This document shows, piece by piece, positions 1 through 64,000 of a stretch of 64,000 nt of DNA. The stretch is from IMG/VR virus record IMGVR_UViG_3300031578_000001. One strand, written 5' to 3'. The translations under genes were made by a program, and so were the position numbers. The notes beneath the pieces are model-generated. The model saw nothing but the letters and a program-made list of their open reading frames with translations, searched no databases and was not told the DNA's origin. Origin of the DNA: a virus. Positions within the stretch are counted from its first letter, which is position 1, and each line of letters begins with the position of its first letter.

Positions 1-46
1 CATCGGCCACGACTGCACTACGATTCTCCAAGACCTCACCCGTGCC

Positions 47-1927
47 ATGCGGAAGATCACGGATCGCGAGGTGAAGCGTCAACGGGAGGAAGCAGGCAAG
101 GTCCAGAAGGACTTCGAGGCCAGGAAGTCCGGTGGCCTATGGGACGATATCACCTCCGGGCCGCTCAACGAGTTCAAAGCATCCATTGCCGAAGTCCAGA
201 CGAACTACGACGAGGGATCTCAGCAGCAGCAGGGATTTCTCGAGAGGTATCAGAAGTATCTCGACGCGGGGATGAACATGGCCGGCATGGCCACCGAGCT
301 CGTGTCGGGAGTTACTTCCGGGATCGTGGATGAGATGGGCGCCATCAACGCCGTGAGCGAAGCTGCCGGCATGGGCTCGCTCGTTCCTACGGGTGAGAAC
401 GAGACCTGCGGTACCGGATCCCTGCTTATCGGAACGGTGACCAGCGTCTTTCGTGTGGGCGCAGACGCGGCAACCCTCGCCGCGCAATCTGTTTTTGCTG
501 TCCAGTCCTCCATCGGGATGGCACTCCAGGTACTGCCCGATCTGTACTCGGCTTTGATGAGCATGCCGTCAGGCCTTCTATCCATCATCCTCACGAACAA
601 GGAGGCCCTGCTGGATCGGATCGAGAGTACCATCAAACAGTCTCTCGACATCGTCGTTTCGATGACAGATAAGGACTACCCTTTCGATCATGCCGCGTTC
701 ATTGCCGCTGCCAAGGCCCGGCTCGAGGATGCGGATGCGGATCTCTCGGCCGTGGAGGAGATCCTCGAGGCTGGAGGGTTGTTCCAGGAGCCGAACTGGA
801 GTCGTGCCAAGGATACGATCGAGGAGACTGGAAATGATCTTCTCGGGATCGGGGAAGGATCCCTCATTCCAGGTTTCGTTCAGACGAAGATCATCAAGAT
901 CCTGGGATACCAGAAGCTTCTCGAGATGCTGATCAAGGTGCTCGACGAGCGTCAGAGCATCTTTGCCCAGCTTGCCGGAAACATCGGATCTTTCCAGTCG
1001 AACTTCCAGACCACGGCTAAGTTTCAGAATCTGATGGCTCCGATTGTTCAGCAGGTTCGCTGCACGCTCCAGAAGATTATCCAGGACATGGGAGACACCA
1101 TAAATCTGAACGCGCTCCTCAGGTACTTCATCAAGGAGAAGAAGTGGGGGATCGATCTCCTGTCCCTCGCCGTCTACATGGTCAACACGGGTCACCTCGG
1201 TGACGACCTCGGGGTCCCGTCCAGTGCACTCAACGATCTCGCGAACAAGATGTCGTCTTCCATTGGAGACGGTGCGGACTACTTCGCAGGAGCGGAGTCC
1301 TACGACGTTCTCACCGGGCTTCTCGCGAACTACACGAGAGAACTCAAGATGAAGGCATCGAGGAACGCTGACCCGAAGATCCTCGATGGGATCGCCCAGG
1401 CCATCTTCACGGAGATTGAGATCCAAAGGAAAAGCAACAGCGATCTGTCGGAGATCCTGAATGGCTTCAACTCCTCGATCGCCGGAGCCGGTCTCGTGGC
1501 CGTGCAGGCCATCTCGGGTCTCCTCTCGCTCCTTGGCGATCAGGGCCTCGACACGATCGTGGACTCCATCATGAACGGGGACATCGCCGCACTCTTCAGC
1601 GTCGATGCCGTGAAGCGTCAGGTCGAGGCTACGGCCAGGAAGGCGATCGGTGATGCGCTCCAGTGCTGCACGGACAACGCTGGAGACGGAGACGCGGCCG
1701 AGCGCCTTACGAATATGAGCAGGGTCGTCCAGGAGCTTCAGAAGGGGAAGGAGATTTTCGACCGTTATACCAAGGGGTATGCGGATCTGTACGTGAAGAA
1801 CGTCTACAAGAAGCAGATTCCGGGCCTACAGCAGATCAACAGGGACGTTGCGAACGTCAAGAGAGCCAGGTGCATGAACAAGGGGCAGACCAGCGCGGCG
1901 GGTGATCTCGGCTTGACTCTGGTGTAG
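47..1927 (+). CDS. 626-aa helical protein of unknown function, probably virion/tail-associated
   Basis: Long ORF, Ala/Leu/Asp-rich helical composition, directly upstream of the gp25-like gene; no recognisable catalytic motif. Confidence 0.6.
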   Translation: MRKITDREVKRQREEAGKVQKDFEARKSGGLWDDITSGPLNEFKASIAEVQTNYDEGSQQQQGFLERYQKYLDAGMNMAGMATELVSGVTSGIVDEMGAINAVSEAAGMGSLVPTGENETCGTGSLLIGTVTSVFRVGADAATLAAQSVFAVQSSIGMALQVLPDLYSALMSMPSGLLSIILTNKEALLDRIESTIKQSLDIVVSMTDKDYPFDHAAFIAAAKARLEDADADLSAVEEILEAGGLFQEPNWSRAKDTIEETGNDLLGIGEGSLIPGFVQTKIIKILGYQKLLEMLIKVLDERQSIFAQLAGNIGSFQSNFQTTAKFQNLMAPIVQQVRCTLQKIIQDMGDTINLNALLRYFIKEKKWGIDLLSLAVYMVNTGHLGDDLGVPSSALNDLANKMSSSIGDGADYFAGAESYDVLTGLLANYTRELKMKASRNADPKILDGIAQAIFTEIEIQRKSNSDLSEILNGFNSSIAGAGLVAVQAISGLLSLLGDQGLDTIVDSIMNGDIAALFSVDAVKRQVEATARKAIGDALQCCTDNAGDGDAAERLTNMSRVVQELQKGKEIFDRYTKGYADLYVKNVYKKQIPGLQQINRDVANVKRARCMNKGQTSAAGDLGLTLV

Positions 1928-1940
1928 GCAACCCTATACT
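1913..1940 (+). promoter_or_regulatory. Class A promoter TTGACT-N16-TATACT
   Basis: Near-consensus sigma70-type hexamers 40 nt before the ATG at 1981; same 16-nt spacing recurs at 8729, 9904, 42503, 58649. Confidence 0.65.
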
Positions 1941-1980
1941 AAAATTCGGCTCAAGGTTTGTTCTATCTGGTAGATGGCTG

Positions 1981-2379
1981 ATGGACTTCGGTGCGATCAC
2001 CTTCAATCGAGACAACTCCATCACGCTCGAGTCTGGCAATAGTCCTCGTCGGCTCAGCGGGATGGCGGCTCTCATGCAGACGGTGATCATCGATCTGCTC
2101 TCCGATCCTGCGATCACAGGCGGGGGATCAGGATTCATCACGGCGCTACAGAACGCGAGGATCGGATCCTCAGAAATTAAGGCGGTCCTCAGGTCGAGGA
2201 TCAGGGCGGCTCAGGAGAACATCTTCTCCTACCAGCAGGACAGCAACTCTCCGGACGACGAGAAGCTGAAGAGTCTGGATCTCCTCGATGTCCAGGAGAA
2301 CGATGACGGTGATGGCTGGGAGGCTGGGATCATCGTGACGAACGTATCCGGAGAAGTTCAGATGCAGACGTTAGGATGA
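1981..2379 (+). CDS. gp25/GpW-like baseplate wedge or sheath-initiator protein
   Basis: 132 aa; pattern (ALMQTVIIDLLSDP...EKLKSLDLLDV...WEAGIIVTNVSG) and size typical of gp25-like proteins; structural context. Confidence 0.7.
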   Translation: MDFGAITFNRDNSITLESGNSPRRLSGMAALMQTVIIDLLSDPAITGGGSGFITALQNARIGSSEIKAVLRSRIRAAQENIFSYQQDSNSPDDEKLKSLDLLDVQENDDGDGWEAGIIVTNVSGEVQMQTLG

Positions 2380-2383
2380 GTCG

Positions 2384-2560
2384 ATGAACGAGAAGATCGC
2401 GGAAGCCTTCCTGGACGAGTTGGATAAGATTGGGATCTGGCCTGCCATCGCGGCGGCTGCAAGGGCGGCAGCTCCAGCGGTCATCAGCGCTATACCATCC
2501 CTGGTGGGTGGGGTGAAGAAACCCAAACCTCCCGTTTCGATAACAGGAGGCATCAAGTGA
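2384..2560 (+). CDS. 58-aa tagged small protein (MNEKIAEAFLDELDKIG...), absent from the ORF track
   Basis: ATG at 2384, TGA at 2558-2560 overlapping the next GTG start; carries the shared FxDExxKI tag. Confidence 0.75.
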   Translation: MNEKIAEAFLDELDKIGIWPAIAAAARAAAPAVISAIPSLVGGVKKPKPPVSITGGIK

Positions 2561-2784
2561 GAGACCGTATCGCCGCGGCCATGCTCGACGAACTCGGGCG
2601 TCTCGACAAAGATGGTGCAGTGGGAGCGGCCATCGGGGCTCTGGCAAAGAAGGTCGTGGGGTCGTCGGCGGCCAAGTCGGTGGGCCAAGGGCTCGCCTAT
2701 CAAGCCCCTTACATGGCCATGTCCGCGATGCAGTCCAGACAGCAGCAGAAAACACCGAAGGACACGACAGGAGGCGTCTGGTAG
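2557..2784 (+). CDS. 75-aa tagged small protein (degenerate tag AAMLDELGRL)
   Basis: GTGA coupling to upstream gene; tag variant followed by a Gly/Ala hydrophobic segment. Confidence 0.7.
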   Translation: MRDRIAAAMLDELGRLDKDGAVGAAIGALAKKVVGSSAAKSVGQGLAYQAPYMAMSAMQSRQQQKTPKDTTGGVW

Positions 2785-3171
2785 ATGGCGCTTCATCCGG
2801 ACCAGATTCGCCTTTCCGACCTTTGTGTCCAGGGAGAGTATGATTGTCCGGCTTCCATTGCCGTGGGGGATCCGGCCTACCTGGCCTCGGCCGACGCGGT
2901 GGATCTGGCCGACTGTTTGGACGCAGATAAGATGCCGGCCGAGGGGATCGTGTCGAGGAAGATAACGGCGACCAGGTGTGTTGTAGTGACTCATGGATCG
3001 GTGAAGAAATCGGGATGGAGTCTTGATCCTGACAACGAGTATTTTGTAGGATCTGGACATATCGTGAAATCGAACAACATTCCTATTTCGTTTGTCATGG
3101 TCCAATCGATCGGCTGGGCCAAGAACACAGGTGAATTAACCGTCGACACCAGGGGCGTGACCGTCAGGTAG
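2785..3171 (+). CDS. Head-decoration/cement-like protein (DUF2190-like)
   Basis: 128 aa; IAVGDPAYL...AEGIV...VVTHGSV...LDPDNEYFVG...VQSIGWA pattern recalled from DUF2190-like proteins. Confidence 0.5.
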   Translation: MALHPDQIRLSDLCVQGEYDCPASIAVGDPAYLASADAVDLADCLDADKMPAEGIVSRKITATRCVVVTHGSVKKSGWSLDPDNEYFVGSGHIVKSNNIPISFVMVQSIGWAKNTGELTVDTRGVTVR

Positions 3172-3202
3172 CACCAGGCACGTATTGTGAAGGAGCAGAG
3201 AT

Positions 3203-5992
3203 ATGCCAGCAACTTTAGTTCTCGGTTTTAATACGGAAGCATTGGTGCAGACGGCACTGACGCTGGCCGAATCCCTGGCGCTCACAGCGGGCGAGCTCGC
3301 GGTCGATGCCGGAGGCGTCGATCACGACGCACTGCTCAACTACGATGTGGACGATCACGTCGCCCACTCGAGTGTGAGCATCACCGGGGTTAACGGTTTG
3401 TCAGGAGGTGGGGATATCTCGGCGTCGAGGGATCTTGCCCTCAACATCAACGGTCTCACGAATACGGAAACTGTCCTGGCCAGCGACGATCTCGTGGCGA
3501 TCTATGACACCTCTGGTGGCTCTACGGACAAGATGACCGTCGCCAACTTCAACGCAGGACTGTCGCACGATGCCCTGAGTGGTTTCGCAGCGGATAAGCA
3601 TGTCGCCCATACCTCGGTGTCGATCGCTGCGGGTGAAGGTCTTGTAGGCGGCGGTGACGTCTCATCGACGAGGACCCTCACTACCGACTGGTCCGACCTC
3701 TCGAATACATCGGTCGCCATGGTCGCCGCGGATCTCATGGCCGTCTACGACAACGGGAACTCAAGGAACGAGAAGATCTCCTTCGCCAACTTCAACGCGT
3801 CGGTCGACCACAACGTGCTCACCAACTTCGTGGCTGACAAGCACATCGCCCACTCGACGGTCACATTCACGGCGGGTGACGGCCTCACGGGCGGTGGTGA
3901 CACTTCCGCCAGCAGATCCTTCGCCGTGGACTTCAGCGACTTCGCGGTGACCGAAGCGGCCATCGTCGCCGCTGATCTTCTCGCCTTCTACGACACCAGC
4001 GAAGGCAACATGGCCAAGATGACCTACGCCAACTTCGAGTCCAATCTCGCGATCCTGGGTTCACAGGTGGAAGCTGGAAGCCCGACGTTCGATGCCATTA
4101 CGATGAACGGGAACATTAACGCGAACCTGAACAAGATCGTGAACATGGCCGACGGAACCCTCGCGACAGACGCCGTGACCCTGTCCCAGCTCCAGGCATC
4201 GCAGTCCGGCATCACGATAAAGCCTCCTTCCCAGGCGTCCACTACGGAGGATCTCGAGATCACGACGAGTCAGACGATCGACTATCTCGATGGCCTCGAA
4301 CCTCTGACCCCGGGTGTCGGTGCGACCCTGGAACCGACAACGAACGGAGTTCTTTCGGCTATCGACGGTTACACGCCGGGGCTCGGCGACACTCTCCTGA
4401 TCAAAGATGGAGCCGGCTTTGAGGCGCAGGTCAGCCTGGCCACGGCCATCGCCGATGTCGGCGGAGCCTTGAACGGGAAATACTTCTTCATCTCATCCGC
4501 GAACGACGCCTCCAACTTCTACGTCTGGATGAACGTGGACGCCGGCGGAAACGATCCTCTCGTCGCCAATAAGACGGGAATCTCCGTTGCGATTGTTACG
4601 GATGACACAGCCACCGCCGTAGCCACCGCCGTAGCGACGGCGGTCGACGGGGAATCGGATTTCGCAGCCTCATCGATAGGCGCGAACATCACCATCACGA
4701 ACGCCGGCAACGGTCGGTCTACCGATATCGCGGACTTCAACACGGGGTTCACCGGAGTCGGTACCGACACAACCGGGAAGGGCTACGAGGTCGGAGGCTT
4801 GTACGAAGTCACAGCGGTCGGGGACGAGTCGAACCCTTGGTTGCTTACCAGGATCACGCAGTTCGACGGCGATCCAGACAACCCGACTCATGAAATACGT
4901 GAAGGTGCCCTGACTCTGGTGATTCACGGGAGCACCAACGGAAACACGCAATGGGCGGTAGCAGCCGGCGTGGAAAACGTCGACGCCATCGAGGTCGGCA
5001 TCAAGGCGATACCTTGGAACGAGTTCGCGCAGCCTTCCGTGCTTACCGCCGGGGCGGGCTTGACCGAGGCTCCGGCTCTCACGTTCAACGTGGGGGAGGG
5101 GACAGGCATCGTCGTCAACGCCAACGACGTGGCGGTCGACGTGGGAACGACCGCGAACAAGATCCTCCAGCTCAACGGTTCGGCCCAGATTCCGGCCGTG
5201 AACGGCGCTCTCCTCACCAACCTGAACGCCAGCAGCCTGACTTCGGGTCTGGCATCGTTCGCGGTGGGCGGCACCGGCTTCGACGCCTCCGTCCTCGCCG
5301 CGGGAACCCTGATCAAGACCAACGCGGGTGGAACCGCCTTCGAGGCTCTCAACCAGGGAACCGTCAACCAGGCCCTCGTGTCGGCTGGCGCAGGTGCGGC
5401 TCCGACCTTCGCGTCGCTGACTCTCGATGGCAACCTCGATCTGACCGTTACAAGGGTCGAACTTGACCAGTTGTCCGGCATTCTCGCTACCGTCACGGGC
5501 GCGAACCTCAACGCTCTGACGGAGGGTATCAGTAGCGGGACAACACCGACCACACTTCACGCTCACGATGCCCTGGTCAGCAACTCGATCTGGAACTCGG
5601 CGGTTGCTCTCACCGCCAACCTCTTCGTATCCATGGCCTCCGGAAGCGTCACGATTGCGTCGGCCAGCACGCTTGCTCTCGCTGACAGTTTGATGGGGCT
5701 CTGCTACCAGTCCTCGCTCCTCGGCGCTCCGGCCTTTGTCCAGACGGGCGAAGGGGCACATCTGATCGGAACCCTTCCGAACACTCACTCGGCCATCACT
5801 GCCGGTATAACAATCCTTTATCTGGAGCAGAACGGGGGCGCGGACATCGGGAAAGTGATCCCGGACTCAGACGTCGTCGTGACCCCAGGCAGCATCATCA
5901 AAAGGATCGGGCCTTCCGGCGCGAGTATCGCACCGAACACAGGCGGACCGGTCGCTCTGATCTATTCCCCGACATCCATCATCGTCGTGTAG
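3203..5992 (+). CDS. 929-aa fibre protein with three N-terminal repeats and a C-terminal DUF2190-like domain
   Basis: AGxGLxGGGD repeats, KIVNMADGTLATDAVT and LTAGAGLT fibre motifs, Ala/Gly/Thr-rich; SD AGGAG upstream. Confidence 0.75.
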   Translation: MPATLVLGFNTEALVQTALTLAESLALTAGELAVDAGGVDHDALLNYDVDDHVAHSSVSITGVNGLSGGGDISASRDLALNINGLTNTETVLASDDLVAIYDTSGGSTDKMTVANFNAGLSHDALSGFAADKHVAHTSVSIAAGEGLVGGGDVSSTRTLTTDWSDLSNTSVAMVAADLMAVYDNGNSRNEKISFANFNASVDHNVLTNFVADKHIAHSTVTFTAGDGLTGGGDTSASRSFAVDFSDFAVTEAAIVAADLLAFYDTSEGNMAKMTYANFESNLAILGSQVEAGSPTFDAITMNGNINANLNKIVNMADGTLATDAVTLSQLQASQSGITIKPPSQASTTEDLEITTSQTIDYLDGLEPLTPGVGATLEPTTNGVLSAIDGYTPGLGDTLLIKDGAGFEAQVSLATAIADVGGALNGKYFFISSANDASNFYVWMNVDAGGNDPLVANKTGISVAIVTDDTATAVATAVATAVDGESDFAASSIGANITITNAGNGRSTDIADFNTGFTGVGTDTTGKGYEVGGLYEVTAVGDESNPWLLTRITQFDGDPDNPTHEIREGALTLVIHGSTNGNTQWAVAAGVENVDAIEVGIKAIPWNEFAQPSVLTAGAGLTEAPALTFNVGEGTGIVVNANDVAVDVGTTANKILQLNGSAQIPAVNGALLTNLNASSLTSGLASFAVGGTGFDASVLAAGTLIKTNAGGTAFEALNQGTVNQALVSAGAGAAPTFASLTLDGNLDLTVTRVELDQLSGILATVTGANLNALTEGISSGTTPTTLHAHDALVSNSIWNSAVALTANLFVSMASGSVTIASASTLALADSLMGLCYQSSLLGAPAFVQTGEGAHLIGTLPNTHSAITAGITILYLEQNGGADIGKVIPDSDVVVTPGSIIKRIGPSGASIAPNTGGPVALIYSPTSIIVV
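3320..4048 (+). repeat. Three tandem 243-nt (81-aa) repeats within the fibre gene
   Basis: Units start at 3320 (DHDALL), 3563 (SHDALS) and 3806 (DHNVLT); each has HxAHxxV...GLxGGGDxS...DLxAxYD...ANF. Confidence 0.9.
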
Positions 5993-6014
5993 GAGCAGGG
6001 AGTAGGAGACTGAA

Positions 6015-6506
6015 ATGGGAGAAAAAGGTCCTGAGAAGCCTATTCCTCCGAGAGTGCCCCCGGCATCTCCGAGGAAACCACCGGAGCCTCCGACGAGGAA
6101 GAAGTTGGACATGGGACCTCCTCCTCCGAAACTGGAGACGGAACCGATCAATGAACCTGAGTCCCCGGGACCTTCCGTAGGTCCCGGGGACATTCCTCAG
6201 ATCGGACCCGGAGGAGAGGTTCACGTTCCGATTCCAGAGGTCAAATATCTGAAGTTCAGGATCACGAAGCTCGAGGAGGAGAATATCAAACTCCAGGAGG
6301 CAAAGATTTCGTCGGATGAGACGATCCTCAGGATGAGCAAGATGAACTTATCGATGATGAAGGAGGCGTTCGCGAAGAGGACGTCCGAAACCTACAAGGA
6401 AATCGGAGTGGGCGACGGCGACAAGGTGATCCAAAGAGGAGACGGTTTCTTCATCGTCAAGGAAGTCAGGGGAATGGGGTTGAACCCGTCCGGCGTCAGG
6501 AAATGA
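6015..6506 (+). CDS. 163-aa protein with Pro-rich N-terminus and coiled coil
   Basis: SD GGAGA; PPRVPP/PPEPP N-terminal half, heptad-like ITKLEEENIKLQE. Confidence 0.7.
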   Translation: MGEKGPEKPIPPRVPPASPRKPPEPPTRKKLDMGPPPPKLETEPINEPESPGPSVGPGDIPQIGPGGEVHVPIPEVKYLKFRITKLEEENIKLQEAKISSDETILRMSKMNLSMMKEAFAKRTSETYKEIGVGDGDKVIQRGDGFFIVKEVRGMGLNPSGVRK

Positions 6507-6529
6507 CTTGGTGGGCGGGATAAAGAATG

Positions 6530-6562
6530 ACCGGACGGGACCAATGATCCCGTCCGGTTTTA
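6530..6562 (+). terminator. Intrinsic terminator
   Basis: Perfect 11-bp stem ACCGGACGGGA/TCCCGTCCGGT, 7-nt loop, followed by TTT. Confidence 0.7.
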
Positions 6563-6575
6563 ATTAGGTCTCGGC

Positions 6576-7613
6576 ATGACGACCATTCTCGGTTTTAACA
6601 CGACGAGTCTTATGTTCCAGGGCCACCCGCTTAGCGAGGCCGAGGACGATCTCGTCTACTTTTCCGCGGAGGGAGTGCTTGCCGTAGGTGGGTCTGGAAC
6701 TTCCAAGGCCCTAACCAAGGTCTATTCTGAACTCCTCGGACTTCCTCTTGATAATGGCGCCTTCACCATATCGAGGTCCTTAGATACGGTTTCGATGGCG
6801 AACTCGGCTCCGGCAGGAGAGACGCACTTCGGAACGCTGGTCCTTGATGCCTCCGGGCACTTTAGTCCGGTAGCGCCGGGTTTATACTATTTCGGGTATA
6901 CCGGGTTCGAGTGGCTTGAAGTGGCGACGAACACGCTTTATATCAAACCGGGAGGAGGGGCCGCCAAAGCCGGTGATATTATCACGTCGGATTCAGGTAT
7001 CGGAATAGACGTCTATCTCTATGACTCCTACCTCGGTGATGTTAAAAAATTGATGTCGGAATATGATAACCTCGCCGGGGATGTTACCGGGCTTCTGAAC
7101 AATACGGTCGTTGCCAAGATCCACGGTGATATCGTGGATACGGACGCACCTACAACTGGCGATGTATTCCAATGGAACGGGTCGGAGTGGCACCAACAGC
7201 CAATTTCGAAGGTTCGGGCACATTTGAGCACTGACTTTGCTGTTGCGCCCTCTACTTGGAAAAAAGTTCCGTTTGATACGGAGGACTATGATACTCTCTC
7301 AGAATACGATCCTTCCGCAAACTATAGGTTTACATGCAATGAGGCGGGTTATTACAAGGTTGACGCAGCAGTCAAGTGGGAATTCAGCGCTCAGGGCGAT
7401 CAAATTCTTATAGCTATCCGGCGCAACGGTTCAATAGTTGCTGGCTGCGAAAGATACGTAAGGTATGGTGTATATAATAGCCAGCAAGTTAATGATGTGA
7501 TCTATTTAACAGCATCTCAGTATCTTGAAATCTTCGTATATACCTCATCAAATAGCGCCAACCTAATTGCCAGCGAAGGATCTTCTCACTTTACTGTTCA
7601 CAGGGTTCTTTAA
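6576..7613 (+). CDS. Fibre/receptor-binding protein with C-terminal C1q/TNF-like domain
   Basis: C-terminal VRAH...WKKVPFDTEDYDT...YRFTC..AGYY.V.A.V...IRRNG...VIYLTASQYLEIFVY matches the gC1q-like pattern; N-terminus ILGFNT shared with the 3203 protein. Confidence 0.7.
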   Translation: MTTILGFNTTSLMFQGHPLSEAEDDLVYFSAEGVLAVGGSGTSKALTKVYSELLGLPLDNGAFTISRSLDTVSMANSAPAGETHFGTLVLDASGHFSPVAPGLYYFGYTGFEWLEVATNTLYIKPGGGAAKAGDIITSDSGIGIDVYLYDSYLGDVKKLMSEYDNLAGDVTGLLNNTVVAKIHGDIVDTDAPTTGDVFQWNGSEWHQQPISKVRAHLSTDFAVAPSTWKKVPFDTEDYDTLSEYDPSANYRFTCNEAGYYKVDAAVKWEFSAQGDQILIAIRRNGSIVAGCERYVRYGVYNSQQVNDVIYLTASQYLEIFVYTSSNSANLIASEGSSHFTVHRVL

Positions 7614-7686
7614 GGACGTGACGACGGGAACGAAATATAGATTGAAGGTGGACAACGGGGTCGTCGTTCTTGAAGAAGTAGTATGA
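7612..7686 (+). pseudogene. Stranded fibre C-terminal fragment KDVTTGTKYRLKVDNGVVVLEEVV
   Basis: Out of frame with 6576..7613 and without a usable SD; resembles a common fibre C-terminal motif (DxxTGxxYxLxVxNGxxxLEE). Confidence 0.4.
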
Positions 7687-7822
7687 ATGTTCCTCGTCCA
7701 CGAGAGGCAGATCTTCCAAGCTAAGTTACTGGCTAAAGACTGCATTCCCATACTATTTCAGAATTATTTCTTGGGTGATTTATTCCCATCCACAAAGGTG
7801 GAATGTCATCACCCTTTGTCAT

Positions 7823-7850
7823 AAAAAAGGGGGTAGGCTTACCTACTCCC
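7823..7850 (-). terminator. Intrinsic terminator for the minus-strand macrodomain transcript
   Basis: Minus strand GGGAGTAGG-TAAG-CCTACCCCC followed by six T. Confidence 0.6.
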
Positions 7851-7971
7851 TAATGTCCCCAAAAGAGGACACTTTCCTTCCAGGAGATCTTCAGAATGAT
7901 CGTGGCTGTCCGAAGACATATTCGGTCCAAGGAATGGCAGGAGCAGGTCATTCCGGCCATCAGTGAGACTG

Positions 7972-8451
7972 TCAGGTAGGATCCGCTTCCCATGAGGCGT
8001 TCCTCTTGACGATGATGATGGCATCGGGGATGACCGATTCGATGATGGCCGAAACCACCCTCCAGTCACCCCCGCCAAGGCCGCACCCGTAGCCGTGGGG
8101 GAAGTAGATAGGGAGGTTGTCTCCGTAATGCTTCTTTCGCATGAGGGAGAGCCTCATGAGGCATATTCGGATAGCATTGTAGTCCGTGCGCCTGTAGTTG
8201 GTCCCCACGTCGCACTGGGAAGCGCAGTTGACCACGTAGAGATTGTCCTGGGGATCTCCTACGTTCACGATCTGGATGTCCCCCAGGCTCCACCCGTTCT
8301 TCTTGTACTTGTAGAGGTACAGGTCTCGCACCTTGGGCCAGCGGTCTGCGATGATCTTCGCGAGGCCTGCACCAAACAGGCCGGCGCAGTTCACCTGGTG
8401 GGTTATGAAGCCCGTCTTGAGCCTCATCAGGTCGCCCGGTAGCGCTATCAT
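7972..8451 (-). CDS. Macrodomain (ADP-ribose hydrolase-like, Poa1p/DarG-type) protein
   Basis: GDL...ITHQVNCAGLFGAGLAKII...LGDIQIV...VVNCASQ...FPHGYGCGLGGGDW are hallmark macrodomain motifs; start reassigned to ATG 8451 (SD AGGAG). Confidence 0.9.
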   Translation of the reverse strand: MIALPGDLMRLKTGFITHQVNCAGLFGAGLAKIIADRWPKVRDLYLYKYKKNGWSLGDIQIVNVGDPQDNLYVVNCASQCDVGTNYRRTDYNAIRICLMRLSLMRKKHYGDNLPIYFPHGYGCGLGGGDWRVVSAIIESVIPDAIIIVKRNASWEADPT

Positions 8452-8586
8452 TGGCGTACTCCTTGTCACAGGTCCTCCCTCGTTTCTTAGGCTCGACGGA
8501 ACCCATTTCGTTGGGCGTCGTGCTATGATAACCAGTAAAAGAGCGGATGCCTTTCGACACCCGCCCTCGCGGATGATGGCGGTAGG

Positions 8587-8691
8587 TTATCCCGTGACAG
8601 ACTTGAGAGACCTCTTGACGTTTGCAGCGATACGCTGCGCCGCCCGCTTGACCCTCTTGCCTACCGACGGTTTCTTTTCCTTCTTTGCCAT
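8587..8691 (-). CDS. 34-aa basic peptide MAKKEKKPSVGKRVKRAAQRIAANVKRSLKSVTG
   Basis: Strong SD GGAGGAG and a GTCATAAGA motif about 40 nt upstream. Confidence 0.6.
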   Translation of the reverse strand: MAKKEKKPSVGKRVKRAAQRIAANVKRSLKSVTG

Positions 8692-8728
8692 GTTCTTCTC
8701 CTCCACTAATGCGACAATTCGCACTCAG

Positions 8729-8756
8729 TTGTCTTATGACGCATCGGGGATATACT
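8729..8756. promoter_or_regulatory. Overlapping divergent promoters: TTGTCT-N16-TATACT (+) and GTCATAAGA (-, 8732-8740)
   Basis: Both recurring motifs are read directly at this site. Confidence 0.55.
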
Positions 8757-8767
8757 TTTGGTGGAGC

Positions 8768-8809
8768 AAAAAATAAGCCCCTGTCGGGGAGCAGGATTCC
8801 GACAGGGGC
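8768..8809 (-). terminator. Intrinsic terminator after the RHH gene
   Basis: 11-bp stem GCCCCTGTCGG/CCGACAGGGGC followed on the minus strand by TTATTTTTT. Confidence 0.75.
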
Positions 8810-8844
8810 ACCTTGAAACGGTCCCGGGGGCGCGATCCCAGGAC

Positions 8845-9015
8845 TTAGACTTTCTTTTTCTTTTCCTTCCTCTCTTTGGCCAGGTACTCCTCGAGGGCCT
8901 CCGTCACGATAATCTGGATGGAGACCCTATGCTTGGCCGCATGAACCCTGACCTTGTTTCCAGTCGCCTTCGGGATCCTGGTGGTCAGCGGCTCGAGATT
9001 CTCTTTGTCGGGCAT
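8845..9015 (-). CDS. 56-aa ribbon-helix-helix DNA-binding protein, absent from the ORF track
   Basis: MPDKENLEPLTTRIPKATGNKVRVHAAKHRVSIQIIVTEALEEYLAKERKEKKKKV: alternating strand LTTRIP, helix, S-turn, helix ending ALEEYL. Confidence 0.75.
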   Translation of the reverse strand: MPDKENLEPLTTRIPKATGNKVRVHAAKHRVSIQIIVTEALEEYLAKERKEKKKKV

Positions 9016-9018
9016 GGC

Positions 9019-9789
9019 TCAGATTTCGAGTGAAAAGTAGATAGGAGCCTCACTCTTGAGGGACACGTCTTTGCCGGTGGCCTTCAGGAATAAGGCGTTG
9101 ATCTTAGCGACAGAATCGAATTTGACGGTTACGTTTCCGGCCAAGGCCTCCTTTGAGACTGCGCCTCGGATCTCGAAGCCGACACTTCCGTCCTTGGACA
9201 TGATCGGAACGATGCTGATCATGTCCCAAGGAATCCCGGCCTTCATGAGGTCTCCGACGACGTCGCGGATGTCGGGTCGGTAGCTCCTCTTCGGTTGGGG
9301 GACGGGGACCTTCTCTGGTTCCCCGAGGGCGACGATCTCGTTTTCCTGAGACTCTTCGAAGTCATCAGCGGCCGGGATGGCCTGGCTGATTAGGTAGCGG
9401 GCGACAGTGACGAATGCGAGGACGATCCCAGCCTTCGCCTCCGACTTCTCCTTTGCGCTGTCCTCGATCATCTTCACGATGAGAGGGATCTCCTCGAAGA
9501 CGTAGGAGAGTTCGTTGGCGTTATTCGCCATGATCGCATCCGTATCGCCCAGGTAATTCTCCGTGATCCCCGAGAGGACCGAGGACACGCTCATGGCTTC
9601 GAACGATTCCCAGATCTTGGAGAAGGCCGCTACGAGGCCGATGGTGTACTTATCGTTCCCGGATCCTGGAATGGAGAGTCTCGATCTCAGTGCTGGGCAC
9701 GCTTCGGCGGCCTCTTGGACGACTTGCTCGTTGATGAGCAGGCGCTTCGGGGGATCGATCGAGGCCAGGAGTTTGATTGCCTGTGTCAT
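9019..9789 (-). CDS. 256-aa hypothetical protein
   Basis: Long ORF with codon style like other genes; divergent from the baseplate operon. Confidence 0.75.
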   Translation of the reverse strand: MTQAIKLLASIDPPKRLLINEQVVQEAAEACPALRSRLSIPGSGNDKYTIGLVAAFSKIWESFEAMSVSSVLSGITENYLGDTDAIMANNANELSYVFEEIPLIVKMIEDSAKEKSEAKAGIVLAFVTVARYLISQAIPAADDFEESQENEIVALGEPEKVPVPQPKRSYRPDIRDVVGDLMKAGIPWDMISIVPIMSKDGSVGFEIRGAVSKEALAGNVTVKFDSVAKINALFLKATGKDVSLKSEAPIYFSLEI

Positions 9790-9817
9790 TCAAGTTCTCC
9801 CTAATGCTTCACTACCC

Positions 9818-9839
9818 TTGCAAGATTACATGCAAGCAT
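9818..9839. promoter_or_regulatory. Candidate operator TTGCAAGA-TTAC-ATGCAAGCAT
   Basis: Same two blocks recur in inverted orientation at 38459-38476; both sites are in divergent intergenic regions. Confidence 0.4.
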
Positions 9840-9903
9840 CTAAGCAATCAAGGATAAAAAGATAAAATTTATTGGATCATGGTTACGGTCCTTCATGTCT
9901 CTG

Positions 9904-9931
9904 TTGATAACCCCAAGGGCTAACATATACT
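9904..9931 (+). promoter_or_regulatory. Class A promoter TTGATA-N16-TATACT
   Basis: 37 nt before the baseplate-J ATG. Confidence 0.65.
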
Positions 9932-9968
9932 AAGAAGATGAAAGAGACTCTTATGAGACGGTGCGAGG

Positions 9969-11939
9969 ATGGCTGATCCAAATAGATTCTCGATTCCGGT
10001 GATCGATTTCATCACGCAGATTCTGCGTGAATCGTCTCCCTCGATGGACCTCTCCAGGGGGAGCGCGAACTACCAGCAGCTCGTCCTGCCGGCGTCGGTG
10101 ATCCTACAACCGTTCAGGGACCGGAGCAACGTCATCAAGCGTAATCAGAGCCTTCGCAACTACCAGCTCATGGACGAGAGCGAGATGGACCGGAAGGCCG
10201 CTAACTTTCTCGTCGAGCGCAGTCTCGGGTCCAGGGCCTTCGGGCTCCAGCGCGTCTACTTCGCCGAGGAAAGGGCCGTCTACATCGACGAGAGTGCCCT
10301 ATTCCTCGATGACCAGGATCATAGATGGAGGCCGGTGGTTCCCGTGTCCGCCACCTCCATTGAGCTCTCGGCCAATGTGGTCACGGAAACGAACGAGTAT
10401 TTTCTCGACGTGGCCGTCGTAGCCGAGGCAGATGGTGAGGAGTATCGGGCCGAGGCCGGGCAGGTGAACAGGGTCACGAACGTGGTAGGAGCCACGCGCA
10501 CGACGAACCTGTCCGACTACTTCCGGGGCGATGATCCTGAGACCAACACCAAACTCTTCGTTCGGATCGTTGAGTCGATCACGAACAGGGATCTCGTGAA
10601 GTCGACCGCGATCGTCGCGGCCATCAAGGACGCATTCCCAACGGTGCGTGCCGCCATCCCGATCGGGTACGGAGACACGGAAATGCTCAGGGATGTGGTC
10701 GAGGCCATTGTCTCGATCGATCAGGTCCTCCGGTTCTCTTTCTGCCAGAAGGTCAACCTACCTCTTGATGAGAACGGGGATGTGAAATGGTTCGACGATT
10801 CCGGTAATCCGATCATCAGTCCGGTCGGTGGCTACGTAGCTGGTGTCGTGGATGTGACCGGAGTGGACTTCAACAATGTGATCCTTTCCTCGGCTCCGGA
10901 CACGTCAGTGCGCATCTCAGTTCAGCCCGGGTTCAGGGTTCGCATGTACGAGGCGTACAGCGGAGATTCGGACGCCGGCGACTACAGCGTGACCCGTGTG
11001 GAAGAGGTTCCTATCACTCCGAACGGAACCCCGATCAAGGTCATGAGGCTGAACCGACCTTTCGGAGATCCGCAGATCTCGACCTGGGATCCGGACACGG
11101 ACTTCGATAAGTATTCCTACACGATCTTCGGAGGGGCGAGTACGAAGACGTTCCACATCGGTGGAAAGATCGATGTCTACATCGATTCGACAGCCGACGA
11201 GGAGGACTTTGTCATCGTGAGTACACTTCCCGAGATTGCCAATGGTGTCTCGGAGATTCAGATCACGGATATCAATTCGATCAACCCGTCCACGAACCTT
11301 CCGCTCTTCGAGAATAACAAGCCCTTCAGGCTTCCGATGCTCGGGATCTTAAAGGTGGAACAGGTGGACTTCGAGGACGACGCGAAGGTGGAGAGGGAGC
11401 TCGTCGCTGACGCGAACTTCAGGTTCGTCTCGGCCGAGTCCCGCGGAAAGTACACGAGGGCTGAGGACGATGTTCTCATCATAAAGGGATTCGAGAGTGA
11501 CGGTACGACGCCGGCGTTCACGGGCCGAAGGATCAAGATCTACTACACCACGAACTCCGACATTCCGCTGATCCAGGACTGGGCGAACCTTCCCACCATC
11601 AGAGACATCGGGAAGGACACGCTCATTAAGCCGAATAAGACCGCCATTGTCGATATCGAGCTATCCTACACTGGCCCTCTCGAAGTCTCCGAGGTGGATG
11701 AGATTCTCAGCAACTACATCAAGGCGAAAGGATTCGGAGGGACGATCAGTTCCCACGAGGTGGACGCCCTTCTCGCCGTGTTTGGTGTTACGGACGTACA
11801 GCACCCGGTCTACCTGCGTCTCAGGAGGGACATCGGAAACGGGGTCACTGAGTTCGACATTTCGCAGGATTCCCTCACGGCCCGGGCCAATGAGGTCTTC
11901 TATCCTGCGAGCTCACTATCACTGACGAAGATCACATGA
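9969..11939 (+). CDS. Baseplate J-like (T4 gp6-type) wedge protein
   Basis: MDLSRGSA..QLVLPA..LQPF, VAVVAEADGEEYR, GDDPETNTKLFVRI, IGYGDTEMLRD pattern; 656 aa. Confidence 0.8.
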   Translation: MADPNRFSIPVIDFITQILRESSPSMDLSRGSANYQQLVLPASVILQPFRDRSNVIKRNQSLRNYQLMDESEMDRKAANFLVERSLGSRAFGLQRVYFAEERAVYIDESALFLDDQDHRWRPVVPVSATSIELSANVVTETNEYFLDVAVVAEADGEEYRAEAGQVNRVTNVVGATRTTNLSDYFRGDDPETNTKLFVRIVESITNRDLVKSTAIVAAIKDAFPTVRAAIPIGYGDTEMLRDVVEAIVSIDQVLRFSFCQKVNLPLDENGDVKWFDDSGNPIISPVGGYVAGVVDVTGVDFNNVILSSAPDTSVRISVQPGFRVRMYEAYSGDSDAGDYSVTRVEEVPITPNGTPIKVMRLNRPFGDPQISTWDPDTDFDKYSYTIFGGASTKTFHIGGKIDVYIDSTADEEDFVIVSTLPEIANGVSEIQITDINSINPSTNLPLFENNKPFRLPMLGILKVEQVDFEDDAKVERELVADANFRFVSAESRGKYTRAEDDVLIIKGFESDGTTPAFTGRRIKIYYTTNSDIPLIQDWANLPTIRDIGKDTLIKPNKTAIVDIELSYTGPLEVSEVDEILSNYIKAKGFGGTISSHEVDALLAVFGVTDVQHPVYLRLRRDIGNGVTEFDISQDSLTARANEVFYPASSLSLTKIT

Positions 11940-14809
11940 CAAGAATCTTCGACCCAAATCCGATTTTCGATCTCCTCAGATCGTTCTGGCGAAAACATTA
12001 CAAGGACAGGAAGAAGCTGGAACGATTCTGGGAGGGGTTCGTTCGTTTGATGGACGACGAGTACGCCTCCATCGAGCAGATCAGCGACGCTGGATCCGTG
12101 ATCTCGTGCCCGTCGTTCATCTATCACACCTACCTCTACAGGAAGCTCGAGGACTGGAAGATCTACGGTGTTCCTCACAAGCACTTCTCGAAGAGGTTCA
12201 GGGCATCCGCCGGCCAGACAGTGTTCTACTTGGGCGTATGGGTGAATACCGGCCTTACCCAGGTGTTCCTGCACGGCAAGGAAACCGATCCTCTGGTGGA
12301 CCCTTATAAGATCACATTCGAGCAGGACTCGACGCAGCCAGGGACCAATCCTACCGGCGCCAGGCTGATCTTCCAGAACCCGCTGAGCGTCAACGCTCCA
12401 GTGGCTGTCTTCTCCGACCGGGAGGTGGCGAGGCAGGAAGTCGAGGTCACCTCTTCCGGGTTGTACGACATCACGTTTCCAGGGGACGTGGATGAATCTT
12501 CCATCCGTATGATCCTGAAGAAGATCAATCTCACGAGGTTTCTCGACGTTCAGCCCCAGTCCTTTTCGTGGAAGACCTTTCCATCCGGTGTCCAAGACAC
12601 CAGGATCTTTCGTCGTGGAGAAGTATTCGAAATCGTTGACGGAGCCGTCAGGCAGACCGTCTCCCTTTCGGTGACGGGACAAAGCGTTTCGATTCCTACG
12701 GCCGTGAATCCGCTGACCGCCAATGTATACCGTCTAATTGACCTCGATATCACCGACGGAAAGATCACGATGGATGGAGCTGTCCTTCGATCCGGAAATC
12801 AGGCCTTTCCTCCGTCGTCCCTGGTCCGGGCCGCCGATTTCATCGGAAGCGAGGGCATCGAGGTCAAGGAGGCCGTTAGCTCGATCGAGTACAGGAGAGC
12901 GTACGACTCATCGTCGTTCAAGGCGTTCATGTATGCCGGTGAGATCACAGGAGGCTACTCTTCCGTGGAGGATAAGATCACCTTCTCCAGATCCTTCATG
13001 GAGGGAGTGGTCCTGGTTGTCGAGGCCAATCTGAACGAGGATAACGACCATGCCGAGTACAGGCAGGTCACCTCAGCCCTCACTAACCAGATTTCCGTTC
13101 CGATCACGAGACCATTTGCACTCACGGCAGGTCTGGCGGAGAGGCCGAACTACCCGGTCATGCTCTTCATAGACGGCGTGCTTCAACCACTTGATACCTA
13201 CACGTTCCTCTCGACGGTCACGCTCCAGATGAATACCAGTGTGATCCCGCAGACCTCGGTCGTGGATCTCTACTACGTAGACCTCGAGGAGCCTGAGCCT
13301 CATCTCCATGTTGTAGAGCGCATCCGTGTGAAGACTCCGACGGTCGCTTTCCATCTCGAGTCGAAGCCAGCGGATCGATACCCGAGGATCGTGACAGTCT
13401 CGGGTATCATGGAGAGCGATAAGACGAAGAGGTACTTCGTACAGGACGGGGAGTTCCTTAATTTCTACCAGCCACTTTCGAGCGGGTCTCTCGTTCAGGT
13501 CAGAGGAGCCAAGAAGTCATTCCGTTTCTACCATGACATCGACACGGAGTTCGTGAAGGCAGACTATCTCCAGAATGGAATCGACGAGAAGTCAGGCAAA
13601 ATTCCAGGAGGATGGACGATCCAGCTTCCGTGGAGATCGGGGTTTCTGATCACGTCCGGCATCCTCGAGTCCGACTACAACATCGAGAATGCCTGGTTCG
13701 TCAATGCCTTTGTCGACGAGCGCACGGGCTACAACAACTTCGGGTTCCTTGTCGAGTTTGATCGGCAGACGTCAAACGAATATATTCGGATCCTGCGGGC
13801 CATGTTCTCTGGCAACTACGCAGGGTCTCAGATCTGGACGATTGAGTCCCTCGTCTGCATCCTACTCGGCTCTGAGTATCTCGATGAGTCCGGTGCGGTG
13901 GACTCGATCTCCGGCAATCTGGTACGGATCGGCGACAGAACTTACGACGTCGATCCGGAGGTAGGACCTCGTGTGAAGCCCGGTGTCGAGTACGGGAAGT
14001 ATCACGCTGTTTCGGCGATGGCCGAGGTCATCGATGACTGGGAGCCGTTCCCCGAGATCGCTCTGATCGCGAGCGACTTCTCGGATACCTATTCTTACGC
14101 CAGGACTCTCGATGTGCATCGGGACCGTATTCTCAATGGTCCGAGCTGTCATTACGACAGCCATCTCGATCGTATCATCGATCCCGATACAGACTTCTTC
14201 CTCAAGGAGGTGTGGCCTGGAGATCTAATCGCCGTCTTTACCCAGAACGATCCGAGTACGGCGCTTTACGGTCGAGTGATCAGGGTCGAACGGCACACTC
14301 TTCAGACAACGATCATTCCCGATGTGCTTCCCAGCGCCTACGGCCGCGGACGCTTTGGCCAGTGGGCCTACGGTGTCGGTTCGCTTATAATACCTCTTGA
14401 TAGGTACCGGATCTGGGTGAGGAGGACTGACACCCTTGATGTCTACCGTCACCTTGACGAGGCTCTCCAGGAGGATGTTCCGTATCTCGCAGAGCGTCTT
14501 CATGACCTTCTGTCCACGTTCACTTTTCTCGTGAACATCAAGTGGTCCTCCGTGAGAGATGGGACGGCACTCAGGGATGTTGAGAATCTCGTCGAGCGTC
14601 TCAAACCCAAGGAGCAGCGAGGGATCATCATGACGAGAGCCTTCGATGGAGGGCTCGTCGAAGAGGTCGTCGGTCAAGTGCTGGACCAGGAGCCCACGAT
14701 CACTGAAGTTCCGAACTACGCTTTCGTGTCTTCGGTTCCGGAGATCATTGGAATAGTGGGAGAGAACGGCCAGATCAGCCCTAACATGGGTTCGTTCCTC
14801 GGTCCGTAG
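11936..14809 (+). CDS. 957-aa baseplate wedge-associated protein (putative)
   Basis: ATGA-coupled to baseplate J; beta-rich; C-terminal DVENLVERLKP resembles wedge/tail-I-type termini. Confidence 0.55.
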   Translation: MTRIFDPNPIFDLLRSFWRKHYKDRKKLERFWEGFVRLMDDEYASIEQISDAGSVISCPSFIYHTYLYRKLEDWKIYGVPHKHFSKRFRASAGQTVFYLGVWVNTGLTQVFLHGKETDPLVDPYKITFEQDSTQPGTNPTGARLIFQNPLSVNAPVAVFSDREVARQEVEVTSSGLYDITFPGDVDESSIRMILKKINLTRFLDVQPQSFSWKTFPSGVQDTRIFRRGEVFEIVDGAVRQTVSLSVTGQSVSIPTAVNPLTANVYRLIDLDITDGKITMDGAVLRSGNQAFPPSSLVRAADFIGSEGIEVKEAVSSIEYRRAYDSSSFKAFMYAGEITGGYSSVEDKITFSRSFMEGVVLVVEANLNEDNDHAEYRQVTSALTNQISVPITRPFALTAGLAERPNYPVMLFIDGVLQPLDTYTFLSTVTLQMNTSVIPQTSVVDLYYVDLEEPEPHLHVVERIRVKTPTVAFHLESKPADRYPRIVTVSGIMESDKTKRYFVQDGEFLNFYQPLSSGSLVQVRGAKKSFRFYHDIDTEFVKADYLQNGIDEKSGKIPGGWTIQLPWRSGFLITSGILESDYNIENAWFVNAFVDERTGYNNFGFLVEFDRQTSNEYIRILRAMFSGNYAGSQIWTIESLVCILLGSEYLDESGAVDSISGNLVRIGDRTYDVDPEVGPRVKPGVEYGKYHAVSAMAEVIDDWEPFPEIALIASDFSDTYSYARTLDVHRDRILNGPSCHYDSHLDRIIDPDTDFFLKEVWPGDLIAVFTQNDPSTALYGRVIRVERHTLQTTIIPDVLPSAYGRGRFGQWAYGVGSLIIPLDRYRIWVRRTDTLDVYRHLDEALQEDVPYLAERLHDLLSTFTFLVNIKWSSVRDGTALRDVENLVERLKPKEQRGIIMTRAFDGGLVEEVVGQVLDQEPTITEVPNYAFVSSVPEIIGIVGENGQISPNMGSFLGP

Positions 14810-14817
14810 GAGTTCTT

Positions 14818-16140
14818 ATGGACAAGGTCAATTTCAGCGACAGAGAGAAGCTTGTACCGGAGGACATGAATGCCCTCCACGACCTGGCGGAGGTGGCCCT
14901 CGCGGATCTCGTCCGTTCGGTTACGGGAGGGTCGGCGGATGTCTTGTTCAAGAATGCTCCCCCGACGGCCATTCACGTGTCTCCCAACATCAGAATCGAC
15001 GTGCCGGAGCAGTGGTTTGCGGTTTCCGGGGTCACGGAAAAAGTGCTCGCTGCAACGATCAACAAGCCCGACATACCCGACTATCATCGGATCTTCTTCA
15101 TCATATCGAGAGTAGATCAGACCGGAAGTCGGGACTTCTTCCAGATCGTCGGTGGATCGGTTCAGGTCGTGACGCAGACTTCGGTGATCAGGAAGAATAC
15201 GGCGGTCCGAATCGAAGTTCTGAGCTCTGGGAATCCAGCAGTGGCTCCGGGGACCCCCACACTCAATCCGAACGACATCGGGTATATCGAGCTCGCATCG
15301 GTCGTGTGGAACGGGACTGTGATCTCGGTGGCCCATAATATATCGGCGCTCTACGCGTTCCCTGGGGCATCGATCGCTCCGACGGGTCACGCGCCCACGC
15401 ACTTGCCAGGGGGTGGGGACGCCATCCAATTGGCGACACTGGGAAGTGATCCGCTGGGTTCGACTCCTGGTCTGGTTCCCTCCGGCGCCTTCGCTGTCTT
15501 GATGGCCGCACTCCAGACGCTGGAAATCTCGCCACAGGCGAAGTTCCTCACGAAGATCATCAGTGGAACCAATAGTTCTATCGACCCGAAGAAGGTGGAG
15601 CTGGCTCTCAAGATCAACCAGTCTCTCGCCGGCTTCTTTGATTCTCAGACGGGACAGACACTGCTCGGAGTCAACTTCGCGAAAGGTCCGTACGCCGGCG
15701 ACTCTCCTCTGGTCGCGAGCGGGAACCACAGGCACCCGCCAAGCCAGTCTCCTGTTGCCGTGCTGATTGAGCATGCCACGGTGCAGGCGTCCGATCTCGG
15801 TACTCTCATCTCGATTCCGAGGTTTGTCGGTGTCTCCAGGATCTACACGACGCAGGTGTTCTGGGCACCTCCGGGCAAGGTCAGCCCTCCCTACCCTCAG
15901 ATCGAGTGTGGATGGGATGAGAGGACGGCCGGGAACTTCACCGGGGCAAAGGTCCATATCATCTCTCAGGACGAGGTGAAGCTCGAGCTCGGCTTCAAGG
16001 CGATCACCCGCATGGGTCAGGCAGCTCTCGACTATGTGCTCAGCACACTGCCTGCGCCGACGCCGAACTGGACCTACGCCGATGCCATCTCGGAGCCGAC
16101 CGAGGGCGAGATGTATGTGAAAGTGATCGGTCTCAGATGA
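14818..16140 (+). CDS. 440-aa baseplate/fibre-attachment protein (putative)
   Basis: N-terminal VNFSDREKLVPEDMNALH is typical of baseplate-peripheral proteins; GHAPTHLPGGGD fibre motif. Confidence 0.55.
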   Translation: MDKVNFSDREKLVPEDMNALHDLAEVALADLVRSVTGGSADVLFKNAPPTAIHVSPNIRIDVPEQWFAVSGVTEKVLAATINKPDIPDYHRIFFIISRVDQTGSRDFFQIVGGSVQVVTQTSVIRKNTAVRIEVLSSGNPAVAPGTPTLNPNDIGYIELASVVWNGTVISVAHNISALYAFPGASIAPTGHAPTHLPGGGDAIQLATLGSDPLGSTPGLVPSGAFAVLMAALQTLEISPQAKFLTKIISGTNSSIDPKKVELALKINQSLAGFFDSQTGQTLLGVNFAKGPYAGDSPLVASGNHRHPPSQSPVAVLIEHATVQASDLGTLISIPRFVGVSRIYTTQVFWAPPGKVSPPYPQIECGWDERTAGNFTGAKVHIISQDEVKLELGFKAITRMGQAALDYVLSTLPAPTPNWTYADAISEPTEGEMYVKVIGLR

Positions 16141-16655
16141 TGGAACAACGAGAGAAGATCGAGGGCAGGATCTCCGGGTTCCTGATGGTGTATGAGTGCC
16201 GCAACGGCGGAGAGCCAGTTCTCGTCCTGGACGGACGCAACTCGATCACCGATTATTCGGAGACGATCATCAAGGGACTCCTGGCCAGAAACCCTGAGGA
16301 CTTCATGATCGACGGCATCGCTATCGGCCTTGGGGGCGATGCCGAGATCTCCGAGCCTCACAACGATACGGGTGCCAGAGTGGCTCCGGATCCGGTCGAG
16401 GAGACGATGCGGATCCCTCTCGAGACCATCCTGATTCAGATGACCCAGGAGGTGTCCGGAGGGATCGAATTCACGGCTCTCGCTCGACCTGATCAGGCCA
16501 TTTCCGATAACATCAACGAGTTCGGCCTGGTGGCTCGGAACGGTAAGATCTTCGCTCACTACGTCCCCGATGCGGACCCGACCAGGGCGGAGAAGAAGCC
16601 CAAGACCGACATCTACTGGATCATGAAGTGGACCGTGGAATACGCCAATGCGTAG
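16137..16655 (+). CDS. 172-aa baseplate-fibre junction-like protein
   Basis: NSITD...GLLA...IAIGLG...NINEFGLVARNGKIFAH...WIMKWTVEY pattern resembles fibre N-terminal attachment domains. Confidence 0.5.
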   Translation: MMEQREKIEGRISGFLMVYECRNGGEPVLVLDGRNSITDYSETIIKGLLARNPEDFMIDGIAIGLGGDAEISEPHNDTGARVAPDPVEETMRIPLETILIQMTQEVSGGIEFTALARPDQAISDNINEFGLVARNGKIFAHYVPDADPTRAEKKPKTDIYWIMKWTVEYANA

Positions 16656-16663
16656 GAGGGGCC

Positions 16664-17110
16664 ATGAATGAGATTCCCAATAGCATGCAGAAACAGGAGC
16701 CGGTGAGGATCTCCAAGAGGGATCTCGACATGCTCCAGTACAACCGAGAGCTGATGCGCAGGGCCTCGCTGACCGGTCCGTCAACCATGCTCATGGGAGC
16801 CGACCTTCCCATGATCCGGACGTTTGCCCAGGAAACCTTCATGCAGATGTCCAACATGCACCCGGACCAATTCAAGGGAAAGACCGTGAGGGACTGGGAG
16901 GAAGCCATCAAGACTTTCATCCAGTCCAGACGCCCGGAGTTCAAGAACGAGATCCTCACCAAGATGAAAGCAAGGTACGCCGAGGGAGGGGACGTTCCGA
17001 ACGTGGTCCTGTCGAAGTCCATGGAACAGGAGGGTATGCAGCAGAAGAAGGCCAGTGCCCTCGACGCTCTCCTCTCCAAGGCTCTCGATGTCGTGGAGGC
17101 ATCCGAGTGA
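16664..17110 (+). CDS. 148-aa hypothetical protein
   Basis: Start reassigned to ATG 16664 (SD AGGAGG). Confidence 0.7.
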   Translation: MNEIPNSMQKQEPVRISKRDLDMLQYNRELMRRASLTGPSTMLMGADLPMIRTFAQETFMQMSNMHPDQFKGKTVRDWEEAIKTFIQSRRPEFKNEILTKMKARYAEGGDVPNVVLSKSMEQEGMQQKKASALDALLSKALDVVEASE

Positions 17111-17754
17111 TAGTGATCCAGGAAGATGAACCTATCATCATGAGAGGGTGGAAGGTAGTCGGAACGCGGCCCATTGGACACTTCATGGCCCAGGAGCGAA
17201 GGCCCACTTTCGGTAGGACCAGAGAGTACAAGGATGGTATCGTGATCAAAGAATCGATGGCCAAGGCGTTCAACGACGAATTGGATAAAATCGCTGCTGA
17301 TTACATCAATCCCACGATCGCGAGATCCAATCCGACCGTGGCTGCACACCAGAATGCTATCCCAACGAAGATTAACCCGAAGCCGAAAAATCTGACGCCG
17401 ACACCGGCACCAGCACCTTCGAAGATAACACCTCCGAAGCCCAGACGGGCTTTCTTCGGCAAACCCGCGCTGATGGGTAGTGCGGCTATAGGGGGAGCCA
17501 TGCTTCTCGGAAGTCACTTATTAAAGTCCGCGAGCGCTTTCATTGACGAGATCTCCAAGATCGCCAGGAAGATGCCCCATTTCACGGATCAGAACAGAGA
17601 TCCTAAGGCCAAGGAGGTCTACCGGAGCCTGAAGCGGGAGCATCCCGGGTGGCCTGCTGGAAAGAAGGCGAGGATCGCCGAGGCTGCCGCGAACGAAGCG
17701 GGTATGGGGGCCGGTGATCAGCCTGGAGGCATCCGGTATTCCAGGAAGAAATGA
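17107..17754 (+). CDS. 215-aa protein with two copies of the FxDExxKI tag
   Basis: AFNDELDKIA and AFIDEISKIA separate three low-complexity segments. Confidence 0.75.
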   Translation: MIVIQEDEPIIMRGWKVVGTRPIGHFMAQERRPTFGRTREYKDGIVIKESMAKAFNDELDKIAADYINPTIARSNPTVAAHQNAIPTKINPKPKNLTPTPAPAPSKITPPKPRRAFFGKPALMGSAAIGGAMLLGSHLLKSASAFIDEISKIARKMPHFTDQNRDPKAKEVYRSLKREHPGWPAGKKARIAEAAANEAGMGAGDQPGGIRYSRKK

Positions 17755-18281
17755 GTATCGAAAAGAGAATTGAATCTGCATTCGTTGATGAGATCGAGAA
17801 GATCGGGATCTCGGCTTACGGTCTCGGACGCAGTCTTGGGTTATCAAAGAGTCAGATCTTCGGCTTAGCTAAGTCCAAGAATCAGCTCGAGGATGCGATC
17901 CTTCGGCTCACAAGAGGGAAGAGGCCGAAACATATTCTCGAGAGGATTCCTCCTGGCATGGTGAGGACAAGAGCCGTGGTCAAGGGCATAGTCAACAAAC
18001 TCAAAAAGGGAGGACCTACATCGTGGGCCATGGGCAAGGTGCTGGAGCGTCCGAGGAAGCGAGCCCTTGTGGGAGGTCTAATCGGAGGTTTGATTGGATT
18101 GCCAGCGCCTCCTGGAATCCCGGCGATGATGGTGCTGGCCCCTGGAGTGGCGACTGCTACGGAGCTTCCGAGGATCTTGAGATTAGGGAAGCAGCGCCAG
18201 AAGATGATCCTTCCCAAGATCATCCAGACGATCAAGGGCCTGCCGCAGCGGGTGACGCAGGCGATCAGGAAGAGGACATAG
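17751..18281 (+). CDS. 176-aa basic tagged protein with Gly-zipper segment
   Basis: MSIEKRIESAFVDEIEKIG; LVGGLIGGLIGL. Confidence 0.75.
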   Translation: MSIEKRIESAFVDEIEKIGISAYGLGRSLGLSKSQIFGLAKSKNQLEDAILRLTRGKRPKHILERIPPGMVRTRAVVKGIVNKLKKGGPTSWAMGKVLERPRKRALVGGLIGGLIGLPAPPGIPAMMVLAPGVATATELPRILRLGKQRQKMILPKIIQTIKGLPQRVTQAIRKRT

Positions 18282-18294
18282 TCCGGAGACAATC

Positions 18295-20658
18295 ATGACG
18301 CAGCTCAGGCTCTTTTCGTTCCACGAGCAGGACACCTCGAGGGCGCACAATCAGAGGATCGCGAGCCTTTTGGCCCCAGGCGTCTACAAGGGATACAGGA
18401 TCCGTCCGAATGCCTCCGATCCATCCAAGCTCGACGTCACCCATGGGAACGATGGGACGTCCGTTCTCGTAACCGTGGAGGGCGTGAGGATCCAGGAGAC
18501 GGCGGAGATCACGGGAACGCTCCAGGTACAGAATGCGGACCCATCGAGGCTGCGCTATGACCTGGTCGTGGCCGAGTACCAATGGTCTCCGAACAACGCC
18601 ATCCAGCAGACCTACAAGGTGATCCGTGGAGGCTACGCCAGGAGTTCTTCGGACACCCCTCCGATCCCGGTCCAGCAGAGCATCTACCAGATCCCCCTGG
18701 CCATGATCCTGGTGAGGCCCCAGGTAGCCATCGGAGGGATCTTCCGTGTCGAGATTCAGGAGACGGACGTCTACCACATCAGGAAGGCGTCCGATCCAGG
18801 ATCCGAGGACATTGGGACTCTCAAGCCAATCATCGACCCGGTGAACAATCTCAGGGTCTTCGTTTATTCCGGAGCCTTCCCGACCCTCGACGGTCTCAGT
18901 TTCATCCAGTTCGAAGGCGGGTACTCCGATGAGATTGACGATTCCCAGATGTCCGACGGGGAGACACGATACTTCCTCATCGGTGTGGGCGATGACAAGG
19001 GTGTCTCGATCGCAGGGGAGAGTTCGACTCTCGACACAGTTCCGAATCTGGACTCCGATATTCTCCCCGTGGCCGTGGCCAAGGTGACGAAACGGGGAGG
19101 CTCCTCTTATATCGAGGACCTGGTGGACATCAGGTTCCCCTTCGCACGGAAGACGGTTCCGAGAGAGGAAGAGGACTTCTACCAGGATCAGGCGAACACG
19201 AGCGTCTTCAGGTATGTTAGGATCGACTCGTTCCGCGGAGAGGGTCTCATCAATCTTGCCACACTTCTACCCGCTGATGCGAACCTCAGCGCCGTGATCG
19301 ATAGAGGAGAGACGAGTCTGAAGGTCTCATGGGACGGCTTGGGGCAGCCTACGGCTGATGTCACGATCAGCACGGAAGATCTTCTCGGAAACTCCGAGAT
19401 CGACCAGGTTCGCCATATCATGATAACGGTGGACACGGACGTGGAGAACCTCACGTTCGACTATTCCTCCGTTTCCGGGTATCACGGCTTCAGCGGACGT
19501 GATTTTGAGCCGAATAAAATCATCGGTCTCGCAGACGGCGTGTCCCAGCTCTTCATCAGGTTCAAGATTCCGGCCTCGGAATTCGACGGTGGAGGCATCA
19601 AGAGGGTCTTCAGTTTCGCCGTGTTCATGATCCTCGATTACGAGATGCTTAACGAGAAGTCGCTAAGCGGTCTTGGCCTCGAGTCGGCGGCCTACTCGAT
19701 CCCGAACCTAATCCCAAACGGTGACTTCAGGATGTGGAGCAGAGCTACGGATTCCTCGTCAGCCTATCCGGACATCAACTCGAGGGATCTCATCTCTTAC
19801 CAGATCAACAAGGATGACTTCGCGGATCGGAGGAACATTTTCGCCGGCGACGGATGGCAGTTCACTCGCCTCGAGTTCAACCCTAACGACGGCCTGATCT
19901 CGAGGATCCTCTGGAGCCGTGACGTAGTGGAGAGTCTCGACGAGAACACCATGGACACCGCGTTGAAGTGGACAGGCGAAGCGGGCACCGCGGGGCAGCA
20001 GAACTACTTGGAGTTCAGGACACTGGCACCCCAGGGATACGATGGCCAGTTCGTCACCTTCGCCTTCGACTACAAGTCCCAGCCCAGAGAGGCCGTGGGC
20101 ATCCGGCTCGTCCTGTACGAGCGCGGAAGCGACGGATCGCTGGCAGTTCACGATGCCGTGGAGTCCGGACCTCTCAGGACGGAAGGGACGCTGATCATCA
20201 GCTCGAACACGGCCCTGAACTCGAAGGTCTTCGCCATCGGATTCATCATCGTGTTCCAGCAGACCACGGGAATCTCCACGGTGTACGTGAAGAGCGCGAG
20301 AGCCGCGATCGGTCAATACTCGGTGCTTCCGTTCACGAGAAACACAGACGCGGACGACATGTGCTCCAAGTATTACGAGCGTGGACAACTCTTCGCATCA
20401 TCGTCGGCAGAGGAGGGCGAGGAGGTAGGAGGAGCCGTCCAGTTCGCAACGAGGAAGCTCGTCGGACTCTCTGAGAACAACTCGATCGCAGGAGCCCTGG
20501 CAGAGGCTCTCTCGAGCAGCAGGAACGTGAACGCTTCGGGCCTGTCCCTCACGGCGACCGAGAGAGGGATCCTGGCGAGGGCCACAGCCGCGCAGACGGG
20601 GCTCGTGGTTATCGACGTAGATTGGGAGGCCTCGGTGGTGTACTCTCCGGCCACGTAG
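18295..20658 (+). CDS. 787-aa virion structural (tail/fibre-type) protein
   Basis: NLIPNGDFRMWSR carbohydrate-binding-like module common in fibre proteins; beta-rich. Confidence 0.6.
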   Translation: MTQLRLFSFHEQDTSRAHNQRIASLLAPGVYKGYRIRPNASDPSKLDVTHGNDGTSVLVTVEGVRIQETAEITGTLQVQNADPSRLRYDLVVAEYQWSPNNAIQQTYKVIRGGYARSSSDTPPIPVQQSIYQIPLAMILVRPQVAIGGIFRVEIQETDVYHIRKASDPGSEDIGTLKPIIDPVNNLRVFVYSGAFPTLDGLSFIQFEGGYSDEIDDSQMSDGETRYFLIGVGDDKGVSIAGESSTLDTVPNLDSDILPVAVAKVTKRGGSSYIEDLVDIRFPFARKTVPREEEDFYQDQANTSVFRYVRIDSFRGEGLINLATLLPADANLSAVIDRGETSLKVSWDGLGQPTADVTISTEDLLGNSEIDQVRHIMITVDTDVENLTFDYSSVSGYHGFSGRDFEPNKIIGLADGVSQLFIRFKIPASEFDGGGIKRVFSFAVFMILDYEMLNEKSLSGLGLESAAYSIPNLIPNGDFRMWSRATDSSSAYPDINSRDLISYQINKDDFADRRNIFAGDGWQFTRLEFNPNDGLISRILWSRDVVESLDENTMDTALKWTGEAGTAGQQNYLEFRTLAPQGYDGQFVTFAFDYKSQPREAVGIRLVLYERGSDGSLAVHDAVESGPLRTEGTLIISSNTALNSKVFAIGFIIVFQQTTGISTVYVKSARAAIGQYSVLPFTRNTDADDMCSKYYERGQLFASSSAEEGEEVGGAVQFATRKLVGLSENNSIAGALAEALSSSRNVNASGLSLTATERGILARATAAQTGLVVIDVDWEASVVYSPAT

Positions 20659-20688
20659 TACCTAACTGATGGGTACGAGGAGGAACGG

Positions 20689-21345
20689 ATGTCTTTGATG
20701 GTCCAGGTCAGGAGGAACGGAATCCCGGTTCCGGGCCTCTTCATGAAGCGGGGCACCGAAGGTGACGTCTTTCGGTTCGTTGGAGCCGAGACGGGCCATG
20801 CTCAGATCATCAGGATCCAGGACAATACGGTTCTTCCGGATGGGAGGAACAGGGTCACGGTAGGTCCGAATCACACAGCCCCTAACAACACGCCCCAGTA
20901 CATAGACTTCGTCCTGGGGTTCAGGTACTTTGTGGGTCTTCACCAGCTGGACGTGGGCGTTGTGGGACTTCCCAGAGGAACCGTACAGCCCATTGTCGCG
21001 AGAGAGGTCATAGACAGGGCGAGACAGGACTGGGCTGGTTGGGCGAACCCTCCGTACAACTTGGAGCTCGATCCGGATGGGGTGTTCGTCACCTATTTCC
21101 AGGAGACGGCCCCGGACGTGGTTCGTGTCGTGAACCCGTGGCGGGCTGCCATCTTCATATTCTCCGTTCCTCATACTTCTCTTCAGACCGTGTCCAAGAA
21201 CCGGATCACGGTCGAGAACCAAGGGGACAACAGGGCCATCGAACTCCTGGGAGAGAACGACGGCATCGTATTCAAAGCGCCCAACGGGCTCAGGGGTCTT
21301 CTCAGGATCGACAACAATCTCCATCTGGGGGTAGATCCGGTCTGA
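20689..21345 (+). CDS. 218-aa virion structural protein
   Basis: Within tail operon; C-terminal FKAPNG..LRIDNN fibre-end motif. Confidence 0.6.
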   Translation: MSLMVQVRRNGIPVPGLFMKRGTEGDVFRFVGAETGHAQIIRIQDNTVLPDGRNRVTVGPNHTAPNNTPQYIDFVLGFRYFVGLHQLDVGVVGLPRGTVQPIVAREVIDRARQDWAGWANPPYNLELDPDGVFVTYFQETAPDVVRVVNPWRAAIFIFSVPHTSLQTVSKNRITVENQGDNRAIELLGENDGIVFKAPNGLRGLLRIDNNLHLGVDPV

Positions 21346-22340
21346 TGCGTTATACTGACGTCTATAACACGGTGAACCTTGTGCGAAATGGAGGGCTCGA
21401 CTTCCTCAAGTCCCTCAATGAAATCCCTCCGTTCTGGAAGATGCAGGGAGCGGAGCCCAATGCAATCCCTCCCGTGAATTCATTCAGTATCGTAACGGGG
21501 CATGTTCCGGAATCGGAGAATGGGGCTGCGCGGTACTTCAGGTTCGTCCTGTCCTCGTCATCGCCCGTCATCCTCCAGCAGGAGTTTATCGACATCAATC
21601 CCCAGATGACGTTCTGTCCGATGGGGTCCTATCCATGGCAGACGTATGGGGACCGTCTCAGCAACGATAGGTATCCCATTTACGAATACACCCTGATCAG
21701 AGGCATCGAAATCTCGATCGCTGCGAGCATCCGCGTGGTAAAGGGCAGTGCGAAGATCAGCCTGTCCAACAGGTTCAAGGCGGCCAATGAGGAAGAGATA
21801 GAGGTCTACGCAGCCCTGGCATCGAAGGACTGGGTCAGGCCTTCGACCGTGGTGGATCTCAGGGGTCGGATGTTGAAGACGCTCGGCATCAAGATGGAGC
21901 GTATCGGAATGGGCGACGTGGCCGAGATCCATGTGGGCGCGGTGACCATGATCACGGGATCCACGTCGGATGTGCCCTACGTTGGTGATCCGATGGCAGA
22001 CGCAATTCCGAAGGGAGCCATCGTGTTCATGTTCGGAGATGCGTGTCCTCCCGGATTCGATCTCGTGGAACTTCCTGCGCCGGCCAAGCACGGGAGGATC
22101 TTTCCGAGGGAGGGAGCTCCATCTCTTGATGTTGGTGGGGATGAGACGCACGTTCACGACACGGCAGAGATGGTCATGAGTCCGGAAGATGGATGGCTCA
22201 CCCTTGATTTGATCCCGACACCCTTCGGCCAGAACTATGGGACGCCGGCCGACAGTGGAGAGGACGTCCATACCCATGATATGGGCAGTGGTGATCATGT
22301 TCCGCCGTCGAAAGACGTTATTCTCTGTAAGAGACTCTAA
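21345..22340 (+). CDS. 331-aa tail-collar-domain protein (paralogue 1)
   Basis: Start reassigned to ATG 21345 (TGATG coupling); IPKGAIVFMFGDACPPGF, HVH/HTH, C-terminal VILCKRL. Confidence 0.7.
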   Translation: MRYTDVYNTVNLVRNGGLDFLKSLNEIPPFWKMQGAEPNAIPPVNSFSIVTGHVPESENGAARYFRFVLSSSSPVILQQEFIDINPQMTFCPMGSYPWQTYGDRLSNDRYPIYEYTLIRGIEISIAASIRVVKGSAKISLSNRFKAANEEEIEVYAALASKDWVRPSTVVDLRGRMLKTLGIKMERIGMGDVAEIHVGAVTMITGSTSDVPYVGDPMADAIPKGAIVFMFGDACPPGFDLVELPAPAKHGRIFPREGAPSLDVGGDETHVHDTAEMVMSPEDGWLTLDLIPTPFGQNYGTPADSGEDVHTHDMGSGDHVPPSKDVILCKRL

Positions 22341-24583
22341 TGACCCAGAAGATCGAGAGCGCGTTTTCCAGGGTGGCGAACGGGAACTTCTCCCATGGTA
22401 CCGCGTACTGGGAGTCCGTGCTCGCTGGCGATCTGCGTATCCGTACATCAGGGGGCGAGAGCACGGCTCCGAGCCACGAGCTCTATTCAAGATACTGGCT
22501 CGAGGCCAGGGGCCATTTCCAGCACGTCATCCAGTACAAAGATTTTCCTATCTATCCGGCTGCCTCTCGTTTCGACACGGCGGTAGTCCCCGTCGCTCCG
22601 AACCTGTACCTGCTGGCGGCGCAGCCGAATCCCGGAATCGAAGCGATCCGACTTCAGCCGTTCGGAGTCTTCAACCCAGTCGGGCCGCCGATCGCCATGA
22701 AGAGAGGATCGAAGATCCTCGTGGGTTCTCCTTCCGGCGACCACGATCTCGAGACCCGGATCAACAGAGTTCTTAAAGTAACCGAGAAGATCTACAGCCA
22801 GACTCCTTACCTCACGGAGGTGCTGGTCAATATTTCCGGCTCAGGCATGCCAAAGATCTTCAAGCAGGCGATGAGCAGTTACAAGAGGCCGATCAGCAAC
22901 AACCTATTCTCGGTCAGGATAGACAGGACGGCCATAGACAGCGCCATTCGTCCCGACGGAACTGTCGGTGTAAGGGTGGGAGACTACTTCGTGGCCAGGG
23001 ATCCTCTTTGTTCCGGCAGGATATCGGGCATTACGGCCACGGAGATCTTCGTTGTCAAGGATACCAGTCTTCACAGGCTCCCTCTTCTGACTGTTTTCGA
23101 TAAGCCGATCAGAGACTGGTACATCGTCCCGGGATATAACACGACCATGTTCCGGGAAGGCGAGTTCATCCAATACGATCTGACGCTGGCCTTCGACGTC
23201 GCCGGAATAAATAACATCTACAGTGTTTTCATCAAGTTCTACGACGAAATATATTCGGGTACTAACGGCGCCCTGTTCCCCGTGAGAGTCAATCCTGGAG
23301 AGTCGATTCCTAAATTCTGGTATGAGAAACAGATTGGAAACGTCAAAAGGTTTTTCATGCGATTCTTCGGGGAGTACGAGGCTCCGATCATCCACGATAA
23401 AGCTGTGATCGAGTTCACTCAGATCTTTGACAATGCGGAGACTCTCGTCGGAAACGTGGTTCTTCTCCGTGGAAACTACATAGACCGGCTCAAGAAGGAA
23501 GACACCAGTCCCACGGCCGAGGTGGTCGATCTTCTCGAGTCACCGATCAACGTGGAATCGAACATCATTCCCAAGGGTACGATTTTCGCCTACGTGGGAG
23601 GATCCGTGTGTCCTCCAGGATATGAAAGAGCCGAGGGCGTGGGCCGGTTCGAAGCCGGGTCCTTGAAGGATCTTGATGGTCTCAGACTCGACTTCGGTGA
23701 AGGACCTGGATGGTATGGGACCTCGGCTATCCACTGGGACAGAGGCGGGGATCTCGTCAACGGGACCTTTCGTGACCCAACGCATCTGAGGCCCATGACG
23801 ATCTTTGGCATCAACGAATTTGGTCGAGAGAGCGTCGGAAAGTCCTATCCATATCAGGTATCTTCCAGATACGTACCTGTTACTCCTTTCCGGTATACCA
23901 CCGGATCCAACGCGAATCTCCTGGCCTACAGAGATGGGATCGGAGGGGATCCGAGCCCGATTCTCGTGACGGAGGAGTATCTGAGGACGGACGTGGTTCC
24001 GGGCGACATTGTCGAATTCTACAACGAATCGAAACACTACTCGGTGTGCGCTCTCATCGTCCAAGTGGTCGCTGGGGAGTTTGTCACGCACATCCAGGAA
24101 GGAGTGCCTCCCGACATCTTCAACGGTGATCCGGACCTATATCGTGCGAGGCGGCAAGTAGGGGCCGGTATCCCGAGGAACTCGGTGTACCAGGGATACG
24201 GAATGTTCGGGCCGTTCGCCTTCATCCGCGAGCCTCAGACTTTCGTGGAACTCTACGGCGACTTCCAAGAGGTTATCATCAATGCGGCTATCGATCACGC
24301 GAAGATGAGGATCTGGAAGAGCGGTACGATCGCGCATGCCCAGAGGATCCCCGAGGCTCAGATTACCGGACCTCTCGGAGGCTACGGCTACTTCGGAGAG
24401 CCCCATACCCACGTCATGAAGCAGAGCCATGACATCTCCACCTATGGTGACGTGGGGCACTCGAGTCAGGGAGCATTCATCACGACTCCTCTCAAGATTC
24501 CGTATACTCACACGCATAGATCCTTGTTCGGAGCCGTTACGATTCCGAGGATTCGTCCCGTGCTCCTCTGTCAGAAGATCTGA
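22340..24583 (+). CDS. 747-aa tail-collar-domain protein (paralogue 2)
   Basis: VANGNF N-terminus; IPKGTIFAYVGGSVCPPGY; HTH motifs; C-terminal VLLCQKI. Confidence 0.7.
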   Translation: MTQKIESAFSRVANGNFSHGTAYWESVLAGDLRIRTSGGESTAPSHELYSRYWLEARGHFQHVIQYKDFPIYPAASRFDTAVVPVAPNLYLLAAQPNPGIEAIRLQPFGVFNPVGPPIAMKRGSKILVGSPSGDHDLETRINRVLKVTEKIYSQTPYLTEVLVNISGSGMPKIFKQAMSSYKRPISNNLFSVRIDRTAIDSAIRPDGTVGVRVGDYFVARDPLCSGRISGITATEIFVVKDTSLHRLPLLTVFDKPIRDWYIVPGYNTTMFREGEFIQYDLTLAFDVAGINNIYSVFIKFYDEIYSGTNGALFPVRVNPGESIPKFWYEKQIGNVKRFFMRFFGEYEAPIIHDKAVIEFTQIFDNAETLVGNVVLLRGNYIDRLKKEDTSPTAEVVDLLESPINVESNIIPKGTIFAYVGGSVCPPGYERAEGVGRFEAGSLKDLDGLRLDFGEGPGWYGTSAIHWDRGGDLVNGTFRDPTHLRPMTIFGINEFGRESVGKSYPYQVSSRYVPVTPFRYTTGSNANLLAYRDGIGGDPSPILVTEEYLRTDVVPGDIVEFYNESKHYSVCALIVQVVAGEFVTHIQEGVPPDIFNGDPDLYRARRQVGAGIPRNSVYQGYGMFGPFAFIREPQTFVELYGDFQEVIINAAIDHAKMRIWKSGTIAHAQRIPEAQITGPLGGYGYFGEPHTHVMKQSHDISTYGDVGHSSQGAFITTPLKIPYTHTHRSLFGAVTIPRIRPVLLCQKI

Positions 24584-25341
24584 TGGCAACGAACGACTAC
24601 ACACGACTGGCGCTCAGGCCCATGGCCATCAACCGGTTGAAGAACGGTAACTTCAACCGTACGCCCCGGCAGCATACTATCACCGACAATTACAATGTGT
24701 CGGCCTACGCCACGGCTGGGATCACGCGCACGTTCCGTACCAGATACAAGTACGACTCCCAGATGGTCATCGATGGTGCGACGTTGCAGAATCGCGTTAC
24801 GATCCCAGGATTCCATGTCCTTGCGCAGAAACCCGCCGAGACCTTCATCTCTGATTGGTTCGTATGGGGAGCGGAGGGAGTCATCAGCTTCGACGAGCGT
24901 GGTAGATCCATGGACGACGGAGCGAGAGCCGATCTCGAGTTTCTCGCGCCAGGAGATGTCACGTTCCTTCAGTCGATCGAGAGCTTCGATAAGTTCAGGG
25001 GCAAGCCCGTGACCCTCGCCGTCTCAGGTTACCAGAGGAACCGGAACGTGAAGGTCCAGTTCGTGATCGACTGCGGATCCAAGGTGATCGAAGGACGTCC
25101 CTTCCATTCCAGATACTTCGGTCCGTACACCAGGATGATTGACGTCTTTGAGTCGATTCCCCTGGACATTTCGAAGTTCGAGGTCATGCTCAAGATGACC
25201 GGAGGCCAGGGCGGTTCGGTAGGCTTGTCCGGGATCATGATGGCCATAGGAGCCTACGCTTCGGACCTCCCTTATTCGGATAACCCATCCGACGTGGCAG
25301 TTCCGAGCGGGGCCGTGATTCTCTGGCTCGGAGACACGTGA
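24583..25341 (+). CDS. N-terminal 252 aa of tail-collar paralogue 3, ending at an in-frame TGA
   Basis: LKNGNF N-terminus; ends VPSGAVILWLGDT-TGA where paralogues have GDAC/GSVC. Confidence 0.7.
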   Translation: MATNDYTRLALRPMAINRLKNGNFNRTPRQHTITDNYNVSAYATAGITRTFRTRYKYDSQMVIDGATLQNRVTIPGFHVLAQKPAETFISDWFVWGAEGVISFDERGRSMDDGARADLEFLAPGDVTFLQSIESFDKFRGKPVTLAVSGYQRNRNVKVQFVIDCGSKVIEGRPFHSRYFGPYTRMIDVFESIPLDISKFEVMLKMTGGQGGSVGLSGIMMAIGAYASDLPYSDNPSDVAVPSGAVILWLGDT

Positions 25342-25812
25342 CCTCCAGGCTACCGCCCCCTCGTAGAGGATGGCACGTCACTTCACGCGTTCATCGGGGA
25401 TCCCAACGCTTTCTTTGGCAACACTGGGTACAGCCAGATGCGCGGCATTCCCACGGCGATCTATAATCTGAGGCCGGATTTTCCTCCTTCTGGTTCGCGA
25501 AATCTCGAGGTGGGGAGCAACGAGCATAGTCACGAGTCCGGTAACAGGTGGGAGATTCAACCCTCCGGTCTCAAGGAGGAGACGGACAGGTTCAAGACGC
25601 CTATCATCGCTGACAAGCAGGTCCCTATGAGGGAAGTGGCTGCTGCCGCGGCCCAAGGAGATCCACCGGATCCGAATGCCACCAATCCGGTTCCGCCCTA
25701 CGAGGGACTGATTTCGGAAGCGTTGCCCATAGAACATGCGCACGAGATCAAGCTGGGTCAGGAAGACATTCAGATCCCGTACGTCAAGGTCAGGATATGC
25801 GAGAAGATCTAA
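25342..25812 (+). other. In-frame continuation of paralogue 3 past the TGA (read-through portion or broken gene)
   Basis: Reads PPGYRPL...EHSHE...EHAHE...VKVRICEKI, completing the collar domain and paralogue C-terminus; no clear SD before ATG 25438. Confidence 0.75.
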
Positions 25813-26249
25813 TACCGAGGAAGGATCAGAATCCGATCCTATTGTATTCGCCCACATGTCCTTACTGCGGTAAGACACTCGAACCTGTGATCGAATTTTT
25901 CCTATCGAGAGGTATACTTCTAATAGTCCGGCGCCCAATGAAGGAGGAGATCGACAGGATCCCAGGATATCCGGCTCTCTACATTCCGAAGGCGTACTCG
26001 GAGCCGATCATCCTCTTTGGTACCGGTATTGTAGAGACACTCGAGAAGCTTCCTGAGTTGGCGAATTATTATGGACCCTCTCTCCATCATTACGAAGAAC
26101 ATTCCGATCGCGCTGGTGGCCCAGGCATACAGCGAGCAACTCCAAGCGGTGGGAGGAGTACCGCCGTACACGTGGAGCTTGGACTCAGGAGCGTTACCAT
26201 CGGGGGTGTCACTATCGCCCAGCGGGATCCTGGATGCTGCGGCGGGTAA
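25797..26249 (+). CDS. Glutaredoxin/thioredoxin-fold protein (CPYC)
   Basis: ILLYSPTCPYC, helix, strand, IPGYPALYI cis-Pro-like motif, IILFG; C-terminal ~60 codons overlap the next gene. Confidence 0.6.
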   Translation: MREDLIPRKDQNPILLYSPTCPYCGKTLEPVIEFFLSRGILLIVRRPMKEEIDRIPGYPALYIPKAYSEPIILFGTGIVETLEKLPELANYYGPSLHHYEEHSDRAGGPGIQRATPSGGRSTAVHVELGLRSVTIGGVTIAQRDPGCCGG

Positions 26250-29031
26250 CATCCAAGCCGCCGACGTAGGCATTCACATCTTCGTGCTCAAGGTCACTGA
26301 TTCCGCGGGCGTACCTGTCTCTGTCACTGACCCGGTCACGATGGAAGTCGCCCCCTACGGCTACGACCGCGTGATCGAGTTCCTCATCGACACGAGGTTC
26401 AGATCTCTTCTCGATCGCTACAACCTCGATGAGGTGACACGCAACAAGGTCGAGCGTCATTTCTTCCGCAGCCTCATGGGGGTCGAAGGGGACACGTTAG
26501 TCCATATGGATCGCGACATCTTCTGCGAGGATTGGCCTACTCCAGGGACTGACAAGACCCTGCGCGAGGTCCTCGAGCTGATCGACACCTCGGCCTCTGA
26601 AGCGATCAAGACCATCAACTCGATTCAACCTGATCTCGCTACCAATGACTTCAGGGTTAGAGGCACGGCAGGAGTCACGATCACTCCGATCACCAATGGT
26701 CTCGAAATCGGAGTCGTAGATCTTCAGAAGGTGGAGAGATACACGGCCGTAGGGTCCGTGGCTCCTGGAGCCAATCTTGATCTCCTGCTCCAGTCCAGGC
26801 CCACTTTCTTTGACGCCTTGGTGGAGACGTCCCCGGACATCTGGTATCCCGTGGCCGATATCCCCGCCTTCGCCGGCAAGCACATAGATCACAGCATCGT
26901 GGGAATCAGCGGGAACGTGATCGCGCACGCGGTCGGAATGAGGGGAAGCGTACCCGTCGTCCACGTGATCTGGAACGATCCGGGATCTCCGTCCATCAAG
27001 ATCTCGAGATTCCACGGAGAGACCCTGGCCCTCGAGCAGACGATAGGATTCGTCCCGGCCGCACCGATCGTTGGCTATCCTCTGATCATGGTCGGAATCA
27101 ACGGTCAGGTGATCATTGCCTGGTGCAACACGGCTGGGGACTTCTGGCATGGGATCTTGAATCCATCCGATTACACGGACACGACGCTGCCCACCTATCT
27201 GAATCCACCGGTCCTGACGGCGGCCCTGAACCCGAGCGCCCCTCCGATCAGCAACAACCGGCTCATCGGCGCCGTGGTGCCCTCAGGCCCCTCAGCGGGC
27301 CTCTGCTACATCGGGCTGGATCAGGCCGGCACTCCGGCCGTGATAGAGATCAACACCCTCACAGCAGGGCCAGGAGGGGGCTACACGGGCACGACAGCGA
27401 CCGGTCCGGCTGGAGCGGCGTGGTTGGATATGCTCGTGGACTCCCCAAGTAATCTTCTGTTACTCCTGGGCGTGGATGGCTACGGCGGTCCAGCGGATAA
27501 CCTGGGACTCTGGGGCGTGACCATCAACCCGTTCCCGGCCGGGGCTCTGCCGGCCTATGTGGTCCTCGATGGTCCAGTGGTCGACGGTGTCTATTTCGAA
27601 GACGGGATGATGGCCTTGGGCGACTCGCCCTCGGGCTCTCCCACTCGTGCGGTCACGGCCGCCTATATCCTGAACGATTTCTCCGTCCTGCCTGGTCAAG
27701 GTTTCCTGAAGGTCGTATGGCAGGATGCGACGGAGACTTGGCCGGTAGTTCCTCCCCCCGTCGTTACCACGGTCGCGAGGGCGAAGTCGACGGACTCGCC
27801 CGGAGGCCTGTTCGTACGCGAATGGGATTCAGGTGGAAGCGACGAGTGCAACGTCTATTTCCTCGACGTCGATAAGGCCGACGTGGGTGACGTCGTGCTC
27901 AGACGCATGATGATCGTACCGAATGTCGGAGTGGTCGAAGGCGAGACCGTGGTGTCGCAATACAACTCGCTTCCCACGTGGATGAAGGCGAGTCATGTAT
28001 CTGAAGCGATCCCCGGTGCCTGGAAGCCGAGAGTGCTGACTTCTGACGACATCTTCATGAGCGTGTCGGAGACCTTCGGCGCCAAGAACTTCAACGCCTT
28101 CTACGACGACTCGAACAAGAAGGTGGTGTTCAAGAACTACTCTGAGTTCGAGTGGACTGTCCAGGTGGAAGCGCTGGTGAATACCGGAGGCACGGATCTC
28201 CCTCCCAATCTCATGATCCCGTGTTTCCAGCTTGCACAGGCTCTCAGGAACTTCTACGATGACGCCGGTTTCTTCCCGTCGCCTTCAGCGTCGGGAGGGG
28301 TGACCTGGACGGAGTCACAGTTGGCCGCATCGACCACGAGCGGCTTCCTGTTCTCGAACTACTACTCCGTCGTCCCGGGGTCGTACGACATGTACGGAGG
28401 GATGGTTGCCCAAGCCTTCTACTACTCGGATGAAGCGGCTGGTTTGGCATCCGACCAAATAGTCGTGTTTCGCTACAACTATATGCCGGTTAATATTACG
28501 GTCGCTGAATTGGTGGTCCAGGCCGTGATTGTCGCCAACCTTCCGATCACGCCTCCGTCCTCAGGAGGCGCAGCGAATCCGAACTACTACACCCTGGCGG
28601 AACTGGATGTGAAACTGGGGACGACTTTCGCATCCACCTACGTGGGACCTCCTTTCGATTACTACAAGTACTTCTGCTTCCTGGACACGACGGGAGCTCT
28701 CTATCATCACGGTTGGTTCTCGCAGAATCACATCGACACGGCTCTATCGTACGGTCCCTATCCCACCACGCAGCCCACGATCCCGGTGGAGGAGCGGTTC
28801 ACGGTGGGAGCAGACGCGACGACAGGAGTGTCAACCTCATTCATCCTGTCTCATCCCGTGGCCACGGCTCATGTGTTCGTGAACGGCATCAGGTACACGA
28901 GGGATCTGGACTGGTCCTTCGGCGCTTCCATGAACGAGATCCTGTACCTGAACCGCGCCGGCACGATCACGAACCCGGGCTACACGCTACACCAGTACGA
29001 CGAAGTCATGGTCGACAAGTACCTACTGTAG
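26071..29031 (+). CDS. 986-aa virion protein with N-terminal putative Ig (He_PIG-like) domain
   Basis: [34 protein letters not shown]...FVLKVTDS; C-terminal [15 protein letters not shown] small beta domain. Confidence 0.7.
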   Translation: [986 protein letters not shown]

Positions 29032-29039
29032 AGGAAGGC

Positions 29040-29213
29040 ATGAGGGAGAAGTGCTGTGCTTGTGATGAGATCGCCGAGGGCGAATACAGGGATCTCGACG
29101 ACTCCGTCTTCTCCGAGGCCATCCGCACCTTGATAAAAGACCCGGACGCCAAGCGCGTCTTCATCTGTGACCAATGCTCGGGCGGATCCAACATGCCCGT
29201 GCACATGCCGTAG
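29040..29213 (+). CDS. 57-aa Cys-containing small protein
   Basis: SD GGAAGG; CCAC...CDQC. Confidence 0.55.
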   Translation: MREKCCACDEIAEGEYRDLDDSVFSEAIRTLIKDPDAKRVFICDQCSGGSNMPVHMP

Positions 29214-29221
29214 GAGGTACG

Positions 29222-29581
29222 ATGCCTTTCAAGTCCGATGCTCAGAGACGCTGGATGTACGCCACTCACCCCAAGATGGCGAAGAGATGGCAGAAGGAGA
29301 CTCCGAAGGGCAAGGATCTCCCCGAGAAGGTGGCAGCGGCCTTCGTCGACGAGCTGAACAAGATCTCAGCGGCACAGGCGTTCAAACCGAGCCCTGGCCC
29401 GAAGAAGCCGGATCCGTTCAAGTCCTTCGCATCTAAGGCGCCGAGGCCGGTCCATGTTGCCGGGGTCAGGGACGCCAGTGGGAAAGGTATCGGTATCGGC
29501 TATAGCATGCAGAGCTCACCGAAGCCTTTGAAGGTCCCGGCGGGGTACGAGCAGCTCCTACGGAGAGCACCGAAGTTCTGA
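29222..29581 (+). CDS. 119-aa tagged protein beginning MPFKSDAQRRWMYATHP
   Basis: SD AGGAGG; internal tag AAFVDELNKIS. Confidence 0.75.
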   Translation: MPFKSDAQRRWMYATHPKMAKRWQKETPKGKDLPEKVAAAFVDELNKISAAQAFKPSPGPKKPDPFKSFASKAPRPVHVAGVRDASGKGIGIGYSMQSSPKPLKVPAGYEQLLRRAPKF

Positions 29582-29590
29582 GGAGGAGAA

Positions 29591-29839
29591 ATGAGAAGTC
29601 TGATTGCCACTGCCTTCGTCGACGAGCTGAGCAAGATCGCAAATGGGCTCGAGAAGGGTTCCCTCGGCAGGATGATGAGAGGCCCGAAGCACACTTATCT
29701 TAGGCCCCAGTACGCAGAGGAGATCCGGGAGCAGAGGAGGAGTCCGGAGATGAGGGGCCGAGGCAGCCGGTCCCATGAGTGGCTCAACAACGCCCGGGTG
29801 GTTGAAAGGGATATGCGGATCAGAAGAGCCTCCAGATGA
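29591..29839 (+). CDS. 82-aa Arg-rich tagged protein
   Basis: MRSLIATAFVDELSKIA; SD GGAGGAG. Confidence 0.75.
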   Translation: MRSLIATAFVDELSKIANGLEKGSLGRMMRGPKHTYLRPQYAEEIREQRRSPEMRGRGSRSHEWLNNARVVERDMRIRRASR

Positions 29840-29899
29840 GCAAGATGGGCCACATCTCAGGGAAGAACTACGCAAGAGCGATGTAGAAAGAAGACGACC

Positions 29900-30139
29900 A
29901 TGAACGACAGGATCGCGCAGTCATTCATCGACGAGCTGAACAAGATCGCCATGGGCTACGACCCTGCGAGACAGCCTCACGAACTCAATCTTCAGCGCAT
30001 GGCAGCGAAGTCAGGCGGAGGAATATCGTTCATACGAGGCGGTAAGAGTTACGGTACCCCAACCTCGATGCCGACGAATGTTCTGAAGAGCGTATCCAAG
30101 AACATCGGAGCAGGAAAGTTCAAGGTTGTGCCTCATTAG
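29900..30139 (+). CDS. 79-aa tagged protein
   Basis: MNDRIAQSFIDELNKIA. Confidence 0.75.
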   Translation: MNDRIAQSFIDELNKIAMGYDPARQPHELNLQRMAAKSGGGISFIRGGKSYGTPTSMPTNVLKSVSKNIGAGKFKVVPH

Positions 30140-30151
30140 AGGAGGCTGGGC

Positions 30152-30343
30152 GTGAAGTATGGAGTCCCAGCCTACAATCCGAAGTGGCCCTTCTGGCGAC
30201 TGTCTCTCATCCTGATCATCTCCCTTCTGGTCTTCGGGATCGCCACCTTCAGCTTCGTAGCCATCGGTTTCTCGGTGATCTCTTTCCTCCTCGCCTACCT
30301 GTTCAAGCGCGAATGGGAGAGAAAGAACGGAAGATCGAACTAA
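30152..30343 (+). CDS. 63-aa membrane protein with two hydrophobic segments
   Basis: SD GGAGG; hydrophobic stretch LSLILIISLLVFGIATFSFVAIGFSVISFLLAYLF; basic C-terminus. Confidence 0.65.
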   Translation: MKYGVPAYNPKWPFWRLSLILIISLLVFGIATFSFVAIGFSVISFLLAYLFKREWERKNGRSN

Positions 30344-30377
30344 AAAGAAAGCTGACGACGAATCACCGGCTTTCAGA

Positions 30378-30713
30378 TCACGACTTATCTTTAATGTACC
30401 CGCCACCCTTCTTTGGTGGCTTATCCACCCTATTTGTTCTCCTCCAAATTGCTGTTTTCGGAGACCATGACTTTTCGTTCACGATCTCACTAATGCGGAC
30501 TTGGGTCACACCTGCGATCACGGCGAGACAATCCTGGGATACTCCCTGGGAGTGCGCTTCTCGGACGGCTTCAATGAACTGCTCGGTGTGGATCGTGTTA
30601 TAGTGATCCTCTACTGTTTGGCCGGTCCGAACTCGACAGCCCCGCCCGTCCTCTCCGCGAGCCGGAGGGCGTCCTCGTCCTTCTCGTTCGTCGAGCCATT
30701 CTTGAAAGCCCAT
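30378..30713 (-). CDS. 111-aa HTH DNA-binding protein
   Basis: GVSQDCLAVIAGVTQVRISEIVN is an XRE-like helix-turn-helix; start reassigned to ATG 30713 (SD GGAGG). Confidence 0.65.
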   Translation of the reverse strand: MGFQEWLDEREGRGRPPARGEDGRGCRVRTGQTVEDHYNTIHTEQFIEAVREAHSQGVSQDCLAVIAGVTQVRISEIVNEKSWSPKTAIWRRTNRVDKPPKKGGGYIKDKS

Positions 30714-30723
30714 TAGATCCTCC

Positions 30724-30981
30724 TCAATCCTCGATCCTGTTGATAAGATTCTCTGCATCCTTCATCCCCAAGAAGATGGCCCCGTTCTTCTGCGCACGAA
30801 TGGCGTCGTTGGCGGAGAGGCCGAAGGCGAGCACCTTCGTCGTCTCGAGCCCGCAGTCAGGGTCCGTGCACTCGACGGGCCGTTCGAAAATGAGGAGGTA
30901 CTCGCCCGTCCGGATCACTCCCAAGGACTTTTCTGCTGCGGTGTTCTTCACCACGTAGACCTTCGTCTCCTGGTTAAACAT
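30724..30981 (-). CDS. 85-aa hypothetical protein
   Basis: SD GGAGG; tight gene packing. Confidence 0.65.
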   Translation of the reverse strand: MFNQETKVYVVKNTAAEKSLGVIRTGEYLLIFERPVECTDPDCGLETTKVLAFGLSANDAIRAQKNGAIFLGMKDAENLINRIED

Positions 30982-30990
30982 CGGTCCTCC

Positions 30991-31212
30991 TCAGTCTTGT
31001 TCGGCCTCGCTGAGACCGTCGGCGCGGCCTCGGTCGTATCCCTCGCTGTCTCCCTCTTCTTTCGCCCCTTCCAGGCACTTCTCGCATGGTTCGACCTCGA
31101 TCGCCGGATCCTGGCGCGAGTAGCTCGTCCGTCGGCGCTCGCTCGTCTGGTTGCAGAGCCCGGCGTCGCACTTGGCGCAGAAGACCTCGAACTGAACGGT
31201 CATTTCGGGCAT
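30991..31212 (-). CDS. 73-aa Zn-ribbon protein
   Basis: CAKC...CEKC; SD GAGGAG. Confidence 0.65.
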   Translation of the reverse strand: MPEMTVQFEVFCAKCDAGLCNQTSERRRTSYSRQDPAIEVEPCEKCLEGAKEEGDSEGYDRGRADGLSEAEQD

Positions 31213-31221
31213 GGTTACTCC

Positions 31222-31413
31222 TCACGCCACTTCGAATAGCAGCTCTTCAGCTCCGTACACGGCGTCCTCCCCGCACTCGTCGCACTGGTACCCGCGGGCG
31301 TCCGGTTCGACGCCACTGGTTTCGGCCCCGCAGTGGACGCAGAAGCCCAGGTTGTCGTCCTCCCGGACTGCGGCCATGACCCGGTCCTGGGTGATAGACG
31401 GGTGTAACTGCAT
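31222..31413 (-). CDS. 63-aa Zn-finger protein
   Basis: GFCVHCG...GVEPDARGYQCDECG..AVYGAEELL, a motif common in phage hypothetical proteins. Confidence 0.75.
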   Translation of the reverse strand: MQLHPSITQDRVMAAVREDDNLGFCVHCGAETSGVEPDARGYQCDECGEDAVYGAEELLFEVA

Positions 31414-31425
31414 GTCAGCCTCCTC

Positions 31426-31857
31426 TCAGCCAATCGGCCGGGCGTCTTCCGGATCATCCAGTCCGGTCTTGTCCTTGAATAGTTTCTTCTTGTGATCCTC
31501 GAAGCTCGGAAGTCCGAAGGCTTCGTCGTTGCTCACGATCTGGCCAGGGGTGCCACCACCGCCTACCGAGAACTGCTCCCACCCGGCGATGGCCAAGAAG
31601 TTTCCCGAGCACCTCTCGCACGGGACTCTCAATCCCTTGCGAGGACCTCGCGTGATCGTCTTGTGCTCCCGCCTGTAGCGAACGATCACGAAGTACTTGG
31701 TGAAGAACCGCAGGAGTTGGATGCAGCGGGCGACGAATTGATAGTTGCGGTAGGCGCAGGACTTGATCTCGTAGGTCTCGTCCTCTTCGATGCCGAAATG
31801 CTCCTTGCAGAAGTCCTCGCCGCATTGACCAGAGCGCTGCGGTCGGCCTACTTTCAC
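31426..31857 (-). CDS. 143-aa hypothetical protein
   Basis: GTGA coupling; Cys pairs. Confidence 0.55.
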   Translation of the reverse strand: MKVGRPQRSGQCGEDFCKEHFGIEEDETYEIKSCAYRNYQFVARCIQLLRFFTKYFVIVRYRREHKTITRGPRKGLRVPCERCSGNFLAIAGWEQFSVGGGGTPGQIVSNDEAFGLPSFEDHKKKLFKDKTGLDDPEDARPIG

Positions 31858-32081
31858 ACGTCCTCCGGATCCAGGGAGTACACAGCGAACAGGGCCACAC
31901 CGTGGTATTTCTCTTGCGGTGCGAGGACCTTGTTCGCCCAGTCGATTAGTTCGTTCGTGAGCAGGTCACCGATGTCGAACCGAACGCCGTTGTCGCGGTC
32001 GTCCGAGTGCTCGGGCACGTCGACGACTTCCGTCGACCAGATGCGGTCCTCCCACGCGAGCAAAAACTCGACTCGTTTCAT
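31854..32081 (-). CDS. 75-aa hypothetical protein
   Basis: ATGA-coupled operon member. Confidence 0.65.
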   Translation of the reverse strand: MKRVEFLLAWEDRIWSTEVVDVPEHSDDRDNGVRFDIGDLLTNELIDWANKVLAPQEKYHGVALFAVYSLDPEDV

Positions 32082-32305
32082 TTCAGGCAGCCCTCCACGA
32101 ACTCGTCGTACATGTTGGAGAAGGTCTGTACAACCGATCCGTTCTCGACCAGGTCGGCGATGATCCCTTCGTGGGTGAATCGAATGTGAAGCTCCTGACT
32201 CTCATCGAGCCGATCGGATTTGACGATGAGCGAGACCGTGGATTCGGCGGCTTTAACGATAACCTGCCCGTTCACCTGAACTTTGATTTCGTTGGTCATG
32301 CTCAC
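32078..32305 (-). CDS. 75-aa hypothetical protein
   Basis: Coupled operon member; SD AAGGAG. Confidence 0.65.
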   Translation of the reverse strand: MSMTNEIKVQVNGQVIVKAAESTVSLIVKSDRLDESQELHIRFTHEGIIADLVENGSVVQTFSNMYDEFVEGCLK

Positions 32306-32475
32306 TCCTTGTTGAAGGCCTTCGCTGCGTATCTGACGAGGGCGGTGTAGACCTCAGGTTCGAGAAAGATCGTGTTCGTCGCCCCGACCCCGTTCTCGGT
32401 CGTCAACTTGAACGACCCGTCTTCGACCTCGATGTAGACGCTGTCTCCGAGGTATTCCTTCTCTACTTGTTTCAT
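32302..32475 (-). CDS. 57-aa conserved phage hypothetical protein
   Basis: YLGDSVYIEVEDG..KLTTENG...NTIFLEPEV motif; start reassigned to ATG 32475 (SD GGAG). Confidence 0.65.
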   Translation of the reverse strand: MKQVEKEYLGDSVYIEVEDGSFKLTTENGVGATNTIFLEPEVYTALVRYAAKAFNKE

Positions 32476-32578
32476 GGCTCCTCTGAACGTCTCTTGCGGA
32501 TCTATAACAAATCGTAGCATTTTACTTTTCCTTTAAGCGGCCCGACTACCTTCATTAGAAACAGTTCGGCTATTCTGT

Positions 32579-32905
32579 CTAATCCTCACATCTTTGCATT
32601 TCGGGTCCTATCAATTCAATTTCAATTTTAGTTATCCTTTTTTCTTTGAAACTACCCCCAAAACGCAGACGCTCTATTATTGCATAAACATCATAAACCC
32701 CATCCCCAAACCCAGATTGAAAAGATACCGCAAGCCAATCTTTCCCGTCAGGAGTACAAACTTGACCTCCCATCTCAGGACTTATCCTGACATTAAGGGC
32801 CTGATTGTATTCATTCGGCCCGAAATATTTTTTGATATAGTACGGGTCTATAACCATCAATGTTCCGGAATTGACACCAACTCTCCCTATCTTGATTCGT
32901 TCCAT
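32579..32905 (-). CDS. 108-aa DUF4241-like protein
   Basis: IGRVGVNSGTLMVIDP...VSFQSGFGDGVYDVYA; AT-rich codons. Confidence 0.55.
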   Translation of the reverse strand: MERIKIGRVGVNSGTLMVIDPYYIKKYFGPNEYNQALNVRISPEMGGQVCTPDGKDWLAVSFQSGFGDGVYDVYAIIERLRFGGSFKEKRITKIEIELIGPEMQRCED

Positions 32906-32987
32906 TCATCATCTCCTTTAAACACTTGGGTTATTCTGTCTCGTCGTTTTCGATTCCATTTCGCTTCCCCCATAGAAAGTCTGATTA

Positions 32988-33275
32988 TCAACGGCTGAGA
33001 TAGATGCTTGCACCAGTGTCTATCCCCTTCTCGGCGGCGTACTCTTTCAGCCCCATGATAAAGCCGTCGATGTTTGCGCCCATCTTGGCGCAATGCTGAA
33101 GCATGATCATTGCAAGGCCGGTTCCCTCTGGCAGCACGAATGTTTCCCCGCGTTCGCCGGGGGCATACTCTACGACAGCCACGAAGGCGAGTCCCTTGGC
33201 TCCGCACTTGTCGGCAAGTTCTTTGAGCCGAGGTGCAATTTCCGCGTCGTACCACTCTTCAGTCGTGCTCTGCAT
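32988..33275 (-). CDS. 95-aa hypothetical protein
   Basis: Coding-like composition; GGGGG SD-like run upstream. Confidence 0.6.
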   Translation of the reverse strand: MQSTTEEWYDAEIAPRLKELADKCGAKGLAFVAVVEYAPGERGETFVLPEGTGLAMIMLQHCAKMGANIDGFIMGLKEYAAEKGIDTGASIYLSR

Positions 33276-33292
33276 CTTTACCCCCCCACCAA

Positions 33293-33436
33293 TTATGTCT
33301 TCTTTGGTTCATAGGGACACGGCAGGTGTTCCAGTTTTTTGTATTTGATTTCGTGCCTGATGCGAAAATCCGGCTCTCCCCGGCACAATCTGCACCCATT
33401 CGTGCAGTTGCATTTTACGTAATTGATCTGGGGCAT
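33293..33436 (-). CDS. 47-aa Cys-rich small protein
   Basis: MPQINYVKCNCTNGCRLCRG...; within operon. Confidence 0.45.
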   Translation of the reverse strand: MPQINYVKCNCTNGCRLCRGEPDFRIRHEIKYKKLEHLPCPYEPKKT

Positions 33437-33464
33437 TCTCGGTCCTTTCAATTCGATATTTGTG

Positions 33465-33695
33465 TCAAAAAGGTGGGTTGGGGAATTCGATCTTTGTAAA
33501 ATGGGCGTTTTCGACTTCTGATTTGTACATGAAAGACCCTTCGGCAACGTACATCGGCCTACCGTAGCCGTCTTCCCATACCTGCACCCGCACCCAGATC
33601 GGCTTGGCTTCTTTTGTTTTCCCGAAGCGATATCCATAAAACCAGTAATCTCCTGGTTCTGTCGGGAATTCCTTCGACCATACCGTATTGTTCAT
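33465..33695 (-). CDS. 76-aa hypothetical protein
   Basis: WSKEFPTEPGDYWFYG motif common in phage early genes; SD GGAG. Confidence 0.65.
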   Translation of the reverse strand: MNNTVWSKEFPTEPGDYWFYGYRFGKTKEAKPIWVRVQVWEDGYGRPMYVAEGSFMYKSEVENAHFTKIEFPNPPF

Positions 33696-33737
33696 CTTTA
33701 CTCTCCATTCTATTTGTCTTGCTTTCGACCCCAAAAG

Positions 33738-33980
33738 TCAAATACCGCTTATCGCGTCAAGGAAGTCCTGATAAGATCCGTTGTCCTTGATGATGTTTGC
33801 GGCATCCAACAACCGATGCCCGGCCTTCCCGTTGCCCATTTCCTGACAGTAGGCAAAAGTACACCGTGCTCCAACACAACCAAGGGTGCAAAGTGGGTTT
33901 CCCCTCTTTCGATTGGATTCGTCGAAAGCACGATAGCGACAGCGCTTCGCCAGGATCCTCCATTCGCCATTCGTTAGCAT
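33738..33980 (-). CDS. 80-aa Cys-rich hypothetical protein
   Basis: SD GGAGG before MLTNGEW. Confidence 0.55.
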   Translation of the reverse strand: MLTNGEWRILAKRCRYRAFDESNRKRGNPLCTLGCVGARCTFAYCQEMGNGKAGHRLLDAANIIKDNGSYQDFLDAISGI

Positions 33981-34143
33981 TGCACCCCTCCTTCCTTGCA
34001 CTCGGACTCAAGTGCCTTGCACTCCATATCAAAAGCCTTGCGGCGTTGTCTTCGACGGGCCGGGGGTTGAGCCCCAGCGTCTCCCCTGCCCGTTCAGCGG
34101 GGTTTCGCCCCACCACTGCATAAGTCACCTCCCTTTCAACTGA

Positions 34144-34266
34144 TGGCGCGGGCCGGATTCGAACCGGCTTAGGCTTCCCGTAAGGAGTAGGTAAGTCGGG
34201 GTACTCCTTGCCGCGAAACCCACCACTCCCCACCTACGTGGGCACGTCCCACCGTGCCACCGCGCC
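34144..34266 (-). ncRNA. 123-nt tRNA-like RNA with canonical acceptor, D and T arms but a 73-nt middle region
   Basis: GGCGCGG/CCGCGCC+A acceptor, GCAC/GTGC D stem, GCCGG-TTCGAAT-CCGGC T arm; no canonical anticodon loop; no encoded CCA. Confidence 0.6.
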
Positions 34267-34311
34267 TTTCTTGCATTTCCAATCCCATTTTGTTAGAATC
34301 CCCTACTATCC

Positions 34312-34487
34312 TCACTCTTTCGCTTTTTTGCTGGTCAGTCCTCTGGCTTTGCCAGCTTCCTCCAGCGTCTTCCGCGCCCAGTAGTCCAGCGTGCAGATCG
34401 TATCGCCGTTCGTGATCTCGACGCCGCCGGCGATGTTGGCGAGCCGCTTTATAGAATCGACCAGCGCGTCCCGCTCATCACGGTCAT
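34312..34487 (-). pseudogene. Probably frameshifted ~58-aa gene (MT/RDERDALVDSIKRLANIAGG...)
   Basis: ATG with SD and ATGA coupling to NADAR gives only 12 codons; the coding-like frame has no start; span of 176 nt is one base short of a codon multiple. Confidence 0.45.
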
Positions 34488-34945
34488 ACGGTCCTTCCTT
34501 TCATCTCTTCCCTGATCTTCATCAGGATCTTTCCAAGCCTGTTCTGACCCTTGATCTTGGCGCACTTCTTGCACCCGCAGTCGCCCCAGTAATTGTCGTG
34601 CCAGTGGTTCCTCTCGATGAGGATGGCGTCTCCGGTGGAGAGCAGGAGCTGGGCGAGGTTTGGTTCCAGGAACTTCTCCCTGACGATGCTCTCCATGATC
34701 CGGTCCTTCACCCGGTCCCAGTCTGGCCGAAGCGTTATGTCCCGGCCTCGTATCTTGGCGTGGCCGGCGTGGCGTGCCTCGATGATCCATGTGATCTCTG
34801 GGATCTTCTTCGTCTTGCAGGCCTGGTAGGCCTGTTCGGCAGATTTCGCGATCCAATCGTAGAGATGGTAGGAGAAGCGGATCTCACAGGGGTGGAAGTT
34901 GCTGAGGAATGCGTAGTCGCCCTTGAAAGAGTTGATGGTAGTCAT
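34484..34945 (-). CDS. NADAR (YbiA/DUF1768) family protein
   Basis: FLSNFHP, SAEQAYQACK, RPDWDRVK..IM...V..KF, LLSTGDAILIE.N.W.D.YWG, GQNRLGKILMKIRE. Confidence 0.92.
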   Translation of the reverse strand: MTTINSFKGDYAFLSNFHPCEIRFSYHLYDWIAKSAEQAYQACKTKKIPEITWIIEARHAGHAKIRGRDITLRPDWDRVKDRIMESIVREKFLEPNLAQLLLSTGDAILIERNHWHDNYWGDCGCKKCAKIKGQNRLGKILMKIREEMKGRTV

Positions 34946-35184
34946 GGTTGTTCCTTCGGCATCTTGTAGCCGGGAAGGTTGCCGCCTTCCTGCTCCACAA
35001 TGCGTATGTGGAGGTGGTTATCTTTCCGCTCGACGGTCATGTGGTAGTCCTTGTGCGGGTCCAGGTTCCTCACGATCTCCAAGGCATCCCCCAAGGTGTT
35101 CTGCATCGGCCTATGGGTGTCTTGGTTTACCGACTTGGCGCCGAGCACGATATTGCCGAGTTTCTTGCGCAGGTCCTCGTTCAT
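34942..35184 (-). CDS. 80-aa hypothetical protein
   Basis: ATGA-coupled to NADAR; SD GAGG. Confidence 0.6.
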   Translation of the reverse strand: MNEDLRKKLGNIVLGAKSVNQDTHRPMQNTLGDALEIVRNLDPHKDYHMTVERKDNHLHIRIVEQEGGNLPGYKMPKEQP

Positions 35185-35217
35185 GCGTCCTCTTCTCCAT
35201 TCGCCTCTGGTGGTTGT

Positions 35218-35400
35218 TCATGACTCCTCCTTGCATCCGCACTTGAAGGCGCCAGGAGGCATCGCCCCTTCCCAGTTCTTCTTGATACAGCGCTTCCGGC
35301 CGCAGTCCGGGCACTTGTAGATCAGGACCGTGTACCAGGGAGGCTGAAAGCCTCGCCGGCGTTCGGACCCGATACAGTCCTTGAAGTTGATGGTCGCCAT
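35218..35400 (-). CDS. 60-aa Zn-ribbon protein
   Basis: CPDC...CGC; SD GGAGGAG. Confidence 0.6.
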   Translation of the reverse strand: MATINFKDCIGSERRRGFQPPWYTVLIYKCPDCGRKRCIKKNWEGAMPPGAFKCGCKEES

Positions 35401-35412
35401 GGCTCCTCCTTG

Positions 35413-35751
35413 TCAGGCCGGGCTATCCAGATACGCCTGGACGCTCTCTTTCAGCGTCGGTGCGAGATGGTGGATCTTTCTATCCCATTCCACTCGCGAG
35501 AAGGTGTTGTTGTCCAGGGGCTGGCACATCCACCATCCGGCGTGCTTGGGGATCGTCGTCACTTTGAGGTACTCCTCGGACACTGTCTTCCACGCGCCGT
35601 CTATCTTCCGTTTGACATCCCGCAGGACGATCTTTGCGTCCGGGTAGCGGGCTCTGTGCATCCCGTGGTAGACCGAGATTCTCCGCAAGGGTATGCGCCG
35701 CACCGATAGGAAGTGTTCGGCGATCGTCTCCAGCAGTTCGCTGTCGGTCAT
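35413..35751 (-). CDS. 112-aa hypothetical protein
   Basis: Start reassigned to ATG 35751 (SD GGAGG). Confidence 0.65.
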   Translation of the reverse strand: MTDSELLETIAEHFLSVRRIPLRRISVYHGMHRARYPDAKIVLRDVKRKIDGAWKTVSEEYLKVTTIPKHAGWWMCQPLDNNTFSRVEWDRKIHHLAPTLKESVQAYLDSPA

Positions 35752-36035
35752 GTATTCCTCCCAATCTGGTAGCGGTCCTTCCTGGCCTGCCGCCCCGCTT
35801 CCCATTCGATGATCATTTTCGCGAGGAGGTCACCGTCACCGGCTGCTTTCACGTGGTAGACGGCGATCGTCGGTGAGTACCACACACGAGGATTCAGCTG
35901 GTCCGCCCATCCGTAGTGTCCTGGCCACTTGATCACGAGGGTCTCTCTGTTCTGTGCGAGAACGATCCCGAGACCTCCATGGTCTACGCCGTGCATCTTG
36001 GCCTTTCCATCGGCGATTGTGATTCGTCCGTCCAT
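35748..36035 (-). CDS. 95-aa hypothetical protein
   Basis: Start reassigned to ATG 36035 (SD GGAGG). Confidence 0.6.
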   Translation of the reverse strand: MDGRITIADGKAKMHGVDHGGLGIVLAQNRETLVIKWPGHYGWADQLNPRVWYSPTIAVYHVKAAGDGDLLAKMIIEWEAGRQARKDRYQIGRNT

Positions 36036-36072
36036 GGTGTATAGATCCTCCCTTGCACCCAACCGTTGGGTT

Positions 36073-36666
36073 CTACATGACGTCGACGCCGTACGCCTTC
36101 CAGATCTCCTCGGTTCCCTTCCTGGCCCTGTCGACGAGGGCGTTGATCTGCCGCATGGTGAGGCTGGTCACGTCCCACACGAACTCGATCTGCTTCTCCA
36201 TGCGACCGTGGTTTGATCCGTAGTTCCAGTGTTTCTCGCCGTCCCTCTTGTGCTTGTCGAGGTGCTTGTCCTCGCTCATGACCTCGATCCTGGCACAGAG
36301 GTCACGGCTCGCCTTGAAGATCTTCGTCCAGGCGGGTGAGTCGTCTGAGAAGGCGACGAACTCCGTGACCAGGATCGTGATGAAGCGGCGCTCCTTGGTG
36401 ACGGCGTAGACGCGGAAGCGGGAGTTGTTGATAGACTGCTTCTCCAGCACGGACTTCACCATGAACGCATCGATCCACGGGAAGGCGTCGTCCACCTGCT
36501 TCTCGATGGCCTCGAGGACGGCCTTGTCCATCTTCGCCCTGTCCTCCTTCTTGCTGCTCGTGATGACCTTGACCGGGATACCGATCGTGTTCAGGTTCAC
36601 GGAGCCTCCCACCAGGTTCTTGTTCAGGAAAATCTCGCCCAATGAGTTGATTGTGATGCTCTTCAT
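36073..36666 (-). CDS. 197-aa hypothetical protein
   Basis: SD GGAGG; strong codon bias. Confidence 0.75.
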   Translation of the reverse strand: MKSITINSLGEIFLNKNLVGGSVNLNTIGIPVKVITSSKKEDRAKMDKAVLEAIEKQVDDAFPWIDAFMVKSVLEKQSINNSRFRVYAVTKERRFITILVTEFVAFSDDSPAWTKIFKASRDLCARIEVMSEDKHLDKHKRDGEKHWNYGSNHGRMEKQIEFVWDVTSLTMRQINALVDRARKGTEEIWKAYGVDVM

Positions 36667-37028
36667 CCGTTCCTCCTCTCGAGTGATGCTCTCTGGTTAC
36701 GACGTCCCTTCAGGTACTCGAGATCCTCAGGGTTCTTTCCATAAAGGGCCTCGAGGGTTTCCTCGATGAGATGTGGTGCGATCCTCCCATCCTTGATCAG
36801 AAGATGGACTGCCTTGGCGCAAAGACGGGCGTCGTTTGGATGACCCGTCACCCGCACCCAGCGGCTGGGCTTTATCACGCTGGCATCGGGGAGGTCGATG
36901 TTGGTGTCGGTCAGGTGCTCGAGCGTGCGGATGTTCCTCCCTTCGCGTCCAATGAGACGTCCCACCATCTCGTCGAGATTCTCGCTTTCGATACGAACGT
37001 GCACGGTCTTGTCCGCCGGCGCTTCCAT
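36663..37028 (-). CDS. Stand-alone RNase Y-like KH domain protein
   Basis: DEMVGRLIGREGRNIRTLEHLT...ARLCAKAVHLLIKDGRIAPHLIEE closely follows the RNase Y KH region; no HD domain or membrane anchor. Confidence 0.8.
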   Translation of the reverse strand: MEAPADKTVHVRIESENLDEMVGRLIGREGRNIRTLEHLTDTNIDLPDASVIKPSRWVRVTGHPNDARLCAKAVHLLIKDGRIAPHLIEETLEALYGKNPEDLEYLKGRRNQRASLERRNG

Positions 37029-37058
37029 GGTTACCTCCGGAATTGGGTTTCGATGTCT

Positions 37059-37631
37059 CTACCACAGGACTGGTAGATCACGCGGATTCTGCCCGTACTC
37101 CACGGCGAGCTTGGCCAATTTCGCCGCCTGCTTGTAGATCTCTTTGCGGGGGTAGCGCAGGCGTCCTGCCCGATCGTCGATGTAGAACTCGGCCGGGTTG
37201 GTCATGGCCGATCTGGCGATCAGGCCGGCATTGGCACCTATCATCGTGTGAAGGATGATCTGCTCGACCATCAGTTTCTTGTCGTCGTCGGTCACGGGGC
37301 TTTCACGGGCCACCGTCTCTTTTGACACGTCCTTCTTCACCGTCTGATATCGGGCATCCGAGAAGACGGAGAACATGTCGGCGAGATCGTTCAGGCGCTC
37401 CCGGCAGTGTTCCATGATCTCCTGGAAGGTCTGGTCGTTGCCGTTGTTATCATCCTCGGTGTCCCAGATCTTGAAGTATCCGATGCTGATCTGAACGTAT
37501 CCCGAACCCGGAGATCGTGCCACCACGAACTCCATCGCTTCGCCGTGCGCCATCATGGCTTCGTAGAACTCTTCTTGCAGGGCGTCGGCTACCGCATTAG
37601 CCGCCGCGATCACTTCTTTGTCCACATACAT
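37059..37631 (-). CDS. 190-aa hypothetical protein
   Basis: SD GGAGGAG. Confidence 0.7.
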   Translation of the reverse strand: MYVDKEVIAAANAVADALQEEFYEAMMAHGEAMEFVVARSPGSGYVQISIGYFKIWDTEDDNNGNDQTFQEIMEHCRERLNDLADMFSVFSDARYQTVKKDVSKETVARESPVTDDDKKLMVEQIILHTMIGANAGLIARSAMTNPAEFYIDDRAGRLRYPRKEIYKQAAKLAKLAVEYGQNPRDLPVLW

Positions 37632-37656
37632 ATCTCCTCCTGAATAAAACTTGATG

Positions 37657-37685
37657 AGAAAAGAGAACCGGAGATCACTCTCCGG
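37657..37685 (-). terminator. Intrinsic terminator
   Basis: CCGGAGA-GTGA-TCTCCGG followed by TTCTCTTTT on the minus strand. Confidence 0.55.
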
Positions 37686-37730
37686 CCCTCCTGTTCCTCA
37701 CGGATGGACTACGACTTGGTCTCGAGGATC

Positions 37731-37988
37731 TTAGGCCTTCTTGGCCTCACACAGAATGCTCTCCTTCTCGTACTCCGGCCTGAGCAGGTCCGCCAGTTGG
37801 GAACCGATCTCCAGTTCCCAGACGGTGATATCCCTGCGCCAGTCGAAGTCCTCGGGGAGGTTGGCCTCGGGGAAGGCCTCCCTGTACGGAACGCGTTCCA
37901 GGAGGTGCTTGGCGTGGATGCACGCCATGCTCTCCCTTTGATCCCCGAGCTGCTCGCACAACTCATCCGTGAGTTCGTATCGAGGCAT
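37731..37988 (-). CDS. 85-aa hypothetical protein
   Basis: SD GGAGGAGG; GTCATAAGA motif upstream. Confidence 0.7.
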   Translation of the reverse strand: MPRYELTDELCEQLGDQRESMACIHAKHLLERVPYREAFPEANLPEDFDWRRDITVWELEIGSQLADLLRPEYEKESILCEAKKA

Positions 37989-38024
37989 TTATCCTCCTCC
38001 AAAAATGCACTCGTTATCCAGTTA

Positions 38025-38033
38025 TCTTATGAC
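38025..38033 (-). promoter_or_regulatory. Class B motif GTCATAAGA
   Basis: Exact 9-mer 37 nt upstream of the 37988 start. Confidence 0.65.
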
Positions 38034-38068
38034 GTAAAAGAAAGGCGTTCTTGCGAACGCCCTCTGTC

Positions 38069-38392
38069 TCACCACCTTCCCTGCCTGGCCATCTGCATGA
38101 TTTGCAGCCACCGGAGCACCCGCTCCGATACGTCCGCATATCTGGCGACGGCCTTAGCGCCAGGGAAGTGGATGCGGTAGATGTCCCCCTTGAGTTCGGG
38201 GGCCGGTTGGGCCGTCAGGACACACCCTGACGGCAACTCGGTGATCCGGCAGTTCCTCGAGGCGAGACCGGGGTCTGGTGGACTTACGCAGTCCATCGTG
38301 CAGATGGTGCGTACCTCCTCCAGACTTATGGCGACCTGGTGCAGGCCGCGTTCGGCCATTTCCCTCGAGATTTCCTTGGCGAGATCATCCAT
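38069..38392 (-). CDS. 107-aa hypothetical protein
   Basis: Start reassigned to ATG 38392 (SD AAGGAG); class B motif upstream. Confidence 0.65.
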   Translation of the reverse strand: MDDLAKEISREMAERGLHQVAISLEEVRTICTMDCVSPPDPGLASRNCRITELPSGCVLTAQPAPELKGDIYRIHFPGAKAVARYADVSERVLRWLQIMQMARQGRW

Positions 38393-38430
38393 GCCTACTC
38401 CTTCACAAAATAGGACATCGTCTTCAATCA

Positions 38431-38491
38431 TCTTATGACATAAATTTTGTTTGTTTGCATGCTTGCATTCTTGCAATAGTGGTCATATGAT
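38431..38491. promoter_or_regulatory. Divergent control region: GTCATAAGA (-, 38431-38439), candidate operator (38459-38476), TTGCAT-N17-TATGAT (+)
   Basis: AT-rich intergenic region at the strand switch; motifs read directly. Confidence 0.55.
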
Positions 38492-38523
38492 CTCAGGCAG
38501 GAGCAGGGGGAAAGGCATCTCTG

Positions 38524-39186
38524 ATGTCGAACTGGAAAGAGAGCACGATGAAGCACCAAGCCAGGGTTGCCTTCCTCCTTGGTGTATTCTCCAGGGAACT
38601 CGCCAAGAGGGCCGTATCTCATGATGCGAGCAAGCTCGGGCCTGAAGAGGCACCGCGCTTCGAGGAGATCACCCACAAGCTTGAGGGCCTCACCTACGGG
38701 TCTCCAGAGTACCAGGAGAGCCTGAAGGAACTCGGCCCGGCACTCGAGCACCACTACACCCACAACAGGCATCATCCCGAGCACCACGAGAGGGGTATCG
38801 GGGAGATGAACCTGGTTGACATTATCGAGATGATCTGCGACTGGATCGCCGCGGCCGAGAGACACACTGACGGATGCCCATTCAAGAGTCTGACTAAGAA
38901 CGAGGATAGATTCCATCTATCCTTCGAGATGACGGTCATCTTTAGGCGTACCATCGCCGCCGTTCTGTCCGTCAATGCGGATGGAGGCGTCCCCCATAAC
39001 GAGATCATTATTAACCCCGACGGCTTCCTGGAATTCTGGAAGGGTTGGGGAGTCGAATGTGAGAAGAGAGAAGAAGGAGGAAATGATGCGCGAGGAACAA
39101 GCAGTGATGGAGCGAGTGGAAAGTCCAGCCGAACAGATTCTCATGAGGATCCAGAAACTCATGGGGGCGGCTCGGAGCGTGTGTGA
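38524..39186 (+). CDS. HD-superfamily-like (DUF5662-type) protein
   Basis: HDASKL...EHHYTHNRHHPEH...MNLVDIIEMICDWIAAAER. Confidence 0.7.
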   Translation: MSNWKESTMKHQARVAFLLGVFSRELAKRAVSHDASKLGPEEAPRFEEITHKLEGLTYGSPEYQESLKELGPALEHHYTHNRHHPEHHERGIGEMNLVDIIEMICDWIAAAERHTDGCPFKSLTKNEDRFHLSFEMTVIFRRTIAAVLSVNADGGVPHNEIIINPDGFLEFWKGWGVECEKREEGGNDARGTSSDGASGKSSRTDSHEDPETHGGGSERV

Positions 39187-39418
39187 TGGGATCGACGGAA
39201 CGGAGAGACTTCTGGTGGGGAATACTCCCAAAGACACGGATGTCGATAAGGAAGGGTCGCTGAATTCAGATCCTGTCGGCTTTCTCGCAATTCTCGACTA
39301 CCGTATCAGTATTCTGGAGACAAGGCTATCCAGGGCGCTGAAGACCCTGAGTGTTGTCAACGAACTTCTGCGAGTCCCAGAGGCGAAGACCTCCCCCAGC
39401 GTACGGAGCGACTCCTAA
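39083..39418 (+). CDS. 111-aa coiled-coil protein
   Basis: SD AAGGAGG before ATG 39083; overlaps the low-complexity tail of the upstream ORF. Confidence 0.6.
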   Translation: MMREEQAVMERVESPAEQILMRIQKLMGAARSVCDGIDGTERLLVGNTPKDTDVDKEGSLNSDPVGFLAILDYRISILETRLSRALKTLSVVNELLRVPEAKTSPSVRSDS

Positions 39419-39425
39419 CTATTAG

Positions 39426-39866
39426 ATGAGACCGATGGTCAAGTATCAGAACATTCAAGAGTTCTGCGAATGTCAGTTGGTCTCCGTCTGGAATGCCTGT
39501 CGGTTCTGGGGCATTGACGAGCAGAAGATCCCTCACCAGTTCACCAAGAAATACAAGGCTGCATGCGACAGTGCCAACGCGGTTCATGGGGGCGTGATCG
39601 GGATAGACAAGCAGCTCAAGAAGTATGGCGTTAAGATGGTGGGAGGCGAACTCACCTTGAAGTGGGTGAGGGAACATTTGCCCGTGGAACTTTCGGTATT
39701 CTGTCACCGCGGATACCACAGCGTACTGGTCGTGAAGGTAGACCGTTGCGATATGATCCTGACGAACTACGCTTGGGGACGCCTCTACAGAATGAGATGG
39801 TCCCATCTGGCCAAGATCGCGGACAAGAGAATAAAGCCTCGTCAGTACATCATGAGGAAGAAATGA
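39426..39866 (+). CDS. Papain-like (C39-like) cysteine peptidase, putative
   Basis: YQNIQEFCECQLVSVWNA (Q..C nucleophile helix) and LPVELSVFCHRGYHSVLVVKVD..ILTNY (His strand). Confidence 0.5.
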   Translation: MRPMVKYQNIQEFCECQLVSVWNACRFWGIDEQKIPHQFTKKYKAACDSANAVHGGVIGIDKQLKKYGVKMVGGELTLKWVREHLPVELSVFCHRGYHSVLVVKVDRCDMILTNYAWGRLYRMRWSHLAKIADKRIKPRQYIMRKK

Positions 39867-39997
39867 TCGACTGCGCATTCTGTGGAGCCCAGATTCCGAA
39901 AGAAAATGTGACCACGTGCCTGCTCGATGGGTGGGATGTCACATGCCATGAATGCGGAACCGTTATGGAAGTTGTTCTCGAGATCAAGGAGGCGTGA
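39863..39997 (+). CDS. 44-aa Zn-ribbon protein
   Basis: CAFC...CHEC; ATGA coupling. Confidence 0.55.
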   Translation: MIDCAFCGAQIPKENVTTCLLDGWDVTCHECGTVMEVVLEIKEA

Positions 39998-40677
39998 TGA
40001 ATGATCTGCCGAAAACCTGCAAGGTCTGCAACTACCGCCCGGCGTACGCTGGTGACACCTGCTACGTGTGCAAGAAGACGCCCCCTGTCATCGGCACCAT
40101 CAAGAACTGTGCCCGGTGCCAGAAGGACCATATCGAGTTGTGTTTCTTTCCCCTCGCCGGTGAGCCCGTCGAAGGCATCGAAGGGAACTACACCCACTGG
40201 GCCATGTGCCCGAACAAGCAGCAACCTATCCTGCTCATGAGGGGCGTGATCGTTCCCACGATCAACACAGGGCCTCTCGAAACCGCCCTGAGGAATGTGA
40301 CCCAGGCCGTGGCCGCTAAGGGGCTCGCTCCGGCCGAGATCAAGGCCGTGAAGGACATGCTACTCAAGGCCTTCAAGGTCGTCTTCAAGGATACGGCGCT
40401 CATCGTGCCGCGGAGTCCCAGGATTCGTGTCGGTCTCGAAGGCACCAACCTCGAGTTCGTCTTCGACGTTCCGGTGAGTGGTCTCCTTACTGCGGAGGAG
40501 GCTCGAGGCATGGCCGTCATCGAGATGATGAGGCACGGGACGAAGAACGCCATGCGGCGGGCTGAGAACATGCCCGGTCCTGACGCCTGGGTCGAGAACC
40601 CGGAAGTGGAGGTGGACTTTGTTCCTGCGCCGTATCACCTGCCTGATTCGGGACCACGTCCCGGTGAAGGTGACTGA
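39997..40677 (+). CDS. 226-aa protein with N-terminal Zn-finger-like Cys pairs
   Basis: Start reassigned to ATG 39997 (SD AAGGAGG); CKVC, CYVC, CARC. Confidence 0.7.
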   Translation: MNDLPKTCKVCNYRPAYAGDTCYVCKKTPPVIGTIKNCARCQKDHIELCFFPLAGEPVEGIEGNYTHWAMCPNKQQPILLMRGVIVPTINTGPLETALRNVTQAVAAKGLAPAEIKAVKDMLLKAFKVVFKDTALIVPRSPRIRVGLEGTNLEFVFDVPVSGLLTAEEARGMAVIEMMRHGTKNAMRRAENMPGPDAWVENPEVEVDFVPAPYHLPDSGPRPGEGD

Positions 40678-40772
40678 GACATGGAAGACCTATAAAGGTG
40701 GCGTATCCAGGGTGAAGTGGCGCAAGCGTAGACGATCCTGGATTGAGTGTGGCAGATGTGGGAGGAAGATGG

Positions 40773-41786
40773 ATGTCAGAGAACAAGATTCGGATCAACA
40801 ACAACCCAGAGCTCGAGTGGGACCTGGATGACAAGTGGATGGATCACCTGATCTCCTTCCTCAACGAGCGTGGAAAGGCTGCATCATTCGGAGCGGCAGC
40901 GCAGGAGAAACTGAAGGAGAGGTTCCGGCCGTGCGAGTGCAACGCTATCCCTCACAGCAAGGAGTGTCCGAAGTCAGCGCATGGTGAAGACGAGTCCGCG
41001 ATCAGGTTCGACAACGGATCCACGATCAAGGCCGTGGCCGCCGACGGTGCCGAGCCCGTGGAGGGCGTCTCTCTCGATCTTCTCGACGAAATCGATGACC
41101 GCTCCAACGACCGGTTCGAGGCCATGGACGAGGGCGATGTCCAGCGCATCGTCACCGTGGCTGTGCGTGAGGCTGATCGCAGTTTCCAGGCCTCCGGTGG
41201 ATCATCGAGACATTGGGTCAGGGACTGGTTCCTGCCCTACTTGCGCCAGAAGAACCTGGAGGTCGTGCGTGTGGTCGAGACAGTCGTACCTGTCGAGCAT
41301 ACGCCGTCGACCAATTATCTGGATCAGATCAACGCTGTGAAGAGGGGCGTGGTCGGGGACTTGTCCGCGCTCGATTTTCTCAAGGAAGAGCCTGCTCCCA
41401 CGATGCCCAACGTCGCTGGGGCAGCGGCAGAGTTCATCCGAACGAAGATGGGAGAGCCTGCTCCCTCTTTCAATGACGTCACGATCACTGTCGGCATGAG
41501 AGGCGGTGGATCGTTCACACTCATGGCCGACAACATCAAGTTCGAGACCACCAGGGAAGTCACCAAGCAATACGATGACCCTGGATCAAAAAAGTTCAAA
41601 TTGACGCCCAGTCGTCGAATCAAAACGAGAATTTCCGTCACCGAGGCGAAGATCTACGGCTCCCCCTGGCTGGATAAGGTCTCCAAGGATTGGAAGCACA
41701 TCCAGATCGTCAAGGATGGCATGGATGCCCATCAAGAGTCCCTGGCGAGAAGGAAGCAGGGGGATGAGAAAGGACCTCGGGAATGA
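40773..41786 (+). CDS. 337-aa patchwork hypothetical protein with a terminase-like segment
   Basis: SD GGAGG; contains IRFDNGSTIKAVA...GVSLDLLDEID. Confidence 0.7.
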   Translation: MSENKIRINNNPELEWDLDDKWMDHLISFLNERGKAASFGAAAQEKLKERFRPCECNAIPHSKECPKSAHGEDESAIRFDNGSTIKAVAADGAEPVEGVSLDLLDEIDDRSNDRFEAMDEGDVQRIVTVAVREADRSFQASGGSSRHWVRDWFLPYLRQKNLEVVRVVETVVPVEHTPSTNYLDQINAVKRGVVGDLSALDFLKEEPAPTMPNVAGAAAEFIRTKMGEPAPSFNDVTITVGMRGGGSFTLMADNIKFETTREVTKQYDDPGSKKFKLTPSRRIKTRISVTEAKIYGSPWLDKVSKDWKHIQIVKDGMDAHQESLARRKQGDEKGPRE

Positions 41787-41875
41787 TCCCTGTTCTCCTG
41801 GCGCTGGTTATTGGTTTCATAGTCGGGTGGGTGGCCCGGAGCTTCCTGGTCAGCAAGCCTACCCCGTGGAGTTGA
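41783..41875 (+). CDS. 30-aa single-TM peptide
   Basis: MIPVLLALVIGFIVGWVARSFLVSKPTPWS; ATGA coupling. Confidence 0.45.
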   Translation: MIPVLLALVIGFIVGWVARSFLVSKPTPWS

Positions 41876-41919
41876 AAGAGGTACTGTCGAAGAGAGGACC
41901 GTTCAGAGGAGACTGATCA

Positions 41920-42501
41920 ATGATGGATGAGATGGAACACGAGAAGATCTGGAAAACGACTGAAGAGGCCGGTGAGATGAAATCCATGTTGGCAAAGACC
42001 GGTGGGACGCTCAAGCAGATGGTCGGCAAACAGATCGCCGGATGGAAGATCCTCTTCATGGAACAGCGAGGTCGAGACTTCAAGGTCATCTTTCAGCACA
42101 TCACGAGCAACGAGGTGAAGATCGTACATGAGCATGCCTTCGTATGGAAGGAGCAGGGCATTCCTGTTCTCCTGGCCAAAGCAGAGACTCATCCGGCTGC
42201 CGAACTGGGTCACTTCTGTGCAAAACACGGAGAGTTCTTCCACGGGGATTTCTGCGAGTTCTGCGTAGGCTTTCACGCAACTCTTCCCAAAGCCCGGTGC
42301 AGGATCTGCGGCGTCAAGCCGGTGGTTCAGGGGAACACCTGCGTCGACTGCTTCAAGGTCTTCATCGGCATGGAGGAGCCTCCGCCAGACCTCAAGGTCG
42401 AAGTCAAAGGAAAATACACGTACTACACCAGAGGTGGATATACCTACATCGAACCATTGGAGACGGGTCCCACCGCCTCCGTCATCACTCCTTCCAACTG
42501 A
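41920..42501 (+). CDS. 193-aa protein with Cys/His Zn-finger-like C-terminal half
   Basis: CAKH..CEFC, CRIC..CVDC; SD AGGAG. Confidence 0.7.
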   Translation: MMDEMEHEKIWKTTEEAGEMKSMLAKTGGTLKQMVGKQIAGWKILFMEQRGRDFKVIFQHITSNEVKIVHEHAFVWKEQGIPVLLAKAETHPAAELGHFCAKHGEFFHGDFCEFCVGFHATLPKARCRICGVKPVVQGNTCVDCFKVFIGMEEPPPDLKVEVKGKYTYYTRGGYTYIEPLETGPTASVITPSN

Positions 42502-42502
42502 A

Positions 42503-42530
42503 TTGGCTTTATCTAATGTCGGTGTATACT
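42503..42530 (+). promoter_or_regulatory. Class A promoter TTGGCT-N16-TATACT
   Basis: 31 nt before ATG 42562; marks the start of the tagged-gene cluster. Confidence 0.6.
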
Positions 42531-42561
42531 ATTGAGAGCAACCCAGATCTGGAGGAAGTAG

Positions 42562-42996
42562 ATGTTTGAGCGCAGTGATACCGTGATCGCCGCCTCTTTC
42601 TTGGACGAACTGGAGTCCTTGGAGAAGGAATCCGGTCTCAGACATCTGGGAATGAAAGCCGGTCTTGCTGCGAGCATGCTCCTTCCTGGTGCCTGCAAGA
42701 AGTCTCCTTTCCTTCCGACCGTGGAGTTGAGCCAGAAGGAGGCTCCTGCGGCTCCTGCGGCTTCTGCGAAGGGTCGTATCGTGGAGGGCCATATCGCGAA
42801 GGGCGATCAGATCGTGGCAGGTAAACCTAAGATCGGTGTTGGCAAGATCACCAAAGAGCAGAGAGAGAAAGAACAGTCGGACAAACTGCGTTCATGGTTT
42901 TCGGGGAAGCACGGTCGTGAGGGGCTCAAGGAGCATCTCAAGCCGGAGAGCGACAAGCTCTTAAAGAAGTCGGTGCGTCTCTCGGGGTCGTATTAA
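42562..42996 (+). CDS. 144-aa tagged protein (degenerate tag ASFLDELESL)
   Basis: SD GGAGG; hydrophobic LGMKAGLAASMLLPG; Lys-rich. Confidence 0.75.
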   Translation: MFERSDTVIAASFLDELESLEKESGLRHLGMKAGLAASMLLPGACKKSPFLPTVELSQKEAPAAPAASAKGRIVEGHIAKGDQIVAGKPKIGVGKITKEQREKEQSDKLRSWFSGKHGREGLKEHLKPESDKLLKKSVRLSGSY

Positions 42997-42999
42997 GAC

Positions 43000-43338
43000 A
43001 TGGCTGCGATCGTTCCTTTCATCGATGAGCTCGAGAAGATCGCCCAGATGAATGGTAGGAAGGGCCGGAGTGGCGAGAGAGTGATTCGCAGGGTTGTGAG
43101 GATGCTCGCCGGAGAGCGACAGAAGGATAAGTCCGAGCGGCTGATCCAGCTCATCGCCCTTCTCAGCGCCGTGGTTGGCGCCAGGCTGGCCGGAGGTTCT
43201 AAGATGGATACAACTCTCATCAAGAAGCTTCTCAGAACGACAGCAGGCGGTACCGGGGGTGCGATACTCGGGAGTCACGCAGGTGTTCGGATCGAGGATC
43301 TTCTTCGCAAGCGTAAGAATAGGAGGAAATTGAAATGA
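43000..43338 (+). CDS. 112-aa basic tagged protein with hydrophobic/Gly-zipper segments
   Basis: MAAIVPFIDELEKIA; LIQLIALLSAVVGA; AGGTGGAILG. Confidence 0.75.
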   Translation: MAAIVPFIDELEKIAQMNGRKGRSGERVIRRVVRMLAGERQKDKSERLIQLIALLSAVVGARLAGGSKMDTTLIKKLLRTTAGGTGGAILGSHAGVRIEDLLRKRKNRRKLK

Positions 43339-43565
43339 TCGACAGGATCACGGATGCGTTCATCAACGAGGTGGAGAAGATCGCCCAGGGCAAAAAGTGG
43401 ATCCAGGGAGCAATCAAGCATCCGGGAGCGCTCTCCAAGAAGCTCGGTGTCCCGGAGAAGGAGAATATCCCCGCCTCGAAGCTCGATGTGAAACCTGGTG
43501 ATTCTCCTACCACCGTGCACCAGAAGAACCTGGCCAAGACCCTCAAGAAGATCTCGAAGAGGTAG
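43335..43565 (+). CDS. 76-aa tagged basic protein
   Basis: MIDRITDAFINEVEKIA followed by KKWIQGAIKHPGAL module. Confidence 0.8.
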   Translation: MIDRITDAFINEVEKIAQGKKWIQGAIKHPGALSKKLGVPEKENIPASKLDVKPGDSPTTVHQKNLAKTLKKISKR

Positions 43566-43591
43566 TCTGCCACTTCGACGGAGGATGGGGG

Positions 43592-44692
43592 ATGAAGTTG
43601 GACATTCAGGCCATGATCAAGAACGCCAACGGCGATGAGGGGGAATCCGAGTCGAAGGGGGAGACTCCGACCGAAGAGCAGGTCATCAAGTTCCTCCAGA
43701 AGCATCCGTCACCGAAAGATAAGGTGTTCCACGAGTGGGCCGAGGAGAATGGCTTCAACGTCCATAAGGCCGAGGCCATCGCCTACAAGATCATCAGCGA
43801 CCTCGTGAGTAAGGGACGGTCGAAAGGGCAGCATCCGCCCGGGATCGCCACGGCCGACGTGGCCAAGGGTGTGAAGATCGAGGAAGAACACACGTCGAAC
43901 AAGACGATCCAGAGGAAGATCACCGACGATCACAACACCGAACTCAAGCACTACTACGATCCCAAGAAAGGCCTTCCCAAGATGGAGAAGGATCTCGAGA
44001 AGAAGGCGTTCGTGTCCGGGCTTCTGAAGGATGCCGCGGCTCCTAACATCATCAATGTCGATGTCCCCCTCTTCATCCGGATGCTCGAGTGGGCGCACGA
44101 GGACGCCAAGACGGACATGCAGCTGCACCAGGCGACGGAGAACCTCGTCGGAATGGCCGGAAAGGGTCTCCTCACGATGGACGCGTACCGTGACGCCGTG
44201 TCCGGGAAGAATATGCCTCCCCTTCCTCCGATCATGGGGAAGTCGGCTGGCGTAAAGATCGGAAGGAGCGAAGACGTGGAAAAGGAAGCCGGAAAGATGG
44301 TCAAGTGCCCCATTACGGGGAAGATGGTTCCCGAGGAAGGTCGCGGGAAAGGACCTGGAGGAGGGAAGGGAATGAAGGCTGGACGAGGGATGGGTCCTGG
44401 CAAGGGACTCGGTCGTGCGCTGATGGAGAAGAAGAGCGGTGAGTTTGACGCCGATGCCGTCATCATGGCCGGCTTCATCAACGAACTCGACAAGATCTCC
44501 ATGAGCACCGAGGAGGTCAAGAAGAAGATTTCCGCTCCCCCGACCGGCGACACCGGACCCGCTGGCAAGGGCCTCAACGATCCCAGGGCCATCGCGGCTA
44601 AGAAGGCCATAATGGAGAAAAAAGGCGAAGGAGGGAATGTCAAGGATCTCCTCGCCATCCTGAAGAAGGAACCCAGGAAGACGAAGGTGTGA
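43592..44692 (+). CDS. 366-aa mosaic protein with DUF5661-like module and internal tag
   Basis: GVKIEEEHT...ITDDH..E..HYY (DUF5661-like), DVPLFIRMLEWAHEDAKTDMQLH module, GFINELDKIS tag, KxA linkers. Confidence 0.8.
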   Translation: MKLDIQAMIKNANGDEGESESKGETPTEEQVIKFLQKHPSPKDKVFHEWAEENGFNVHKAEAIAYKIISDLVSKGRSKGQHPPGIATADVAKGVKIEEEHTSNKTIQRKITDDHNTELKHYYDPKKGLPKMEKDLEKKAFVSGLLKDAAAPNIINVDVPLFIRMLEWAHEDAKTDMQLHQATENLVGMAGKGLLTMDAYRDAVSGKNMPPLPPIMGKSAGVKIGRSEDVEKEAGKMVKCPITGKMVPEEGRGKGPGGGKGMKAGRGMGPGKGLGRALMEKKSGEFDADAVIMAGFINELDKISMSTEEVKKKISAPPTGDTGPAGKGLNDPRAIAAKKAIMEKKGEGGNVKDLLAILKKEPRKTKV

Positions 44693-44696
44693 TGCC

Positions 44697-44942
44697 ATGA
44701 TTCACGTGATCCAACAGGCCTTCAACGACGAGATCCAGAACATCGCCAAGAGAGCCCAGCTTCTTCCAGGTGCAGAGCAGGCCATGCGGACCATGGTATC
44801 CAAGGGTAAGGGCATGGCCTCCAGCAGCAAGATCCCGGAGAAGATCCGCGAGTTCATCAAAAAGCATCCGATCGCCTCAGGTGCTATCGGAGGCTATTCG
44901 CTGGCGGGCTTACTCAAGCGTAGGAGGAGCGAGGAGGAATAG
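44697..44942 (+). CDS. 81-aa tagged protein
   Basis: QAFNDEIQNIA; ASGAIGGYSLAGLL. Confidence 0.75.
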   Translation: MIHVIQQAFNDEIQNIAKRAQLLPGAEQAMRTMVSKGKGMASSSKIPEKIREFIKKHPIASGAIGGYSLAGLLKRRRSEEE

Positions 44943-45079
44943 TGGCGAGGAGAATCAACGGCAGGTCAATGCGCTCCTATGATCTCAGAAGGACAATGAT
45001 CAACGCCGTGGATCCTAAGGGGAAAGATAAGAAGAAACCAGGGCGAAAGAAGCTGATCAAGGAGAAAGAGAAAACTTGA
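44942..45079 (+). CDS. 45-aa Lys/Arg-rich peptide
   Basis: GTG start with SD GAGGAGG; fills the gap with stop/start coupling on both sides. Confidence 0.5.
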   Translation: MARRINGRSMRSYDLRRTMINAVDPKGKDKKKPGRKKLIKEKEKT

Positions 45080-45450
45080 TGGACCCGATGACTCTGTCGT
45101 TCGTCGACGAAATCGAGAAGATCTCCTCGTCTGTTGGTATGAGGACGGCCTCGAAGGATATGATCCGAAAGGCTCTCAAGGGACTGAGAAAGAGCAAGGG
45201 CGGAATCAAAGGTGCTCTCATGAGTTACGGGTTTACCATGGGAGCCGCTCCGGTTCTCGGATATATCATCGGCCGGGCTTTCGCTCCGAAGGGAGAGAAA
45301 GAATCGCGAAAAGAGGTCAAGAAGCCCGAGAGTGTGATAGGACATTCGCTCATGCCTGGGTACAGCGAGTACATTTACGGCAGGAAGTCTGTCGCTCGGG
45401 ATATCATCAGGAAGCTGGACGAGCAGAGGAAACCCAAGAAGGAGAAATGA
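45079..45450 (+). CDS. 123-aa tagged basic protein
   Basis: MDPMTLSFVDEIEKIS; hydrophobic YGFTMGAAPVLGYIIG. Confidence 0.75.
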   Translation: MDPMTLSFVDEIEKISSSVGMRTASKDMIRKALKGLRKSKGGIKGALMSYGFTMGAAPVLGYIIGRAFAPKGEKESRKEVKKPESVIGHSLMPGYSEYIYGRKSVARDIIRKLDEQRKPKKEK

Positions 45451-45451
45451 C

Positions 45452-46519
45452 ATGGAGAGCAGGAACGCTCTGGTAGACCTTTCTAATCTCGCGTTGGTTG
45501 ACGCGGAGATCATCTCCTACCTCGAGCCGTCCTCGGAGTTGGTTCCGGCGCTCGTGGCTGCCAAGCCCGACCCCATCGACCCGTTCGATGACGTCTCGAT
45601 CGACACGGCAAAGTGGGCAACGACCGGGACCATAACCGAACAAACCTTCCTGGGCGTGGACGGTCTCACGATCACCGGGCCGGCTACCCCTGGCTACGAT
45701 GCAGCCGGCGTGATCTACAAGCCGGCCATCCTGGCTTCGACGGGGAAACTGGTCCTGGCTCGCTGCATCATGGACCATCCCGTGGAGTACGTCCTGTGCC
45801 TTCAGGAGTACGCCTTCACGGTGGACAGTATCGTCACCCCGACCTCCTGGACCCTGAAGCACCTGGTTGCCCAGGATCTCAGGAACTCCATGGGCGTGCG
45901 CGTGGCCCCGGGCGCCTTGTACTTCTTCGAGGGTGGAAATGCCGGCGTCGAAGAGTTCGTCATGTCGCTGCCCTCGAAGCCGAGCAAAGTCGGGGAGGTC
46001 AGACCCATCCAGATCGGGTTCATCTTCACGGCTTCCGGATTCGACATCTACGCCCATCTTCCCGGGATCTGGACGCAGCCCGTTCTCGCCAAGCAGTATA
46101 CGAGGCCCGGAGGTTCCCATTCATCGAGTGGGTACTCGCTGTGCGTGAACGCCTACACGGCCGACAACGACCTCCACTTCTACGACCCGGCGTATAACTT
46201 CAAGTCCAACGCCATGATCACGGGCGGGCGCATCGTGGTGGCCAATCTCAACGATCAGGTCGTGATCAGCTCGCTGCTTCCCACCCAGCGGATCGGATTC
46301 AACATGGGCAAGACCGGATCGATCAACGTGATGATCCCCGACTACTCGTCGTCGCTTCTCACACTCGATCAAATTGCCCAAGTGACCGCGAAGCTCTCGG
46401 GTAAGCGCGTCTACCCCATCGAGTTCGAACTGAACGGGGATGCGGCTCTGGCCCACCCTGTGCGGATCGTCGTCGAGGACACGGGCCTACCGCTCGTGCT
46501 TGCCGTCTCAGGAGAGTGA
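45452..46519 (+). CDS. 355-aa beta-rich virion protein (lectin/LamG-like, tentative)
   Basis: DPFDDVSIDTAKW motif; beta-strand-rich. Confidence 0.55.
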   Translation: MESRNALVDLSNLALVDAEIISYLEPSSELVPALVAAKPDPIDPFDDVSIDTAKWATTGTITEQTFLGVDGLTITGPATPGYDAAGVIYKPAILASTGKLVLARCIMDHPVEYVLCLQEYAFTVDSIVTPTSWTLKHLVAQDLRNSMGVRVAPGALYFFEGGNAGVEEFVMSLPSKPSKVGEVRPIQIGFIFTASGFDIYAHLPGIWTQPVLAKQYTRPGGSHSSSGYSLCVNAYTADNDLHFYDPAYNFKSNAMITGGRIVVANLNDQVVISSLLPTQRIGFNMGKTGSINVMIPDYSSSLLTLDQIAQVTAKLSGKRVYPIEFELNGDAALAHPVRIVVEDTGLPLVLAVSGE

Positions 46520-46620
46520 TGGACGTACTGTCTTGCATTATGGTCGTAGGGCTGCTGGTAAGTGGCCTTCTCATGATCATGACGGCATACATGCTGAGAA
46601 GGAAATGGAGTAAACGATGA
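46519..46620 (+). CDS. 33-aa single-TM peptide
   Basis: MDVLSCIMVVGLLVSGLLMIMTAYMLRRKWSKR; coupled on both sides. Confidence 0.55.
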   Translation: MDVLSCIMVVGLLVSGLLMIMTAYMLRRKWSKR

Positions 46621-46919
46621 ACGGAGTTCCTCAGATGCCTCTCTCAAGCATGAGGGGCAACAAGCCAGGACGACCTCCTGTCCCCGAGAGGCCAATTACG
46701 AAGATCGGCTCTACGATCCAGGCAGCGTTCCTGGATGAGATCCTGAAGATCTCCGCGGGGATGCTGTCACCCACGCCAATCGCGGACTTGGTCGCGAAAA
46801 TGTGGGCTCCAAAATCGGTCATGAAGACGGTGTATCCCGCGAACAATCCGTCGAAGAAATCAGGCTTCGTCATGCAGTCTGAGATCAAGCGACCCTCCAT
46901 CCTGAAGAGGCAGGTATGA
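46617..46919 (+). CDS. 100-aa protein with internal tag
   Basis: AAFLDEILKIS. Confidence 0.75.
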   Translation: MNGVPQMPLSSMRGNKPGRPPVPERPITKIGSTIQAAFLDEILKISAGMLSPTPIADLVAKMWAPKSVMKTVYPANNPSKKSGFVMQSEIKRPSILKRQV

Positions 46920-47281
46920 ACTGGTTCTATTCGGCGTTCAAGGATGAGATCCTGAAGATCGCGAGGATGTTCCTCGAGACGCAGGAGGATTACGCCGGGA
47001 GGCTGAAGGGCAGTTCTTCGGATCCCGGATTCGAGACCTTCAGGAAGAGACCCAAGGTCGGGATCATCGAGACGGGTAAAGGCCCTGTCCTTGTCAAGGG
47101 AAAGACTCCGGAGCAGACGGTCAAGGCCAAGATCAAGGGCAAGATTCCAGGGCTCAAGATGGCCCAGGCTGAGGAGTCCACCGCGGAAGAGGACGCCGAG
47201 AAGGAGAAGAAGCGGGTCAAGTACGCATCAATCATGAAGAGGGTCATGCTCGCCAAGCAGCGGGCGCAGATCGTCACGTAG
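46916..47281 (+). CDS. 121-aa tagged protein
   Basis: MNWFYSAFKDEILKIA; second KMA site. Confidence 0.75.
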   Translation: MNWFYSAFKDEILKIARMFLETQEDYAGRLKGSSSDPGFETFRKRPKVGIIETGKGPVLVKGKTPEQTVKAKIKGKIPGLKMAQAEESTAEEDAEKEKKRVKYASIMKRVMLAKQRAQIVT

Positions 47282-47302
47282 TATCAAACGGTTGGGTACG
47301 AA

Positions 47303-48055
47303 ATGGACGAAGCCGCCACCTTAGCGTTTCTGGATGAGCTCGAGAAGGTCGGGTTCGATATCCAGGGTCTCGCAGCGGGGGCGGCGAAATTCATAGGTCG
47401 TGGAGGTGCTCCACTCGTTCTTGGAGCGCTTGGCGGGAGCCTTGTCCTCTACGATGCCTTGAAGGCACGAGGAATCAAAGGCGAGATTTTCGCTGAAGAC
47501 ATCCTCGGAAAGACGAGAGGATCGAAGAAGGTGGACTCGAAGGAGTACATCAATGACCTTCAGAAGGAGAATCCACCGGATCGGTCCATCATCCCTGTTA
47601 CTACGATAAAGGATGTGAAGAAGATCACTTCCGACCCGGCATGGAACAAGCCCGTCATCAGGGATATCATGAACTCGAGGGCGAAGCATGTGATCCTGAC
47701 CGGGAGGAACGCCTTCATGGTTCCTGGCGCAAAGAGAGATTACGTCGTCGTGGCTCCGGAGGCGAACCCAAGAGTCATCGAGCACGAGGTGGGACACGCG
47801 AGAGATCTCGGAGCGAATCCTGTCACTCTCATGGAGAGGCTCCGTAGGATCCTCGGAGTATTCTGGAAACCATCCTTCGAGAAAGGGAAAATGAAGAGGG
47901 AGGAAACGGCTTGGGAGCACGCGAAGAAGACTCCCTTGAGAGACAGGGCACTCGCCACATATGAGAGAAGCTTTCATACGGGGAGGGCGACGGTCATTGC
48001 TCCCCTCGTTGGTTCGGCTCTCATCGGCGGGATTAGTGAAGGACTCAATATATAG
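47303..48055 (+). CDS. Tagged zincin-type metallopeptidase-like protein
   Basis: LAFLDELEKVG tag; VIEHEVGHARD (HExxH) and downstream EETAWEHA third-ligand-like motif; hydrophobic N- and C-terminal segments. Confidence 0.7.
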   Translation: MDEAATLAFLDELEKVGFDIQGLAAGAAKFIGRGGAPLVLGALGGSLVLYDALKARGIKGEIFAEDILGKTRGSKKVDSKEYINDLQKENPPDRSIIPVTTIKDVKKITSDPAWNKPVIRDIMNSRAKHVILTGRNAFMVPGAKRDYVVVAPEANPRVIEHEVGHARDLGANPVTLMERLRRILGVFWKPSFEKGKMKREETAWEHAKKTPLRDRALATYERSFHTGRATVIAPLVGSALIGGISEGLNI

Positions 48056-48976
48056 ATGCCAGCAGGATTCGTAGATCTCGACGTGAAGTTCATAGACGCC
48101 AACAGTCCAGTTCTCGGTGTAGCCGTGGACTCGATCGTTGGTCTGGTCTACAACTCTCACGGGGTCAAGGTCGACGAGATTATCCCTGACCCGGTCTTCG
48201 ATGCGTTGCTGAATCTCTACTATGCGAAGGCCGATTACGATGTCCGCGATCTCGAGAAGTTCGGCGGTGAGCCGTACATCAAGGTTGTGTGGCAGGCCGT
48301 GAAGATGGGGGTGGCACTCCCGAACTTCGAGAAGCGCTACTGGACCGTCCCGGCCGGCAGGGAGTATGTCAGCAAGACGTACATCCGCTGGGATATCCCG
48401 ACTGGTGTCACTAAACCCATCATCTACTACGAGGTCTACAGGGCGCGTGAACCCTACACCGACACATTCGTCGGAAAGACCTCGAGCCAGTTCTTCATTG
48501 ACGATACGGAGTTCGCGAACGAGTTCGAGGCGCGGTCCTGGAGGTATTACGCCAAGGTCGTGTACTCGGATAACACCATCGCCTTGCAGCCGGACGGAAG
48601 CGACTATGCCGTCTGGGGGCAGAATATCCCGGCAGTCCAACAGTACAGGACGTCGGCAACTTTCTGCTCGATCGAAGGGCGAGTGGTCGACGTTCTCGGA
48701 CTCTCAGGCAAGTACATGACGGAGAGAGGGTACGACACGTACATCACATTCAGGCATCTGGAGAAGGATAGGTTCCAGATGGATGGCAACTCGTTCATTC
48801 TCCCTGAGATGGTGCACGTCACTCTGGCCTTCGACGGATCATTCCGTGTTCCGTTGGTTCGAAATCAAGTGGTCGAGATCGGGATTCCTGCATGCGAGTT
48901 CCGAGCCCGTTTCGTGGTGCCAGACCAGGACGAGGTCGGCTTCGGGGATCTGGATCTCACGGTGATCAGAGATTGA
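48056..48976 (+). CDS. 306-aa virion structural protein (FN3/Ig-like, tentative)
   Basis: IRWDIP...YYEVYRA and YYAKVVY strands typical of FN3-like domains. Confidence 0.55.
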   Translation: MPAGFVDLDVKFIDANSPVLGVAVDSIVGLVYNSHGVKVDEIIPDPVFDALLNLYYAKADYDVRDLEKFGGEPYIKVVWQAVKMGVALPNFEKRYWTVPAGREYVSKTYIRWDIPTGVTKPIIYYEVYRAREPYTDTFVGKTSSQFFIDDTEFANEFEARSWRYYAKVVYSDNTIALQPDGSDYAVWGQNIPAVQQYRTSATFCSIEGRVVDVLGLSGKYMTERGYDTYITFRHLEKDRFQMDGNSFILPEMVHVTLAFDGSFRVPLVRNQVVEIGIPACEFRARFVVPDQDEVGFGDLDLTVIRD

Positions 48977-48989
48977 CAGGTAGGGACAG

Positions 48990-51900
48990 ATGCCTTTTTC
49001 ACCGAATCTAAACCTTGAGCTGCCGAACAACGGCGACTACGAGAACGTCTGGGACGGACCCGTCAACGACAACTTCTCCAAGATAGACGATTCGCTCGGC
49101 GGCCCTCTCAGCAAGTACAGCTCGCCGACTCCTGGAGGCGGCCACGCGCACGATGGTACACCGGGCGAAGGTCCGCAGATCCGACACCAGGATCTCGGGG
49201 GCGCAGGAACGGTACCCCACTCAACTCTCGACACCGAGTCGGGGAAGATCCTCGTCTCGGCCACTGATACCGTCGTCAACTATCTGCTGAACCAACTACA
49301 GGCAGGCAGCGGAGTCGTGTTCAATCTGGTCAGTCCCGGGGGCGACGAGAAAGTTGAGATCTCGGCTTCCGGAGTGACACCGGTCCTCGGAAACGTATCC
49401 GACCCATCGGGTGAATACGGGTGGAAGCATTTCGTCCCGACCAGCGCCCCCGTATCCTACACCGATAATTTCAACTACAGACCGAACACCGACCTCGGCA
49501 ACTGTGACTATCTGGTCACGGACGCGACTCCAGGCGGAACGAACTTCCGTTTCAAGACGACAGGATACTCGGCCAGAGTCGTGGTTGATCCGACGAATCT
49601 TGCAAGTGATACCGTGGGACAGTATGCCGCCGCGGTCACGTGCCATATTCCGCACGGACGTGCCCAGAGAACCACGCTATCGATCACCGAGGCGGACTTT
49701 ACCAATCTCGAGGTCGGAGACAGTATCTCGTTCACATTATCTCTGCATTCGACACACAAACTCGGTCCCCAACTGCCTCAGAAATACGGAGTTCTTCTCG
49801 AGATCAATGCCGTGAAGATCTCGACTGGACCCGATGTATTCCAGGTTTCTCACAAGATCTGGGTCATTCCGGACGACACGCGGAGGATCCTCCTGTTTCA
49901 GTGCAACGCGCATTCTAATCCCGCGGATTTCGAGGGATGCTGGGAACTGTCGATGGACAGCAATGGGCATGTATACCATTACTGGAGACGGACTCTGGTC
50001 TATTCTTCGCAGACATCGCCCCCGAACATCCCAGGACCCGTGCAGGCTTACTTCAACGATCTCACGACATCTCTCCAGACCATCGGGGATCCTGGCTACG
50101 GCGCCATGGGGTTCGGTTCCCAGTATTCCATCAAACCGTCTTCGAGGTTCAGCCTCGAGTGCAGGTGGCTCTCGACCACGGCCAATAGCGACGAGTACGA
50201 CAACGTGCCTGCTGGGTGTCCGATCGTACTGCCGCCGTATGGGGTCGTAGATCCTATCGACATTCCGCAGATCTTCTTCCTGACGCAGCCGAGCCAGATG
50301 GGAGCCGAGTGCTGTGATGTTCCGTTCTCGAGGAAGATCGGCGAGATCATCCAGTACGACATTCTCGGAAATCCTGAAGTCTGGATCACCGGCTGCAACG
50401 AGCTCTACAACGATCTGAGTCTGAATGGGATCATCAAGGGTTACACAACTAACATCTCGTATCCTTGGTGCTTCCCATGTGAATGGCCTCCCTCGGGAAC
50501 GCCCGCAATTCTGAGTCCTCCGGCGAACTGGCCGATAGAGGGAACTACTGGCTACATTCTGGTCCACGGGATCGGTCCTCTTCCTCCTGTCATTCACATC
50601 ACTTCGAGTACGATCGGATTCGTGATCATTTCCGTCGTGGTGATCGATCTCTGGGAATTCATCATCAAGTACGCCATTCTCGACGGGTACGCCGGGACGG
50701 ACGTGGACATAGAGATCACGCATCCTCACGATCCGTCGTTGCCGCCATTCACGATCCCAGGTTTCGTCACCATTGCCGAAGCCACGCCTGTGATCGATTC
50801 GATCGGTTGGTTGGACAACTGGCTTCTCTTCTACACGGAGCCTACGGCCGGCTACGAATTCGACATCCAGATCCATGGAAGTGGATTCAATACCGACGCG
50901 GTGGCGCAGAGTGCAAGCCCAGGAGTCTCGGTTCTATCGTCCAATTACGTGAGTCCGAGCCTGATGGTAGCAACCGTCATGCTGGACTTCGGTCAGACGA
51001 GGGGGCAGACGATTCAGCTTGACGTTCTCAACGTGGCCCAGGGTCAGACGGGCAGCTCGCAGGAAGACGTGGCCTACCCGGTTCCGAAATTGCTTTGGGT
51101 AGATCTGAGCGCAACGACCGTAGGAGTGGGGAGAACGGGAACGATCTATGGGAATTTCTTCCCGAGTACAGTGACCGTGGTTCCCACCGTTCCGGCCCTT
51201 GTTACTAACTTCATCCCGGTCTATGTGGACAAGAACACGATCACGTTCACCATGGACATCATCGGATTCGGGGGATCCCAGATCGACTTCCAGATCACGG
51301 ATCCCGATGGGGGTCTATCCGTTGTGGCTCACATCTGTGTCATCAACGACGTGGCGGTTCCCACCATCTCATCGGTCGTGGCCTCGCCCCTGGACGTCTA
51401 CGAGGCCGGAAGGGCGTCTGCATACGATGTCCAGGTCACAGGGACGAACTTCGGGCCAACTTGTTACCTTCTCATGGGGAACCTGCCGGCAGGTCCTGTG
51501 TACGGTTCGGGGGGTGACGTCTATACCACTTCCAGGACTCCGACCACCGTGAACGGCAAGTTCTGGGTGGGATGTGGCTCAGGAGCCCCTGCGGTGGATG
51601 TTTCGGTGGTGAAGCCCGGGGTTTCGTCTGCAACGGCCCTGGCGGCTATCCTGACGTTCACAGCGCCCACTCTGACGATCACCCCTGGCTCGGCCGTGTG
51701 GAATAATGGCCTGGAACCTGGGGCAGTGGGTGTCGTGAACTTTAACATCGCTGTCAATTTGACACACCTGACGGATATATCCCAGGGGAACCCGAACATC
51801 ATCCTAACGAACCGGGTCGTGAACATCTCAGACGTCCAGTACGACTACCAGATCGCCGCGGACGCTCCTCAAGGTTCCATAGTCCAGATCTACTTCACAA

Positions 51901-53117
51901 ATGGCTCCTGTGACGGTTCTCCGAAGTCTTATGACGTGGAATTCGAGTACAAGGCTCCGACGTTCACCAGTGTCACGTGGAGCCCCTTCGAGGACCTTCT
52001 GGGGACCGTTATGGGGATTCATGGGACCGGATTCAGGGCCGGCCTGTCTGTGGGCCTGGTGAACATGTCCTTGGTCTCGATCGACTCGATTGCGGACACA
52101 AAGGTTACCATCACGGTAGACAATGGGCCTCCCGGGGCGGCCTCGGTGGAGGTGGTCAATTCCGACTTCAAGACCACTGGGATCCAGCCTCTTACAGTCC
52201 TCACGGAGATTGCTCCGGACGTGGACGTGGCCAAACTCGATCCGGATGTCGAAGGTTCGATCGGAGCCACAATCCGGATCTGGGGAAAATATCTCACCCC
52301 GCCAGGTGCGGCTTACGCTTTTACCGGACTTGCGGGTGCTATACCCGTGGTCATACTTCCGAATTATCTCGAATTCATTGGTGACATCTCGGTCGCGGCG
52401 GGGGTCGATGTGACGCTCGACATCACGAGCACGTCACACAGCTATCCAGGCATCTACCTGGACACCGTAACAGCCTCCCCAGGAGGTGACGTCCTGATCT
52501 CCGATCTCAGCGAGACGGAGCCGAAGGAGAATCAGACTGCCTTCGAAATGACGATCAACGGGCAGAACCTGGATCAGGTCATGTCCGTCGAGTTCGAAGC
52601 AGCGGATCCCGATGCACTCGGGCTCGCCTATTTCCCCAACGGGGCAACTATCCCGATCACGGGAACCATTATCGAGAAGAGGCCGGACGTCCTGGTCCTG
52701 AGCATGGACTTCGAGCCCGGGCTCGCCTACAACGTCTTCAACATCATCTTCTACGACGGAGGCATGGGCATCCTGGCGATTGCTCCCAATGCTTTCACCG
52801 TACAACCATCCGATGACGCGCCGGTGATTCTCCCTGCGAATCGTCTCATCCTTGACGGATCTATTCCGACCGCAGCCCTTGCGAACTGGATGGCGCTCGT
52901 CAAGGTGAGCGGGACGACTCCATGGATGTTTGGGGACAACTTCCAGGCTTCGGGATTCACGCTTGGATCCGTCTCGTACGACTCCCTGAACAGCGAGTGG
53001 TCCGTGGCCGGAACCAACCTGACCGCAGGGACGAAATGGCAACTCAAGTTGGCAAGACCGGCGGTCCCCGGTGAAGAAGCGATCTACAGAGTTCCAGGAG
53101 GTGAAGTGACTCCGTAA
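48990..53117 (+). CDS. 1375-aa fibre-like protein with multiple IPT/TIG (Ig-like) repeats
   Basis: N-terminus PNLNLELP..GD...WDGPVNDNFSKID; GHAHDG; repeated PxIxSxxP...IxGxNF units. Confidence 0.75.
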   Translation: MPFSPNLNLELPNNGDYENVWDGPVNDNFSKIDDSLGGPLSKYSSPTPGGGHAHDGTPGEGPQIRHQDLGGAGTVPHSTLDTESGKILVSATDTVVNYLLNQLQAGSGVVFNLVSPGGDEKVEISASGVTPVLGNVSDPSGEYGWKHFVPTSAPVSYTDNFNYRPNTDLGNCDYLVTDATPGGTNFRFKTTGYSARVVVDPTNLASDTVGQYAAAVTCHIPHGRAQRTTLSITEADFTNLEVGDSISFTLSLHSTHKLGPQLPQKYGVLLEINAVKISTGPDVFQVSHKIWVIPDDTRRILLFQCNAHSNPADFEGCWELSMDSNGHVYHYWRRTLVYSSQTSPPNIPGPVQAYFNDLTTSLQTIGDPGYGAMGFGSQYSIKPSSRFSLECRWLSTTANSDEYDNVPAGCPIVLPPYGVVDPIDIPQIFFLTQPSQMGAECCDVPFSRKIGEIIQYDILGNPEVWITGCNELYNDLSLNGIIKGYTTNISYPWCFPCEWPPSGTPAILSPPANWPIEGTTGYILVHGIGPLPPVIHITSSTIGFVIISVVVIDLWEFIIKYAILDGYAGTDVDIEITHPHDPSLPPFTIPGFVTIAEATPVIDSIGWLDNWLLFYTEPTAGYEFDIQIHGSGFNTDAVAQSASPGVSVLSSNYVSPSLMVATVMLDFGQTRGQTIQLDVLNVAQGQTGSSQEDVAYPVPKLLWVDLSATTVGVGRTGTIYGNFFPSTVTVVPTVPALVTNFIPVYVDKNTITFTMDIIGFGGSQIDFQITDPDGGLSVVAHICVINDVAVPTISSVVASPLDVYEAGRASAYDVQVTGTNFGPTCYLLMGNLPAGPVYGSGGDVYTTSRTPTTVNGKFWVGCGSGAPAVDVSVVKPGVSSATALAAILTFTAPTLTITPGSAVWNNGLEPGAVGVVNFNIAVNLTHLTDISQGNPNIILTNRVVNISDVQYDYQIAADAPQGSIVQIYFTNGSCDGSPKSYDVEFEYKAPTFTSVTWSPFEDLLGTVMGIHGTGFRAGLSVGLVNMSLVSIDSIADTKVTITVDNGPPGAASVEVVNSDFKTTGIQPLTVLTEIAPDVDVAKLDPDVEGSIGATIRIWGKYLTPPGAAYAFTGLAGAIPVVILPNYLEFIGDISVAAGVDVTLDITSTSHSYPGIYLDTVTASPGGDVLISDLSETEPKENQTAFEMTINGQNLDQVMSVEFEAADPDALGLAYFPNGATIPITGTIIEKRPDVLVLSMDFEPGLAYNVFNIIFYDGGMGILAIAPNAFTVQPSDDAPVILPANRLILDGSIPTAALANWMALVKVSGTTPWMFGDNFQASGFTLGSVSYDSLNSEWSVAGTNLTAGTKWQLKLARPAVPGEEAIYRVPGGEVTP

Positions 53118-53141
53118 GAGAACGCCCTCTCTTTTCGCCAG

Positions 53142-53177
53142 CGACCCGTCTCTCCGAAAGGAAGGCGGGTCGTTTTA
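53142..53177 (+). terminator. Terminator ending the late plus-strand operon
   Basis: CGACCCG...CGGGTCG stem with GAAA-capped inner stem, followed by TTTT. Confidence 0.7.
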
Positions 53178-53180
53178 TGT

Positions 53181-53208
53181 AAAAAAAGAGGCAGGGACGA
53201 CCTGCCTC
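53181..53208 (-). terminator. Terminator ending the minus-strand early cluster
   Basis: GAGGCAGG/CCTGCCTC 8-bp stem followed by seven T on the minus strand; back-to-back with the plus-strand terminator. Confidence 0.8.
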
Positions 53209-53245
53209 TTCTTTGCGATGCAGCTCGGTGCTACGCCGCGAATGA

Positions 53246-53254
53246 TCTTATGAC
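53246..53254 (-). promoter_or_regulatory. Class B motif GTCATAAGA with no downstream ORF
   Basis: Exact 9-mer 10 nt after the 53265 stop and about 40 nt before the terminator stem. Confidence 0.5.
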
Positions 53255-53264
53255 ACGAACGAGG

Positions 53265-53591
53265 TTATTCCTCGGAGGCCTCGGTGTCAGCCTTCCATTC
53301 CTCGACGGGAACGTCGGTGTCGTAGTCCTTGAAGACGCCTCCGTCATCGGGGACGCTGTCGTTCCAATGGAACAGGACGCACCATTTTCCTTCCGAGCCT
53401 TCCGGATTCTTGGGATCCTTTTCGCCAAATGGATCGCTCACACACGACACGTCGCCTCCGAAGTGATTGGTGATCAGTTCTCCGAGGCTCTCCAGGAAAT
53501 GACGATAGGCGTCGGAGTCGTCTATGAAATCTTCGTGTACGGCACGCTGGACGATCTCGGCGCATTCCTTATCGGTGAGTACCTTTGCCAC
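53265..53591 (-). CDS. 108-aa acidic hypothetical protein
   Basis: SD AAGGAG. Confidence 0.7.
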   Translation of the reverse strand: MAKVLTDKECAEIVQRAVHEDFIDDSDAYRHFLESLGELITNHFGGDVSCVSDPFGEKDPKNPEGSEGKWCVLFHWNDSVPDDGGVFKDYDTDVPVEEWKADTEASEE

Positions 53592-53603
53592 CGTTTCTCC
53601 TTT

Positions 53604-53810
53604 CTACACTTTTGTGGGTTTCTCTTTGACCCCTTCCACGATGTAGTGCTCTTCGCAGTCCTTGCACCAGCACTTGTCCGAGTCCTTCTCGGGCGAGGCC
53701 TCGGAGTCCAGCTCGTATTTGTCCTTGTCGTTGATGTCGTTCGCATCCACCCATACGGGGAAGTTGAGCTGGACGTTCGATCCTCCGCAGACCGAGCACA
53801 CGTATTTCAA
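53604..53810 (-). CDS. 68-aa Zn-ribbon protein
   Basis: CSVCGGSNV...WVD.N...WCKDC. Confidence 0.7.
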   Translation of the reverse strand: MKYVCSVCGGSNVQLNFPVWVDANDINDKDKYELDSEASPEKDSDKCWCKDCEEHYIVEGVKEKPTKV

Positions 53811-53946
53811 GTTGGCTCTCCTTTCTGCTCGTTGAGTAGCGTTCTGATCCCGGCCGCTGTAGGGGCAGGCCTGTTGCAGCGACGGACGAGGACCCGGTGA
53901 AATAGGATTTTGTATTCCGACATGTTTTGGTCTTCCACGGCTCCTC

Positions 53947-54324
53947 CTATCGATTCCAGCAGCAGCCGGCCCTCTGGGCGGATTCGGTTACCTGTTCCTT
54001 GGTGGGGATCCAGCCATCCCATCCTTCGGCTTCTTCCTTCAGCCTGAGCACGCGGTTCGTGGCCTTGTCCTTGGTCTCGGCAGGACCCATCAGGACGATG
54101 GAACCGTCGTCGATGGACCACACCGACAGCACGGCCATGAACATGAAGTTTTGGTGGGCGGGACTCACGCGGATGCAGAGGGAGCTGTGGGACTGGCCGT
54201 AGAAGGAGTCTGGGACGTCCTTGTGGTTCTTGAGCAGCGCCATCCATTCACCGGTCTTTTCCTGGATGATCTCCTCGAAACCCTTGAGTTGCTTCATCAA
54301 AGCGTCGTAATCGTAGCGCGGCAT
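53947..54324 (-). CDS. 125-aa hypothetical protein
   Basis: Start reassigned to ATG 54324 (TGATG coupling, SD AAGGAG). Confidence 0.65.
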   Translation of the reverse strand: MPRYDYDALMKQLKGFEEIIQEKTGEWMALLKNHKDVPDSFYGQSHSSLCIRVSPAHQNFMFMAVLSVWSIDDGSIVLMGPAETKDKATNRVLRLKEEAEGWDGWIPTKEQVTESAQRAGCCWNR

Positions 54325-54542
54325 CAGCTCACTCCTTTCTCGTACGCCTGATCCTCGAGCTCCTGGTCGATGACTGTGCGGTTGCGCTCGATGTAGTCCT
54401 TGACCAGCGGCCAGTCCACGATCCAACTCTGGTCGTGGAGCCAGTCGAGATACTTGGCGGGGACGGTGTTCATGGGGCGCCCTTTGTACTTGCCGAAGAG
54501 CATGGGCGATCGGTCAGTCAGCTTCGGAGTGCTTTCCGCCAT
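54324..54542 (-). CDS. 72-aa DUF3820/QSregVF-like small protein
   Basis: MLFGKYKGRPMNTVPAKYLDWL. Confidence 0.7.
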   Translation of the reverse strand: MAESTPKLTDRSPMLFGKYKGRPMNTVPAKYLDWLHDQSWIVDWPLVKDYIERNRTVIDQELEDQAYEKGVS

Positions 54543-54732
54543 CCTTCTTTCCTTTCTTCTTCGCCGCTTTCAGGACGTTGTCCAGGATCTCCACGGCTTT
54601 GTTGCCATCCCTGATGGCCTTGGCCCAGGACTCGAGGTCACAGGGTTCGGGATCGCTCTGGTACTCCTCCTCCACGATCGTAAGGAGATCATAGAGCGCT
54701 GATTTCACTTCCTCTATTTTCTGCCTGGTCAT
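54514..54732 (-). CDS. 72-aa hypothetical protein
   Basis: ATGA coupling; SD GGAGGAGG. Confidence 0.65.
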   Translation of the reverse strand: MTRQKIEEVKSALYDLLTIVEEEYQSDPEPCDLESWAKAIRDGNKAVEILDNVLKAAKKKGKKDGGKHSEAD

Positions 54733-55085
54733 TCCTCCTCCTCGTAGGTGTAATCCTGGATGCTCGGCATCAGGGAGCCAAGATCATTTCCCGGCATTCC
54801 CGGAATGTAGGTGTTGAGCAGGTCGCATATGGCGTCCAACTCGGAATCGTCTTCGTCCCAGTCTTGGGGATCGTGGACGGCGTGATGGTTCGGGGGAAAG
54901 AACGCCCAGTCCCCCATACTGGAGACGAACCTCCACTTCCGCTTCTTGCAGAACGGCTTCACGAACTTGTCGAACACGCTCTTGGCGATCTGGTCGATGT
55001 GGTTTTCGTACCGCTTGCCGAGTTCTCCGATCGCCTTATCGACCTCAGCCTTCGCCTCGGAAATTCCAAACGATTCGGCTTTCAT
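54729..55085 (-). CDS. 118-aa hypothetical protein
   Basis: Start reassigned to ATG 55085 (SD AGGAG). Confidence 0.65.
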   Translation of the reverse strand: MKAESFGISEAKAEVDKAIGELGKRYENHIDQIAKSVFDKFVKPFCKKRKWRFVSSMGDWAFFPPNHHAVHDPQDWDEDDSELDAICDLLNTYIPGMPGNDLGSLMPSIQDYTYEEEE

Positions 55086-55114
55086 TGGCTCTCCTGTCTG
55101 AACTATTTCCGGCA

Positions 55115-55624
55115 CTAACAATTCTTCTCGGGCGAGAGGAGATCGAGGTACTGGAGGAGATTGGTCCCTGGGTGTTCAACCTTTCCAAGGATTCCTTTGG
55201 GCTGAAGATGGTAGTGGTCTCCATGCCTTGTCTCGAGCCTATCGAGCGCCTCGTCCTCGGTCTCCGCCGCTACGATCACGTGGACGAGAAAGGTCTGGTC
55301 GTCGACGTGGAGTTCCGAATAGCAGAGGAAGAGTGAGTGTCCCTGGTAGACCAGTGCATAGTATTTGGCGGCGCTCTCCGCTCGCTCCTTGCTGGGGTAG
55401 GGGCCGTGGCGGTCGGCACACGTCTCGTCCCAGAACCACCACGAGCCTCTGTGGTAGTGGATCGGGCTGTGGCAAAACTCCGATCTTGGAGGGATAATTT
55501 CGGTTGCGTTCTTCGTGCGCTTCTCGTAGCAGAAGTGGCAGAGGCATTTCTTCTCTCCGCGGACGATGACATCCTTGAGGCTCTCAGGATGCTTCTCTCC
55601 ACCACAGTCATCGCACTTCGCCAT
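55115..55624 (-). CDS. 169-aa protein with N-terminal Zn finger
   Basis: CDDC...CHFC; TGATG coupling. Confidence 0.65.
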   Translation of the reverse strand: MAKCDDCGGEKHPESLKDVIVRGEKKCLCHFCYEKRTKNATEIIPPRSEFCHSPIHYHRGSWWFWDETCADRHGPYPSKERAESAAKYYALVYQGHSLFLCYSELHVDDQTFLVHVIVAAETEDEALDRLETRHGDHYHLQPKGILGKVEHPGTNLLQYLDLLSPEKNC

Positions 55625-56190
55625 CAGAGATCCTCCGATTCGTAGGGCTCAATTTCGGCACCGCACTCCGGGCACTTGTCGTTGCACTCGCACGTCCACG
55701 AGGACACCCAGCGGACTCCGCAGTGCTGGTACTTGTTGAGGAATCTGTGTTTCTCCCTCTCCGGGTCGTAGGGCATTAAGGAGACTTCACATCCGAGGCA
55801 ACGGCCTCCATCCGTGTCCTCCTCGGAGTGCTGCTTCCCGCATCCTGGGCAGAACGCGGGGGGATTCTGATTCCTTTCGCTCACGTAGGCGTAGGTTTCG
55901 ACGTTGATGGTCTCCGCCGGCACCCATCCGTGCTTGTCATCATTTTGGAACGCCGTGGTGGCGAATGCTTCGTTGCGGAGCCTCTCCCCGATCTCGCACT
56001 GATCGGCGTTGGACTGGACGAGGACGGAGACCTCCTTCTGGAGGATGATGGTTTCCGTGACGATACCCTGAACCACGGTGAGGTCCTTCCTGTCGCATAC
56101 GTCGCAGACGAGAAGGTTGTTGCCCTTGTAATGGGGTTTAGAGGTCACAGTGCCGCACCAGCCGCACTTGGTTTCTTTCTTGCTCATCAC
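55624..56190 (-). CDS. 188-aa multi-Zn-ribbon protein
   Basis: CGWC..CDVC, CPGC..CLGC, C..WxC.CNDKCPECG. Confidence 0.7.
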   Translation of the reverse strand: MMSKKETKCGWCGTVTSKPHYKGNNLLVCDVCDRKDLTVVQGIVTETIILQKEVSVLVQSNADQCEIGERLRNEAFATTAFQNDDKHGWVPAETINVETYAYVSERNQNPPAFCPGCGKQHSEEDTDGGRCLGCEVSLMPYDPEREKHRFLNKYQHCGVRWVSSWTCECNDKCPECGAEIEPYESEDL

Positions 56191-56564
56191 TCCTCCAGTT
56201 TATCCACCTTGGCCGCGACCCACGGGGCATGCCTGATGTGGTGATCCGTGGCTCCGTTGGCTTCTTCCGCGTCGTCGTCGTACGGACCGAACAGACGCAG
56301 ACCGTCGATGACGTTGCCCGCTATGATGACGTAGGACTCTTCAGGCTTCTTCTCGTCCTCCACCAGTACGTGGATGTAGCGGTCCATGGTCAGGGTGATG
56401 CTGGGAGGCCGGTTGAAGTCCACGAGAACCTCGTTGCACATGAGGCACTCGATAGCGATGTTCTCGGGGTAGCCTTCGCCATACGTGGTGACGCGGATGT
56501 CGTGGCCTACGTGCTTGGCGAGGTCGTGGAATCCTTGACCTCCTTCAGACAAATCGATTCCCAT
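56187..56564 (-). CDS. 125-aa hypothetical protein
   Basis: Start reassigned to ATG 56564 (SD AAGG); HVGHDI...IAIEC..CNEVL motif. Confidence 0.7.
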   Translation of the reverse strand: MGIDLSEGGQGFHDLAKHVGHDIRVTTYGEGYPENIAIECLMCNEVLVDFNRPPSITLTMDRYIHVLVEDEKKPEESYVIIAGNVIDGLRLFGPYDDDAEEANGATDHHIRHAPWVAAKVDKLEE

Positions 56565-56586
56565 GGTTCCTTCTTGATAGGTCGAG

Positions 56587-56847
56587 TTACTTTCCGTACC
56601 GCCTTCTACGGGTGCAGATGGTCCTGGAGATCCCGTCTTCAGGTATAGGAATCTGAGTCGGTTCCCTGATGTCGCTGATAGGGCACTCCGAGCAGTATCC
56701 GTAGGGGTGGCCCGGAGGCGGGTTCGGGTTGTGCGGACATCTCGAAACGAAGATGTTGAGCATCCAGTCGAGGGCTTTGCGTGCCTTGTCGAGGTCCTTC
56801 TTCGGCACCATCTTGTCAATCTCTTCCTGGGTCAAGATGTACTTCAT
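56587..56847 (-). CDS. 86-aa Cys-containing hypothetical protein
   Basis: Start reassigned to ATG 56847 (SD GGAGAG); GYCSECP. Confidence 0.6.
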   Translation of the reverse strand: MKYILTQEEIDKMVPKKDLDKARKALDWMLNIFVSRCPHNPNPPPGHPYGYCSECPISDIREPTQIPIPEDGISRTICTRRRRYGK

Positions 56848-57046
56848 GATTCTCTCCTTCGCTGAAGGGATTCTTCTTGAGCCATTTTTTAATGTACTCG
56901 ATTTCTTTGATCTCACCGTGCTTGATCTGGATGACGCGATAGCCTATGAAGACGCAGAACTGCTCTCTGAGTTTGGGATTGTTCGACCAGAACTCGTTCT
57001 CCGCGGACTTCATAAAATCCTGAAGATCACTGATCTCGAATGTCAT
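56816..57046 (-). CDS. 76-aa hypothetical protein
   Basis: SD GGAG upstream; overlaps the next gene. Confidence 0.55.
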   Translation of the reverse strand: MTFEISDLQDFMKSAENEFWSNNPKLREQFCVFIGYRVIQIKHGEIKEIEYIKKWLKKNPFSEGENHEVHLDPGRD

Positions 57047-57104
57047 GTAAAAGGACTCCTCGAAGCAGGCCCGGCCGCCGAAACGACCGGGCCTGATGGT
57101 TGAT

Positions 57105-57134
57105 AAAAAAGCGCCACTCCACGAGGAGCGGCGC
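57105..57134 (-). terminator. Intrinsic terminator
   Basis: GCGCC..CTCC-TCGT-GGAG..GGCGC followed by six T on the minus strand. Confidence 0.65.
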
Positions 57135-57162
57135 CTTTCCCTGGAACCCCCTACTGGAGGAG

Positions 57163-57699
57163 CTATTCGCTATCGTCTTCGTCCTCCTCCTCGTCGCCCT
57201 CGACGCCGACCTGGTGCTCGCCGGCGTTCTCCTCATCCTCGTCGTCCTCCTCCTCCTCGTCCTCTGGATCTTCCACCTTGGGCATCTGGATCTTGGTTGT
57301 ACCGAAGTGGTCCCTGAAGTTCCTGGTGAGTTGGTGCCGGAGGTAGTTCTCCATGCTCTCGAATCCATCGAGGATCTCGAGTGCCTCTCCGACGCTCATT
57401 TCGACGCCGAGGTCCTTCATCAGCTTCAGTAGCCAGGTCGCTCTGGTGTTCTTGTCCTTCCCGGCGACGTCGAGGCCGGCAAGGATAGTGGACAGTATCG
57501 TGTCCGCGAAACGGAGTTTTATGCCCAGAGCTTTCAGGCGCCGTTCGACTTTGGTGAGGAACGCTCTCACTGTCTTGTTGGGCTTGGGCATGTCGACCGA
57601 GGGCACCGCCCCTGTGACCGACAATGCTCTGAGGGAGCGCTGAACTCCCTCTTGGAATCTCCGCCAGTAGACTTTTCTCGCCCGCTGTTTTGTCTCCAT
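57163..57699 (-). CDS. 178-aa protein with basic N-terminus and highly acidic C-terminal tail
   Basis: Start reassigned to ATG 57699 (SD GGAGG); EDPEDEEEEDDEDEE...DEEEDEDDSE; class B motif at 57747-57755. Confidence 0.75.
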   Translation of the reverse strand: METKQRARKVYWRRFQEGVQRSLRALSVTGAVPSVDMPKPNKTVRAFLTKVERRLKALGIKLRFADTILSTILAGLDVAGKDKNTRATWLLKLMKDLGVEMSVGEALEILDGFESMENYLRHQLTRNFRDHFGTTKIQMPKVEDPEDEEEEDDEDEENAGEHQVGVEGDEEEDEDDSE

Positions 57700-57746
57700 G
57701 TCTCCTCCGAAAAAATAGGTCAGGGAATAAGGTTTCCTTTCAATGG

Positions 57747-57755
57747 TCTTATGAC
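57747..57755 (-). promoter_or_regulatory. Class B motif GTCATAAGA
   Basis: Exact 9-mer upstream of the 57699 start. Confidence 0.65.
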
Positions 57756-57830
57756 TCAAAAGCGATTCTCTTTCGGGGTAAAAAGAAGCCGGGCTCGGAG
57801 GTCCGACTTCTCGAGAGGAGGACGTTGTGG

Positions 57831-58049
57831 TCAATAGCCTTCGCTTCTGAACACAGCCACCTGTTCCGCCTTCTTGTAGAAGGTGAACTTCGTGTAATCG
57901 GGGCCGGGATCCTTGAACAGCGATTCCTCGATGATGATGGAATCGCAGTCCTCTACCTTCTTCAGGTTTTCAGGCGAAAGCGACGGGAAGATCTCCCGCG
58001 CTTTGGCCTGAGTCTTCTCCTTGCCCTTGACAAGAATCTCTCGTGGCAT
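57831..58049 (-). CDS. 72-aa hypothetical protein
   Basis: Start reassigned to ATG 58049 (SD AAGGAG); class B motif at 58079-58087. Confidence 0.7.
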   Translation of the reverse strand: MPREILVKGKEKTQAKAREIFPSLSPENLKKVEDCDSIIIEESLFKDPGPDYTKFTFYKKAEQVAVFRSEGY

Positions 58050-58078
58050 AGGAATACTCCTTTCTCTCCTCTTAACAG

Positions 58079-58119
58079 TCTTATGACAAAAAAGAAGCGA
58101 CCACTTGGTCACTTCTTTT
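58079..58119 (-). terminator. Terminator (58088-58119) immediately followed by class B motif (58079-58087)
   Basis: AAAAGAAG-TGACC-AAGT-GGTCG-CTTCTTTTTT then GTCATAAGA. Confidence 0.7.
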
Positions 58120-58440
58120 GATCTTCACCCCCGACCGAGTGGGCCGGGGGCTTCGAAAGGAGGCCAGGAGGCCCGCCCGGATGATCGCCCAGCAGCGATG
58201 CCGCTGTGACTGCGGGGGTAGCTACCCCCCACAGCGCGTCGACCAATGTCGAAGCGATCTCCCTACCGCCGACGACGACGACCCTTTCGGATAAGCCGCC
58301 GAATCCTTCTACCGACTTGGTAGCCGACCTCGAAGGATTTCTGAGCGAGCAGGAAGACGCCGTGTACGTCTTTCGTCGTCACGGCAGCCCCCTTTCCATC
58401 ACGAATCTCGTCAGTCATCAGGACTAACGATTTCCGTGAC
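58120..58440 (-). ncRNA. Candidate ~320-nt highly structured RNA of unknown family
   Basis: At least seven stems including GAAA-capped hairpins and a multibranch domain, between a class B motif (58445-58453) and a terminator; the only ORF (58263-58418) lacks an SD. Confidence 0.5.
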
Positions 58441-58453
58441 ACTCTCTTATGAC

Positions 58454-58609
58454 TCATAGGGAATGTGTTTTTTGGTGATGACACTTTCCGAGCGTATGTT
58501 TCGTCCAGTCGCAGTTCCTGTCACACATTTTTCTTCCCTTACGGGCGGTCGCCCCGCAGGATGTGTAGAGACCTTTCTCTCTACGGAGACTCAAGGTCTC
58601 TTTCTTCAT
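58454..58609 (-). CDS. 51-aa basic Cys-containing peptide
   Basis: SD GGAGG; MKKETLSLRREKGLYTSCG...MCDRNC. Confidence 0.5.
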   Translation of the reverse strand: MKKETLSLRREKGLYTSCGATARKGRKMCDRNCDWTKHTLGKCHHQKTHSL

Positions 58610-58648
58610 CTGATCCTCCGGAGTAAAAATTGAACTCTGGGACTCAAG

Positions 58649-58676
58649 TTGATCGCAGATGTTGCAATGGTATACT
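58649..58676 (+). promoter_or_regulatory. Class A promoter TTGATC-N16-TATACT
   Basis: 62 nt before ATG 58739, at the start of the head-gene block. Confidence 0.65.
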
Positions 58677-58738
58677 TCAGATGTGACCAAGAGCTTCTCG
58701 CGACACTATCTTATGGCACAAATGGAGAGGTTTTCCCC

Positions 58739-59335
58739 ATGAGCCTACTCTTCGAGATGATGGAACGCAGAAACGCCGGGCTGATCAAGGAGGCGTCGGA
58801 TCAATCCGATTCCATCCTGGTCAAGGTCGCGAACGGACTCGAGACCGAATCCCTCTTGGCCCTGCTCGGTCCCGTGTTCCAGGCGAGCCCGCCTACGAAC
58901 ATGGACCAGATCAAGGAGCTTCTGGGTCAGCTGATCCAGGGGAAGATCCAGGCGAGCCTGACTGCCATGGAGATGAACGGTGAGGCCGATCCCCTGGAGA
59001 TCCAGAAGAAGAAGATCGAGAGGATGGTGGACATCACCCGGGGAAGGTTACGTCTCGCGGAACTCCAGAAGGATCTGATCGAGAAGCAGCAGGATCTGTC
59101 CTCCAAGATGCAATCGAATGCGGCCATGCAGGCGACCATGCAGATGCCGATGATGGGAGGACAGTCTCCCGTCCCGCCGCCGATTCCGAGTCCCGGAGGT
59201 CCGATGCCTGGCATGATGATGCCGGGAATGGCTCCTCCACCAGGGATGGCTCCCCCACCCGGGGCGCCCCCGATGCTCCCGAAGCCTCCTGCCATACCGA
59301 TGCCTGAAAGCCCGATGGAGGCGGCGTCTAAGTAG
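58739..59335 (+). CDS. 198-aa coiled-coil, Pro/Met-rich protein (scaffold/core-like, tentative)
   Basis: Start reassigned to ATG 58739 (SD GGAGAGG); KEA and KVA sites; MPG/PPG low-complexity tail. Confidence 0.7.
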   Translation: MSLLFEMMERRNAGLIKEASDQSDSILVKVANGLETESLLALLGPVFQASPPTNMDQIKELLGQLIQGKIQASLTAMEMNGEADPLEIQKKKIERMVDITRGRLRLAELQKDLIEKQQDLSSKMQSNAAMQATMQMPMMGGQSPVPPPIPSPGGPMPGMMMPGMAPPPGMAPPPGAPPMLPKPPAIPMPESPMEAASK

Positions 59336-59386
59336 TATCCAACCGGTGGGTACGAGGGGAACCGGTATCAGCCATTGAGGTGAGCA

Positions 59387-60541
59387 ATGTTCAAGATCGC
59401 AGCGGCCGTCGTCGACTTCTACGACGATCCGGATTTCCACGCCTCGGCAGAGGCCCAGGCCCTCATCAAGGAGGGGCATGTTCGCCCTCTCGAGGCGGTG
59501 TCGGAACTGCATGACCGGGACTTCGCGGTCCTGATCATGACCAAGGCCGGCACGCATCGGAAGTTCCCGATCTACAGCCCCATGGCGACGGGCCTGTCGG
59601 GCCGCTACTACGAGGACATCGAGGAGGCTCTTCCTGAGGAGATCAGGAAGGTCGCCGGATTCTTCCTCAAGAAGGCGCACGAGGAGTTCGGGCTCGCTCT
59701 GCCTCCCTCTCTCGCCGAGGAGTACGAGCCCGTGGCCCATAACGAGGTGAGCCACGAGCCGACCGAGGACATCCGGATCCGCTCGACCGAAGCCGTCGTG
59801 AAGATGGCCCAGTATTCGTTCACATCCCATAGCCGAGAGATGAAGCCGATGGAGAAGGTGGCCATGGCCATGGACGTCAATAGGGCCGTCGAGTCGTGCG
59901 GCGAGGTCCTCACGGAGCAGGAGATCTGGGATTACGTTCCGAAGGACATCTACGGTCTGCATGCCGAGGAGATGCTCGAGCAGAGGCAGACTTTATCCAA
60001 GGAAGCCGGCAAGCAGATCGAGGCCGCGTTCGAGCAGATCCTCGACGAGTTCGCCAAGATGCCTCCCACCGAAGGCCCGTTCCTCATTCACCAGTTCGAC
60101 AAGACCGCGGGCTTCGACTACCGCTACGACCTCGGGGGCGTCATGGATCCATTCTGGGGTGCGTGGGCCGGCTTCTCGCTGCCCTCGAAGGAGGCGGGCG
60201 CCACGGAGGATCTCTTCCGTCACAAGCTCGAGACTATCGCCATATACGACCGGCTCCTGAAGAGGACCTTCGGTGAGCCGTTCGTGACCAAGTTCACCCA
60301 GGATCCCAAGGGCACCTACGAGATCGCCACCCCGGAGCAGAAGAAAGTGCTCGACTTCCTGATCGCCAACATCCCGACCAAGAAGCCCGAGAATTCGGAT
60401 AAACCGATGGCTCCTGGTAGGGACGAAGCAAGCAAAGTCACCAAGGATCTAAAGAAGACCCAGGTGAAGCCTTCAGACAAGCCGGACACCATCAACGACT
60501 GGAGGGACTCGATCTACGGAGCGGTCAATGCCGGACTTTGA
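59387..60541 (+). CDS. 384-aa head-assembly-region protein
   Basis: SD GAGGTG; DRDFAVL..RKFPI motif; many KxA sites; upstream of portal. Confidence 0.7.
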   Translation: MFKIAAAVVDFYDDPDFHASAEAQALIKEGHVRPLEAVSELHDRDFAVLIMTKAGTHRKFPIYSPMATGLSGRYYEDIEEALPEEIRKVAGFFLKKAHEEFGLALPPSLAEEYEPVAHNEVSHEPTEDIRIRSTEAVVKMAQYSFTSHSREMKPMEKVAMAMDVNRAVESCGEVLTEQEIWDYVPKDIYGLHAEEMLEQRQTLSKEAGKQIEAAFEQILDEFAKMPPTEGPFLIHQFDKTAGFDYRYDLGGVMDPFWGAWAGFSLPSKEAGATEDLFRHKLETIAIYDRLLKRTFGEPFVTKFTQDPKGTYEIATPEQKKVLDFLIANIPTKKPENSDKPMAPGRDEASKVTKDLKKTQVKPSDKPDTINDWRDSIYGAVNAGL

Positions 60542-61136
60542 TCTCTTTATCAAGAAGAATGTCCGGCCAGACGCCTACAGGGACTTGTTCGACCGGACCT
60601 TCGAACGCCAATGGATCGAATGGGAGCCCGAGACTCTCCGTATGGAGATCCCGAGGACCTGGGGCGTGCATCCGATCGAAGAGGTCTTCGAAAAGATCAT
60701 GGCCCTCCAGACTTTTCTTAGGACGGACCTCTTCTGGGACGATGTCATTGCCTTCGAGAACATTGTCCTGGCTTTCAACGATCTATTCGTGGACCCTGAT
60801 CTCGTGCAGCAGGCGCTTCCGCGGGAGATCGCGTTCGGTGTCGTGGTCGCGAATCGCCTAAACACGAAGTCCGACTTCGTGCAGGACATCGTCGAGTACA
60901 TCAGGGCGAGCCATCGGGAGGAGGGGATCCTGGTCTACCATCCGGAACTCAAGATGTTCCAGCCGGAGTATTCGGACGACTTCAGAAAGGGCATTGCTGC
61001 CCGGGTGCAGGAACTCATGGCAGTAGGATCGCAGGTCCATGAGGACATGAGTGAAGAAGACTCAGTGCAGGTACAGTTCGCCAAGACGATGGACTGCGTC
61101 CTGTATGTCAGCGATAAGATGGAGCGGGCACAATGA
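60528..61136 (+). CDS. 202-aa portal-adjacent protein of unknown function
   Basis: WIEWEPETL...FWDDVIAFE; overlaps both neighbours. Confidence 0.75.
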   Translation: MPDFDLFIKKNVRPDAYRDLFDRTFERQWIEWEPETLRMEIPRTWGVHPIEEVFEKIMALQTFLRTDLFWDDVIAFENIVLAFNDLFVDPDLVQQALPREIAFGVVVANRLNTKSDFVQDIVEYIRASHREEGILVYHPELKMFQPEYSDDFRKGIAARVQELMAVGSQVHEDMSEEDSVQVQFAKTMDCVLYVSDKMERAQ

Positions 61137-61579
61137 AGACGTTCTACAGCGCATTCGTCGACGATCTCGAGAAGATCGCGATTCCAGGAAAGCCGTTGGG
61201 GAGACTCATGGAGCGGGCCAGTGCTTCGGAGCCCAAAATCAAGTTTTTCAAATCGATAGGGAATCGTGAGAAAGTGATGGAGGGGATCGACGAAGCCGGC
61301 ACAGCGGCTGGGAAGAGATCGGAATTGGCATCTGGTTTCAGGTTAGCAAGAAAGTATCTCGGTCCGGCTACAGTAAGAAGCCGTCTTGCGCAAATCAGGG
61401 CCGAGGTAGGCGCCTCGCAGAAATACGGAAAAGCCAGGGCTGCCATGCCAATCTCGGTTTCAGAGAAAAGCGGTCTCTCGAAGAAGCATCAGGTCAAATC
61501 TGAATCAGCAGGCGTGTCAGCATTCAAAGACCAGAGCAAAAAGGAAATGGAGCGGAGCCTGAAGAAGGGCGAATTGTAG
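61133..61579 (+). CDS. 148-aa basic tagged protein
   Basis: MKTFYSAFVDDLEKIA. Confidence 0.8.
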   Translation: MKTFYSAFVDDLEKIAIPGKPLGRLMERASASEPKIKFFKSIGNREKVMEGIDEAGTAAGKRSELASGFRLARKYLGPATVRSRLAQIRAEVGASQKYGKARAAMPISVSEKSGLSKKHQVKSESAGVSAFKDQSKKEMERSLKKGEL

Positions 61580-61600
61580 GCGCGGGAACGGAGATAGATC

Positions 61601-63559
61601 TTGGCCCAGCCAGTGAATGATCCGAACAAGTCATATCCTGCGCCGAACTACAGGCGTCTCGGGCTTGACATCTATCCACATCCCTACTTCGACCCATCCA
61701 GCTGGTACATGCCCACCACCTTGAAAGAGATGTTCAGGTGGTGTCTCTTTCTTTATCTCACGAACTCGACCATCGGGCCTGTTGTTCGCAAGAAGGCCTC
61801 CTACATCCTTACCGACCTGGTCTACAGCACGACCAGCGAGAGAGTGAAGAGCGTTTGGAAGAACCTGCTCGAGACTACGCTGAAGCTCAAGGAGTTCGAG
61901 TTCGTCATGCTGATCGACTTCGAGGTGTTCGGTAACTCCTTCGCGTCGATCATCTATCCTTTCGATCGGTACCTCGTGTGCCCGCGCTGCGACTTCCAGA
62001 ACCCTATCAGGGCCATAAAATGGCAGTACGACGGGAACGGATTCATAGGCACCTGCAAGAATTGTAAGACTACGGCAACGATGAAGGTGCACGACAAGCC
62101 GGTACGGAACCGGAAGCGTATCAGACTTCATCGTTGGTTCCCGCAGTACATTGAGCCAAAAAGAAATCCGATTACGGGTCGCACGAAGTACCTGCTTCGT
62201 CTTCCTGGGTGGATGAAGGCCAAGGTTTCGAATCAGAAGATCAACAAGATCTACGTCGAGGATACTCCGATGGAGTTTCTCGATGCGATTAGGGATAACA
62301 AGATCATCGAGCTCGACATCGATAACATCTACCACATGAAGGCCGAGTCGGTGTCCATGGAAGAGGAGTCCTTCGGCGTTCCTCAGATCCTGAACGTGAT
62401 GAAGGACGCATGGCTCCATCAGACCTTCAAGAAGGCTCAAGAGGCCATCGCTCTCGAGCATGTCCTTCCTCTGACGCTCGTGTCGCCGATGCCAGCGCCC
62501 GGTACGCCGTCGCCCCACATGGGGACTGATCTGGCGACCTGGCGCGGGAAGATGCAGAACATCTTCTCCCAGTGGCGCCGCGATCCGAACGCGCTGTTCC
62601 CGGTACCATTCCCTGTCCAGATCTCGCAGGTCCGCGGAGACGCCCAGGCTCTCTCGGTCCACAACGATATCAATATGGTTCGCCAGCAGATCGCCGGCGG
62701 CCTGGACGTACCTCCGGATTTCCTCTACGGGAACCTGACCTGGAGCGGCGGCAACGTGACCCTGCGTGTGCTGGAGAACCTACTCATCAACCGTCTGTCG
62801 GGCGTGAACAACATGCTCAACGGATGGATCACTCCGAGAATGAGAAGGTTCCTGATCCTTCCTTTCTGCGAGATCCGCCACAAGGACTTCAAGATGGCGG
62901 ACGACATTCAGCAGAAGAACATCGCCCTCCAGCTTCGTGCGAGCAATAGCGTCTCGGACCAGACGGTCCTCGAAGAGCTCGGGTTCGACGTGTCCAAAGA
63001 GGAACGGATCAAGGAAAGAGAGATGGACAAGCGCCTGGCCGAAATGCGCAAGCAGCAGATCTCCCAGGCGAACACCGAGTCCGAGGTCAACATCATACGG
63101 GCGAAGAATCAAGTCGAGATCGCCCGGATTCAGCGTGTGGCGGCCGAGGAGGACATGGCGGCCCAGCAGGCGCAGGGTATGGCGCCGGGAATGCCCCAGG
63201 AAGCCCAGCAGGGCGCTCAGATGCCTCCAGGAGCGCAGCAGGCTTCCCAGCCCCTCCAGATCCCTCCAGGAGGGCCTCAGGGTAGTCCCATGAACGTCAT
63301 GCCGCCTGAGGCCGGGGGAAATGGCATGCAGCCGCGTCCTCCGAGTCCCATGGCCTTACAGCACATGGTCGAGATGTTCCTGAAGTCGACTCCGGTCCAT
63401 GAGAGGGATTATCAGCTGAACATCCTCTCCGAGACGGATCCCCTCCTGGCTAAGTCGATAAGAGATCAGTTGAAGGCCATGGATATGGGGCAACGTCATA
63501 TGATGGCGTTGCCGGAGCAGAAACCCCCGAGACGAGGTGCTGAGGTGGCGTCAATCTGA
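61601..63559 (+). CDS. Probable portal protein, 652 aa
   Basis: YPHPYFD...PTTLKEMFRWCLFLY...IGPVVRKKASY.LTDL, DFEVFGNSF, IYHMK, IAGGLDVPPDFLYG portal-like elements recalled from large uncultured myoviruses; TTG start with SD GGAG. Confidence 0.65.
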   Translation: MAQPVNDPNKSYPAPNYRRLGLDIYPHPYFDPSSWYMPTTLKEMFRWCLFLYLTNSTIGPVVRKKASYILTDLVYSTTSERVKSVWKNLLETTLKLKEFEFVMLIDFEVFGNSFASIIYPFDRYLVCPRCDFQNPIRAIKWQYDGNGFIGTCKNCKTTATMKVHDKPVRNRKRIRLHRWFPQYIEPKRNPITGRTKYLLRLPGWMKAKVSNQKINKIYVEDTPMEFLDAIRDNKIIELDIDNIYHMKAESVSMEEESFGVPQILNVMKDAWLHQTFKKAQEAIALEHVLPLTLVSPMPAPGTPSPHMGTDLATWRGKMQNIFSQWRRDPNALFPVPFPVQISQVRGDAQALSVHNDINMVRQQIAGGLDVPPDFLYGNLTWSGGNVTLRVLENLLINRLSGVNNMLNGWITPRMRRFLILPFCEIRHKDFKMADDIQQKNIALQLRASNSVSDQTVLEELGFDVSKEERIKEREMDKRLAEMRKQQISQANTESEVNIIRAKNQVEIARIQRVAAEEDMAAQQAQGMAPGMPQEAQQGAQMPPGAQQASQPLQIPPGGPQGSPMNVMPPEAGGNGMQPRPPSPMALQHMVEMFLKSTPVHERDYQLNILSETDPLLAKSIRDQLKAMDMGQRHMMALPEQKPPRRGAEVASI

Positions 63560-64000
63560 TGAGTAGACCATTTACAGACTACTTCAGAATTCCGAAAGAA
63601 GTCTTCGAGACTGGTATAGCCGACGCCAAGACCTTCAACGAGGCAATGGACTGGCTCGATGCCCTTTTCCACGAAGGCGGTATCTTCGGCGATCTTCACT
63701 GGAAAGGGCCGGTTACCAACTTTGTTGCGTTGCCTGCGGTTGGGAATGACGTGGGAGACACCAGGATCACGCTCGACACTTTAAGACTTTGGATCTGGAA
63801 TGGGTCGTCATGGCAGCCTCCCGTAGTGTCCGACAAGTTCGAGACTTACGCCTTCTCTCGAAGCGCTCCGATCTCGAACGCCTATCTACGCCTCGTAGAT
63901 GGAACGCCGTCGAACCTAACCGGCTACCCCATCTTCAAGAACTCGACGGTGAGGTTCATTTCGGTTGCCGTGAATGCGGCTTCGGTGTGCACCATCGAGA
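63559..64000 (+). CDS. Virion structural protein, truncated by the window end
   Basis: TGATG-coupled to portal; HWKGPV...LPAVGNDVGD.R...WIWNGSSW fibre-type motif; open to the end. Confidence 0.7.
   Translation, partial: MSRPFTDYFRIPKEVFETGIADAKTFNEAMDWLDALFHEGGIFGDLHWKGPVTNFVALPAVGNDVGDTRITLDTLRLWIWNGSSWQPPVVSDKFETYAFSRSAPISNAYLRLVDGTPSNLTGYPIFKNSTVRFISVAVNAASVCTIE

Follow-up and report, generated by a model that had tools for sequence, protein, structure and literature searches.

Why should 17 otherwise unrelated proteins of one virus carry the same short peptide? The question is raised by the window analysed here, a stretch of 64,000 nucleotides from an uncultured 182-kb phage, in which 18 copies of the pattern (A/S/G/P)-F-x-(D/N)-(E/D)-(L/I/V)-x-K-(I/V)-(A/S/G), or close variants (hereafter the tag), occur across 17 open reading frames (ORFs), all of them on the plus strand. 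This count, made in an earlier sequence-only reading, was confirmed by translation of all 17 ORFs and by a regular-expression scan of the six frames, which returned 17 strict matches on the plus strand and none on the minus strand, a degenerate copy at 42562 being additional. Residue shuffles of the called proteins gave a mean of 0.3 matches by chance and a maximum of 3, compared with the 18 observed. The bodies of the proteins are indeed unrelated, as had been claimed: with the tag masked, no BLASTP pair was found among the 17 proteins at E < 0.05. The codons of the tag vary synonymously (GCC/GCG/GCA/GCT, GAC/GAT, GAG/GAA, CTG/CTC/TTG), which bears out the view that conservation acts at the protein level and leads us to reject a DNA-level repeat or regulatory site. 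Judging from sequence comparison, the 17 ORFs probably encode proteins that are loaded into the capsid and trimmed there, because the peptide that they share ends in a probable motif of the head-maturation protease.

The tag is N-terminal in 13 of the 17 ORFs, with its F at residue 7-13, just as first read. Two small ORFs (all coordinates refer to the plus strand) begin the series, one of 58 aa (2384..2560) with MNEKIAEAFLDELDKIG and an Ala-rich hydrophobic body of pI 11.3, the other of 75 aa (2557..2784) with the degenerate tag AAMLDELGRLD, in which R replaces K. The ORF of 215 aa at 17107..17754 contains two tag copies, both internal (F at residues 55 and 145), in a polyprotein-like arrangement; it is followed by a 176-aa ORF (17751..18281) with an N-terminal tag, a Gly-rich hydrophobic segment and a pI of 12.0. 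The 119-aa ORF at 29222..29581 starts with a conserved 40-aa unit (phrog_1375), homologues of which occur in L007, L067, L008 and other related loci, and only then reaches the tag, at residue 41. Its neighbours of 82 aa (29591..29839; pI of the body 11.6) and 79 aa (29900..30139; MNDRIAQSFIDELNKIA) are both tagged at the N-terminus.

The fourth cluster opens with a 144-aa ORF (42562..42996) bearing the degenerate, Lys-free tag ASFLDELESLE, and continues with N-terminally tagged ORFs of 112 aa (43000..43338; hydrophobic segment, pI 12.0) and 76 aa (43335..43565; MIDRITDAFINEVEKIA). In the 366-aa ORF at 43592..44692 the tag is found as late as residue 295, before a basic tail of 63 aa, and the part N-terminal to it has weak DUF5661-like matches. 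Then come an 81-aa ORF (44697..44942) with the variant AFNDEIQNIA, in which N replaces K, a 123-aa ORF (45079..45450) with an N-terminal tag and a hydrophobic Gly/Ala segment, and a 100-aa ORF (46617..46919) with a Pro-rich leader preceding the tag at residue 38. The cluster is completed by two N-terminally tagged ORFs, one of 121 aa (46916..47281; MNWFYSAFKDEILKIA) and one of 250 aa (47303..48055), whose body combines an HEVGH (HExxH) motif with two Gly-rich hydrophobic segments. Family searches with the latter found no match, and the ESM Atlas returned only unnamed viral clusters (score 0.84). Likewise, neither the tagged proteins nor most of their large neighbours yielded anything useful in sequence searches against Pfam, PHROGs and PDB. 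The window gave no match in INPHARED by megablast or in IMG/VR by an exact 56-mer, and a related-locus search with a 787-aa protein found no relative.

The last tagged ORF, of 148 aa (61133..61579), lies immediately upstream of the gene for a 652-aa portal protein (61601..63559), identified as such by tblastn, its structure model being of low confidence (pLDDT 58). The portal gene, which is also carried by a 181-kb ENA contig, adjoins tagged genes in at least ten related loci; in at least five lineages tagged genes are neighbours of the portal. Close to it in the window is an untagged protein of 384 aa (59387..60541) with nine hydrophobic-x-K-x-(A/S/G) sites, i.e. 2.3 sites per 100 aa as against 0-0.65 in the other untagged proteins of at least 300 aa in the window. 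Within the window, such K-x-A sites are dense only in the tags and this protein, and sparse in tail-like proteins. Homologues of the 384-aa protein adjoin the portal in G001, L023, L049 and L041, and its sequence suggests that it is probably a heavily processed head-core protein. The start of ORF 61133, MKTFYSAF, had been likened to the T4 capsid-targeting sequence MKTYQEFIAE; this concerns a single ORF, and we treat it as coincidence.

Some properties of the tag as a peptide can be predicted. An amphipathic helix, as had been proposed, has moderate support for six window tags, whose helical hydrophobic moments of 0.33-0.64 fall in the top 0.5-13% of shuffles, but not for the tag of the relative G002. 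The net charge of about -2.3 leads us to reject a membrane-binding amphipathic helix. The bodies are of the opposite character, all 17 having a pI of at least 9.9. In three window copies Lys gives way to R, N or S. As for placement, the earlier observation that the tags keep to one strand holds: all are on the late/structural strand, and none occurs in gene blocks of the opposite strand in the window, G001 or G002. The surroundings of three of the five clusters are tail-fibre-like genes (for YadA-stalk, C1q/BclA-like and Ig-domain proteins) and not the head module, an observation that speaks against a capsid role.

The tag is not a peculiarity of this phage. Across 29 large IMG/VR contigs the pattern was counted 118 times, compared with a single occurrence of a reversed-pattern control, and at least 120 metagenomic proteins bear it. 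Among 141 tags selected by the regular expression, F is conserved in 93%, D in 99%, E in 99% and Lys in 100%; the last position is A in 82%, S in 14% and G in 4%, and the residue that follows is A, T, G or S in 65%. Paralogous tags of one genome have in common a further 8-10 residues upstream (MNxFExG in G001, xFxQIKEAA in G002). About one fifth of the tags are internal and sit between domains. None of the three cultured relatives that were checked (Arash, Vibrio phage D69 and phage G) has the full tag; the protease and K-x-A sites are present in all of them, the sites of Arash including LVKEA in the capsid protein gp226 and others in gp220-gp223. No cultured phage bearing the tag was found. 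Arash was consequently rejected as an experimental model for the tag; its "structural protein" labels derive from a permissive proteome of 116 proteins.

What the tag might be for is indicated by the head modules of the relatives. The last five residues (L-x-K-I-A) match a hydrophobic-x-K-x-(A/G/S) motif that recurs there in three kinds of protein. In the capsid protein, K-x-(A/G/S) is found exactly six residues upstream of the conserved core in 84 of 85 homologues. Scaffold-like proteins encoded between the protease and the capsid gene have 3-9 copies of the motif each. The protease itself has the motif, without variation, at residue 30-32 and again shortly behind its catalytic domain; beyond each of these sites, on the side away from the domain, a structure model shows disorder. 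This model, made from a relative's protein, has the fold of T4 gp21 (5jbl; Z 9.7, rmsd 2.9 Å over 129 residues) and resembles the herpesvirus assemblins at Z 5-7; the protease family was detected in 30 of the 32 related records, and every one of the 12 complete tag-bearing genomes has it. Pfam models for T4 gp21 and gp23 found no match in the relatives, nor did they in control genomes. In several lineages the scaffold gene adjoining the protease carries not only the short motif but the full tag, which is found in the gene that follows the protease, at around residue 82 (L045/48/60/70, L011, L016, L068, L014 and L032/34/53). The capsid protein of G002 starts ..FNEAFLEKIATI. The link to the head module is drawn through relatives of 25-50% identity because the head module of the phage in question lies outside the window; its capsid protein is not among the 120 homologues listed.

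We consider it reasonably likely (a probability of about 0.6) that the tag is an acidic propeptide or linker of two functional halves. The C-terminal half, (L/I)-x-K-(I/V)-(A/S/G), would be where the phage's own head-maturation protease, of the T4-gp21 type, cuts, and the N-terminal half, (A/G)-F-x-D-E, which is common to the tag and one scaffold site in the relatives, would enable co-assembly with the scaffold core in the prohead. Late in infection, tagged proteins would thus be incorporated into the prohead core; the cargo would consist mostly of small, strongly basic proteins, often with Gly-rich hydrophobic segments, to which enzymes are added in the relatives. The protease would then strip off the acidic tag, or split units at internal tags, and the basic bodies would remain with the packaged DNA and probably be ejected alongside it. 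Cleavage, capsid loading and ejection are all steps that we infer, and the bond that is cut may be the one behind the small residue, as the analogy with assemblin would suggest, or the one behind Lys. The capsid-targeting and cleavage function put forward in the sequence-only reading is hence partly supported, in each respect by comparison with relatives (the shared motif, the gp21 fold, the tagged scaffold and the basic bodies). As for the accompanying notion of a modular label, the tag is portable across unrelated enzymes, but it is not strictly N-terminal, and the internal fifth of the tags speaks against a strict N-terminal address label.

The composition of the presumed cargo can be assessed from the relatives, too. 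A pI above 9 characterizes 92 of 95 tagged metagenomic proteins as against 38-40% of untagged small ORFs, and Gly-zipper-like hydrophobic segments recur in many of the tagged bodies. At the head of enzyme domains, or between them, the tag is found in SNF2 helicases, a ligase with a LigD phosphoesterase, MazG, GNAT, a pyrophosphatase and a His-phosphatase, and it joins polyprotein units, as in P0001 and P0004. A cytoplasmic role would also be compatible with the tagged ligase, helicase and MazG.

The same data can be read in other ways. The tag might be an extended protease site with no addressing role, AFxDE serving to improve cutting and the bearers being scaffold-like core proteins or polyprotein units that enter the prohead by other means. 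It would agree with this that the K-x-A half alone is common to the capsid protein, scaffold and protease, that internal tags between domains resemble polyprotein linkers, and that the cultured relatives do with K-x-A alone. Yet the AFxDE half is conserved as strongly as K-x-A while being absent from most head-module sites, the upstream residues common to the tags of one genome resemble a surface co-evolving with a lineage-specific partner, and unrelated enzymes would first have to gain entry to the prohead, since the protease acts within it; we therefore hold this explanation to be rather improbable, if still worth keeping in mind. Less probable again, and in our opinion unlikely, is docking of the tag to a hub other than the capsid, such as a replication/repair factory, a chaperone or a membrane, with the likeness to head proteins being coincidental. 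Short acidic-hydrophobic peptides act as hub-binding motifs in other systems, and the DNA and nucleotide enzymes among the relatives' tagged proteins (ligase, SNF2 helicase, MazG, pyrophosphatase, His-phosphatase) as well as the Gly-zipper-like segments would suit such a hub. The full tag in a scaffold gene between the protease and capsid genes would not, and neither would the restriction of tags to the late/structural strand in the window, G001 and G002, their clustering with portal and structural genes, or the acidity of the tag, which is unlike that of membrane-binding amphipathic helices.

The conserved Lys could in principle be a site of covalent modification by a phage enzyme, for instance in a ubiquitin-like conjugation. 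Lys is the best conserved position of the tag (invariant in the 141 tags, which were regex-selected), and ThiF-like genes occur in G001, G002 and G003, but where the motif is found (N-terminally in the capsid protein, within the scaffold, on either border of the protease domain) is the classic placement of maturation cleavage, and we give this possibility very little credence. As a general explanation, ubiquitin-like conjugation is largely refuted, as ThiF/E1 is encoded in only three of 12 complete tag-bearing genomes and is found also in the tagless Arash and D69. We are just as sceptical of the idea that the tag is a functionless remnant of common descent or of gene conversion among duplicated small genes. 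The tandem clusters of tagged genes, and N-termini that are more alike within one genome than between genomes, are what it would predict; against it stand the lack of detectable similarity between the bodies, the retention of the tag despite synonymous change in genomes of 40-57% GC, and its fusion both to the scaffold and to enzymes of unrelated families.

The capsid loading and cleavage that we favour would have precedents. In T4, a capsid-targeting sequence of about 10 aa on IPII and IPIII is trimmed by the prohead protease gp21, according to the account in PMC9958956 (Mullaney and Black 1996 cited therein). The present system is similar in that the same short, mostly N-terminal peptide is found on otherwise unrelated, basic and non-essential-looking proteins, in that the peptide ends in a motif recurring in the capsid protein, scaffold and protease of the relatives' head modules, where cleavage is predicted, and in that a prohead protease with the gp21/assemblin fold is modelled for a relative. 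The differences are considerable. The consensus (A/G)-F-x-D-E-L-x-K-I-A bears no sequence relation to MKTYQEFIAE, and the motif ends in K-x-A, unlike the T4 cutting motif (L/I)-x-E. This window alone has at least 17 bearers as against a handful in T4, and the tag occurs also between domains, in the scaffold itself and on enzymes, spread over an uncultured clade; packaging and cutting are predicted for it.

A second parallel is provided by phiKZ-like phages such as SPN3US, whose large genomes specify, in dispersed genes, many head-internal or ejection proteins with N-terminal propeptides removed by a gp21-like protease. In SPN3US, gp245 cleaves head propeptides after A-X-E, and some N-terminal propeptides have only 20-24 residues (PMC10052503). 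These propeptides share just the tripeptide cleavage motif and not a conserved tag of 10-16 residues, and the Glu specificity of A-X-E differs from the K-x-(A/S/G) ends of the tag and head-module sites described here. In phage P1, the 30 N-terminal residues of DarB suffice to load a reporter into the capsid (PMC9024508). DarB is an anti-restriction enzyme of the helicase/methylase type with an N-terminal signal, and SNF2-type helicases are among the tagged proteins of the relatives, but no consensus tag is common to the Dar proteins, and removal of the P1 signal by cleavage is not known.

Herpesvirus assemblins belong to the same protease superfamily, and their maturation and release sites are cut after Ala and before Ser. 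As in the relatives' head modules, the sites flank the protease domain and occur in the scaffold, and the small residue that ends the tag motif, commonly followed by another small residue, would fit them if the cut lay between the two. Assemblin systems differ in having eukaryotic hosts and in a consensus that generally does not include Lys two positions before Ala; we know of no cargo-tag system in them.

A broader proposal, to which we give somewhat less than even odds, is that an entire clade of uncultured phages, with genomes of about 100-200 kb, uses a portable acidic tag of 10-16 residues to load an open-ended, swappable capsid cargo for co-injection with the DNA. The tag would be read by the T4-type Lys-x-Ala protease and the scaffold core, and the cargo would range from basic DNA-coating and membrane-active peptides to enzymes of DNA repair, SNF2 helicases, MazG and GNAT, in some cases made as polyproteins. 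In T4, the sorting of proteins into the scaffold core is still called "mysterious", and the bearers of the signal are few (PMC9958956). Here, one sharply defined tag occurs on dozens of proteins per genome and on hundreds across the clade, and its presence in the scaffold itself points to a concrete partner. A Lys-x-Ala specificity of a T4-type head protease may be previously undescribed, and would, if true, amount to a new cleavage rule for the gp21/assemblin superfamily. Sequence would then suffice to recognize which proteins of large uncultured phages are head-internal or injected, and it would seem that such phages deliver enzymes of DNA repair, and possibly of anti-defence, into their hosts. 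The tag would also represent a compact, natural and programmable packaging signal for foreign proteins and a route to studying protein sorting into the scaffold core.

The sequence-only reading had described 18 copies of a short tag, (A/S/G/P)-F-x-(D/N)-(E/D)-(L/I/V)-x-K-(I/V)-(A/S/G), in 17 ORFs, and this observation is confirmed. All 17 ORFs translate as described, and a six-frame scan of the window with a relaxed motif returned 17 matches, to which a degenerate copy at 42562 is to be added. As had been claimed, all the scan matches lie on the plus strand and none on the minus strand; residue-shuffled versions of the proteins called in the window gave a mean of 0.3 and a maximum of 3 matches. 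The tag is indeed mostly N-terminal, its Phe falling at residues 7–13 in 13 ORFs, with internal tags in the ORFs starting at 17107, where it is present twice (Phe at residues 55 and 145), 29222 (41), 46617 (38) and 43592 (295). A Shine-Dalgarno-like sequence directly precedes most of the tagged ORFs. Their bodies, i.e. the proteins outside the tag, are unrelated as proposed: with the tag masked, no pair among the 17 aligns at E < 0.05. The tag codons vary at synonymous sites, as expected from the conservation at the protein level suggested earlier, and selection has therefore acted on the peptide rather than on the DNA. The consensus in the window genome reaches further upstream (M-x-(D/E)-(K/R)-I-(A/T)-x-(A/S)-F-x-D-E-(L/I)-x-K-I-(A/S/G)). 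The first 40 residues of ORF 29222 (29222–29341) form a conserved unit ahead of the tag (MPFKSDAQRRWMYATHP..; phrog_1375, E 2e-5), found again in at least eight related loci; some tagged metagenomic proteins have, in place of this unit, a DUF6321 domain after the tag.

Beyond the window, a degenerate DNA pattern for A-F-x-D-E-L-x-K-I-A matched 75 IMG/VR stretches, chiefly on contigs of 100–200 kb, and in these loci, too, the tag is mostly N-terminal and clustered. A slightly looser pattern gave 118 matches in 29 IMG/VR contigs versus a single one for the same pattern reversed, all copies residing on one strand in 23 of the 29. The proposed profile scan, here built from 30 tags, yielded at least 120 proteins from metagenomes and none from a cultured phage; the cultured relatives Arash, D69 and phage G have no copy of the tag. 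The logo in the metagenomic proteins reads (A/G)-F-x-D-E-L-E-K-I-A followed by A/T/G/S, its frequencies somewhat overstating conservation because the sample was chosen by the motif; the Phe lies within the first 12 residues in 97 of 141 copies.

Contigs of approximately 181–182 kb carry the window's proteins. The window portal (61601–63559, 652 aa) is similar to the portal annotated in Salmonella phage Arash (E 4e-55), to unannotated genes in Vibrio phages D69, D181 and D148 and, weakly, to the portal of Bacillus phage G; the window gene apparently has a TTG start. Two tail-fibre-like genes (3203–5992 and 6576–7613) lie between the tag clusters; a YadA-stalk repeat (Pfam E 7e-9) is present in one, and a C1q/BclA-like C-terminal domain, matched by PHROGs to tail-fibre families, in the second. 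The density of hydrophobic-x-K-x-(A/S/G) sites is low in the window's tail-like proteins (0–0.4 per 100 aa) and high (2.3 per 100 aa) in a 384-aa protein adjoining the portal (59387–60541).

Two relatives were taken whole: G001 (155 kb), the closest found (portal identity 51%, structural module syntenic with window 47–26249), and G002 (174.6 kb, complete, 40% GC). The terminase, capsid protein and protease of G001 were assigned by PHROGs and homology to Arash. Between its protease and capsid genes are small acidic proteins with three to five copies of hydrophobic-x-K-x-A each (e.g. VLEKIAAV, EMEKVAEE, DLEKIASD) and larger neighbours with eight or nine, a pattern repeated in G002, whose capsid protein starts with a sequence close to the full tag (..FNEAFLEKIATI). 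Of 85 capsid-protein homologues in which the conserved core motif is present, 84 carry K-x-(A/G/S) near residue 25, precisely six residues ahead of that motif. Nine protease sequences all have K30-x-A32; an L-x-K-x-A-S site comes directly after their catalytic domain, and a third invariant Lys lies some 30 residues further on. An AlphaFold model of a relative's protease shows a folded domain (residues 36–240) with disordered flanks on both sides, which places the K-x-A sites at the domain borders; gp21 and assemblins release themselves at just such borders. The best structural match of the model is T4 gp21 (5jbl; Z 9.7, rmsd 2.9 Å over 129 residues, Foldseek probability 1.0). Herpesvirus proteases come next (Z 5–7), matches that alone say little because MCE-domain proteins score level with them (Z 6–7). 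Of 32 related records, 30 contain this protease family, as do all 12 complete genomes that bear the tag. Protease genes of 938–1679 aa in five genomes (G007, G012, G017, G026 and G027) match the profile in two to four separated pieces, consistent with intein insertions, and portal homologues matching likewise in two to four pieces (G007, 1124-aa ORF; G027, 2098-aa ORF) suggest inteins in the portal genes of this clade as well.

In three related loci (L045, L011 and L016), the terminase is followed by a protein with many K-x-A sites, a small hydrophobic protein, the protease, a 190–210-aa acidic protein, further scaffold-like genes and the capsid protein. The first gene past the protease, present as two paralogues in L016, encodes G-R-x-x-A-R-A-F-x-D-E-L-x-K-I-A at about residue 82; judging from coordinates, roughly 11 related genomes have a tag no more than ~1.5 kb away from the protease gene and on its strand. 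All presumed protease substrates share the K-x-A half, and the A-F-x-D-E half occurs on cargo-like proteins, at one scaffold site and, partly, on one capsid protein, so the tag is two-layered. Paralogous tags within one genome share 8–10 more upstream residues (MNxFExG in G001, xFxQIKEAA in G002), from which we infer co-evolution with a lineage-specific partner.

All 17 window bodies have a pI of at least 9.9, several with Gly/Ala-rich hydrophobic segments. A pI above 9 characterizes 92 of 95 metagenomic proteins with one N-terminal tag and 38–40% of the small ORFs without a tag in G001 and G002, some of these being spurious. In relatives, the tag heads SNF2 helicases (loci L010 and L077), a MazG-plus-P-loop protein, a GNAT-plus-glyoxalase protein and a pyrophosphatase-like protein, and comes after a ligase that has a LigD phosphoesterase domain. 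In P0004, a 751-aa protein from a JGI metagenome, the order is LigD phosphoesterase, tag, ligase, tag, His-phosphatase, and in the metagenomic protein P0001 each of four tags precedes a hydrophobic unit; tags at such unit borders fit well with processing sites. The fusions of LigD 3'-phosphoesterase and ATP-dependent DNA ligase in P0004, L007 and L005, in which tags separate or follow the domains and, in P0004, the histidine phosphatase is added, may represent a packaged DNA-end-repair kit. The tagged 250-aa protein at 47303–48055 combines an HEVGH (HExxH) motif with two Gly-rich hydrophobic segments and is matched to no family by Pfam, PHROGs or the ESM Atlas; it may be a packaged metallopeptidase.

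Could the tag Lys instead be a site of ubiquitin-like conjugation? ThiF occurs in only three of the 12 complete tag-bearing genomes and also in the tagless Arash and D69; it is thus not linked to the tag, and we reject conjugation as a general explanation. The ThiF/E1-like genes themselves, found in eight of 32 phages of the wider group, two of them cultured, possibly belong to a phage ubiquitin-like system (G001 86883–87476, G002 60715–61314, G003 132946–133488, Arash 176809–177291, D69 173999–174484). Docking to a hub outside the capsid would not readily explain why the scaffold gene carries the tag or why the strand bias is so strict. The main rival is a cleavage site without an addressing role.

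T4, with a capsid-targeting sequence that gp21 trims, works alike (PMC9958956), and the short propeptides of SPN3US (PMC10052503) and the P1 DarB signal (PMC9024508) resemble the tag system, but none is related to it in sequence; the likeness to the T4 sequence drawn earlier thus does not extend to homology, and the tag ends in K-x-A instead of following the Glu-specific cleavage rules of T4 and phiKZ-like phages. A literature search found no description of the tag or of a Lys-x-Ala rule, which is weak evidence of absence. The most abundant protein of the Arash virion proteome is the RNA polymerase beta-like gp206 (130093–134670; PMC10585845); its start, MPKSASE, has K-x-A at residues 3–5.

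The earlier reading of the tag as a capsid cargo-loading and processing system thus stands in part: the K-x-A motif of the capsid protein, scaffold and protease and the tag in the scaffold speak for it, the internal position of some tags against it. The tagged proteins probably reside inside the head and serve as substrates of the head protease (probability about 0.6), whereas a role of the tag itself as a portable loading signal is a tentative proposal, somewhat short of even odds. Given the acidic tag (net charge about −2.3) and the basic bodies, tag removal would free strongly basic peptides, similar in this respect to the internal proteins of T4.

Follow-up and report, generated by a model that had tools for sequence, protein, structure and literature searches.

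Conserved in-frame UGA at an invariant cysteine position of a phage fibre-like gene: evidence for decoding and a candidate selenocysteine site

An in-frame UGA in a structural gene of a phage can end translation or be read as an amino acid, and the gene that opens at ATG 24583 of the 64,000-nucleotide stretch analysed here (the window; IMG/VR record IMGVR_UViG_3300031578_000001) raises the question of which of these applies, and by what mechanism. Its TGA falls at 25339-25341 on the plus strand, in the context GAVILWLGDT-stop-PPGYRPLVED, and lies precisely on the conserved Cys of a CPPG[YF] motif, as an earlier note on this DNA had reported. Beyond the TGA the frame is open for the further 156 codons that the note had counted and runs to VKVRICEKI, with the stop codon at 25810-25812, giving a read-through product of 409 aa. 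The source is an uncultured giant phage with a 182-kb genome.

The product is a fibre-like or baseplate-like protein from the phage structural module. Its N-terminal half (about residues 20-250) is predicted to form a CBM-like beta-sandwich, with pLDDT above 90 at residues 90-230 of the AF2 model and Foldseek matches to the carbohydrate-binding modules CBM4/22/29/61 (E about 1e-5 to 1e-6). In the C-terminal part, residues 254-409, the alignments show two HxH motifs that are invariant and a C-terminal Cys; this domain has no recognisable relatives, and the family profile matched zero phage proteins among PDB sequences. The label of tail-collar domain given earlier is unsupported: Pfam, PF07484 (Collar) included, returned zero families at E <= 1 for the product or either of its two paralogues, PHROG returned zero matches, and comparison with gp12, gp37 and the Collar domain gave no match in sequence or fold. 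The alignment does confirm Cys at the TGA column in both paralogues; the positions 21345 and 22340 quoted for them are gene starts, not motif positions. The features discussed below are collected in Table 1.

Table 1. Coordinates of the gene, its paralogues and associated features in the window
Feature	Position	Strand	Basis or remark
Paralogue 1, 331 aa, GAIVFMFGDACPPGF	21345..22340	+	ordinary Cys codon in CPPGF motif; C-terminal LCKRL
Paralogue 2, 747 aa, GTIFAYVGGSVCPPGY	22340..24583	+	ordinary Cys codon in CPPGY motif; C-terminal LCQKI
Whole read-through gene, 409 codons	24583..25812	+	alignments, AF2 model, Foldseek
TGA, codon 253 (motif G-D-T-[U/C]-P-P-G-Y), proposed Sec codon	25339..25341	+	aligned with invariant Cys column
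Start-less stretch, 32 codons, PPGYRPLVEDGTSLHAFIGDPNAFFGNTGYSQ	25342..25437	+	between TGA and first downstream in-frame start
RNA hairpin GCC.CCUC-GUA-GAGG..GGC, candidate SECIS or recoding stimulator	25355..25374	+	consensus structure
Cys406 codon TGC, C-terminal motif xCxK[IL], presumed partner of residue 253	25798..25800	+	invariant in 44 sequences
Uncalled ORF, small CPYC thioredoxin/glutaredoxin-like protein (putative)	25797..26081	+	motif, conservation, language-model matches

Across the family, the column aligned with the TGA holds Cys in 71 of 80 representatives and is invariant in the 44-sequence alignment, and the members that lack Cys have a small Val, Ala or Leu instead. Codon 253 is TGA in the window, L001, L007-L010 and L011-L014. 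These fall into three lineages, the first comprising the window with L011-14, the second L001/P0005 and the third L007-10/P0014, where L001 and L007-10 serve as the DNA representatives of P0005 and P0014; amino-acid identity to the window is about 85% for L001 and about 54% for L007-L010. The codon is TGC or TGT in L002-L006, L015 and L016, of which the last two are syntenic, uninterrupted orthologues of 387-390 aa. Relatives were not found in IMG/VR, GTDB genomes or GenBank phages. The earlier note had proposed TGC or TGT in relatives as a sign against recoding, and the outcome is divided: the closest relatives have TGA, and the more distant orthologues have TGC or TGT. TGA in close and TGC/TGT in distant orthologues is how Sec/Cys pairs classically appear. 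An error of sequencing or assembly at 25339-25341 has nothing in its favour and is excluded: the identical 252-aa call, with the same stop, recurs in ENA, JGI and Logan, on 8 contigs whose samples and assemblers are independent, and the two other lineages have the stop as well.

The stretch directly after the TGA lacks any start codon, so its translation is possible only by decoding of the TGA. Over these 32 codons the window and L001 differ by 10 synonymous changes and 1 non-synonymous change (dN/dS 0.02), and purifying selection acts on the frame beyond the UGA (dN/dS 0.02-0.36). The motif PPG[YF]R.[LV]VED..[YS]L....GDPNA that follows the TGA is shared with the Cys-type orthologues. Starts further downstream are non-homologous, being ATG 25438 in the window, a CTG at that place in L001 and a GTG at L007:6001; ATG 25438, already described as having no clear Shine-Dalgarno sequence, indeed has none and is not conserved either. 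Ribosomes thus decode the UGA at codon 253, because TGA is conserved in diverged lineages and the start-less codons are under purifying selection. If the UGA were instead a genuine terminator, the gene would be split or decaying, with the 252-aa N-terminal protein as its only product, and what follows would be a remnant or else a 124-aa protein of its own, initiated at 25438. Automated gene calls do annotate 252 aa plus 124 aa, in every assembly. However, the 156 codons have stayed open in three lineages despite saturated synonymous divergence, the dN/dS of 0.02 applies to codons ahead of any start, the would-be start differs from lineage to lineage, and the family motifs PPGY..VED..GDPNA, HxH and CEKI are all retained; termination is accordingly considered very improbable. 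A recent TGY-to-TGA nonsense mutation is ruled out, the TGA having been kept over the 1.33 substitutions per site that separate the TGA lineages on the tree, with synonymous sites saturated (pS 0.62-0.68) and the downstream dN/dS as given. Two of the four readings that the earlier note had listed, error and recent mutation, are thereby removed, and Sec insertion and programmed read-through remain.

Elsewhere in the window TGA is a genuine stop, as had been claimed, and is in fact the commonest one (17 of 27 called genes; 52 of 87 genes in a heuristic set). TGA-C occurs at 16 of the 52 ordinary TGA stops in the heuristic set; an avoidance of TGA-C at ordinary stops, apparent in the 27 genes, was gone in the 87. 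Genome-wide reassignment of TGA (codes 4/25) was rejected, since TGA is the main terminator, only one convincing split gene is present in 64 kb, and no tRNA with a UCA anticodon is seen there. Decoding could be more selective, by a dedicated suppressor: an opal suppressor tRNA of phage or host, or a tRNA(Sec)-like tRNA(Cys) with anticodon UCA delivered by SelB. It is common for large phages to have tRNAs of their own, UGA-to-Cys recoding reportedly occurs in some Deltaproteobacteria, and insertion of Cys would keep the Cys pair, while the SelB route would also require the hairpin. Against such a suppressor, the window contains no standard tRNA. One candidate opal suppressor was the tRNA-like element at 34144-34266(-); it was rejected, as ARAGORN (introns allowed) reads it as tRNA-Arg(CCT) with a 49-nt insert and no UCA anticodon. 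A general opal suppressor would, moreover, clash with TGA as the commonest stop, and a dedicated suppressor is judged improbable.

The weak hairpin that the earlier note had pointed out downstream of the TGA, at 25355-25374, is borne out by folding, with an MFE of -8.3 kcal/mol for the window (31-nt context; single-sequence z = -1.5), again -8.3 for L001, and -5.2 for L007. It consists of a 3-bp lower stem, a 1-nt 5' bulge, a 4-bp upper stem (CCUC/GAGG) and a GUA triloop that begins 21 nt past the UGA. Its small size and weakness (-5 to -8 kcal/mol) speak against selenocysteine. The hairpin stands in register in all three TGA lineages, with one compensatory pair (C-G to U-A), and its consensus energy of -7.7 to -7.8 ranks first of 229 sliding windows, no other RNA structure in the gene being as well conserved. 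Third-codon positions are invariant at 4 of 5 paired and 2 of 12 unpaired sites (p = 0.028), and it is unable to form in L015 and L016, the nearest Cys-type orthologues. A scan for synonymous conservation with L001 as the sole comparison did not single the hairpin out: three other identical runs equal the 17 nt found there. The bSECIS consensus calls for an apical loop of 3-9 nt, an upper stem of 4-16 bp, a G in the first two loop positions, a spacing of 16-37 nt from the UGA and an MFE <= -7.5 kcal/mol (PMC13188914). The window and L001 pass these criteria, as do 18% of random in-frame window positions and the Cys-type L002 and L004, and L007 has the geometry but, at -5.2, exceeds the energy limit. 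A search of Rfam gave no match at the gathering threshold, with chance-level matches only around the gene and no SECIS. An archaeal-type SECIS in the 3' UTR was also considered and rejected, the 259-nt "intergenic" stretch 3' of the gene being a coding redoxin ORF that Cys-type phages have too. The hairpin at 25355-25374 is a candidate SECIS element.

The same hairpin could instead be the stimulator of a programmed, low-level read-through of the UGA by a near-cognate tRNA, which in cases of the Qbeta A1 type is normally tRNA-Trp. Most ribosomes would then release the 252-aa CBM-like domain and a few per cent would make the 409-aa form, so that two products are held in a fixed ratio or the full-length one is kept at low copy. 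Such read-through would need no special host machinery, and by SECIS standards the hairpin is weak. The UGA is also followed by C in all lineages, reportedly the weakest termination context in E. coli; this C, however, is imposed by the invariant Pro254 codon, and TGA-C is so ordinary in this DNA that the context does not mark out codon 253. Near-cognate read-through further leaves unexplained why, of some 400 codons, it is precisely that of an invariant, paired Cys that the stop occupies, would place Trp where the family has Cys or a small Val, Ala or Leu, and does not account for the retention of Cys406, which is often lost along with the first Cys. To our knowledge no hairpin-stimulated stop-codon read-through has been described in bacteria. 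This mechanism is rated as less likely than selenocysteine, though well ahead of a dedicated suppressor.

That the UGA at codon 253 is instead a sense codon for selenocysteine, in an intact gene, is given an even chance, and what tilts the balance towards it is that the hairpin is conserved, that the partner Cys is retained and that a redoxin gene is coupled to this one. Speaking against it, neither tRNA-Sec nor selA, selB or selD was seen in the window. Criteria used for new bacterial selenoprotein families are at least two Cys homologues, a TGA at the aligned place in at least two distinct sequences, and a hairpin resembling SECIS (PMC1088965). All three are found for 24583..25812: the UGA aligns with Cys in at least two homologues, it occurs in more than one sequence (three lineages, with purifying selection downstream), and the hairpin follows it.

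As for the partner, Cys406 is retained in all TGA lineages. In the family as a whole 67 members have both Cys, 5 have neither and 4+4 have one only (Fisher p = 5e-4, uncorrected for phylogeny), the last Cys being missing in 5 of the 9 members without the first and in 4 of the 71 that have it. This association points to Cys406 as the presumed partner of residue 253. A second Sec site at the partner position was considered for P0054, which ends just ahead of the expected Cys, and was discarded, its stop being TAA with no EKL after it.

The third element is the putative redoxin ORF. It opens with an ATG that overlaps codon 406 (Cys) of the fibre gene, and it formally extends to 26249, across the start of the next gene. 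It is conserved in the window, L001, L007-10, L015 and L016, with CPLC in place of CPYC in L015/L016, and both the CPYC/CPLC motif and G-Y-P-A-L are conserved. Its PDB matches are all to glutaredoxin or thioredoxin, though weak (E 0.04-0.7); the ten best language-model look-alikes are all thioredoxin or glutaredoxin clusters (score 0.92); and the b-a-b-a-b-b-a order of the AF2 model fits the thioredoxin fold, but at a pLDDT of 44. Pfam gave nothing above cut-off for it. The redoxin gene is translationally coupled to the fibre gene, the overlap of the two genes being what links redoxin and fibre. This coupling fits a published pattern in which Sec reportedly evolves from redox-active Cys (PMC1794560).

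In the selenocysteine reading, the hairpin, lying 13-35 nt downstream of the UGA, would recruit a host SelB/Sec-tRNA(Sec) complex, and Sec would be placed where other family members have Cys, while non-recoding ribosomes would release the 252-aa CBM-like N-terminal fragment. Residue 253 would adjoin the extreme C-terminal strand and pair with Cys406, in a disulfide in Cys-type phages and in a selenylsulfide here, so closing the HxH-containing C-terminal domain of the virion protein. The CPYC redoxin would probably form or edit the 253-406 bond in the cytoplasm. Taken as a whole, this amounts to a phage-encoded virion selenoprotein that combines host Sec machinery and a minimal intragenic SECIS with a selenylsulfide lock, made in the reducing cytoplasm with the aid of the redoxin, among phage lineages that switch between Cys and Sec at residue 253; the joint proposal is held tentatively, at somewhat less than even odds.

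Bacterial selenoprotein genes, such as E. coli fdhF, offer the closest comparison. They likewise have an in-frame UGA at the Cys of homologues, conserved in diverged sequences; a hairpin just downstream, with G-U opening a small apical loop, here 21 nt from the UGA against a consensus of 16-37; and a thiol-redox context, represented here by the partner Cys and the adjacent CxxC redoxin. Unlike the present gene, they encode oxidoreductases, and known Sec residues are catalytic, whereas the Sec proposed for this fibre or baseplate-like protein would be structural. The present hairpin is also at the minimal end (3-nt loop, 4+3 bp, -5 to -8 kcal/mol), and it would fall to the host to supply the Sec machinery. 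The literature searched held no precedent for a structural Sec in a virion protein and, in full text, no report of a phage selenoprotein or virion selenoprotein.

Among phages, the A1 protein of Qbeta and other Leviviricetes (UGA read by tRNA-Trp) is alike in having a leaky UGA in a structural gene, with a short major and an extended minor product, as would be the case here. There, however, the coat domain naturally ends where the stop stands, whereas here it stands on an invariant Cys with family-conserved sequence directly after it, and the phage is a large dsDNA phage. Stop-codon-recoded phages are likewise large and have in-frame stops in late (structural) genes, but such stops are numerous in them and usually go with a suppressor tRNA, compared with one gene in 64 kb and no suppressor tRNA found here; the reassignments reported for their late genes are TAG to Gln and TGA to Trp (Borges et al., bioRxiv 10.1101/2021.08.26.457843). 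The invariant HxH of the C-terminal part resembles that of T4-like fibre proteins, in spite of the missing sequence or fold match to them. In gp12 and gp37 the HxH is metal-binding. Poxviruses have cytoplasmic disulfide pathways, and the present locus is similar in placing a putative viral thioredoxin-fold protein beside a cysteine-paired virion protein, though here the link is the gene overlap alone.

Should the residue be Sec, the known reach of selenocysteine recoding would come to include bacteriophages and a function that is structural, not catalytic; phages and viruses go unmentioned in a review of prokaryotic selenoproteomes from 2026 (PMC13188914). The virus would rely on trace-element decoding machinery of its host to build its particle, which could link host range to the Sec trait, and it would be a case from nature of virions stabilised by selenide bonds, a goal pursued by experimental evolution of T7 (PMC8923235). 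Should the UGA be read through by a near-cognate tRNA, the gene would exemplify something rare in dsDNA phages, a conserved stop-codon read-through with an associated hairpin. Under either mechanism, gene callers split the fibre gene into 252-aa and 124-aa parts in every assembly, and the overlapping redoxin gene escapes them.

It is secure that, in a phage virion-module protein, a conserved UGA is decoded where the family has an invariant Cys, and secure as well that this UGA is accompanied by a hairpin conserved in the RNA and by a coupled redoxin gene that had been overlooked. The reading frame from 24583 runs ...GAVILWLGDT-TGA-PPGYRPLVED..., with the TGA (25339-25341) at residue 253, followed by 156 further open codons to the end at ...VKVRICEKI-TAA (25812). 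Its two upstream neighbours, 21345..22340 and 22340..24583, are paralogues that carry Cys at the aligned site (GDA-C-PPGF and GSV-C-PPGY, respectively) and, in both, a second Cys at four residues from the C-terminus. An earlier note had described a TGA at a conserved Cys with the frame open downstream, and direct translation and paralogue alignment show this to be correct as written. Its statement that TGA is a genuine stop elsewhere is likewise borne out: TGA ordinarily terminates genes here, 17 of the 27 called in the region and 52 of the 87 heuristic ones in the window, with the TGA-C context at 16 of those 52 stops. The name "tail-collar" used there finds no support, Pfam and PHROG searches with the main protein and both paralogues having matched no family.

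Sequencing error and recent nonsense mutation were among the causes first considered for the TGA. An identical 252-aa product is predicted on eight contigs, which stem from several samples and from three assembly sources, and TGA is present in all four of these contigs examined as DNA. The same codon is TGA in two further lineages, represented by the metagenomic locus L001 (protein P0005, about 85-87% identical to the window's protein) and by loci L007-L010 (related to P0014, about 54% identical). Error and recent accident are thus ruled out by the eight contigs together with the two diverged lineages, TGA having been kept in three lineages despite saturated synonymous sites (pS 0.62-0.75). 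The path from the window to L007 is 1.33 substitutions per site in a maximum-likelihood tree. In the best tree the five TGA rows cluster together (support 79/62; 82% of bootstrap trees), and the nearest neighbours of this cluster, proteins P0006 and P0007, are of the Cys type; their loci are perfectly syntenic with the window and hold an uninterrupted 387-390-aa gene with TGC or TGT at the site. Cys also occupies the site in all more distant orthologues and in 60-odd other family representatives. The alignment of orthologues suggested in the earlier note, where conserved TGA would speak for recoding and TGC or TGT for mutation, therefore gives a divided answer, with L001 and L007-L010 on the first side and the P0006 and P0007 loci on the second.

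Sequence past the codon is maintained as protein. The segment PPG[YF]R.[LV]VED..[YS]L....GDPNA, right after the site, is conserved family-wide, Cys-type members included. The 32 codons that follow the TGA in the window contain no ATG, GTG or TTG, and between the window and L001 they show 10 synonymous differences and one non-synonymous difference (dN/dS 0.02). The ATG at 25438, a candidate for reinitiation, is CTG in L001, and the GTG of L007 sits at a different place; because these downstream starts are non-homologous, reinitiation cannot explain the conservation after the TGA. A pseudogene or split gene is very unlikely, since in each of the three TGA lineages the frame runs open as far as ICEKI, the family motif at the C-terminus.

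A common hairpin, at 25355-25374 in the window, can form in all three of these lineages. Numbered from the U of UGA as 1, its pairs are G17-C36, N18-N35, N19-G34, C21-G31, C22-G30, U23-A29 and C24-G28, with C20 bulged and a loop of G25-U26-N27. RNAalifold recovers it, with a single compensatory replacement of C-G by U-A and one G-C to G-U change, and it ranks first of 229 windows in a sliding 30-nt scan of the whole shared alignment. Across the 17 codons compared, four of the five paired third positions are invariant, the fifth being the compensated one, and 10 of the 12 unpaired third positions vary (one-sided Fisher p = 0.028). In the closest Cys-type orthologues the hairpin cannot form. The published bacterial SECIS consensus calls for a loop of 3-9 nt, an upper stem of 4-16 bp, an MFE <= -7.5, 16-37 nt from UGA to loop, and G within the first two positions of that loop, usually as G and then G or U (PMC13188914). 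The window and L001 hairpins pass every item at -8.3 kcal/mol, and that of L007 passes on geometry with an energy of only -5.2. Passing is weak evidence by itself because the model is permissive, accepting 18% of random in-frame positions in the window's genes and two Cys-type orthologues; the weight of the case lies on the conservation pattern. Rfam yields no match for the hairpin.

The Cys replaced by UGA has a presumed partner. When 80 family members were scored for both positions (253 and 406), 67 had both Cys, five had neither, four had only Cys253 and four only Cys406 (Fisher p = 5e-4, without correction for phylogeny); three of the four with the first alone have truncated or unrelated C-termini. 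Cys406 is kept in all TGA lineages. The 259 nt after the main gene, left empty by the gene callers, specify a small protein that is conserved (MREDL..ILLYSPTCPYCGK..IPGYPAL...), and the start codon of its ORF (ATG, 25797-25799) overlaps the Cys406 codon (25798-25800). The protein has a CPYC motif, which is CPLC in the Cys-type loci L015 and L016. Its predicted order of secondary structure is, at low confidence, that of glutaredoxin; its PDB sequence matches are weak and every one is a glutaredoxin or thioredoxin, and its ten best language-model look-alikes all belong to the thioredoxin clan. The ORF occurs in TGA-type and Cys-type phages alike. From the gene overlap we infer that its product is a thiol-disulfide oxidoreductase that would serve the Cys pair in one or more fibre proteins. 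Formally the ORF runs about 60 codons, in another frame, into the next gene (start 26071); this tail, which ends ..CCGG in the window and L007 and DCDCGG.. in L015, may either be translated or be a mere shadow of the other frame's conservation.

In an AlphaFold2 model built on a 44-sequence alignment, residues about 20-250 of the main protein form a confident beta-sandwich (pLDDT >90 over most of 90-230) that matches carbohydrate-binding modules CBM4, 22, 29 and 61 (Foldseek, E about 1e-5 to 1e-6). A monomer model of the C-terminal 150 residues is poor, and searches found no recognisable relatives by which to classify them. The same alignment shows G311, H315, H317, H385 and C406 to be invariant in this part, as is C253, and H387 to be near-invariant. 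Only two places score well here, the strands near 245-259 and the last strand (404-408), and the model is consistent with packing of the C-terminus beside the CPPGY segment. All three tandem paralogues share an N-terminal NG-F, the CPPG[YF] Cys, HxH motifs and a C-terminal xCxK[IL]. At 50% identity their metagenomic family splits into at least 78 clusters, some of them fusions of 1,500-2,000 aa; no Pfam family covers it, and no relatives turned up in IMG/VR, among GTDB genomes or among GenBank phages. Genes nearby encode, among others, giants with Ig domains, a C1q-like protein and a protein that contains a YadA-stalk segment; such company indicates that the region is an adhesin or fibre module from a large uncultured phage, and the adhesin-type parts (YadA stalk, C1q-like) suggest a Gram-negative host. 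In the Cys-type relatives a gene whose rubrerythrin matches are weak or faint lies 3' of the fibre module (L015:13961-14623; L016:13056-13745), and L015 additionally carries an STIV_B116-like gene.

Features in the window
Feature	Coordinates	Strand	Evidence
929-aa protein, YadA-stalk (trimeric autotransporter adhesin) segment	3203-5992	+	E = 7e-9
345-aa protein, borderline C1q-like C-terminal domain	6576-7613	+	E = 8e-5
Three tandem paralogues, 331, 747, 409 aa	21345-25812	+	shared motifs
Uncalled CPYC glutaredoxin/thioredoxin-like ORF	25797-26249	+	conservation, weak PDB sequence matches
tRNA-like gene, 123 nt	34144-34266	-	canonical acceptor, D, T arms

The chances are about even that the residue inserted at the UGA is selenocysteine. 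This reading is favoured because the site is an invariant Cys whose partner is kept and which has a redox neighbour gene, because the conserved hairpin has G-U in its loop and canonical spacing from the UGA, and because this one TGA is singled out where TGA, including TGA-C, usually terminates; it is the sole reading that covers all five features jointly. Against it count the minimal hairpin, the silence of Rfam, the lack of any sel gene or tRNA-Sec in the 64-kb window, and the unusual nature that a structural Sec would have. Near-cognate read-through of the UGA is accordingly a serious rival, if itself a rather unlikely one, and Cys delivered by SelB, or another suppressor, is a minor and quite improbable one. 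The tRNA-like gene was rejected as an opal suppressor: run with introns permitted, ARAGORN assigns it to tRNA-Arg(CCT) and places a 49-nt insert between positions 31 and 32. That insert is below group I intron size and its site is non-canonical, which is unexpected in a bacteriophage.

The likeness to a bacterial selenoprotein gene is mechanistic, and sequence-level criteria support the main gene's membership. The operational criteria used for calling new bacterial selenoprotein families (PMC1088965) admit it too. Full-text literature searches turned up no selenoprotein encoded by a phage, and a 2026 review of prokaryotic selenoproteomes leaves phages and viruses unmentioned (PMC13188914); the nearest conceptual link is an attempt to evolve selenide bonds in T7 under an engineered code (PMC8923235). 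Elsewhere in the window, a TGA-C at 35413-35415 on the minus strand lies between same-frame open stretches of 138 and 64 codons with a positive coding score; amid small minus-strand genes, these are probably just adjacent genes.

Follow-up and report, generated by a model that had tools for sequence, protein, structure and literature searches.

The gene class closest to the locus described here is that of the insert-bearing phage tRNAs, exemplified by the tRNA genes of Lak megaphages with their 'enigmatic' short introns (Devoto et al. 2019, PMC6784885). In those genes, as in ours, the anticodon-loop region is broken by a few dozen highly conserved bases that are not a group I intron and fit no known mechanism. 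Excision from a Lak-type gene leaves a canonical tRNA, and the excised piece often has a tRNA shape of its own and ends in CCA, whereas the element studied here carries a plain hairpin-forming insert, would yield an aberrant spliced product and strongly favors its unspliced fold.

By analogy, the nearest counterparts are the tRNA-like units in the TMERs of gammaherpesviruses, tRNA punctuation and the engineered tRNA scaffold. Punctuation by tRNAs occurs in mitochondrial transcripts and in bacterial tRNA-mRNA co-transcripts. In murine gammaherpesvirus 68, TMERs consist of a tRNA-like unit followed by hairpins (PMC4337559); they share with the element a non-aminoacylated tRNA-like unit, then structured RNA and a T run, with ends set by tRNA processing, as those of the element would be. 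TMERs are, however, Pol III units of an animal virus with a normal-sized middle, whereas the element belongs to a prokaryotic host setting and bears its extra arm in the tRNA-like unit itself. The scaffold for recombinant RNA, an approach of Ponchon and Dardel (PMC3753655), likewise puts a foreign structured RNA in place of the anticodon arm and leaves processing and stability to the acceptor, D and T arms, but it is man-made and the element is natural. Class II tRNAs and tRNA-Sec resemble the element in having an extra arm just 5' of the T stem, set off by a 1-nt spacer, and in allowing a long D stem (5-6 bp); they differ in that the arm measures 53 nt in the element against 13-25 nt, and the element has no 7-nt anticodon loop with U33 (when unspliced), no UCA, and a 7/5 geometry.

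Anatomy and fold of the tRNA-like gene

The window analyzed here, a 64,000-nt stretch of IMG/VR record IMGVR_UViG_3300031578_000001, comes from a phage of ~182 kb that is known only from soil metagenomes. Direct reading places a 123-nt tRNA-like RNA gene on its minus strand at 34266..34144 (window 34144..34266), a placement matched by ARAGORN with introns allowed (-i) and by copies in the sequences that we label L006, L007, L016 and L017. All features below lie on the minus strand, where nucleotide n of the element is window position 34267-n. A sequence-only reading made beforehand had described canonical acceptor, D and T arms around an oversized middle, and this is what the letters show. The acceptor 5' strand GGCGCGG (nt 1-7; 34260..34266) pairs with nt 116-122 in every fold and is joined by UG to the D arm (nt 10-25; 34242..34257), which reads GCAC-GGUGGGAC-GUGC, with G14 and C21 where A14 and A21 are usual, and has a stem of 4 bp, or 5 bp if a G14-C21 pair is added. 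At the other end, the T arm GCCGG-UUCGAAU-CCGGC (nt 99-115; 34152..34168), the same as in actinobacterial tRNA-Met genes, leads into the acceptor 3' strand CCGCGCC and a discriminator A (G in L016), which together occupy 34144..34151 and are followed directly by UCAG. The absence of an encoded CCA, of a G3-U70 pair (pair 3:70 is C-G) and of a UCA triplet, all claimed at the outset, was likewise confirmed by reading. The element has a tRNA's 7-bp acceptor stem, 5-bp T stem, UUCRANN T loop and D-loop GG, and all three of its core helices (acceptor, D and T) are perfect. The core tertiary nucleotides U8-A14, A21 and R15-Y48 are violated: positions 14 and 21 are G and C, and the base preceding the T stem is A.

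The D arm is separated from the T arm by 73 nt. These begin with a G-rich segment of weak structure (nt 26-44; 34223..34241), in which CCAC has a choice of two GUGG partners and which holds the sole internal polymorphism of the element, U35/C35 (element nt 35) at 34232. The insert relative to a tRNA spans nt 31-79 (34188..34236), ~49 nt, as delimited by the ARAGORN intron call and by flanks that are colinear with tRNA-Met. It is followed by CUCCUUA (nt 80-86; 34181..34187), a putative anticodon-loop remnant in the ARAGORN model that would read CCU (compare CUCAUAA in the related tRNA-Met), then by the 3' stem strand and, beyond it, a variable region of increased length. A contiguous 5-bp anticodon stem with a 7-nt loop is absent from the element, and the best spliced model, like the ARAGORN intron model, offers only three Watson-Crick pairs. 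The earlier description of an anticodon arm that had been 'replaced' therefore needs amending: the insert is real, but a plausible loop remnant and a 3' stem strand survive on its far side. The extra nucleotides entered at 31/32 and fold together with what is left of the anticodon arm on the 3' side.

Standard searches pass over this gene. With default settings, ARAGORN reported no tRNA or tmRNA gene in the whole window, and further runs gave neither a tmRNA (-m) nor a mitochondrial-type tRNA. Rfam gave no match to the element at gathering threshold and no tRNA match even at E<=10, where the sole match was to tmRNA_permuted, at 14.7 bits (gathering score 47) and over the T arm only. Only with introns allowed did ARAGORN call the element, as a tRNA-Arg(CCU) with a 49-nt intron at 31/32, and the call was the same in all three alleles. 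Two other identities were considered and rejected: a tmRNA, on the C-G pair at 3:70, the ARAGORN result and the low, T-arm-only covariance score, and a tRNA-Sec, on the lack of UCA and the 7/5 rather than 8/5 acceptor/T geometry. The element is not a chance resemblance, given its 22-nt identity to a real tRNA-Met (see below), the intron-mode ARAGORN call and its conservation in two other contigs.

The minimum free energy (MFE) fold of the element (-62.8 kcal/mol, z = -2.5) keeps the acceptor, D and T arms and adds an 18-bp hairpin over nt 45-97 (34170..34222). In this long, irregular hairpin (8+2+8 bp with a 12-nt loop) the insert pairs with what used to be the anticodon loop, with the 3' stem strand and with the variable region; at its 3' end the hairpin stops 1 nt short of the T stem. 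Models that keep an anticodon stem and let the insert fold on itself reach -35 to -39 kcal/mol. The long-arm fold is better than these by about 20 kcal/mol. The duplex of the insert with the 3' part (-23.1 kcal/mol) was equalled by 15 of 2000 dinucleotide shuffles and beat the other 1985. Both of the alternative helices proposed earlier exist, although not on a par: AAGGAGUA/UACUCCUU lies within the MFE fold, and the pairing of GUAGGU/ACCUAC plus GGGG/CCCC is far weaker. The long arm is invariant across the three alleles, which are near-identical and hence offer no real test of covariation.

tRNA-Met ancestry and a conserved non-coding cassette

A 22-nt string covering the T arm and acceptor of the element recurs unchanged in tRNA-Met(CAU) genes that six Actinomycetota genomes (L018, L020-L023 and L025) carry in tRNA arrays, an identity that marks the element as tRNA-derived. 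The same genes are the best global match to its two 'exons'. They share with it the T arm, the 3' acceptor strand and the discriminator and have a similar 5-bp D stem, but they are canonical tRNAs of 76-77 nt with a CUCAUAA loop, whereas the element lacks CAU and is ~49 nt longer. To judge from these sequences, the element is derived from a CAU-type tRNA. An attempt to see it as a 'nested tRNA' was abandoned: a covariance model built on these actinobacterial tRNA-Met genes fits the element from nt 50 only, with an internal CGCGG as substitute 5' strand, and the 29.8 bits of this alignment come mostly from the shared T arm.

Similar sequences occur elsewhere. A lone 3' piece of the same tRNA-Met, from T loop to discriminator and without the 5' half, is present in a Nonomuraea sp. 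(L026:4241-4262) and looks like the attachment-site scar of an integrated element. Two Lachnospiraceae MAGs (L019:429-515 and L024:6324-6410) encode another tRNA-like RNA, whose acceptor stem and T arm are exactly those of the element; it has a 5-bp hairpin for a D arm, ~36 unstructured nt in the middle and then a terminator-like hairpin, and it scores 37-38 bits with the tRNA-Met covariance model while matching no Rfam family.

The element sits within a 277-nt non-coding cassette (window 34303..34027, minus strand). Identical copies of the element occur in L006 and L007, and a pattern scan of JGI metagenomes yielded two more alleles, L016 and L017, in which the cassette is ~96% identical and the genes on either side are unrelated or different. 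In all three contexts the cassette runs from just past the upstream stop codon to just before the ribosome-binding site of the next gene, and these shared bounds mark it as a discrete non-coding unit. Variation is concentrated outside the tRNA-like part: of its 123 columns only 2 vary, compared with 13 of the 152 that make up the remainder of the cassette (Fisher p = 0.014). The two changes are U35C (element nt 35), in L016 and L017, and the discriminator change A73G, in L016.

On either side of the element the cassette comprises a conserved leader of 37 nt (34267..34303), which in the alignments starts right after the upstream stop codon in all three contexts, and a conserved trailer of 117 nt (34027..34143). 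The trailer opens with UCAG and continues with a strong ribosome-binding site (GGGAGGUGA), an AUG at 34121, 22 nt past the discriminator, and a 30-codon frame that extends to 34029; its end carries two G/C hairpins and then a short one with a U run, GCC-GCAA-GGC-UUUU. All four codons of the frame that differ among the aligned alleles do so non-synonymously, and the peptide thus shows no sign of purifying selection. RNAalifold proposed an alternative helix in which the 3' acceptor strand (34151-34144) plus the trailer (34144-34027) pairs with the beginning of the 30-codon frame, so that the ribosome-binding site and AUG lie inside it. L016 has one double change in this helix, from A-U to G-C, but it is ambiguous, as its U-to-C half makes a local hairpin better, too. 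If formed, such a conformer may couple folding of the tRNA-like part to translation of the mini-ORF. Words of the cassette recurred elsewhere in the phage only as chance-level 10-13-mers.

Phage context and a second tRNA-like gene

As stated at the outset, the element lies just downstream of a NADAR gene, which we place at 34945..34484 (34484..34945, minus strand; Pfam PF08719, E 4.9e-24), 218 nt upstream on the same strand. Neither a sigma-70-like promoter nor a minus-strand terminator was found around the element, and we count this as support for co-transcription. The nearest NADAR locus, L008, has 66% identity, with synteny upstream only, and NADAR relatives have no such tRNA-like element alongside. 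Searches of GenBank phages (blastn and megablast, and tblastn with a head-region ORF) found no relatives of the phage; exact-pattern scans of IMG/VR, and scans with the NADAR and TnpB-like proteins, yielded none either. A 76-aa protein encoded beside the element has one distant homolog. No canonical tRNA gene was found in the ~88 kb of the phage examined.

Downstream of NADAR, the gap up to the cassette holds a 57-codon open frame (window 34312-34484, minus strand) without ATG, GTG or TTG; the NADAR stop overlaps an ATG (ATGA), whose frame is only 12 codons long. The 57-codon frame may be the remnant of a truncated gene or a frameshifted ORF. Its derivation from the gene that precedes the cassette in L016 was rejected, the match being limited to 7 of 12 residues around RDERDAL (E 0.049). 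The early operon that includes NADAR and the tRNA-like gene also encodes, further upstream at window 36663-37028 (minus strand), a stand-alone KH-domain protein (Pfam KH_1), a possible RNA-binding partner of the tRNA-like RNA. Codon usage in 24 long ORFs of the window is odd for a genome of 57% G+C: AGG leads among the Arg codons, AGA is used at 7.0 per 1000, and ATC, at 51.7 per 1000, dominates ATT and ATA.

Extending the phage sequence 24 kb upstream of the window revealed a paralog, hereafter B, the window element being A. B (L012:17849-17953) lies ~10.5 kb before the window start and is fMet/Met-like, with a U1.U72 mismatch. The tRNA-Met covariance model aligns it over its full length (41.8 bits, E 2e-7), with 41 nt in place of nine loop-region positions and an insert of 32-34 nt. 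A degenerate pattern built on A and B matched only canonical phage tRNA-Met genes in IMG/VR, which indicates that B, too, is a derivative of a CAU-type tRNA. B is likewise placed between ORFs, starting 8 nt past the stop codon of one and leaving a gap of 25 nt to the next, a TnpB/Cas12f-like ORF of 428 aa, and its trailer follows a pattern common to A and B (UCAG..UGAAA..GGAG..AUG). No excision was found that restores a canonical loop in B. Refolding gains B only 3 kcal/mol over a cloverleaf with an anticodon stem, and the duplex of its insert with the tail is no better than in shuffles; the shared architecture of A and B is therefore less firm than their shared layout.

The ORF next to B belongs to a phage mini type V-like locus (L012:17979-19900), in which the 428-aa protein (Pfam OrfB_IS605 and Cas12f1-like_TNB) is followed by a CRISPR array at 19289-19628 with six 29-nt repeats (GTCTAACCCACGCACACGGGGAGGACTGG) and 32-nt spacers. 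An anti-repeat near 19800-19830 pairs with the CRISPR repeat at -31.6 kcal/mol and is followed by a terminator-like hairpin, and the locus as a whole looks like a tracrRNA-dependent system. Besides this Cas12-like locus of its own, the phage encodes at L012:8143-9201 an AcrVA2-like gene (Pfam PF26125), a homolog of an anti-Cas12a protein.

Readings of the element and what they would mean

We lean, tentatively, toward the view that the element is a tRNA-derived gene for a non-decoding RNA that would be released by RNase P and RNase Z. The features of a substrate for RNase P, RNase Z and the CCA-adding enzyme are in place: the element keeps the part recognized by end-processing enzymes, namely a 7-bp acceptor stem stacked on the T arm and a D arm with GG for the elbow. 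In the predicted fold, the 49 nt inserted where the old loop begins on its 5' side draw that loop, along with the 3' stem strand and variable region, into an 18-bp arm beside the T arm. Transcribed within the early minus-strand transcript, the RNA would be cut by RNase P at G1 and, since no CCA is encoded, by RNase Z or an equivalent after the discriminator, with subsequent addition of CCA. The transcript would thereby be split, leaving a downstream RNA with a fixed 22-nt leader and a strong ribosome-binding site; the other product would be a stable RNA of 123 nt, in which the conserved long arm probably does the work by binding a protein or another RNA. In effect, it would be a natural counterpart of the laboratory 'tRNA scaffold'. 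The site between ORFs, the ribosome-binding site and AUG downstream and the layout of the paralog fit this reading best, together with the intact top half, the degenerate core and the conserved arm. The same features single out the processing or stability scaffold among the three readings offered at the outset; the decoy for anticodon nucleases is weak, as no canonical anticodon loop is displayed, and the intron lacks a mechanism. Variation of the discriminator between A and G further argues against a strict aminoacylation identity.

Several observations count against a non-decoding RNA. A punctuation role would not by itself need a conserved insert, and our analysis found no partner for the long arm. 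AGG is the top Arg codon of the phage (14.6 per 1000 codons, 165 of 501 Arg codons, in 24 long window ORFs), and the A20, C35, U36 and A/G73 of the element agree with the identity elements of ArgRS; both facts fit a decoding tRNA-Arg(CCU). Such a working tRNA, decoding AGG after novel cut-and-ligate removal of a 49-nt hairpin intron between 31 and 32, is in our estimate unlikely, although it is the main rival: intron-mode ARAGORN calls it in all three alleles, CUCCUUA is a contiguous 7-nt loop with U33, the A73G of L016 would then be tolerable and U35C (element nt 35) would fall inside the intron, and pairing between an intron and the anticodon loop, as proposed here for the insert, is seen in eukaryotic and archaeal pre-tRNAs. 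Phage tRNAs with unexplained short introns are moreover on record in Lak phages (PMC6784885). The spliced product, however, would have an anticodon stem of three Watson-Crick pairs (with C.A and A.G mismatches), or of four with a bulged A, as well as U at 37, a 7-8-nt variable loop and the non-canonical G14, C21 and A48. The known routes of intron removal also fail. A group I intron, whose catalytic core (P3-P9) takes ~200 nt or more, would not fit into 49 nt, and Rfam finds none. A single strict BHB motif (hBHBh') is present in the window allele, but as many as 45 of 1000 shuffles (4.5%) contain one, U35C destroys it in L016 and L017, and its use would yield not this tRNA but a body of 80 nt that has additional unpaired bases. 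Nor is the insert a tRNA-shaped mini-intron, as it has no T-loop-closed stem and no 3' CCA end, and the product of its excision would be aberrant. No RNA ligase or repair gene occurs among the window ORFs scanned, and paralog B cannot be spliced to a canonical loop. That the tRNA-Arg(CCU) intron is removed by an undescribed prokaryotic route, neither group I nor BHB nor tRNA-shaped, with the paralog as second substrate, we hold to be a little less likely still.

The elbow and acceptor end, both intact, could act as a decoy or sponge that titrates a host factor early, be it a defense nuclease, a tRNA-sensing regulator or a processing enzyme. The conservation of the element and its early-operon site beside NADAR would suit this role, and phage NADAR genes are found among host-manipulation and RNA-repair genes (PMC9503650); yet known anticodon nucleases read an anticodon loop and none is displayed here, no defense-related gene adjoins the element, and its conserved long arm has no link to a known target, all of which makes a decoy distinctly doubtful. 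A neutral relic, that is, a decaying tRNA pseudogene broken by a random insertion, would account for the degenerate core positions, the missing canonical anticodon arm and the rarity of a lineage of which only three alleles were found. We nevertheless think it improbable, for the element is more conserved than its cassette flanks (p = 0.014), is kept in three different gene contexts with all core helices perfect, has an insert whose complementarity is above chance, and has a second element of the same design in the same genome. The least credible proposal is a tRNA-embedded guide for the TnpB/Cas12f-like CRISPR system, in which nt 25-47 would mimic the repeat and the next 32 nt serve as spacer; we give it hardly any weight. 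B does adjoin the effector gene, the 32-nt stretch ends exactly at the loop remnant and equals the array spacers in length, and 13 of the 17 positions in nt 25-41 agree with the repeat, a figure that rises to 14 in L016 and L017. This likeness is not significant, however, with 157 of 2000 shuffles as good (p ~0.08) and 386 of 2000 for B; the repeat acts through the anti-repeat downstream of the array (-31.6 kcal/mol), and the mismatches of A fall in the middle of that repeat:anti-repeat duplex, which speaks also against A being a crRNA of the phage array. The supposed spacer is, in addition, buried in the long arm, and no protospacer was found in the window.

For annotation, the case illustrates that tRNA-derived genes with oversized middles escape default tRNA and Rfam scans. 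Should the insert be spliced after all, bacteria or phages would possess a type of tRNA intron without a known mechanism. If, as in the non-decoding reading that we prefer, tRNA-processing enzymes excise the RNA and the conserved arm is functional, then this phage would provide a natural 'tRNA scaffold', and tRNA punctuation would organize an early phage operon and, through the paralog, a CRISPR/TnpB-like transcript.
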